Below are positions 1 through 27,832 of a stretch of DNA of 27,832 bases, piece by piece. The DNA comes from Chthonomonadales bacterium (GTDB lineage: Bacteria > Armatimonadota > Chthonomonadetes > Chthonomonadales > Chthonomonadaceae). The stretch spans positions 1 to 27,832 of the forward strand of contig JBBQPO010000047.1 of assembly GCA_038217285.1 (NCBI GenBank), written 5' to 3'. A program made the translations under genes and the position numbers. The notes under the pieces were generated by a model. It did no database searches. It was not told the origin of the DNA and saw only the letters and a program-made list of their open reading frames with translations. Position 1 is the stretch's first letter; each line of letters opens with the position of its first letter.

Positions 1-178
1 CAAAAACCGACTGACAATGAACCCGCTCAGCAATGCCGGGGCGTTCGGCAACGTCGGCTTGTAGTCTAAACGTCAATATACCTGTCGCCGATCCGTAATC
101 GAGGAACATTGCGGGCGTTAACAACGTTCCACAATCGACAATTCCGTCACATGGTTACCAATTCGGAGGGTGAACATA

Positions 179-1030
179 ATGGCTAACATAACTCCTGCGC
201 TCAAAGACGTGCAGTATCAAATAAAACAGACAGCCCATCAGGCGGCTCCCTGGGTGGAGCGCATGGCACGGTTTGGCTACGGGGCCAAGGGTGTCGTCTA
301 TATCGTGATCGGCATCCTCGCAACCTTAGCGGCCTTTACGGGTGGAGGCAAAACCACCAACAGCCAGGGAGCGCTGACGACCATATTTCAGCAGCCTTTC
401 GGGCAGTTTCTCCTGGCGATCGTAGGGATCGGCCTCGCCGGGTACGCCCTCTGGCGTTTCGTCGAAGCGGGCCTCGACTCAGAGAATAAAGGCCACGATG
501 CCAGGGGAATGGCCGTCCGCACCGGTTATGTCTGCAGTGGGCTCGCCTACGCCATGCTCTCGCTCACCGCGTTTCAACTGATCACAGGCAAGCCGCATAG
601 CAACGGCGTCAATGCGACCCAGGACTGGACAGCCAAGCTGCTCTCCGCGCCGTTTGGGCAGGGACTTGTCGGTCTGATCGGACTGGTGGTCATTGGGCTT
701 GGTATCGGTCAGTTCGTCAAAGGTTACAAGGCCGATTTCAACAAGCGTCTCAATATGGACAAAATTCCGCAGGCGTATCGGTCCTGGGCCGTGTTCAGCG
801 GACGGTGGGGTTATATGGCCCGTGGGGTCGTGTTCACCATTGTCGGCGGCTTTTTCGTCGACGCAGCGATGCATGCCAACCCGCAGCAGGCGAAAGGCAT
901 AGGCAGCGCCCTCGATCTCCTGGCAGAACAGCCGTATGGCCCCTTCCTGCTGGGTGTCGTCGCTATCGGCCTGGTCTCCTACGGGCTCTTCATGCTGGTA
1001 CAGGCGAAATACCGGCGCATCTCGATCTAG
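179..1030 (+). CDS. DUF1206 domain-containing multi-pass membrane protein
   Basis: Three internal repeats with the RxGYxAxG(V/L) pattern (ARFGYGAKGVVY, RTGYVCSGLAY, RWGYMARGVVF), each followed by PFG/PYG and a hydrophobic helix. GGAGGG (165-170) is 8 nt before ATG 179, favouring it over the GTG at 170. Confidence 0.85.
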   Translation: MANITPALKDVQYQIKQTAHQAAPWVERMARFGYGAKGVVYIVIGILATLAAFTGGGKTTNSQGALTTIFQQPFGQFLLAIVGIGLAGYALWRFVEAGLDSENKGHDARGMAVRTGYVCSGLAYAMLSLTAFQLITGKPHSNGVNATQDWTAKLLSAPFGQGLVGLIGLVVIGLGIGQFVKGYKADFNKRLNMDKIPQAYRSWAVFSGRWGYMARGVVFTIVGGFFVDAAMHANPQQAKGIGSALDLLAEQPYGPFLLGVVAIGLVSYGLFMLVQAKYRRISI

Positions 1031-1082
1031 ACGGTCGAACGGGCCTGGAAGTTGTCAGCGAACCAGGATGTAATAAGGAATT

Positions 1083-1117
1083 CGGGCCTCTGGGCGAAGT
1101 GCTCAGAGGCCCGTTTT
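1083..1117 (+). terminator. Intrinsic terminator hairpin between convergent DUF1206 and pepD genes
   Basis: CGGGCCTCTGGGC-GAAGT-GCTCAGAGGCCCG (13-bp stem with one G-U pair) followed by TTTT. Confidence 0.75.
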
Positions 1118-2604
1118 CACGCCGCCAACTCCCTTAAAAGCGATGTCAGACAGTCATAAAACGGAGCGATACTGGCGATGACGACGCGCTCATGGATGGT
1201 ATGAGCCCCCAGAATGTCCGGGCCGAAAGAGATCATCTGGAGTGTAGGCCGTTTGCCTTTGAAGACGCCGCACTCCAGCCCCGCATGCACCGCCATGACG
1301 TTGGGCGCATGTCCCAGCACGGCCTCGAACGTGCGCTCCGCCTGCCGCAGCAGTGGGTTGTCGGGATCCGCCGGCCACCCCGGATAGCCATCACTGCACA
1401 CGACGGCCGCGCTCGACTGTTCCAGTCTGTCCCGAACGCCGTCCTGGAACCCCGCAATCGCGCCCTCGCGAGAAGAGCGCGTTGAACATATAAGCCGAAC
1501 CGTCTGCGCGGAAGTCGAAACCACGGCGACGTTGTTGCTTGTCTCGACAAGGCCGGGAACGACCTCCGACCATTTCTGCACCCCGTGCGGCACCATCGCG
1601 ATAGCGCCGAGAAGCGCACGCGTCTGTGCAACGGAGATAGGGCGAAGCGTTGTCTCCAGGGCGCACTGCTCGCTCCGAAACCGTACGCTTCCTGCGGCTT
1701 CCGCGAGAGTCGAGACCGCTCGCGCCGTCTGGGCGGGACCAGCGAAGGCGGCTTCCAAAATCCCGGCCTGCGCCTCCGAAACCCATACGACGATCTCCGC
1801 ATCGCTGGGGATGACGTTGCGCGCCGAACCACCAGAAAACGACGCCAGCTTCCACGCCTCCTGCTCTCCCGTCGCCTTCAGAACCTCCTGTAACAGCATT
1901 AAAATGGCGTTGCCATTCGGCTGATGGATCTCGACGCCGCTGTGCCCGCCGGGCAGACCGGTCAGCGTCAGACGCAGCGGAATCTCCCCGGCTACAGGCT
2001 CGATGCGCTGCACCTGCCACTCCGCCGTCAGATCTCTCCCCCCGGCACAACTGACACAGATGTCGCCGAGTTCCTCTGTATCCAGATTGATCAGCAGGTC
2101 CGTACGGAGCAGAGCTGGATCGAGATCGCGCGCCCCGGTCAGCCCTGTCTCTTCGTCCATGGTGAACAGCAAATCGAGCGGTGGGCAGTCCGTCACGTCC
2201 CGGTCTACGGCAACCGCCATCGCCGCCGCCAGTCCGATGCCGTTGTCCGCGCCCAGCGTCGTCCCCTCCGCCATACAGACCTCGTTCGACTGGCCCTTGT
2301 CCTCCCACTGGGCGACCTTGAGACGGGTGGGGTCGCGCGTGAAATCGTGGAGGCTGCCGTCCGCCTTGACACAGACCATATCCATATGCGACTGAAGAGT
2401 GACCGGAGCAGCCTTCGCTCCCCTCCCCCTGCCCGGAACTGTCACAACACAGTTCCCTACCGTGTCTTCCGTATAACCGAAACCGTGTGTCCTCGTATAG
2501 TCTCGTATCCACGCCCGTACCCCGGCCTCGTTGGTCGAACCGCGCGGTATCTGGCAGAGTTCCTCGAAATATTTCCACACTCCACTCGGCTGCCTATCTA
2601 TCAT
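1117..2604 (-). CDS. pepD: Aminoacyl-histidine (beta-Ala-His) dipeptidase, peptidase M20C
   Basis: Motifs QSHMDMV, TTLGADNGIG, DEETGLTGA, NLDTEE, GGHSG, VETSNN, HAGLECG, GAHTIHE. 495 aa. AGGAG SD upstream. Confidence 0.92.
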   Translation of the reverse strand: MIDRQPSGVWKYFEELCQIPRGSTNEAGVRAWIRDYTRTHGFGYTEDTVGNCVVTVPGRGRGAKAAPVTLQSHMDMVCVKADGSLHDFTRDPTRLKVAQWEDKGQSNEVCMAEGTTLGADNGIGLAAAMAVAVDRDVTDCPPLDLLFTMDEETGLTGARDLDPALLRTDLLINLDTEELGDICVSCAGGRDLTAEWQVQRIEPVAGEIPLRLTLTGLPGGHSGVEIHQPNGNAILMLLQEVLKATGEQEAWKLASFSGGSARNVIPSDAEIVVWVSEAQAGILEAAFAGPAQTARAVSTLAEAAGSVRFRSEQCALETTLRPISVAQTRALLGAIAMVPHGVQKWSEVVPGLVETSNNVAVVSTSAQTVRLICSTRSSREGAIAGFQDGVRDRLEQSSAAVVCSDGYPGWPADPDNPLLRQAERTFEAVLGHAPNVMAVHAGLECGVFKGKRPTLQMISFGPDILGAHTIHERVVIASIAPFYDCLTSLLRELAA

Positions 2605-2641
2605 GCTTCTTCTCCTCAGCGTCCCTCGTTCCTAGAACGGG

Positions 2642-2669
2642 TTTGGACAGAGACCCGTCCGGTTCCTGC
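2642..2669 (-). promoter_or_regulatory. Putative sigmaH-like promoter for pepD (weak -10)
   Basis: Minus strand GCAGGAACC-N12-GTCCAAA, ending 38 nt upstream of the start codon. Confidence 0.35.
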
Positions 2670-2688
2670 TCATCCTACGGGCGTTCGT

Positions 2689-2715
2689 GCAGGAAATCGG
2701 GCCGAGGAAGCGAAA
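2689..2715 (+). promoter_or_regulatory. Putative sigmaH-like promoter for the VOC gene
   Basis: GCAGGAAAT-N11-AGCGAAA. Confidence 0.55.
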
Positions 2716-2785
2716 GAAGACGAGAAACCTCGTCAATCGGAACGCTCTGGGCAACACCGAACGAGACTGCCAACAGGAGACACGC

Positions 2786-3193
2786 GTGGATATACCAGTG
2801 GGAACAATACGGAGCATTTCGGAACTTGCCCTTTGGGTGAGCGACCTGGACCGGGCCATGGCCTTCTACATCGATCATCTCGGGTTCACGGTCGAGACAC
2901 ACGATCCGGGGAAGAACGCCTTCCTCAAGAGCGGTGATTTTCTGCTCGTGCTCTTTGTGCCGGAAAGCCCCGGAACCGCCCTCGCCACCGAATATCTGGC
3001 CCGTGTGGGCAGCCCGCAGGGCGCCGTCTATCATGTCGCCTTCCGGATAGAGCCAGATCACCTTGATACGACCGGCGAAACCCTGCGCGCCTGCGGCCTC
3101 AGCGTCTCGGGCCCGGTGAATTTCGGCACGGGCCGCCGCTCCTATTTCCTGGAAGACCCCGACCGGCACTACATCGAACTCACCGACCGCTAA
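2786..3193 (+). CDS. VOC (glyoxalase/bleomycin-resistance/dioxygenase) family protein
   Basis: ELALWVSDLDRAMAFYIDHLGF ... HVAF ... SYFLEDPDRHYIEL pattern. AGGAG (2775-2779) precedes the in-frame GTG at 2786. Confidence 0.85.
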   Translation: MDIPVGTIRSISELALWVSDLDRAMAFYIDHLGFTVETHDPGKNAFLKSGDFLLVLFVPESPGTALATEYLARVGSPQGAVYHVAFRIEPDHLDTTGETLRACGLSVSGPVNFGTGRRSYFLEDPDRHYIELTDR

Positions 3194-3228
3194 GTAGCCG
3201 GACATAGTTCCCTCGTAATTTCTATTAT

Positions 3229-3333
3229 CGGGGTTAAAACCCCGCGCTGACTGGGGAAGTCCGCCTTCGCGGACTCAATGCATTCGAGTCCGCGAAGGCG
3301 GACTTCCCATATCAGAACGGCAATTCATTGCCG
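3229..3333. repeat. REP/REPIN-like inverted doublet (family A): perfect 23-bp inverted repeat with nested and flanking hairpins
   Basis: GGGAAGTCCGCCTTCGCGGACTC (3254-3276) / 9-nt loop / GAGTCCGCGAAGGCGGACTTCCC (3286-3308). Outer 16-nt hairpins at 3229-3244 and 3318-3333. Confidence 0.8.
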
Positions 3334-3366
3334 GGAAAAGTGCGGATGAATTACGTCCGACCGTTA

Positions 3367-3394
3367 GCAGGAATCCGAGCTGTTTCCACGCAAT
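3367..3394 (+). promoter_or_regulatory. Putative sigmaH-like promoter for Gfo/Idh/MocA gene 1
   Basis: GCAGGAATC-N12-ACGCAAT, 33 nt before ATG 3427. Confidence 0.45.
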
Positions 3395-3426
3395 GTGACA
3401 GCAGATTCTACCGAGAGGGCAACCAC

Positions 3427-4719
3427 ATGACATCACACTCCAATCGACGCAGATTTCTCCGCCAGTCGTTTCTGGCCGGGGCCGGCTTCTGGCTCGCGAC
3501 AGACGCCACGATGGCGCACGCTTATCGCGCCAATGAAAAGCTTAACCTGGGCGTTGTCGGCGTGTCGGGGCGCGGTGGCGACAACCTGCACGAGGTCGCA
3601 GGCCAGAATATCGTGGCGCTCTGCGACATCGACGACAACAACCTGGCAGGCGCGGTGAAGCAGTTTCCCGAGGCCAAAACCTACAACGATTTCCGCAAGA
3701 TGCTCGAACAGAAGGAGATCGATGCCGTCGTGGTCAGCACACCCGACCATACACACGCCGTGATCGCGTCGGCGGCGCTTCAGGCCGGCAAGCATGTCTA
3801 CTGCGAGAAGCCACTGGCGCACTCTGTCTGGGAAGTGCGGCATCTGACGGAGTTGGCAAGGAAGCAGAAGCGCGTCACGCAGATGGGCACGCAGATCCAT
3901 GCAGGCTCGAACTATCGGCGGGTGGTCGAGGTGATTCGCAGCGGCGCGATCGGGGATATCAGCGAGGTGCATGTCTGGGCGGATCGTGTCTGGTCCGGCA
4001 ACGGGCGTCCACCCGAGACACCCCCAGCGCCTGCAAATATCCACTGGGATCTGTGGCTCGGTCCTGCGCCCGAGCGACCCTATAACCCGGCCTATCTCCC
4101 GGCCACCTGGCGCGGTTTCTGGGAGTTCGGCAACGGCACACTCGGCGATATGGCCTGTCATCACATGGACCTGCCGTTCTGGGCGCTGGAGCTCGGCGCT
4201 CCGACGACTGTCCGCGCCGAAGGCCCTGAAGTCAACCTGGAGACGACGCCCGCCTGGCTTATCACGCATTATGAGTTCGCGGCGGCCAATGGCAGGTCGC
4301 CGCTGACCCTGCACTGGTACAACGGCGGGAAACGTCCGCCCCAGTTTGCAGAGAACCTTCTGCCTGCCTGGGGCGACGGCACCCTTTTTGTGGGCAGCAA
4401 AGGCATGCTGCTGGCGGACTACGGACGCTATGTGCTCCTCCCGGAAAAGGATTTCAGCGGCTATACGCCGCCAGCGCCGACGATCCCCGACTCCATCGGC
4501 CACCACGCCGAGTGGATTGCGGCCTGCCTGTCGGGTGGACCCACCACCTGCAACTTCGACTACTCCGGCAATCTCTCCGAGGCGGTTTTGCTCGGCTGCG
4601 TGGCCTACCGCACCGGGCAGACGATCGAGTGGGACCCCAAACATCTGAGAGCCAGGCACTGCAAGGCGGCGGATGCGATCTTGAAGCCGCATTTCCGACA
4701 CGGCTGGAAGCTGGCCTGA
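3427..4719 (+). CDS. Gfo/Idh/MocA family NAD(P)-dependent oxidoreductase with twin-arginine signal peptide
   Basis: SNRRRFL with a hydrophobic stretch and AHA cleavage site. Rossmann GVVGVSGRG, STPDHTH, YCEKP, QMGTQ, WLGPAP, GDMACHHMD. ATG 3427 preferred over TTG 3328, which lies inside the repeat. Confidence 0.9.
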   Translation: MTSHSNRRRFLRQSFLAGAGFWLATDATMAHAYRANEKLNLGVVGVSGRGGDNLHEVAGQNIVALCDIDDNNLAGAVKQFPEAKTYNDFRKMLEQKEIDAVVVSTPDHTHAVIASAALQAGKHVYCEKPLAHSVWEVRHLTELARKQKRVTQMGTQIHAGSNYRRVVEVIRSGAIGDISEVHVWADRVWSGNGRPPETPPAPANIHWDLWLGPAPERPYNPAYLPATWRGFWEFGNGTLGDMACHHMDLPFWALELGAPTTVRAEGPEVNLETTPAWLITHYEFAAANGRSPLTLHWYNGGKRPPQFAENLLPAWGDGTLFVGSKGMLLADYGRYVLLPEKDFSGYTPPAPTIPDSIGHHAEWIAACLSGGPTTCNFDYSGNLSEAVLLGCVAYRTGQTIEWDPKHLRARHCKAADAILKPHFRHGWKLA

Positions 4720-4777
4720 ACGGTTTGCCTCCCCTCTGCGTAGAATAGGGACGAACAACCTGCGGGAGGAGACGAAA

Positions 4778-5572
4778 GTGGTTTTTGCCTGGTTTGCCGA
4801 ACATCGGCGTGAGGAGTTACGCGAACAGCCGTTTCCGGAGGAGTGGCTCGCCTATCTGGAGAAGAACGTCGGTCACTATCCCTACCTGTCGGAGAGCGAG
4901 CAGGCGACGCTGCGCGACGATCTGCGTATCCTGCTCAAGGAGAAGACCTGGGAGGGCGGCGGGGGCCTGAAACTTACCGAAGAGATGCAGGTGACCATCG
5001 CCGCCGAAGCGAGCCTGCTGCTGCTGGGACTGGAACACGAATACTATCCCAATGTCGATTCTATCGTGGTCTATCCGCAGGACTATGTCGCTCTGGCGCG
5101 AACACGGGACCCAAGCGGCGTGGTGGACGAGTACGGCAGCACACGTCTGGGAGAGGCCTGGGACACCGGCCCGGTCGTGCTCTCCTGGTCGGATGCGCGT
5201 TCCGGCAGTCTCAACCCGACCGACGGCCACAACGTCGTGCTGCACGAGTTCGCCCATAAGCTCGATATGCGCGATGGTGCGGCGGACGGCGTCCCGAAAC
5301 TGGAGGACGACACGCAGTATGAGTCGTGGGCCGAAGTGATGAGCAAGGAGTTTGCGGAGCTGGTCGCGCAGACCGAAAAGGGCCACAAATCTCTGCTCGA
5401 CTCCTATGGCGCCACCAACCCGGCGGAATTCTTCGCCGTCGCGACCGAGTGTTTCTTCGAGAAGTCGGTTCTGCTGGCAGAGCGTCACCCGCGCCTGTAC
5501 GCCGTCCTGCGCGATTTCTATCATCAAGACACCGCCAAACGCATGGGTGCTCGACAACCCGAAGCGACCTGA
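4778..5572 (+). CDS. mtfA: Zinc-dependent peptidase, MtfA / peptidase M90 family
   Basis: IVVYP, GEAW..GPVVLSW, DGHNVVLHEFAHKLD, LDSYGATNPAEFFAVATECFFE. GGGAGG SD before GTG. Confidence 0.85.
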   Translation: MVFAWFAEHRREELREQPFPEEWLAYLEKNVGHYPYLSESEQATLRDDLRILLKEKTWEGGGGLKLTEEMQVTIAAEASLLLLGLEHEYYPNVDSIVVYPQDYVALARTRDPSGVVDEYGSTRLGEAWDTGPVVLSWSDARSGSLNPTDGHNVVLHEFAHKLDMRDGAADGVPKLEDDTQYESWAEVMSKEFAELVAQTEKGHKSLLDSYGATNPAEFFAVATECFFEKSVLLAERHPRLYAVLRDFYHQDTAKRMGARQPEAT

Positions 5573-5592
5573 CATTCCTGCCGAACACCTCG

Positions 5593-5641
5593 CACGTTGA
5601 CGCGGCCGAAGGCATGGTTCTCTCACTGTCGCGTCAACGTG
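5593..5641. terminator. Hairpin between convergent mtfA and GH51 genes (possible bidirectional terminator or RNA-stability element)
   Basis: CACGTTGACGCG (5593-5604) and CGCGTCAACGTG (5630-5641) form a perfect 12-bp inverted repeat. No U-tract on either strand. Confidence 0.5.
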
Positions 5642-5659
5642 GGGCCTCACCCCTGCTTC

Positions 5660-8107
5660 TCAGCGTGCTTTGAGGCGGAGAACGCTGGCGGAGTAAGGCG
5701 GAAAGGTGTGCGAGAAGACAGGTTTCTTCGTCTTCAGGCGCACGGTTTCAGGCGCGATCTTCGTCGGCGCCTCGACGGAGTTTACGTCGCCGGGCTGGCC
5801 TGCCAGCACAATCGCTTTTCCGCCCTCTACCTTCTGCACACCCTGCAGGTCGATCTCCAGCGCCTGTGGGGTTCCCGAGACGTTGACCACCTTCAGAATC
5901 ACATCGCCGGTCTTCGCCTCTCGGCTGGCAGTGGCGTAGAGAGGATCAGGCGCAGGAGACGGCGTATCGACGGCCTCGGTGATCAGTTTGTCATCGAGGA
6001 AGCAGCGAATACTCTTGCCCTGTACCTCGATACGCAGATCGTACCAGCGGCCCGTCTCAACGGCCATACTGGTGACGTTGCCGATCTCGGCCTTTACGCC
6101 GCTGGTTGCGCGCTCCAGGATGGTGCGAGTGTTGCCCCAGCCGCCAACATTCCACCAGACGAAGTTGTCGCTGTCCTGCACATGGAACAGAACCAGAAAG
6201 CCTTCGCGACCCCCGAGCTTGCGTGCTTTCACGCGATAGGTATAGTCTGTCCACTGCGGATCTCCGACGACCGCGCGGGAGTCCTCGGTATTGCCGGACT
6301 GGCGCAGCACACCGTCCTGCACGGTCCAGGTTCCCGACCCCTTCTTCCAGTCTGCAAGGCCCGCCGTGAAGTCGTGCCGATAGAGCGTCTGTGCACCTTG
6401 CGTCACCTGGACGTCTTTGTACTCGGCCTGCGTGATCCATGTGCCGACCCCGATTCCACCCCTCGGCACGAAGGCGACGGTCGGCGCAATCGACTGCGGC
6501 ACGATCTCGACCGGCAGCACGACATCGCCGCGATTGGTTCCGAACATCTTCTGCACATAGTAGGAAGGCGAACCGAAACTGTGGAGCGCATCGTAGCCGA
6601 TAAGGTTGGTGCCCCACTGCCGCGCCCCGCGATTAACATTTACCAGCAGCGGCGCGTAGCATTCGATCGGCACGATGTCGGAGTTGCGTTCGAGGCCGGT
6701 GAGCCAGGCGGCATCGCCGAGGGCCGCCTGAAGCGTCGGAGTCGGGCTTCCCTCCGTCGATGCCCACTCGCCGACGAATATCTTCGGTCCCTTGCGATCG
6801 GTGTGGTCGTAGTGGTGGGCATCGCGCTCCATGGCGCGCGCCGAACGGTAGTAGTGGTCGTCGATCACGTCCGGACGGCGGCTTTTGACCGCGGTCGTAG
6901 CGATCAGCTGTAGAGCCGGGTATTTCGCCTTGATGGCGTCGAAGAACTGGGTGAAGCGGCCGTCGTAGCTGCCGGAGCGGTCGAACTCGTCTTCATTTCC
7001 AATCTCGACGTATTGCAGAGGGAACGGAGCAGGATGGCCGTCCTTCGCGCGTTGCGCTCCCCAGGGCATCGTCGTGTCACCGGTCAGGTATTCGATCTCA
7101 TCCAGCGCATCCTGTACGAAGGGCGTCAACTGCGGGCCTGCGGCGATATGTTCCCCCTGCAACGCGTATCCGGCGAAGACCGCCAGAATGGGTTCCATAT
7201 GCAGGTCCTGGCACCACTCCAGATACTCCAGCAGGCCGAGGCCATCGGTCGAACGATAACCCCACGGGCAGAGATGACCGGGCCGCTGCGCTGGGCTGCC
7301 CAGCGTCTGCTTCCAGTCGAACCGCTCGGCAATCGTGTTGCCTTCCAGGTAGTTGCCGCCGGGCAGGCGCAGAAAGGCAGGCTGCATCGCGCCCATCAAC
7401 TTCATCAGGTCCGGCCGGGTCCCATTCGCGCGCCTATGATAGGTGGGTGGGAAGAGCGACACCATGCTGAACCAGACCGTTCCGGGACCGTTCACCGATA
7501 GAATGAACCGGTTGGTCGTGGAGGGGATCGCATCGCCGCCGGTCTTCAAAACGACCGAAACCCGCTTCCACGCAGAGGTCAGGCCGGAAACAGAGGCGTG
7601 TGCAAAGACGGTCGTGCCGTCACTGCTCTCGATACCGACTCTCAGCGGGCCATGAAAATCGGGAGCGCACCTCGCATAGAACGACGCGCGATACCGCGTA
7701 TTCGGCTTGACCGGGATCCCCCAGTAGCCGTCGTTCGCGATCCCCGCCCGTCCGCTCGCCCCGACCGCCGTCAGCTTCAGCGCAGTGGGCAACGCGGCGT
7801 TCACGGGCTGCGAACTATCGAGGACAGCCGACCCCGTCAGCGCGCCTTCCTGCACGACAGACCAGTGCACCGCCTGCGTCGGGTTGTCTTTGAAGGCTCG
7901 GTTCTGTATCAGCTCGGCGTAGAGGCCGCCATCGTACGCATGATTGATCTCTTCGGTCATCAGACCGTAGAACATCGGGCTGATCTTGACTCCCGGCCGA
8001 TCTACTCCGACCGTGAGCCTGCCCCGTTGGGCGCCAGCGTTGTGGGTCAGAGCGACAGCAAGAAGCGCCAGAATGAGGCGAACGCCTCCGGCAAGTGAGA
8101 TTCGCAT
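5660..8107 (-). CDS. Secreted alpha-L-arabinofuranosidase (GH51) with N-terminal CBM4/9-like domain and an inserted ConA/LamG-like beta-sandwich
   Basis: Signal peptide (MRISLAGGVRLILALLAVAL..AGA). Motifs EEINHAYDGGLYAELIQNR, RLPGGN, VEIGNE (acid/base), DDHYY, FVGEW (nucleophile), LERNSD, CYAPL, PSYYVQKMF. Start ATG 8107 follows AAAGGAA. Confidence 0.9.
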   Translation of the reverse strand: MRISLAGGVRLILALLAVALTHNAGAQRGRLTVGVDRPGVKISPMFYGLMTEEINHAYDGGLYAELIQNRAFKDNPTQAVHWSVVQEGALTGSAVLDSSQPVNAALPTALKLTAVGASGRAGIANDGYWGIPVKPNTRYRASFYARCAPDFHGPLRVGIESSDGTTVFAHASVSGLTSAWKRVSVVLKTGGDAIPSTTNRFILSVNGPGTVWFSMVSLFPPTYHRRANGTRPDLMKLMGAMQPAFLRLPGGNYLEGNTIAERFDWKQTLGSPAQRPGHLCPWGYRSTDGLGLLEYLEWCQDLHMEPILAVFAGYALQGEHIAAGPQLTPFVQDALDEIEYLTGDTTMPWGAQRAKDGHPAPFPLQYVEIGNEDEFDRSGSYDGRFTQFFDAIKAKYPALQLIATTAVKSRRPDVIDDHYYRSARAMERDAHHYDHTDRKGPKIFVGEWASTEGSPTPTLQAALGDAAWLTGLERNSDIVPIECYAPLLVNVNRGARQWGTNLIGYDALHSFGSPSYYVQKMFGTNRGDVVLPVEIVPQSIAPTVAFVPRGGIGVGTWITQAEYKDVQVTQGAQTLYRHDFTAGLADWKKGSGTWTVQDGVLRQSGNTEDSRAVVGDPQWTDYTYRVKARKLGGREGFLVLFHVQDSDNFVWWNVGGWGNTRTILERATSGVKAEIGNVTSMAVETGRWYDLRIEVQGKSIRCFLDDKLITEAVDTPSPAPDPLYATASREAKTGDVILKVVNVSGTPQALEIDLQGVQKVEGGKAIVLAGQPGDVNSVEAPTKIAPETVRLKTKKPVFSHTFPPYSASVLRLKAR

Positions 8108-8151
8108 AGGATCATGGTTCCTTTTTTTTGGCTCGACAGGATGAGATCTGT

Positions 8152-8179
8152 GTTCGCTAAAAATGGCGCAAAATCCTGC
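8152..8179 (-). promoter_or_regulatory. Putative sigmaH-like promoter for GH51
   Basis: Minus strand GCAGGATTT-N12-AGCGAAC, 45 nt upstream of the start. Confidence 0.55.
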
Positions 8180-8252
8180 CGACAAAAACAGGAACAGCAA
8201 GACCAGACAACCTCTTCCGACGACCAGAGGCGCCCATCGTCAAGCGCAGACA

Positions 8253-8280
8253 GGAGGAAAAACGCCTGTCTGTGCCGAAC
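8253..8280 (+). promoter_or_regulatory. Putative sigmaH-like promoter for the DUF3500 gene
   Basis: GGAGGAAAA-N12-GCCGAAC, 54 nt upstream of ATG 8334, overlapped by an inverted repeat (8244-8275). Confidence 0.5.
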
Positions 8281-8333
8281 GACGGAACAGATTTCCACGG
8301 CGGACAGGCGCCCCACCGGGTGCAGGAGAGAGT

Positions 8334-9380
8334 ATGTTGACACGACGCGATATGGTTCTGGGGAGTACGCTGGCGGCGACTGTCGCCCTCGCCGATCAGG
8401 CGAGCGGCAGGCAGAGAAAACCGACGATGGCGCATGCTGCCGCTGATTTCCTCACCTCTCTCGATGCGGAGCAGAAGCATAAGGCCCAACTGCCCTTCAA
8501 CTCGGAGGAGCGGTTCGTCTGGCACTATGTGCCGATGGAGCGCAAGGGGCTGCACTATAAGGAGATGACCCCGGAGCAGCAGAAGCTGGCGCAGGCGCTG
8601 CTTCTGGTCGGGTTGAGCAAGACCGGCTTCAAGAAGATCGAGACCATCCGGCAACTGGAGCTTGTGCTGCGCGAGATCGAAAAAGGCTCTGGCCCGGTGC
8701 GCGACCCCGGTCTCTACTACTTTGCGATCTTCGGTGATCCAGACCCGAAAGGCACCTGGGGCTGGCGCTACGAGGGACATCATGTCTCGCTGCACTGGAC
8801 GTCGCTGAAGGGAAAGATCATCGCGAGCAGCCCACAGTTTCTGGGCAGCAATCCGGGAGAGGTACGCTCCGGGCCGCAAAAGGGCACGCGCGTGCTCGCC
8901 GCCGAGGAGGATCTCGGTCGTGCGTTGGTCAAATCGCTCGACGAGCAGCAGCGCCAGGAGGCCATTCTGAGCGCCAACGCGCCGGCAGACATTCTGACGG
9001 CGGCTTCCCGCAAAGCCGCGATTCTCGACGACAAAGGCATCGCGTACAGGCAGTTGAACAAGGAGCAGCAGGGTCTGCTCCTCACCCTCTTGGAAGAGTA
9101 CGCGCACGTGCAGGTGCAGGAGATCGCGAAGCAGCGGCTGGAAGCCGTTCGGAAAGCAGGGATGGCCGACGTCAAGTTCGCCTGGATGGGCGGAATCGAA
9201 AAGGGCGAGCCGCACTACTACCGCATTCAGGGCGCGACCTTCCTCGTCGAATACGACAACACGCAGAACGACGCCAACCATATCCACACTGTGTGGCGCG
9301 ACTTCAAGGGCGACTTCGGGGTAGATCTGCTGGCCCTCCACTACCACACCGCCGACCACGATCACGGTCACGACGTCTAG
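8334..9380 (+). CDS. DUF3500 domain-containing protein with Tat-like signal peptide and His-rich tail
   Basis: LTRRDMV signal. Motifs WHYVP, YYFAIFGDP, WGWRYEGHHVSL, PQFLGSNP, HYYRIQG, EYDNTQNDANHIHTVWRD..DFG. AGGAG SD before ATG 8334. Confidence 0.85.
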   Translation: MLTRRDMVLGSTLAATVALADQASGRQRKPTMAHAAADFLTSLDAEQKHKAQLPFNSEERFVWHYVPMERKGLHYKEMTPEQQKLAQALLLVGLSKTGFKKIETIRQLELVLREIEKGSGPVRDPGLYYFAIFGDPDPKGTWGWRYEGHHVSLHWTSLKGKIIASSPQFLGSNPGEVRSGPQKGTRVLAAEEDLGRALVKSLDEQQRQEAILSANAPADILTAASRKAAILDDKGIAYRQLNKEQQGLLLTLLEEYAHVQVQEIAKQRLEAVRKAGMADVKFAWMGGIEKGEPHYYRIQGATFLVEYDNTQNDANHIHTVWRDFKGDFGVDLLALHYHTADHDHGHDV

Positions 9381-9441
9381 TCCCGGCGCCTTTCAAAGAG
9401 ACAGCCCGCAGCACCAACGGAGTCGTCGGCGTGAGCGGGTG

Positions 9442-9505
9442 ACCTAACCCCCCGCCCCCTTCCCGACACGGGAAGGGGGTGCCTCAACACGTAAAAGCCT
9501 CGTTG
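9442..9505 (+). repeat. REP-like palindromic repeat family B, copy 1
   Basis: ACCTAACCCCCCG-CCCCCTTCCCG-ACA-CGGGAAGGGGG-TGCCTCAACACGTAAAAGCCTCGTTG. Near-identical to 16468-16532 and located between convergent genes. Confidence 0.85.
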
Positions 9506-9527
9506 TGTGGAAGGTTGTTTCGCTTTC

Positions 9528-10343
9528 TCAGGCGTTGCGGGCGAACTGTGGGAAGAGTTCGTCGTGGAGTCGGGCAGGCTGCTCCAGGTGGGTACTGCGC
9601 TGCGCATCGGCGGTGTCCAGCATCATCGCGAAGAACATTCCGGCGCCAGTCGCGACGTTGTAGCCGCCCGGCGAGTGGACGCGGATATAGTCCCGCCCGC
9701 GAACAAGCTCTTCCTCGGTATGACAGCGGCGGATACAGTTCATCGTGAACATCCGTCGGCGCGTCCCGCCGCCCCAGGCCGAATGGTAGGTGTCGTGGTT
9801 GAACACGAGGATGTCACCGGGAGTGGTCTCCAGCGCGACATTGCCCGGAAAGTCGCGGGGCGCGATCCCAAACAACTCCTCGGACTTGTTCAGGTTGATC
9901 TTGTGCTTGCGCACGTAGTGATCGGGGTCCTGACTGCCGGGCAGGACCCGCAGACAGCCGGTGTCACGGGTCAATGGGTCAAGGTAGAAGGCGACTTTGA
10001 CAGCGAACTTCTGGCCCCAGTTGCCGTCCGGATGCCAGCCGGTATCGCCGGAATAGTAGTTTCCATCGCCACTGCAGTAGTTGAAGTCCTCACCGATCAG
10101 GCCGCCGAGCAGCCCCGTGATGCGTGGATCGTCCAGCAGCATGCAGAGTTTTGCAGTACGCTCGATGGGCGCGCCGAACATGGTGCGGGTCGAGCCGTCG
10201 TGGTTCCGGCCCCCGCCAAAGTTCTGGATCGCGGTTTCGAACTCGACGGTGATCCAGGCCATCTCCTCCGGCGCAAAGAGCGCGGGCAGCATGAGATAGC
10301 CGAAGGTGTCGAAGTGCCGGACTTGCTGTTCGGACAGTTCCAT
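9528..10343 (-). CDS. Phytanoyl-CoA dioxygenase (PhyH) family Fe(II)/2-oxoglutarate dioxygenase
   Basis: LSEQQVRHFDTFGYL N-terminus, WHPD (HxD), YLD...GCLRVLPGS, PGDILVF..TYHSA, RR. GGAGA SD. Confidence 0.85.
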   Translation of the reverse strand: MELSEQQVRHFDTFGYLMLPALFAPEEMAWITVEFETAIQNFGGGRNHDGSTRTMFGAPIERTAKLCMLLDDPRITGLLGGLIGEDFNYCSGDGNYYSGDTGWHPDGNWGQKFAVKVAFYLDPLTRDTGCLRVLPGSQDPDHYVRKHKINLNKSEELFGIAPRDFPGNVALETTPGDILVFNHDTYHSAWGGGTRRRMFTMNCIRRCHTEEELVRGRDYIRVHSPGGYNVATGAGMFFAMMLDTADAQRSTHLEQPARLHDELFPQFARNA

Positions 10344-10367
10344 GGTTGGTCTCCATTGATCCAGAAA

Positions 10368-11738
10368 TCAGACGGGCAGTTTCCACGGCGCGCGATAGGG
10401 GCGGCTCAGCATTTTGGAGGCTTCCGGGTCGCCCAGGATGTGCTCCTTGTCCGGATCCCATTTCAGGCTGTTGCGGCCCAGTCGCATCGCGATATTGCCG
10501 AGATGGCAGATGGTGATGGAGCGATGGGCGACCTCCACCGGGGCGATCGGCTCCTTACGCGAGAGGACGCAGTCGATGAAGTTGCGGTAGTGGTGGTCGC
10601 TCTGGTAGAGATGGATCTCGTTGGGACCGATGACGGAGTTTAGAATCTCTTTTGAGGAGGCGTCGTGCTGCCCCCGGTCGGCCCAGACCCAGCCGTCCGT
10701 GCCCTGCCAGGTGACGCCGCCCCGCTCCTTGTTGGAGACGATCATTTTGACGCCGTCTTTATAGATCGCCTCGAAGTAGTATTCGGTCGCCGTGTTCCAG
10801 AGGGGGTCGGGCGGGAACTCCGCTTTGGGATTACGGATCTCGATGGGGCCGGTAAGCTCGGTTCCCATCCCCCACTGCGCGCAGTCCGGGTGATGGCCGC
10901 CCCAGTCGGTGACCTGCCCACCGGAGTAGTCGTAGATCCAGCGGAAGTTCACAAAGCAGCGGGCCGGCGCATACTCTGCGTGCGGCGCAGGACCGAGCCA
11001 GGTCTCGTAGTCGAAGCCTGCCGGCACGGGTTCGGGCTTCTTGCGGTCGCCGGTATGGCCGTAGTCCGGGCGTCCGCCCGGCAGACCGCAACGAACCGTC
11101 TGCAGTTTGCCGATCCGGCCGTTGCGCACCAGTTCGCAGGCTCGGCGGAAGTTCTTGTCGGAACGTTGCTGACTGCCCGTCTGGAGGATGCGCTTGTACT
11201 TGTGGATGGCATTGCTCATGGCGCGGCCGTCCGCGATGGTCAGGCCGAGCGGCTTCTGGCAGTAGATGTCTTTGCCCGCCTTCGCGGCGGAGATCGCGAC
11301 CAGTGCGTGCCAGTGGTCGGGAGTCGCGACTTCGACGGCGTCGATATCCTTGCGGGCCAGCACCTCTCGAAAATCGGAGTAGGTGTCGCAGCCTTTATAG
11401 GTGCCGGACGCCTTCTGGTCCGCATACGCCTGCTCGACCCAGAGCTTTGCCGGTTCTCGGCCTCCCAGCGCACCGTCCCAGTAGCCCGCACTCTCCTTGT
11501 TGACGTCGCAGACAGCCACGACCTGGACGCGCTCATCGCCCAGAAACACCCGCATGTCGTTGGTGCCCTGGTTGCCGGTGCCGATAAATGCCATCGTGAT
11601 CCGGTTGCTCGCCGCGACCTTGCCGTCTCGTCCCAGCGCCGAAGCCTGCACCACATACGGGAATCCCACGGCCCCGACCGCAGTCGCCGCCGCTGCCCTT
11701 AAAAATGAGCGACGGGAAGTTTCAGTCTCTGATACCAT
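10368..11738 (-). CDS. Gfo/Idh/MocA family oxidoreductase with twin-arginine signal peptide
   Basis: TSRRSFLR signal, FIGTGNQG, ATPDHWH, YCQKP, QTGSQQRS, WLGPAP, DWGGHHPD. AGAGGA SD before ATG 11738. Confidence 0.9.
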   Translation of the reverse strand: MVSETETSRRSFLRAAAATAVGAVGFPYVVQASALGRDGKVAASNRITMAFIGTGNQGTNDMRVFLGDERVQVVAVCDVNKESAGYWDGALGGREPAKLWVEQAYADQKASGTYKGCDTYSDFREVLARKDIDAVEVATPDHWHALVAISAAKAGKDIYCQKPLGLTIADGRAMSNAIHKYKRILQTGSQQRSDKNFRRACELVRNGRIGKLQTVRCGLPGGRPDYGHTGDRKKPEPVPAGFDYETWLGPAPHAEYAPARCFVNFRWIYDYSGGQVTDWGGHHPDCAQWGMGTELTGPIEIRNPKAEFPPDPLWNTATEYYFEAIYKDGVKMIVSNKERGGVTWQGTDGWVWADRGQHDASSKEILNSVIGPNEIHLYQSDHHYRNFIDCVLSRKEPIAPVEVAHRSITICHLGNIAMRLGRNSLKWDPDKEHILGDPEASKMLSRPYRAPWKLPV

Positions 11739-11780
11739 AATGAACGTTTCCTCTGAAGTGATTGGTTTGGATACTCTCAA

Positions 11781-11807
11781 TTTCTCTGCGGCATCGGTGA
11801 TTCCTTC
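11781..11807 (-). promoter_or_regulatory. Putative sigmaH-like promoter for Gfo gene 2 / PhyH
   Basis: Minus strand GAAGGAATC-N11-AGAGAAA, 43 nt upstream of the start. Confidence 0.55.
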
Positions 11808-11837
11808 TCCAGAGTAAGAAGGGGGCCCAGAAAGTAG

Positions 11838-11866
11838 GCAGGATTTTATCCCTCCTTTGACGGAAA
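11838..11866 (+). promoter_or_regulatory. Putative sigmaH-like promoter for the DUF1549/DUF1553-DUF1501 operon
   Basis: GCAGGATTT-N13-ACGGAAA. Confidence 0.5.
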
Positions 11867-11944
11867 TAGTCACATTCACGACTACAGGGACACTAACCAT
11901 AACAAGGTTTCCAACAATCTGATAACGTATCGAGGTAGATAACG

Positions 11945-14900
11945 ATGTTAACGGGCCGTTTGCACAGATTATGGATACTGACCTGCCTTGTCGCGTTCTG
12001 CCTGTGCCAGGGCATGGCTATGGGGCAGAAGGCGACGCTGCAAAAGGTCGATTTTACACGGGAAGTGCTGCCGGTGCTGAAGGCGCACTGCTTTCAGTGT
12101 CACAGCGGCGCGCAGCAGCAAGGCGGTCTGAGCCTGGGTAGTCGTGCGCTGATCCTGAAGGGCGGCGCAAGCGGAACGTCCGTGGTTCCCGGCAATGGAA
12201 GCAAGAGTCCGCTGGTGATTCGGGCGCTGGGACAGGGCGGTAAAGCGCGGATGCCGCTCGGCTTTGCGCCCCTTCCCGAGGCACAGATCGCGCTGCTGCG
12301 AACCTGGATCGATCAGGGAGCGATCTGGCCGGACCCGAAGAGCGCGCAGAAGCACTGGGCTTATATCAAACCGGTGCGGACGAAGCTTCCGAAGGTCGTT
12401 CATCCTGGTTGGGTGCGGAATCCTGTCGATGCGTTCGTGCTGGCGCGACTGGAGCGCGCGGGGCTGACGCCATCAGCGGAGGCGGATCGCGTCACACTGC
12501 TGCGGCGGGTGACGCTCGACCTGACGGGCCTGCCGCCGACACCGAGGGAAGTGGATGCGTTTCTGGCGGATAAGTCGGCGAAGGCTTATGCGACCGTCGT
12601 GGACCGGTTGCTGGCCTCGCCGCACTATGGCGAGCGTATGGCGCTGCCGTGGCTCGACGCAGCCCGCTACGCCGACAGCAACGGCTTCCAGCAGGACGGC
12701 GACACCTACCAGTACCTCTGGCGCGACTGGGTGATCCACGCGTATAACAGCAACATGCCTTTCGACCAGTTTACGATTCAGCAACTGGCCGGGGATCTTC
12801 TGCCAAACGCCACCGACGACCAGAAGATCGCCACCGGCTTCAATCGCTGCCACCTGCTGAACGGCGAAGGCGGCGCGATCGCCGAAGAGCAGCGCAACGT
12901 CATCCTGTTCGACCGCGTCGATGTGACGGCGACCACCTGGCTCGGGGCGACCCTGGCCTGCGCGCAGTGCCACGACCACAAGTACGATCCCCTCACCCAG
13001 CGCGACTACTACTCCATGATGGCCTTCTTTAACAACGTGCCGGAGTCCGGAACCCCGCCGGGCGGCGGGCAGTACCGTATCGCCGACCCCTGGATCGTCG
13101 CCACCGCAGACGACGATAAGATGAAGCTGAAGGCGTTCGAAGACCGGATAACGGCGGCGCAAACGGCAGCCCATGCCTATCTCGACGCGCACTCCGCCGA
13201 ACTTCAGACGGCGCAGGTGGCCTGGGAAACCTCCGCGCTAAAGACTGTCGCGACTGTCCCGAAACTCGACGGATGGACCGCCGTGGGGCCGTTCGCGGCC
13301 GCCTCGTTCGACGCCGCCTACGACACCGACTTCGGCCCCGAAAAGAGTCTCGACCTGACGGCGACGTATGACGCCGGTAAGCTGCGATGGAGATCGCATC
13401 CGGAATGGATCGATGGCAAGGTCTATCAACTCGATGGGGAAAACTCCGCCTTCTACCTCACGCGCACGATCTATGCGGCCCGACCGCAGCCGCTCGCCCT
13501 CTCATTCGGCAGCGACGACGCGATCAAGGTCTGGTTGAACGGCAAACAGATTGTCGCAGACAAGGCCAGCCGCGCCGCCGCGCCCGATCAAGACAAGGTA
13601 ACGGTCACTCTGAACACAGGGGCCAATGTCCTGCTCGTCAAGATCGTCAATGGCGGCGGCATCGGTGGGTTCACCTTCAAGGCGCAGGAGCAGGGCCTGC
13701 CCGGCCCCATCCTCGCGATTCTTCAGACCGCGCCTGCCGCCCGCACAGAAGCCGCCGCCCAGCAGATCCGCGACTACTACCTCACCAACTTCCCGCCCGC
13801 CGAACTGAAAGAGCCGCGAGACAGAGCGCTCGCCGCGATGAAAGAGCGGGACGCCTATCGCCTGACGCTGCCACGCGTCATGGTGATGTCGGACGCCATG
13901 CCGCGCAAGACCCACATTCTGGACCGCGGCAACTACGAAATGCCTCGCGACGAGGTGAAGGCCGATACACCTGTGAGCCTGGCCTCGCTGCCGCCTGGTG
14001 CGCCGCACAACCGGCTCGGGCTCGCGCAGTGGCTCATCAGCCCCGACAATCCCCTGACGGCGCGTGTGCAGGTCAATCGCCTCTGGCAGACCTTCTTTGG
14101 GACCGGACTGGTCAAAACGTCGGAGAACCTGGGCACGCAGAGCGAGCCGCCCACACATCCGGAGCTGCTCGACTGGCTGGCCGTAGAGTTTCGGGAGAGC
14201 GGCTGGGATGTCAAGAAGTTGATCCGCCTTCTCGTCACCAGCGCGACCTACCGCCAGAGCTCGAAGGTGACGCCCGCGCTGCGCCTGCGCGATCCCGAGA
14301 ACAAGCTGCTGGCGCGGAGCGCACGCTTCCGGCTCTCTTCGCTCTCCTTGCGCGATGTGGCCCTGGCGTCGAGCGGGCTGCTCGATCCGCGCCTGGGCGG
14401 CAAGCCGGTCTATCCCTATCAGCCGAAAGGGATCTGGGACGGGCTCGCCATCACCAAGGAGCGCGACTTCACCTATCCGCAGTCGCAAGGGGCCGACCTG
14501 TTCCGTCGCAGCCTCTACACCTTCTGGCGGCGCACCGTCGCGCCCTCCAACATGTTCGATACCTCCGTCCGCAACACATGCAAGGTCCGCCTCACGGTCA
14601 CCAGCACCCCGCTGCACGCCCTGACGACCCTCAACGACGTGACCTGGGTGGAAGCCGGTCGGGCGCTTGCCGAGCACGTTATGAAAGAGGCCGGCCCCAG
14701 ACCCGATGCCCGACTGACCGAGGCGTTCCGCCGCGTCTGCGCCCGCCGTCCCGCCCCGGACGAGTTGCTGATCCTGCGCCACAGCCTGAACCGGGCGCTC
14801 GCCGTCTACCGCGCCGATCCGAAGGCCGCCGAAGCCTTTCTCAAATCCGGAGAGAGTCCGCGCGACGCCGCCCTCGACCCGGTTGAGCATGCCGCGTACG

Positions 14901-14953
14901 CCAGCGTCTGTCTGGCTCTCTACAATCTCGACGAAGCCCTGACCCGCGAATAA
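11945..14953 (+). CDS. Planctomycete-type cytochrome c / DUF1549 / DUF1553 (PSD1) protein
   Basis: Signal peptide. VDFTREVLPVL..CFQCH ... RMP ... WIDQGA (cytochrome c). HWAY..P, RRVTLDLTGLPPT, YGERMA..WLD.ARYADS, CAQCHDHKYDP (DUF1549). NPLTARVQVNRLWQ..FG.GLV, PTHPELLDWLA, SATYRQSS, TPLHAL..LND (DUF1553). Confidence 0.92.
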   Translation: MLTGRLHRLWILTCLVAFCLCQGMAMGQKATLQKVDFTREVLPVLKAHCFQCHSGAQQQGGLSLGSRALILKGGASGTSVVPGNGSKSPLVIRALGQGGKARMPLGFAPLPEAQIALLRTWIDQGAIWPDPKSAQKHWAYIKPVRTKLPKVVHPGWVRNPVDAFVLARLERAGLTPSAEADRVTLLRRVTLDLTGLPPTPREVDAFLADKSAKAYATVVDRLLASPHYGERMALPWLDAARYADSNGFQQDGDTYQYLWRDWVIHAYNSNMPFDQFTIQQLAGDLLPNATDDQKIATGFNRCHLLNGEGGAIAEEQRNVILFDRVDVTATTWLGATLACAQCHDHKYDPLTQRDYYSMMAFFNNVPESGTPPGGGQYRIADPWIVATADDDKMKLKAFEDRITAAQTAAHAYLDAHSAELQTAQVAWETSALKTVATVPKLDGWTAVGPFAAASFDAAYDTDFGPEKSLDLTATYDAGKLRWRSHPEWIDGKVYQLDGENSAFYLTRTIYAARPQPLALSFGSDDAIKVWLNGKQIVADKASRAAAPDQDKVTVTLNTGANVLLVKIVNGGGIGGFTFKAQEQGLPGPILAILQTAPAARTEAAAQQIRDYYLTNFPPAELKEPRDRALAAMKERDAYRLTLPRVMVMSDAMPRKTHILDRGNYEMPRDEVKADTPVSLASLPPGAPHNRLGLAQWLISPDNPLTARVQVNRLWQTFFGTGLVKTSENLGTQSEPPTHPELLDWLAVEFRESGWDVKKLIRLLVTSATYRQSSKVTPALRLRDPENKLLARSARFRLSSLSLRDVALASSGLLDPRLGGKPVYPYQPKGIWDGLAITKERDFTYPQSQGADLFRRSLYTFWRRTVAPSNMFDTSVRNTCKVRLTVTSTPLHALTTLNDVTWVEAGRALAEHVMKEAGPRPDARLTEAFRRVCARRPAPDELLILRHSLNRALAVYRADPKAAEAFLKSGESPRDAALDPVEHAAYASVCLALYNLDEALTRE

Positions 14954-14969
14954 CAGGAGACGACCGCTC

Positions 14970-16436
14970 ATGAACCCGGAATTTGAAAACGCGCTCGCGC
15001 TCTCCCGCCGTCAGTTCTTCGGCCGCGCTGCCACAGGGGTCGGCATCGCGGCGCTGGCGAGCCTGCTCCAGCAGGACGGCCTCGCCGCCATCCCGCAAGC
15101 CAGTGCGGGCATGCCGCCCTTGCCTGGCCTGCCCCACTTCAAGCCGACCGCGAAGCGTGTCGTCGTGCTCTGGCAGGGCGGCGCGCCCTCGCATGTCGAT
15201 CTGTTCGACCACAAGCCGGGGCTGATGGCGCGGCGTGGGGAGCAGATCCCGGACAGCATTCGCGCCAAGGGCCGGCTCTCCAGTATGACCGCCGGACAGA
15301 AGAACTATCCGGTCCTGCCGCCTATCAAGCCGTTCCAAGCCTATGGCAAATCCGGCACGATGCTCTCGACCATGCTGCCGCACATCGGCTCTATCGTGGA
15401 CGAGATCTGCCTGGTGAAGTCGATGCACACGGAGGCGGTCAACCATGCGCCGGGCGTTACCTTCTTCCTGACCGGCAGCCAGATACCGGGTCGACCGAGT
15501 CTGGGCGCCTGGGCGACCTACGGACTGGGCAGCATGAGCAACGACCTGCCCTCCTACTGTGTCATGACCTCGACCGATCAGGGCAAGACCTGCGGGCAGC
15601 TCTTCTACGACTACTACTGGGGTAGCGGCTTCCTGCCGTCGAAGTACCAGGGGGTGCGGTTTCGGGGGGAGGGCGATCCGGTCCTCTATCTGGCAAATCC
15701 GGACGGGATGTCCCGCACACTGCGGCGCGGCGTCCTGGACGACCTCGCCGCGCTCAACAAACGCCATAGTACCGACTACGGCGATCCGGAGATCGAGACT
15801 CGCATCACGCAGTATGAGCTGGCCTACCGTATGCAGACCAGCGTCCCCGACCTGCTCGACATCTCGAAGGAGCCTGCGGCGGTTCTGGAGATGTACGGGC
15901 CGGACGTCCACCGCAACGGCTCCTTCGCGCGCCACTGTCTGCTCACCCGCCGCCTGATCGAGCGCGGGGTGCGTTTTGTGCAGCTCATGCACGGAGGCTG
16001 GGACCAGCACAGCAACCTGGACACGCAGCTAGAGCTCCAGTGCCGCGACACCGATCAGCCCTCCGCCGCGCTCGTCATGGATCTCAAACAGCGCGGCCTG
16101 CTCGACGATACGATCGTCCTCTGGGGCGGCGAGTTCGGACGCACCCCCTTCGTGCAGGGCGACCTCTCGAAACCGGCAGGTCATGGCCGCGACCATCTCG
16201 GCTCGGCCTACAGTATGTGGGTCGCAGGCGGAGGCTTCAAAGGCGGCACCATCTACGGCGAAACCGACGACTACTGCTACAACGTCGCCAAAGACCCCGT
16301 CCACATCCACGACCTCCAGGCGACCATACTCCACGCCCTGGGCATCGACCATACCCGCCTCACCTACCGCTACCAGGGCCGCGACTTCCGTTTGACAGAC
16401 GTCTACGGTAATGTCGTCAAGCCGCTCCTGGCATAA
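14970..16436 (+). CDS. DUF1501 domain-containing protein (alkaline phosphatase/sulfatase-like superfamily) with Tat signal
   Basis: LSRRQFF, GGAPSHVDLFDHKP, NHAPG, YELAYRMQ, RRLIERGVRFVQ, WDQH, GEFGRTP, GRDH, RLTDV.G. AGGAG SD, 16 nt after the PSD1 gene. Confidence 0.92.
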   Translation: MNPEFENALALSRRQFFGRAATGVGIAALASLLQQDGLAAIPQASAGMPPLPGLPHFKPTAKRVVVLWQGGAPSHVDLFDHKPGLMARRGEQIPDSIRAKGRLSSMTAGQKNYPVLPPIKPFQAYGKSGTMLSTMLPHIGSIVDEICLVKSMHTEAVNHAPGVTFFLTGSQIPGRPSLGAWATYGLGSMSNDLPSYCVMTSTDQGKTCGQLFYDYYWGSGFLPSKYQGVRFRGEGDPVLYLANPDGMSRTLRRGVLDDLAALNKRHSTDYGDPEIETRITQYELAYRMQTSVPDLLDISKEPAAVLEMYGPDVHRNGSFARHCLLTRRLIERGVRFVQLMHGGWDQHSNLDTQLELQCRDTDQPSAALVMDLKQRGLLDDTIVLWGGEFGRTPFVQGDLSKPAGHGRDHLGSAYSMWVAGGGFKGGTIYGETDDYCYNVAKDPVHIHDLQATILHALGIDHTRLTYRYQGRDFRLTDVYGNVVKPLLA

Positions 16437-16467
16437 CTTCCGGTGCGCGGCAACGACCTCTCCGTGA

Positions 16468-16532
16468 ACCTAACCCCCCGTCCCCCTTCCCGCGTCGGGA
16501 AGGGGGTGCCCCAACACGTAATTGCCTCGTTG
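16468..16532 (+). repeat. REP-like palindromic repeat family B, copy 2
   Basis: ACCTAACCCCCCGTCCCCCTTCCCG-CGT-CGGGAAGGGGG-TGCCCCAACACGTAATTGCCTCGTTG. Confidence 0.85.
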
Positions 16533-16643
16533 CGCTCTGCTCTGTTAAGGAACCCAGATGCCAGTTTACGAAACCTTGTTTGCCCTGGAAAGAAACATGA
16601 AGAGCCAAATTCAAAGTTTGGTGGAACCAGGTCAGTCCTTGTC

Positions 16644-16706
16644 GGGGCACCCCCTTCCCGGTGAGCAAAGCGAACGAAGTCGGGACAGGGGGACGGGGGG
16701 TTAGGT
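16644..16706 (-). repeat. REP-like palindromic repeat family B, copy 3 (inverted, expanded loop)
   Basis: Minus strand ACCTAACCCCCCGTCCCCCTGTCCCG-[20-nt loop ACTTCGTTCGCTTTGCTCAC]-CGGGAAGGGGGTGCCCC. Confidence 0.8.
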
Positions 16707-16766
16707 CGTGCGGAGGAATCGCCCTCGTTTTTTGGGCATTAGATTTCGGTCACCATCTGCGATAGA

Positions 16767-17975
16767 TCAGTAGCGATCCGGAAGGCACATGTGTGGAAAG
16801 CGAAGTGGGAAGAGAATTGCCAGCAGTCTAGCAGTCTCCGCGTTCGGAGTCTGGGGCAGACGAGCAACAAGGTCGTCTGTTGGGAAAGCGCCTAGAGCCA
16901 GTCGCGCCAGTTCTGTTTGCGGCATCGCTATCCGCAACACATTTCCGAACGTGTTTTCGGTGCCTGTTTCTACGGTGACAGCATCCGGAGTGATGTGAAG
17001 CGTTGCGTCGCCCAGATCTGTTTCGAAAACGAGTGCACCGACAAACGGAGAGTGTGCGGCGTGGAGACGTGCCTGTAGTTCGGAGGCGAGCGCATGCAGC
17101 AGACGGGTTACGTCGAGGACGCGGGCCATCGAGTCACCGGAGGCGCTGAAGTTCTGCATAAACCGGGCCTCCTGACGCATGGCGGCTACGGCAAGGGCGC
17201 CCTCGGGTGGGAAGGCCAGAACGACCTGTTTCACTTTGCGCTGCTCTGCCTCGGCCTGTGCCCACTGCCGGCAGGCGGCGAGTGCTGCATCGGCGGCTAT
17301 CGGGTCGTCCGCCATCACCTCTCCCAGAACCAGTGCGTCCTTGAAATCCGTTTCCAGTTTGTGCTTCACATACCAGCACCACCGCGCCCGCCACACGTAG
17401 CCGTGCAGCGTTCCCTCTGGCCCAATCACCACATGGCAGGCGTCGCGTTCACCCTCCTCGGATTCTGCTGTGAAATGCGACCAGACCCCGCCCTGTGCGG
17501 GTCGTACAGCGACTCCGACCGACTGCGTAGTACACTGTGCATAGAGGGCCTGCATCGCCGGAAGGTCCGAGGCGACAAAGTCACGCACAGTCCAACCGGT
17601 CGGCAGGACGTTGTCACGCTCCAGGTTGGTTAGAAGGACGAGATAGTCCGGCCCGGCGGTAGCGTATCCGAACTTCGGGTAGAAGTCGGAGATGCCGTAG
17701 AGCATGGAGAGCGCGCCTTCTCCCGCGCGCATGTGGGTGACGGCGGCCTCCAGAACACGACGCGAGTAGCCACGACGCCGATGATGGGCGTCCGTCCCTA
17801 CCCCGCCGATGCCGTCCATACGCACGGTCGCCGCGCCGATACGCAGCGTAAAGGGGATGATCGAGAGCCAACTGACCTTGCGTCCGCCTACCATGAGGTT
17901 CACAGAGGTCCCGCCGCTGTCCGAGTCGGTGCGAATGACGATTTCGGAGGATTCACTCGTTGTTGTGCCAGGCAT
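16767..17975 (-). CDS. Eis-like GNAT N-acetyltransferase (tandem GNAT plus SCP2-like C-terminal domain)
   Basis: GIGGVGTDAHHRRRGYS (motif A), SMLYGISDFYPKFGY, second GNAT-like region, MARVLDV..., LARLALG C-terminal domain. AAGGAG SD adjoining the pgm stop. Confidence 0.8.
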   Translation of the reverse strand: MPGTTTSESSEIVIRTDSDSGGTSVNLMVGGRKVSWLSIIPFTLRIGAATVRMDGIGGVGTDAHHRRRGYSRRVLEAAVTHMRAGEGALSMLYGISDFYPKFGYATAGPDYLVLLTNLERDNVLPTGWTVRDFVASDLPAMQALYAQCTTQSVGVAVRPAQGGVWSHFTAESEEGERDACHVVIGPEGTLHGYVWRARWCWYVKHKLETDFKDALVLGEVMADDPIAADAALAACRQWAQAEAEQRKVKQVVLAFPPEGALAVAAMRQEARFMQNFSASGDSMARVLDVTRLLHALASELQARLHAAHSPFVGALVFETDLGDATLHITPDAVTVETGTENTFGNVLRIAMPQTELARLALGAFPTDDLVARLPQTPNAETARLLAILFPLRFPHMCLPDRY

Positions 17976-17986
17976 CGAAACTCTCC

Positions 17987-19642
17987 TTAACCTCTGGTGG
18001 CTCCAGCGAGGGCATCGCTGACGATGGTCTGGGCCTCTTCCTGGATGCGCTTGAGGTGATCCTCGCCCTGAAAGCTCTCGGCATAGATCTTATAGATGTT
18101 CTCGGTGCCGGAGGGACGGGCCGCAAACCAGCCGCTGGCCGTCTCTACCTTGAGGCCACCGATGGGAGCGCCGTTCGAGGGCGCGGTGGTCAGGATCTTC
18201 TCGATCTTTTCGCCGGCAAGCTCGGTAGAGCGCACCTGATCCGGAGAGAGCTTCGCCAGAATCGCCTTCTGCTCCGGCGTGGCGGGCGCTTCGATACGGT
18301 CGTAGACAGGATCGCCCAGTTCGGCGGTGAGGCCCGCGTAGACCTGACCAGGATCCTGGCCAAGACGCGCCTTGATCTCTGCGGCGAGCAGCACCATGAT
18401 AAGGCCGTCTTTGTCGGTCGACCAGGCCGAGCCATCCTTGCGAACGAAGGACGCCCCGGCGCTCTCTTCCCCGCCGAAGCCCAACGAGCCGTCCAGCAGC
18501 CCGTCCACAAACCACTTGAAGCCAACGGGAACCTCGGTGAGTTTCCGACCGACTTTCGCGGTCACGCGGTCGATCATCCGGCTGCTGACGAGGGTCTTGC
18601 CGACCGCCGCGACAGGGCTCCAGCCGGGCCGATGCTGGAACAGGTAGTAGATGGCGACGGCCAGATAGTGGTTCGGCGGCAGCAGGCCGCCGCTTGGGGT
18701 GACGATGCCGTGCCGGTCGTGGTCGGGGTCGCAGGCTCCAGCGACATCGAAGCGGTCCTTCAGGCCGATCAGGCTCTGCATCGCGTAGGAAGAGGACGGG
18801 TCCATACGAATCTTGCCGTCCCAGTCCACCGACATAAAGCGGAAGGTAGGATCGACGCCGGTGTTGACCACGGTCAGGTTGAGACCATAACGCTCGGCGA
18901 TCGGTCCCCAGTAGTGCACCCCAGCCCCGCCCAGCGGATCGACGCCCAGCCGGACATTCGCGCCTCGCAGAACCTCCATGTCGATCACGTTGCCGAGATC
19001 GGCGGTGTAGGCATCGATGAAGTTGTGGCGCTGCGTGGTGGGCGCCCGCAGCGCCTTCTCCACGGAGATTCGTTTGACGTCACGCAGGCCGTTGGCGAGA
19101 AACTCGTTCGCCTTCGTCTCGATCCATTTGGTGATCGAGGTGTCCGCCGGCCCCGCGCTTGGCGGATTGTATTTGAATCCTCCATCCTGTGGCGGGTTGT
19201 GCGAGGGCGTGATCACAATGCCGTCGGCGAGCCCGATCGTGCGCCCCCGGTTGTGGGTGAGAATGGCGTGGGAGATCGCCGGGGTCGGCGTGTACTCATC
19301 GTTCGGCGCGATCCTCACATCGACCTCGTTCGCGGCCAGCACCTCCAGCGCCGTGGCCAGGGCCGGCGTGGAGAGCGCATGGGTGTCCATACCCAGATAG
19401 AGTGGCCCGTCGATCCCCTGCTGTTCTCGGTAGAGACAGATGGCCTGACTTATCGCCAGGATATGCTTCTCATTGAAGGACCTCTCGAAGGCGGATCCGC
19501 GATGCCCGGAGGTGCCGAAGGCCACCCGCTGCGCCGGGACAGCCGGGTCTGGTGATTCGGTATAGTAAGCGGTGATCAGCGCAGGGATATTGACCAGCAT
19601 GGCCTCTGGGGCCGGCTTGCCGGCAAGCGGACTCACATTCAT
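17987..19642 (-). CDS. pgm: Phosphoglucomutase (alpha-D-glucose-1,6-bisphosphate dependent)
   Basis: [15 protein letters not shown] (phosphoserine), DPDHDRH (metal loop), [20 protein letters not shown]. Confidence 0.97.
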
Positions 19643-19668
19643 AATGACTTTCCTTTTCTAAAAGCAAC

Positions 19669-20469
19669 CTACCCGTTCAGGAACTGTTTCAGGAACGCGA
19701 CGCTCTTGGGCAGCGCCTGCTCGGCTGGCCCAGAGAGGCCGCACTCAAAGGCCATATAGCCCGTAAAACCGATCTCTTTGAGCGCCGTCATGATCGCGCC
19801 GAAGTCGATATCGCCGCTGCCGGGCTCCTGGCGCGTGTTGTCGGCCAGATGGACATGACCGATACAGTCCGCAACGTCGCGCAGGGTCGCGGGGCTGTTG
19901 GTCTCTTCGATGTGCATGTGAAACACATCCGACATCAGACGGACGCTCTTGCTGTTGAGGGCGCGCACGATCACCGCTCCGTCGCGCTGTTTGGGCAGAC
20001 TGTTGGACTCGTAGCGGTTCAAGGGCTCCAGCAGGATAGCGGCCCCCACCTGTTCGGCATGCGGAATCACGGTTTGCAGCATCGCCAGCAGCAGTTCCTT
20101 TTCCGCCTCCGCGCGCGACTTCCAGGGCGACATATCGGGCACACGGTCGTTCGCATTGAAGATCGGGACCGTGATCGGTCCGACCGCACCCAGTTCGGCG
20201 GCGTAGTCGAGATGCCGCTTCAACGCATCCACGCAGATCTGGCGACGGGCGCGGTCGGCATGCACCAGTTCCGCCGGGTGACCGCCACAGATCGACGAGG
20301 CGCGCACCGGGCTGTCCCGCAACACCTCACGGCGCTCCGCCAACTTCGCCGCATCGTTCAGATGACCGCCATTCAACTCCACGCCTACAAAACCATAGCG
20401 CTCCAGATTTTTGACCTTCTCGGCGAACGTCTCACCGGGAACCAGCCCTTCCTGACAGGACAGTTTCAT
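19669..20469 (-). CDS. Sugar phosphate isomerase/epimerase family (AP endonuclease 2 / xylose-isomerase-like TIM barrel)
   Basis: LEPLNRYE, DVFHMHIEE, HVHLADN.R.EPGSG.IDF, GFTGYMAFEC metal-ligand pattern. GAAGGAG SD before ATG 20469. Confidence 0.88.
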   Translation of the reverse strand: MKLSCQEGLVPGETFAEKVKNLERYGFVGVELNGGHLNDAAKLAERREVLRDSPVRASSICGGHPAELVHADRARRQICVDALKRHLDYAAELGAVGPITVPIFNANDRVPDMSPWKSRAEAEKELLLAMLQTVIPHAEQVGAAILLEPLNRYESNSLPKQRDGAVIVRALNSKSVRLMSDVFHMHIEETNSPATLRDVADCIGHVHLADNTRQEPGSGDIDFGAIMTALKEIGFTGYMAFECGLSGPAEQALPKSVAFLKQFLNG

Positions 20470-20497
20470 ATTGTAAGTTCTCCTTCGAAGGTTGAAT

Positions 20498-21811
20498 TCA
20501 GTCTCGGACAGCGGCGGAGACCATCTCCAAGACACGGCGCAGGCCATCGTCGCCGCCTCGGCTGCCTTCGTTGAAGGGGGTGCCGGGGATCGGTTTCCAG
20601 TTGTCGCGGGAGGTGTCCGGGGTGAAGGTCAACGGAATGCCCGCCAGCGCCGGATCGTACTGGCCGTTGTTGCCGCCCATTTTGTAAATCACCAGATCAA
20701 GCGAGGGCACGACGAAGATACCGAAGCCGCCCGCGCCCGATTTGTAGTAGGCGTCTCGCGGCGCGCCCGCCACATGCCCGTCCGAGTTGTTCTCGAACAT
20801 CAGACTGAACGGCGTATGCACATTGTAGGGGAGCGGCTTGTTGCATTTCGCCACGTAGTCCGCAGGTACCAACTGCTTGTCCCCCCATCGCCCCTCGTGC
20901 AGCAGGCAGTAGCCAAAGCGCATGGCGTCGGTGGCATGCACCGCCGTGCTCCCCGCGCCGTTGGCGTGGGGCATCGTATAGTCGCCGCGATGGAGGCAGT
21001 AGCCCCACGGCCCCCAGCCCATCGGTTTGGCAAGGCGCGCATCGATGTAGTCCTGCAGCTCCATTCCGGTGACATGCCTCAGAACGATGGAGGCGATGTG
21101 TGGCTCGGGAGAGGAGTAGGAGTAGCCGCCGCCCGGATCTGTCCAGAGCGGCGTTCGGAGCGAGGACTGGTCGAGATTGCGAATATCCTGACCGGGCACT
21201 GGCGATAGGCCGACGACCTGACCATGCACCACGCCAGGACTGCCACCCTCCCCATGGTAGCCCCCAGACATGCAGAGCAGTTGCCCGAGCGTGATGTCGG
21301 CTTTACGGGGATCGTCGAGCGGAAACGCTTCAGGAAGATATTTCTGCGTGAAGACCTTCGTATCGAGCCCCTCCGGGATCGCGCTGTGAAACTCCTGCAG
21401 CATGATACCGCAGGCGATGCTCGTATAGGCCTTACCGGTAGAGGCCATATCGGGATTGGCGTTGCGATCGGCGCGCCCAAAATACTTCTCGTAGACGAGA
21501 TAGCCATGCCTCACCACGACCAACCCACCGTTCTGGGTGCACCGCTGGGTGAAGTCGTAGGCCTGGTCCAGGCGGGCAAGATCCATACCGGCCAGCTTCC
21601 GGACGGAGGCCGCATCCTTGAGCGTGCGCCAGCCGCCTTTGCTGTCCGGAGGCGGAAAATAGTCGCCGGGTTTTGCTGTCGCGAGCCGCGGGAGGAGCAC
21701 CACCAGCAACGCGGCGCCAAGCAGCGTTATCAGGGGCAGGAACCTGCAGGCGTTACGGTGTCTGCAATACCGGAGCGCGCGGCGCGTAACGAAACCATTC
21801 GGATCAATCAT
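20498..21811 (-). CDS. Secreted serine hydrolase, beta-lactamase-related (class C-like) family
   Basis: MASTGK (SxxK), ITLGQLLCMSGG, PG..YSYSS (YxS), ARLAKPMG, YKSGAGG. Hydrophobic signal region. GAGG SD before ATG 21811, although the start is uncertain. Confidence 0.8.
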   Translation of the reverse strand: MIDPNGFVTRRALRYCRHRNACRFLPLITLLGAALLVVLLPRLATAKPGDYFPPPDSKGGWRTLKDAASVRKLAGMDLARLDQAYDFTQRCTQNGGLVVVRHGYLVYEKYFGRADRNANPDMASTGKAYTSIACGIMLQEFHSAIPEGLDTKVFTQKYLPEAFPLDDPRKADITLGQLLCMSGGYHGEGGSPGVVHGQVVGLSPVPGQDIRNLDQSSLRTPLWTDPGGGYSYSSPEPHIASIVLRHVTGMELQDYIDARLAKPMGWGPWGYCLHRGDYTMPHANGAGSTAVHATDAMRFGYCLLHEGRWGDKQLVPADYVAKCNKPLPYNVHTPFSLMFENNSDGHVAGAPRDAYYKSGAGGFGIFVVPSLDLVIYKMGGNNGQYDPALAGIPLTFTPDTSRDNWKPIPGTPFNEGSRGGDDGLRRVLEMVSAAVRD

Positions 21812-21949
21812 CGTGGGATACCTCGTGCAGCCCCAACGTCGGGACTGGAAATTCGTAGTCCAGGCGCCATCTACCGCAGTGCGCACCATGCAAGCCTTTG
21901 CAGGGTCGCCTACGGGCGGTGACTTCTCTCCCGGATACACGCTCCTTAT

Positions 21950-21976
21950 GTTCACCGTTGGTAGCGCCAATCCTCC
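21950..21976 (-). promoter_or_regulatory. Putative sigmaH-like promoter for the serine hydrolase-TIM barrel-pgm-GNAT operon
   Basis: Minus strand GGAGGATTG-N11-GGTGAAC. Confidence 0.45.
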
Positions 21977-22064
21977 CCGAAATCTCAAGACGCTTTTCGA
22001 ATTCCGGAAGCGGCGTTCCGAACGAAAAACTCCGAACCCGGCACGAAAAACCGGTACGTTGCGG

Positions 22065-22070
22065 TAAAAT
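22065..22070 (+). promoter_or_regulatory. sigma70-type -10 box TAAAAT positioned for a leaderless transcript
   Basis: TAAAAT followed by 6 nt then ATG 22077. No SD sequence is present. Confidence 0.5.
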
Positions 22071-22076
22071 AAGTGC

Positions 22077-22625
22077 ATGGCACAAAATAGTTCACCTTCT
22101 GTAGCACAAGTTGCTCCTCCATTCGTCAGCACACATCACTGGCAAAAGAGCCGGCCTCATATTATGATCATTGCCTGCTCGGATGGTCGTTATCAGTTGA
22201 GCCTGGACGAGTTTCTGACGAATCATCTCGGGATCACGCACTATGATCGCCTCTACGCGCCCGGCGGACCGGGGGCCATGGCGCCCAGCACGTTCTCCTA
22301 TTTCCGCGGCGAGCAGTTTCGTCAGGAGTCGGCGTTCCTCATCGACGCGCACGGGCTCGAAGAGATCATTTTTATCTTCCACGGACCGGTCGATCAGCAA
22401 GGCCCCCACGAGGCGACCTGTGCCGACTACCGGCGCAAAATGCACAGCGCCCGCACCCTGGAGATCTATCGGCAGCAGGAGACAGATCTGCAGGAGGCGG
22501 CTAAAGCGGTCCTGAAGGCCAACCAGGACATTCGGATGCGCGCCTTCCGCGCAGAAGTCCAGGCAGACCTGCATGTCCAGTTCGTTCCCCTTACAATCGC
22601 CCCCAAAGAAAGTCTGATCGGCTGA
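22077..22625 (+). CDS. Divergent beta-carbonic-anhydrase-like protein
   Basis: IIACSDGR (CxDxR), D.LYAPGG, H...IIFIFHG...CADY. The His-Cys spacing is non-canonical. Confidence 0.6.
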   Translation: MAQNSSPSVAQVAPPFVSTHHWQKSRPHIMIIACSDGRYQLSLDEFLTNHLGITHYDRLYAPGGPGAMAPSTFSYFRGEQFRQESAFLIDAHGLEEIIFIFHGPVDQQGPHEATCADYRRKMHSARTLEIYRQQETDLQEAAKAVLKANQDIRMRAFRAEVQADLHVQFVPLTIAPKESLIG

Positions 22626-22639
22626 GGAGAGTTCATCCC

Positions 22640-25441
22640 ATGCATCTTCGCTCAATCGGTTGCCTGTTCTTCGCAGCCCTGACTCTGGCGCCTGCCTCTC
22701 TGTCGGCGGAGCCCACGCCCCTCCACAAAGCCAACTACGATCTCGCCGCGAAATGGACATCCCAGAAGGTCTCCAAGCGGCTCTTCGATACGTCGGTAGC
22801 GCCGCACTGGCTCGACAGCGGGGACCGTTTCTGGTACACCTACGCGACCAGCCAGGGACGCAAGTACTGGCTGGTGGACTGTAGGGCTAAAACCAAAAAA
22901 CCTCTGTTCGACGGCGCGCGCATGGCCGCGATGCTGACTCGAATCACGCTCTCCCCTTATGACGCGCAGCATCTGCCCATTCGCACCGTTAAGTTCATCA
23001 AAAAAGACACTGCGCTGCTCTTCGAGATCGACCTGTCGAAGGACGCGATCGTGCGCGTCGGCGATCAGTTCAAAACGGTCCAGGAGATCAGCGACGAGGC
23101 CGTCAAGTCCGACGATATGCAGGACAAAAGTAAAGAGAAGCAGACCGACAAAAACATCGACAAGCAACAGGGCAAGACCGATACCAAAACGGACGTCAAG
23201 ACGGACAAAGGGACCGACCATAAAACGGACGGCGACACCGGCGGCAAGACCGACACGAAGACGACCCTTGGAACCGGTAAGACGAACACCCAGACTGGCG
23301 GGAAGACGCAGGCAGGCGACGCGGCCTCCACGACCAAAACGCTGTTCTTCGAGTACGACCTGAAGACCGATCAGCTCACGCTCCTGCCGACGTTCAAAGC
23401 GCCCCCGAAGAAGATGCTCTGGGCGAGCGCCTCACCGGACGAAAAAACGGTGGTCTTCGCCCGCGGCCACAATCTGTTTCTGATGGATGCTGCCAACTAT
23501 GCCCTGGCTCAGAAAAAGGCGGACGACAAGGCCATCAAGGAGACCCAGCTTACCACTGACGGCGAACTGTACGACAGCTATGCCCGCACCCTCAAGGAAG
23601 AGAACAAGAAGGTCTACCAGACGCAGGAGAAGGATCGTAAGGACTATCGGGCCCCCGCGATCGGTATCGCGTGGTCTAAGGACTCGAAGAAGTTTGCGGT
23701 GGAGCGCGAGGACGAGCGCAAGGTGGGCGATCTCTGGGTGATCAATTCGCTGTCTCAGCCGCGCCCGACCCTGGAGACCTATCGCTACGGCATGCCCGGC
23801 GAGGAGAACCAGCCCCAGGCCGAGCTGCGGATCTGCGATGTCGCCGCGCGCACCTGGGTCAAGGTGAAAGCGGATAAGTTCAAAGATCAGACGGTTGGGA
23901 TCGCGTCGGATCGTGTTCTTTCCACCGAGCGTGAACAGGACAAAGTGGTCGACAAGTGGCTGAGCGATACCTCCGACAAGCTCTACTTCGAGCGCGCGAG
24001 CCGCGACCGTCATAAGCTCGATGTCTGCGTGGCCGACACCGCGACGGGTGAGGTGAAGACCCTCATCGAGGAGCGCCTGAACACCTACATCGACACCCAG
24101 TCGCTGCGCCTGGTCAACGGGGGTAAGGAGATGCTGTTCTGGTCTGAGCGGGACGGCTGGGGGCACTACTATCTGTACGATGCCGATGGCAAGCTGGAGA
24201 ATCAGGTCACCTCCGGCGAGTTCACCTGCGAAGGCATCGCAAGCATAGACTCCAAAAGTCGGACGCTCACCTTCAACGCCTGCGGCAGGGAACCGGACGA
24301 AGACCCCTACTTCACGCACCTCTACCGTGTGCGACTGGATGGCAAGGACCTGAAGCTCGTCGATCTAGGCGCCGCGAACCACGCCACGGCAATGAACGAC
24401 GATGCTCGCTACTTCGTGGACAACGTCAGCCGGGCCGACGCCGCGCCCCATTCCGACCTGCGCGATGCCAACGGCGCTCTGGTGGCCGATCTGGAGACCA
24501 CCGACTTGAGCGCTCTGCTCGACAACGGATTCAAGTTCCCCGAGCCGTTCAAAGTGAAAGCCGACGACGGCATCACCGATCTGTACGGTGTGATGTACAA
24601 GCCTTTCGACTTCGACCCCAACAAGCGCTATCCGGTGATCGAATATGTCTATCCCGGCCCGCAGACCGAGTCGGTTTCCAAAGTCTTCTCGCCCCGAAAT
24701 CCGAACGTGGCGTTGGCGCAGATGGGCTTTATTGTGCTGGAGGTCGGAAACCGGGGCGGCAGTCCGCAGCGCTCGAAGTGGTACCACAACTTCGGCTACG
24801 GCAATCTGCGCGACTACGGTCTGGCGGATAAGAAGCATGCCGTCGAGGAGCTGGCGCTCAAGTATCCGTGGCTGGATACGGATCGTGTCGGCATCTACGG
24901 CCATTCCGGCGGCGGATTTATGTCTGCGGCCGCGATTCTCGTCTACCCGGACTTCTACAAGGTCGCCTTTTCGGAATCGGGCAATCACGAGAACAACATC
25001 TACAACCGCTGGTGGAGCGAATCGCATCACGGGGTCAAGGAGAACACCGATAAGGACGGCAAGACCACCTTCGCCTACGACATCGACAAGAACTCCGATA
25101 TCGCCAAAAACCTCAAAGGGCATCTGATGCTGGTCACAGGCGACATCGACGACAACGTGCATCCCGCCAATACGGTGCGTCTCGCCAACGCGCTCATCCG
25201 CGCCAACAAGCGTTTCGACTACTTCCAGTTCCCCGGTCAGCGGCACGGTTACGGCGACATGAGCGAATACTGTTTCTGGATGCGGGCCGACTACTTCTGC
25301 AAGTACCTTCTCGGCGACAGTCCGTCCGGCTCCGATATCCTGCAACTCGACCGCGAACAGCCCCAGACCGGCGACAGGCGCGTCCGCAGCCCGGACACGC
25401 CCGATGTCGAAGCGCAAAATGGGGAAGAAGAGATCGAATAA
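22640..25441 (+). CDS. Secreted S9 family peptidase (dipeptidyl-peptidase IV-like, beta-propeller plus alpha/beta hydrolase)
   Basis: Signal peptide, WSERDGWGHYYLY, YPGPQ, GIYGHSGGG (catalytic Ser), DDNVHP (Asp), QRHG (His). GAGGAG SD. Confidence 0.92.
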   Translation: MHLRSIGCLFFAALTLAPASLSAEPTPLHKANYDLAAKWTSQKVSKRLFDTSVAPHWLDSGDRFWYTYATSQGRKYWLVDCRAKTKKPLFDGARMAAMLTRITLSPYDAQHLPIRTVKFIKKDTALLFEIDLSKDAIVRVGDQFKTVQEISDEAVKSDDMQDKSKEKQTDKNIDKQQGKTDTKTDVKTDKGTDHKTDGDTGGKTDTKTTLGTGKTNTQTGGKTQAGDAASTTKTLFFEYDLKTDQLTLLPTFKAPPKKMLWASASPDEKTVVFARGHNLFLMDAANYALAQKKADDKAIKETQLTTDGELYDSYARTLKEENKKVYQTQEKDRKDYRAPAIGIAWSKDSKKFAVEREDERKVGDLWVINSLSQPRPTLETYRYGMPGEENQPQAELRICDVAARTWVKVKADKFKDQTVGIASDRVLSTEREQDKVVDKWLSDTSDKLYFERASRDRHKLDVCVADTATGEVKTLIEERLNTYIDTQSLRLVNGGKEMLFWSERDGWGHYYLYDADGKLENQVTSGEFTCEGIASIDSKSRTLTFNACGREPDEDPYFTHLYRVRLDGKDLKLVDLGAANHATAMNDDARYFVDNVSRADAAPHSDLRDANGALVADLETTDLSALLDNGFKFPEPFKVKADDGITDLYGVMYKPFDFDPNKRYPVIEYVYPGPQTESVSKVFSPRNPNVALAQMGFIVLEVGNRGGSPQRSKWYHNFGYGNLRDYGLADKKHAVEELALKYPWLDTDRVGIYGHSGGGFMSAAAILVYPDFYKVAFSESGNHENNIYNRWWSESHHGVKENTDKDGKTTFAYDIDKNSDIAKNLKGHLMLVTGDIDDNVHPANTVRLANALIRANKRFDYFQFPGQRHGYGDMSEYCFWMRADYFCKYLLGDSPSGSDILQLDREQPQTGDRRVRSPDTPDVEAQNGEEEIE
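23174..23269 (+). repeat. Degenerate 12-nt coding tandem repeat (K-T-D-x tetrapeptide) inside the S9 peptidase
   Basis: AAGACCGATACC AAAACGGACGTC AAGACGGACAAA GGGACCGACCAT AAAACGGACGGC GACACCGGCGGC AAGACCGACACG AAGACGACCCTT. Confidence 0.7.
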
Positions 25442-25515
25442 GTGAAGGCGTTCAGGCGATCCGTTAACCCGTTGATCAGATCCATCCTCAGATCGCCGCC
25501 GTTGCCTCTCGCACT

Positions 25516-27483
25516 CTATTTCCAGCGCGCCTTCGGCGGTTGATCCCGGCGGATCTCGACCGCTTCCAGGCGCTTCACATCCCAGACCGGACGCGCAGAC
25601 GGTAGTTGCGGCACATGGTAGACCGGCATCGGCTCTTCGCGTCGGTAGCTGTTGCCCATGCGCCGGACTCCCACGGGTCGTACAACGAGAGCGTCCGGGG
25701 TGACGTCGATCCGCAGAAAGTGATAGAGAAGGCCCGACGCGCCATCCTCCGCTGTCGGGCCGCGCCCTCCGATGGCCCCTTCTTGAATCCCGCTGCTGCA
25801 AAAGGCGCTGTACCGCTCCGGATAGCGACGGCGACGGTTCGGGTCCAGTAAGGAGGGCCGCAGGGAGACCTGCCCCCCGCCGCCTGTCACAAAGATACCG
25901 GTGTTGGGCAGAGCCGACGAGCGAAACCATTCGAAGGCATGCGCATGGCCCGACAACACCAGATGAACCCGGTCCCGCAGCAGTTCCTGGAGGTTGGAGC
26001 GAAGTCCCTGCACGTCCGGCCGTTCACAATGGTTGACGATGCTGGTATAGAGCGGATGATGCAGAAAGACGATCCTCCAACTGTCGGGGCGCTCCCGTAC
26101 CGACTCCTCAAGGCTGCGTTCCAGCCACTCCAACTGCGCGGTGTCGTAGTCCTCCGGCCGGTAACGCACGCGTCGTCGCTCCAGCGTCAGTTCTCGCTGC
26201 ACGTCCATCGCCTCTTCCGACAACTGATGGATCAGCAGGGTCTCCGGAACGGGTGCCAGCGCCGCAACCTCTGTCCAGGCGTGCAGCGCTTGCTGCAGGG
26301 CGTCGCGTGTCGTGAGCAGTTGCTGACGGGTCTCCCCCTCCGGCAGCGTCCCCAGGCAGCTTTCGATAGAGCGCAAAGCGGCACAGGCCTCGTCGCTCGC
26401 ATCGTCCAGCGAGCGCAGCGCCCGCATAATTGCATCCGAGTCTTCCGCGCTTTCCAGATCGTTCACGGCCTCGCCCCAGCGGCGCTGCGCCGTGGTGACC
26501 GCCTGCACGGCCTCGTTACATGGCGGCAGGGCAGGCTTCACACCCATCAACGCCGTGTGGAGTTGATCCAGAACCCGGGTGACCAACGCCCCGGCCCGCA
26601 GAATATCCTCTTGCCGCATCGGATCGGTGCTCGTCTCTTCGTGCGCAGTCTTACGTAGGCGATCCAGGGCGAGCTGATGCCGACGCAGTTCCCGGTCCAG
26701 TTCTTTGGCACGAACATGCAGCGTCTCGGCGCGTAGAGCGGCTTCTTCATGGACCTGTTCTCTATTGGTTCCGGGAGGAGGCGCTTCCAGCGTATTGGAG
26801 TCCAGCGCGAAGAGATCGACCGACCCCATCCGACACTGGTAGTAACGGTTCGGGAGTCGGGTCTGCTCGCCGGGGCGATACGGCAGCGCGTGGTCCAGGG
26901 TGTCGGCGTCGGCATTGACGAACGCCTGCATGTAGGCTTTGCCCATCTCAGAGCCACCTTCCGGCACACTGAAGGCGAAAAGCTCGTGGGCGATAGCCCG
27001 CAGTCCCGCGCCCAATATCGGGATGCGCGCCAGCCAGCGGGTCCATCCGGCGAGGTCGTAGTAGTCGTGGTTACCGGGAACAGGGAGGAAGGGCATCCGA
27101 AAGATCAGGTCGTCCACGGTGCTCTGCGGGGTCAGAAACGCTTCGTATGGACGTCGGAAGTTGCGGTCGTAGAGTCGGTGCTCACCGGTCATGTAGACGA
27201 TGTCGCCGGTATGGACGACGAAAGCGCCCGATCCCTTACTGCCCGGCAGCGCCGCGTCCGCCGCCATTTCGCGCCCGACAGCGTCCTGCGGCGAGAGATG
27301 CGGGCCGGACGCCTCGGAGTCGCCGGTATCGCCGAGCGCCAGGAAAGTAAAATTGTTGGGATCGGGCAGGGCGGGCGTCTCCAGCGCATAGCCCATCCCC
27401 TTCCCTGCGCCGACCGTCCAGCGCGCAATCACATCTCGATCCAGCGGAGCCTTCAGCCAGTTATCGGCGCTAAATAGGGGCAC
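25516..27483 (-). CDS. Calcineurin-like metallophosphoesterase (purple acid phosphatase-like) with a large helical insertion
   Basis: All five motifs present: GDTGD, HTGDIVY, PGNHDYY, FLHHP, SGHAH, plus VTGGGG. AGAGGAG SD before GTG 27483. Confidence 0.88.
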   Translation of the reverse strand: MPLFSADNWLKAPLDRDVIARWTVGAGKGMGYALETPALPDPNNFTFLALGDTGDSEASGPHLSPQDAVGREMAADAALPGSKGSGAFVVHTGDIVYMTGEHRLYDRNFRRPYEAFLTPQSTVDDLIFRMPFLPVPGNHDYYDLAGWTRWLARIPILGAGLRAIAHELFAFSVPEGGSEMGKAYMQAFVNADADTLDHALPYRPGEQTRLPNRYYQCRMGSVDLFALDSNTLEAPPPGTNREQVHEEAALRAETLHVRAKELDRELRRHQLALDRLRKTAHEETSTDPMRQEDILRAGALVTRVLDQLHTALMGVKPALPPCNEAVQAVTTAQRRWGEAVNDLESAEDSDAIMRALRSLDDASDEACAALRSIESCLGTLPEGETRQQLLTTRDALQQALHAWTEVAALAPVPETLLIHQLSEEAMDVQRELTLERRRVRYRPEDYDTAQLEWLERSLEESVRERPDSWRIVFLHHPLYTSIVNHCERPDVQGLRSNLQELLRDRVHLVLSGHAHAFEWFRSSALPNTGIFVTGGGGQVSLRPSLLDPNRRRRYPERYSAFCSSGIQEGAIGGRGPTAEDGASGLLYHFLRIDVTPDALVVRPVGVRRMGNSYRREEPMPVYHVPQLPSARPVWDVKRLEAVEIRRDQPPKARWK

Positions 27484-27617
27484 GAATCTATCTCCTCTTG
27501 CGGACGGCGCGTGGGTTCGCCATCACGAATCCTCAAGAAGAAAACGATCCTGTCGTGCATTTTGTTTCTGCAATCCGCGCCGTTCCCTCTCCGCACCACT
27601 GCCTTCCGGCAAAAAGG

Positions 27618-27623
27618 TATAAT
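27618..27623 (+). promoter_or_regulatory. Consensus -10 box TATAAT upstream of the interrupted ORF at 27673
   Basis: Perfect TATAAT in the divergent intergenic region. No convincing -35. Confidence 0.45.
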
Positions 27624-27672
27624 CCAGCAGGCTCCGCATTGCGCTGCCTACCCTTCGAACAAGAGGAATTGT

Positions 27673-27693
27673 ATGACTGGACTGATCGTCATC
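27673..27693 (+). pseudogene. Probable 5' stub (MTGLIVI) of a gene interrupted by the IS1-like element
   Basis: AAGAGGA SD (27661-27667), ATG 27673, then seven codons ending exactly at the putative IS end GGTAG (27694). Confidence 0.45.
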
Positions 27694-27832
27694 GGTAGAA
27701 CCGCATCAAACGGTGAAAATGTGAAAAGTGGGGCATGTCCTTCGTAAGTTTGATTACCACATCCAACTTAGGAGGTTTCCATGCACCCACAACCTACATT
27801 TTGCCCTAATCTCGACTGTCCGTCAAGAGGCC
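27694..27832 (+). mobile_element. Left end of a probable IS1-family insertion sequence (truncated by the window edge)
   Basis: Starts GGTAGAACCGCATCAAACGGTG (IS1 ends typically begin GGT), GC content drops, and a transposase-like ORF follows. The right end is not visible. Confidence 0.6.
27781..27832 (+). CDS. N-terminus of a probable IS1-family transposase (zinc-finger start), partial
   Basis: GGAGG SD (27771-27775), then MHPQPTFCPNLDCPSRG. FCPNxxCP.RG is the zinc-knuckle start I recognise from IS1-like transposases. Only 17 codons are visible. Confidence 0.65.
   Translation, partial: MHPQPTFCPNLDCPSRG

Follow-up and report, generated by a model that had tools for sequence, protein, structure and literature searches.

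The published boxes of sigma-H (SigH, Spo0H) promoters are RNAGGAWWW and RNNGAATWW (PMC8510167). The dRNA-seq data of Sporomusa sphaeroides describe AGGA and GAAT boxes separated by 17-18 nt; in strain KIAC, SigH is the second-largest promoter class after SigA, with 322 transcription start sites (TSSs; 16.1%), and SigH motifs drive central metabolic genes, while the Bacillus subtilis sigma-H regulon is quoted as 48 genes (PMC12456013). Almost nothing is known of transcription control in the Armatimonadota. Chthonomonas is described as a 'disorganized' lineage with few operons and many sigma factors (PMC4959169), and literature searches turned up no publication that connects Armatimonadetes or Armatimonadota to SigH.

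The window analyzed here (the whole 27,832-nt stretch of DNA) carries a repeated two-box motif that represents a genuine type of promoter, matching in letters and geometry that of Bacillus sigma-H. The motif probably marks the promoters read by a single alternative sigma of the SigH (Spo0H) family in the Armatimonadota order Chthonomonadales. Similarly to sigma-H of B. subtilis and other Bacillota, the system has the same boxes and geometry, with a 12-nt gap here, and a small sigma-2/sigma-4 protein. The differences from the Bacillota systems include: (i) the Armatimonadota host, in which a profile search of the 95%-complete genome found neither SpoVS (PF04232) nor SpoVG (PF04026), (ii) a predicted regulon about 10 times as large as the 48-gene figure for B. 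subtilis and dominated by carbohydrate-scavenging enzymes, and (iii) a weak T after GAA and a sigma factor that falls below the stricter TIGR02859 cut-off. The geometry is shared with S. sphaeroides KIAC, and the class here precedes about 12% of genes with upstream DNA. By contrast, KIAC is a spore-forming member of the Bacillota with mapped TSSs, whereas the present system belongs to another phylum and is predicted from sequence only; the gene content is sugar and polymer scavenging here versus acetogenesis in KIAC.

Eight motif sites in the window

A search of both strands of the window with the regular expression RNAGGAWNN-N11..13-RNNSAAN returned 10 matches, of which two (8906+ and 12426-) lie within open reading frames (ORFs). 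The other eight are the sites from which the first-pass annotation had proposed a sigma-H-like promoter; their coordinates, spacers and letters are exact, and all are intergenic and directed at a gene start. These predicted promoters, with scores from a genome-derived matrix, are:

2642..2669, minus strand: candidate SigH-type promoter of the M20 dipeptidase gene (pepD-like, 1117-2604, minus strand); GCAGGAACC-12-GTCCAAA; score 12.3
2689..2715, plus strand: SigH-type promoter of a glyoxalase-fold gene (likely start 2786, stop 3193); GCAGGAAAT-11-AGCGAAA; score 15.2, N15 class
3367..3394, plus strand: SigH-type promoter of a GFO/IDH/MocA oxidoreductase gene with a Tat signal (3427-4719, plus strand; Pfam); GCAGGAATC-12-ACGCAAT; score 14.2
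8152..8179, minus strand: SigH-type promoter of an alpha-L-arabinofuranosidase-like gene (5660-8107, minus strand); GCAGGATTT-12-AGCGAAC; score 16.8, N16
8253..8280, plus strand: SigH-type promoter of a DUF3500 gene (8352-9380, plus strand); GGAGGAAAA-12-GCCGAAC; score 18.7, the top site of the window
11781..11807, minus strand: SigH-type promoter of a second GFO/IDH/MocA oxidoreductase gene (10368-11669, minus strand) and possibly of the ORF behind it; GAAGGAATC-11-AGAGAAA; score 15.6, N15
11838..11866, plus strand: weakest candidate, a possible promoter of a PSCyt1/PSCyt2/PSD1 plus DUF1501 gene pair (12020-16436, plus strand); GCAGGATTT-13-ACGGAAA; score 11.7
21950..21976, minus strand: SigH-type promoter of a four-gene unit (16767-21811, minus strand; beta-lactamase-fold, xylose-isomerase-like TIM, phosphoglucomutase and GNAT genes by Pfam); GGAGGATTG-11-GGTGAAC; score 14.5, N15

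The density of sites in the window is about 3 times the genome average (matrix-scan counts), and neither of the housekeeping boxes of TTGACA-17-TATAAT occurs in any of the eight. The false-discovery rate estimated from the scan counts is 4-11% for scores of at least 14 and about 46-84% in the 11-12 bin. Site 2689+ falls inside the longest ORF call of the glyoxalase gene, yet lies upstream of the likely GTG start at 2786.

Four congeners, with coding DNA 70-84% identical, keep the boxes of the motif, and their spacers have diverged. The sites at 8179- and 8253+ have counterparts in 5 of 5 genomes (scores of 14.0-16.8, with divergent spacers, and 14.4-18.7, respectively), and the boxes of 2689+ are kept in 4/4 genomes; in congener G002 the counterpart of 2689+ directly precedes the GFO oxidoreductase gene. 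Site 3367+ has CAA in place of GAA, and this CAAT variant is conserved, as congener G004 shows GCAGGAATA-..-GGGCAAT at the corresponding position; a motif is found upstream of the orthologue of this oxidoreductase in three of the four genomes. For 11807-, a site scoring 14.4 stands at the same place in G002, the sole collinear congener, and the N15 form of 21976- is kept in G003 (16.6) and G001 (14.0), giving 3/4 genomes. The two weakest sites are also backed by congener conservation. One of these, 2669-, is non-consensus in both boxes (AGGAAC and CAA), and GCAGGAACC plus GTCYAAA is kept in 3 of the 4 genus genomes with a diverged spacer. The other, 11838+, has an N17 spacing that shows no genome-wide excess; its counterparts are an N16 site of 15.8 in G002 and a site of 10.7 in G001, and the congener comparison found none in G003 or G004. 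Both pepD and the phosphoglucomutase unit, which had been singled out as members of the class, do carry the motif at sites conserved in congeners.

Spacing, orientation and canonical promoters

Across the genome, the same loose regular expression gives 318 intergenic matches that face a gene start (0.308/kb), 67 that face a 3' end (0.080/kb), and 193 and 196 in coding DNA in sense and antisense (0.037-0.038/kb). When the spacing of AGGAWW-Nx-GAA is varied in intergenic DNA facing gene starts, N16 yields 187 matches and N15 yields 71, compared to 29-52 at the 14 other spacings from N6 to N21 (44 at N17). The N16 peak is confined to this DNA, with N16 counts of 52, 32 and 27 elsewhere. The enrichment, strand bias and fixed spacing predicted for the motif are therefore present genome-wide, as an excess of about 4-fold per kb over DNA facing 3' ends and a peak at N16/N15.

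The matrix was built by a spacing-controlled subtraction, after which the AGGA and GAA core letters are near-invariant, and reads R-c-A-G-G-A-W-W / 12 nt / R-n-c-G-A-A-t. The -35 box has R (0.96) at -2 (G 0.73, A 0.23), A 0.99, G 0.90, G 0.98 and A 0.85, followed by two positions of A/G/T 0.53/0.25/0.16 and T/A 0.57/0.37, in agreement with the RNAGGAWWW of PMC8510167. The -10 box has R (0.78) three bases before the G (G 0.55, A 0.23), n, C 0.6, G 0.85, A 0.94 and A 0.97, and follows RNNGAAT(WW) with a weak last T (T 0.37, C 0.28, A 0.24). The arrangement AGGAWW-N16/N15-GAA equals AGGA-N18/N17-GAA, which is the 17-18 nt between AGGA and GAAT. Both boxes and the spacing thus equal the published consensus, as the first-pass annotation had suggested. 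In a scan at scores of at least 12, 529 sites face gene starts, 63 face 3' ends, and 261 and 176 are in coding DNA, counts that are slightly flattered as the matrix learned its flanking columns from the very intergenic regions it was later used to score; gene calls are from a crude ORF caller. The GAA box lies a median of 72 nt before the called start codon.

That the two boxes form a transcription factor binding site, or a compositional or chance pattern, rather than a promoter is hardly credible. AGGA also occurs in Shine-Dalgarno-like sequences, whose frequency is raised in front of genes, and an EM-refined two-block matrix drifted into such purine-rich sequence while its number of sites kept inflating; that matrix was discarded in favor of the subtraction. 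By contrast, the two boxes keep a spacing of 16/15 nt, for which the other spacings serve as internal controls, the matches are biased about 4-fold per kb towards genes, canonical promoters are depleted in the same upstream regions, and the boxes are conserved where spacers diverge. The motif is not a ribosome site, because 72 nt before the start codon is too far.

Canonical promoters form a class of their own. The pattern TTGAC-N18/19-TAnnnT has a sharp spacing peak (152 and 104 matches versus 5-35 at other spacings) and is found in 0.5% of 404 motif-bearing upstream regions compared to 8.6% of 2428 regions without the motif; TATAAT is found in 4.5% and 12.9%, respectively. An upstream region seldom holds both a SigH-type site and a canonical promoter. 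Group 1 and 2 sigma factors recognize TATAAT-like -10 boxes, and the genome encodes, besides the primary RpoD (C87; TIGR02393 370.6 bits, above cut-off), four RpoD-like paralogues that score under the equivalog cut-offs (C103, C65, C358 and C231), one of which could read the motif, as could the primary sigma with an activator. This reading is quite improbable, given that canonical promoters are a separate class, depleted where the motif occurs, and that the genome has a sigma factor from a family with this motif as its consensus.

The SigH-type class precedes 412 of 4594 called genes, or about 12% of the 3317 genes with at least 40 nt of upstream DNA. The earlier view of a near-housekeeping sigma is overstated because canonical promoters are common, and it is not supported in view of their spacing peak, the size of the class (about 12%), the above-average density of sites in the window and the sigH-like gene itself, which is preceded by the canonical housekeeping-type TTGAAT-N17-TATAAT. 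Auto-regulation of this gene was considered and rejected, as no copy of the motif lies upstream. As to the TANAAT boxes noted in the window for units outside the class, a perfect TATAAT occurs at 27618-27623 before the ATG at 27673, and TAAAAT near 22066. A simple sigma-70 scan finds no full promoter at 4680-4800, where a TAGAAT box had been assigned to mtfA, and only CTGGCA-18-TATGAT (22139-22168) near 22077.

The SigH-like sigma factor of the genome

A single SigH-family sigma factor, a 234-aa protein that contains sigma-2 and sigma-4 domains, is encoded on another contig (G000:C174). Over residues 19-215 it passes two NCBIfam equivalog cut-offs (NF006148, 243 bits versus 208; NF006145, 239.5 versus 212), so a search for a Spo0H-type factor, which the first-pass annotation had advised, is successful. 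On TIGR02859 (spore_sigH) it aligns to model positions 1-194 of 198 and scores 234.4 bits, below the cut-off of 294.8 bits, a value reached by none of 81 Armatimonadota genomes (best 291.2); the second-best sigma of the genome scores 42.6 bits on this model. Relatives at 77-97% identity are annotated as 'sporulation sigma factor SigH', including an 88% identical sigma (L056) from a metagenome-assembled genome named Chthonomonas calidirosea. They belong to the Chthonomonadaceae, Chthonomonadales and Armatimonadota, consistent with the non-Firmicute host assumed at the outset. On the strength of these relatives a planctomycete origin, which the PSCyt1/PSCyt2/PSD1 and DUF1501 Pfam matches had suggested, was rejected. 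The sigH gene of Bacillus lies in an rpmG-secE-nusG neighborhood; this was not seen at the sigH-like gene, next to which lie dehydrogenase genes and ORFs that match no Pfam family. A PDB sequence search gives 3mzy_A ('RNA polymerase sigma-H factor', Fusobacterium-type) at 78 bits, with ECF sigmas at 42 bits or below. ESM Atlas leads for the sigma fall into an Armatimonadota cluster of its own and then into Bacillota clusters with SigH/SigS names.

Co-occurrence was compared in 81 Armatimonadota genomes. The ratio of RVAGGAWW-N16-GAA to an N13 control is at least 1.5 in 34 of the 57 genomes that carry a SigH-like gene and in 0 of the 24 that lack it, a comparison that overstates the case because the genomes are related and not independent. 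Pooled N16 and N13 counts in the genomes without the gene are 2331 and 2323. The remaining 23 of the 57 show no excess at this pattern level, and neither do G030 and G037 of the same order (182/169 and 176/176), both of which carry a SigH-like gene (about 206 bits); the presence of the gene thus does not predict a detectable regulon. The latter two genomes were considered as a natural experiment and set aside, since, with the gene present and the spacing excess absent, they do not discriminate.

The ECF (group 4) sigmas provide another possible reader of a real promoter class, as about 40 are encoded (47 Sigma70_r2 matches, most ECF-like). ECF promoter types include GGAAC-N16/17-CGT and, for actinobacterial SigH/SigR, GGAAT-N18-GTT; the motif resembles them in having two boxes at a fixed spacing, with GGAA inside the -35 box, and in its pairing with a sigma of two domains. 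Auto-regulation is typical of ECF sigmas, and three ECF-like genes (C61, C94 and C159) have the motif 38-53 nt upstream; the -10 box of Caulobacter SigF (ECF16) is CGAA. An ECF reader is nevertheless unlikely on the following grounds: (i) the AAC hallmark is absent, with C at 0.05-0.06 at the two positions after AGGA, and the -10 is GAA, not CGT or GTT, (ii) all informative columns follow the sigma-H consensus, including R three before GAA and, near-invariant, A before GG and R two before AGGA, (iii) among the 81 genomes, none that lacks a SigH-like gene shows the spacing excess, and (iv) the sigma that matches is a member of the Spo0H family rather than of an ECF group. ECF regulons are also usually far smaller than 400 or more promoters.

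Family membership and co-occurrence point to the SigH-like sigma as the factor that reads the motif. In the mechanism proposed, RNA polymerase with this sigma would bind G-c-AGGA-W-W through region 4 and c-GAA-t through region 2, the latter contact lying 16 nt (less often 15) beyond the -35 box. Transcription would start about 7-10 nt after the GAA box; a typical leader would be about 60 nt, because the median GAA-to-start-codon distance is 72 nt. By analogy with sigma-H of the Bacillota, the factor may switch scattered scavenging genes on jointly when nutrients are short, which would fit a lineage described with few operons.

Content and reach of the predicted regulon

The class is predicted to precede roughly 410-530 gene units, and this soil bacterium of the Armatimonadota seems to employ its SigH-like sigma for about 1/8 of gene units, mostly sugar-scavenging enzymes. 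If so, an explicit promoter code and an identified sigma factor would become available for about 12% of gene units across an entire order, and the range of the sigma-H code would widen past the Bacillota with boxes and spacing unchanged. A list of several hundred co-regulated scavenging genes would become testable in cultured Chthonomonas calidirosea, and genes of unknown role (DUF3500, DUF6785 and the PSCyt/DUF1501 pairs) would be placed in a carbohydrate-scavenging regulon as an aid to annotation. A broader reading, possible but doubtful, is that SigH is an old Terrabacteria-type sigma with a promoter code fixed across phyla, not a sporulation specialty of the Bacillota, and that in the Chthonomonadales it may have become a second general sigma tying together several hundred dispersed carbohydrate-scavenging units, a stand-in for the operons missing in a 'disorganized' lineage.

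Most genes behind the motif encode catabolic or exported enzymes by Pfam, in line with the gene types initially proposed. They include GFO/IDH/MocA oxidoreductases, sulfatases, rhamnosidases, myo-inositol oxygenase, solute-binding proteins and peptidases, mostly as single genes or short operons for the scavenging of sugars, sugar acids and polymers. The motif precedes 17 of the 43 members of the GFO/IDH/MocA paralogue family versus 9% of all genes. Many of the motif-bearing units are arranged as back-to-back divergent pairs.

Predicted promoter sites of the window and their conservation

The draft genome to which the window belongs, as contig C47, comprises 6.21 Mb in 459 contigs (60.4% G+C), and a crude codon-usage caller assigns it 4594 genes (83% coding). 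A regular-expression search of both strands of the window with the two-box pattern of the first-pass annotation returns ten matches, which include, letter for letter, the eight sites reported there; the two further matches (8906+ and 12426-) are both within ORFs. About 18 genes are present in the window, forming what we read as roughly 13 transcription units, of which 8 have a site in front, in keeping with the statement that the motif precedes most units. An additional site at 4839-4866 (+) (GGAGGAGTG..GGAGAAG, N16 spacing, score 14.5) lies within the 5' part of an M90 peptidase (mtfA-like) ORF and may be a chance match or an internal promoter.

The eight sites were compared with four genomes of the same genus, the coding DNA of which is 66-86% identical (BLAST). 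In orthologous upstream regions of these congeners the boxes are kept and the spacers have diverged.

Promoter sites of the window (start position and strand) and their presence in same-genus genomes; scores are matches to a background-subtracted matrix derived from the genome.
2689+: 4/4 genomes
2669-: 3/4 genomes; GCAGGAACC and the unusual GTCYAAA both kept
3367+: 3/4 genomes; CAAT variant kept in congener G004
8179-: 5/5 genomes; scores 14.0-16.8
8253+: 5/5 genomes; scores 14.4-18.7
11807-: present in the single collinear genome
11838+: 15.8 in G002; weak (10.7) in G001; absent from G003 and G004
21976-: 3/4 genomes; N15 spacing kept

In G001 (contig C88; loci L184 and L181), an insertion of about 1.4 kb falls exactly between the divergent -35 boxes of 8179- and 8253+ (window 8177-8251), and both promoters stay with their own genes. 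In G002 (contig C55, locus L179), the glyoxalase gene between the pepD-like (M20 dipeptidase) gene and the GFO/IDH/MocA oxidoreductase (GFO) gene is missing, and a 2689+-type promoter stands directly before the GFO gene. The glyoxalase-GFO spacer of the window carries a palindromic repeat (3187-3367), at the edge of which the 3367+ promoter begins. This repeat recurs, in either orientation, at dozens of places in G003 and G002, frequently where a contig ends, and looks like a MITE/REP-like mobile element.

A probable second promoter class in the genome

The genome was sorted, by position and strand, into four categories: sense and antisense coding DNA, and intergenic DNA that faces either a gene start or a 3' end. 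Genome-wide, a loose form of the pattern has 318 matches facing gene starts (0.308/kb), compared to 67 facing 3' ends in intergenic DNA (0.080/kb) and 193 sense plus 196 antisense in coding DNA (0.037-0.038/kb). Spacing provides the decisive control. When AGGAWW-Nx-GAA is counted facing gene starts for x = 6 to 21, the excess is confined to N16 (187) and N15 (71), the other 14 spacings giving 29-52, and AGGAWW-N16-GAA is found 52, 32 and 27 times in the other three position categories. Of 948 intergenic RVAGGAWW sites, 158 are followed by GAA at offset 16 and 54 at offset 15 (other offsets, 15-34), and A-G-G-A and G-A-A are nearly invariant when core positions are freed singly and ten control spacings subtracted.

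The background-subtracted matrix has a -35 part of R (G 0.73, A 0.23), c (0.48), A, G, G, A (0.85), A/G/T (0.53/0.25/0.16) and T/A (0.57/0.37), followed by twelve bases of weak information and a -10 part of R (G 0.55, A 0.23), n, C (0.60), G (0.85), A, A and T/C/A (0.37/0.28/0.24). Judged by its sequence, this motif is the sigma-H consensus. The sigma-H promoters of Bacillus subtilis have a spacer of 11-12 nt. The sigma-H boxes are quoted as RNAGGAWWW and RNNGAATWW (PMC8510167), and according to a dRNA-seq study the AGGA and GAAT boxes of Sporomusa sphaeroides are separated by 17-18 nt (PMC12456013); AGGAWW-N16/N15-GAA is equivalent to AGGA-N18/N17-GAA and has this same geometry.

Matrix sites at two score thresholds, by position category.
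Score at least 12: gene starts 529; 3' ends 63; coding sense 261; coding antisense 176; estimated false discovery 8-15%
Score at least 14: gene starts 375; 3' ends 33; coding sense 95; coding antisense 49; estimated false discovery 4-11%

By matrix scan, 412 genes have a site scoring at least 13 within 400 nt upstream, and the called start codon lies a median of 72 nt downstream of GAA. They make up 9% of the called genes; counted against the 3317 genes with at least 40 nt of upstream DNA, the share is about 12%. A canonical housekeeping class is separate and common: TTGAC-Nx-TAnnnT peaks at N18 (152) and N19 (104), with 5-35 at other spacings, and TATAAT shows a fivefold excess towards gene starts (419 vs 83). 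The earlier description of a 'near-housekeeping' sigma is therefore too strong, and what stands is a second promoter class. In Sporomusa, where 16.1% of TSSs are reported as SigH-type (PMC12456013), the SigH class is likewise second, not first.

Among upstream regions of at least 80 nt (404 with the motif, 2428 without), canonical promoters are depleted where the motif occurs: TTGAC-N18/19-TAnnnT is found in 0.5% of motif regions vs 8.6% of the others, TGnTAnAAT in 1.2% vs 6.3% and TATAAT in 4.5% vs 12.9%. This mutual avoidance of the two classes speaks for the motif being the promoter itself rather than an operator next to one. Divergent intergenic regions account for 236/411 motif-bearing upstream regions vs 930/2906 others. 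Genome-wide, site pairs within 300 nt are back to back in 61 cases vs 13 in the opposite arrangement; thus, the three divergent pairs of the window are typical. The AGGA boxes are 20-30 nt apart in 11 of the 61 pairs.

The SigH-like sigma factor and its distribution

The proposed search for a SigH (Spo0H-like) sigma factor identifies one gene, C174:7323-7904(-), which is the single strong match to TIGR02859 in the genome (234.4 bits, model positions 1-194 of 198; next-best sigma, 42.6 bits). The score is under the TIGR02859 cut-off of 294.8 bits. The 234-aa product passes NF006148 (243 vs cut-off 208) and NF006145 (239.5 vs 212), both NCBIfam equivalogs for 'RNA polymerase sporulation sigma factor SigH'. 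Its closest relatives (77-97% identity) are assigned to Chthonomonadaceae, Chthonomonadales, Chthonomonas, Capsulimonadaceae or Armatimonadota, consistent with the non-Firmicute host suggested previously. A planctomycete origin, to which the PSCyt1/PSCyt2/PSD1 and DUF1501 domains might point, is rejected on the strength of these relatives. The sigH-like gene has its own TTGAAT-N17-TATAAT promoter; no copy of the motif was found upstream of it, and no Bacillus-like synteny was seen among its neighbours.

The genome has 47 Sigma70_r2 matches. These include the primary RpoD on C87 (TIGR02393 at 370.6 bits, above the cut-off) and four RpoD-like paralogues of 300-384 aa (C103, C65, C358 and C231) that are under all equivalog cut-offs, while the remaining sigmas among the 26 of 47 matches scanned are ECF-like (group 4). 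This repertoire (RpoD, four RpoD-like and about 40 ECF-like) is large for a 6.2-Mb genome. The motif lies 38-53 nt upstream of three ECF-like genes, C61:12950-13567(-), C94:15734-16342(-) and C159:9217-9945(-), two of which have near-identical promoters (GGAAGGAATC..GAAAC); this arrangement suggests that SigH heads a cascade of sigma factors.

Within the order, the ratio of RVAGGAWW-N16-GAA to an N13 control is at least 1.2 in 39/41 genomes (234 vs 76 in the genome of the window); the exceptions, G030 and G037, have a SigH-like gene, and this crude pattern shows no excess in them. Of 81 phylum genomes with a completeness of 90% or more, 57 have a SigH-like gene (E of 1e-20 or better). An N16/N13 ratio of at least 1.5 occurs in 34/57 genomes with the gene vs 0/24 without, although a p-value for this co-occurrence is overstated as related genomes are not independent. 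The median ratios are 1.67 and 0.97, respectively, and pooled counts in genomes without the gene are 2331 (N16) and 2323 (N13). The converse fails, as 23/57 genomes with the gene show no excess by the crude pattern. No genome of the 81 attains the TIGR02859 cut-off. The scores form two groups (roughly 245-291 and 170-236 bits), and many genomes have one match per group, a pattern suggestive of an old duplication; the genome of the window has one match, at 234 bits. Thermotoga maritima also matches TIGR02859 at E of 1e-20 or better.

The claim that a non-Firmicute uses a sigma-H-type factor to read these promoters gains support from the matching sigma gene, the co-occurrence and the conservation, from which we infer that the SigH-like sigma would read the motif class. 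Neither the promoter type nor the sigma family is new, and the protein already carries the name SigH in public annotation.

Genes behind predicted SigH-type promoters

In paralogue families from all-against-all BLAST, the motif is strongly enriched on GFO/IDH/MocA oxidoreductases (17/43, p = 5e-8) and more weakly on sulfatases (4/7), cyclase-AAA proteins (9/34) and DUF6785 proteins (4/9). Enrichment is drawn from this paralogue test only; a Pfam survey, which has no matched background sample, is descriptive. The survey covers a random 52 of the 412 motif genes and 8 family representatives, with window genes and representatives outside the random draw. The sample includes: (i) enzymes acting on sugars and sugar acids (myo-inositol oxygenase, altronate/galactarate dehydratase, ThuA, ROK, xylose-isomerase-like TIM barrels and enolase-superfamily enzymes); (ii) rhamnosidase, GHL6, sulfatases, solute-binding proteins, peptidases and amidohydrolases; and (iii) PSCyt/PSD1 and DUF1501 proteins and two isocitrate/isopropylmalate dehydrogenases. 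Ten proteins of the sample are without a Pfam family.

Literature searches found no description, for Armatimonadota, of a SigH-type regulon of catabolic genes that is large and conserved. The Chthonomonas genome is described as 'disorganized' and operon-poor with many sigma factors (PMC4959169), a puzzle that such a regulon fits.

The planctomycete-named families PSCyt1/PSCyt2/PSD1 and DUF1501 are noted behind SigH-type promoters in this Armatimonadota genome, both in the window (11945-16436) and on other contigs (loci L122 and L151). Two long ORFs of the window, 9507-10643 (+) and 9528-10343 (-), overlap, and neither has a Pfam family; the caller favours 9528-10343 (-), and this ORF would then share the 11807- promoter with the GFO gene.
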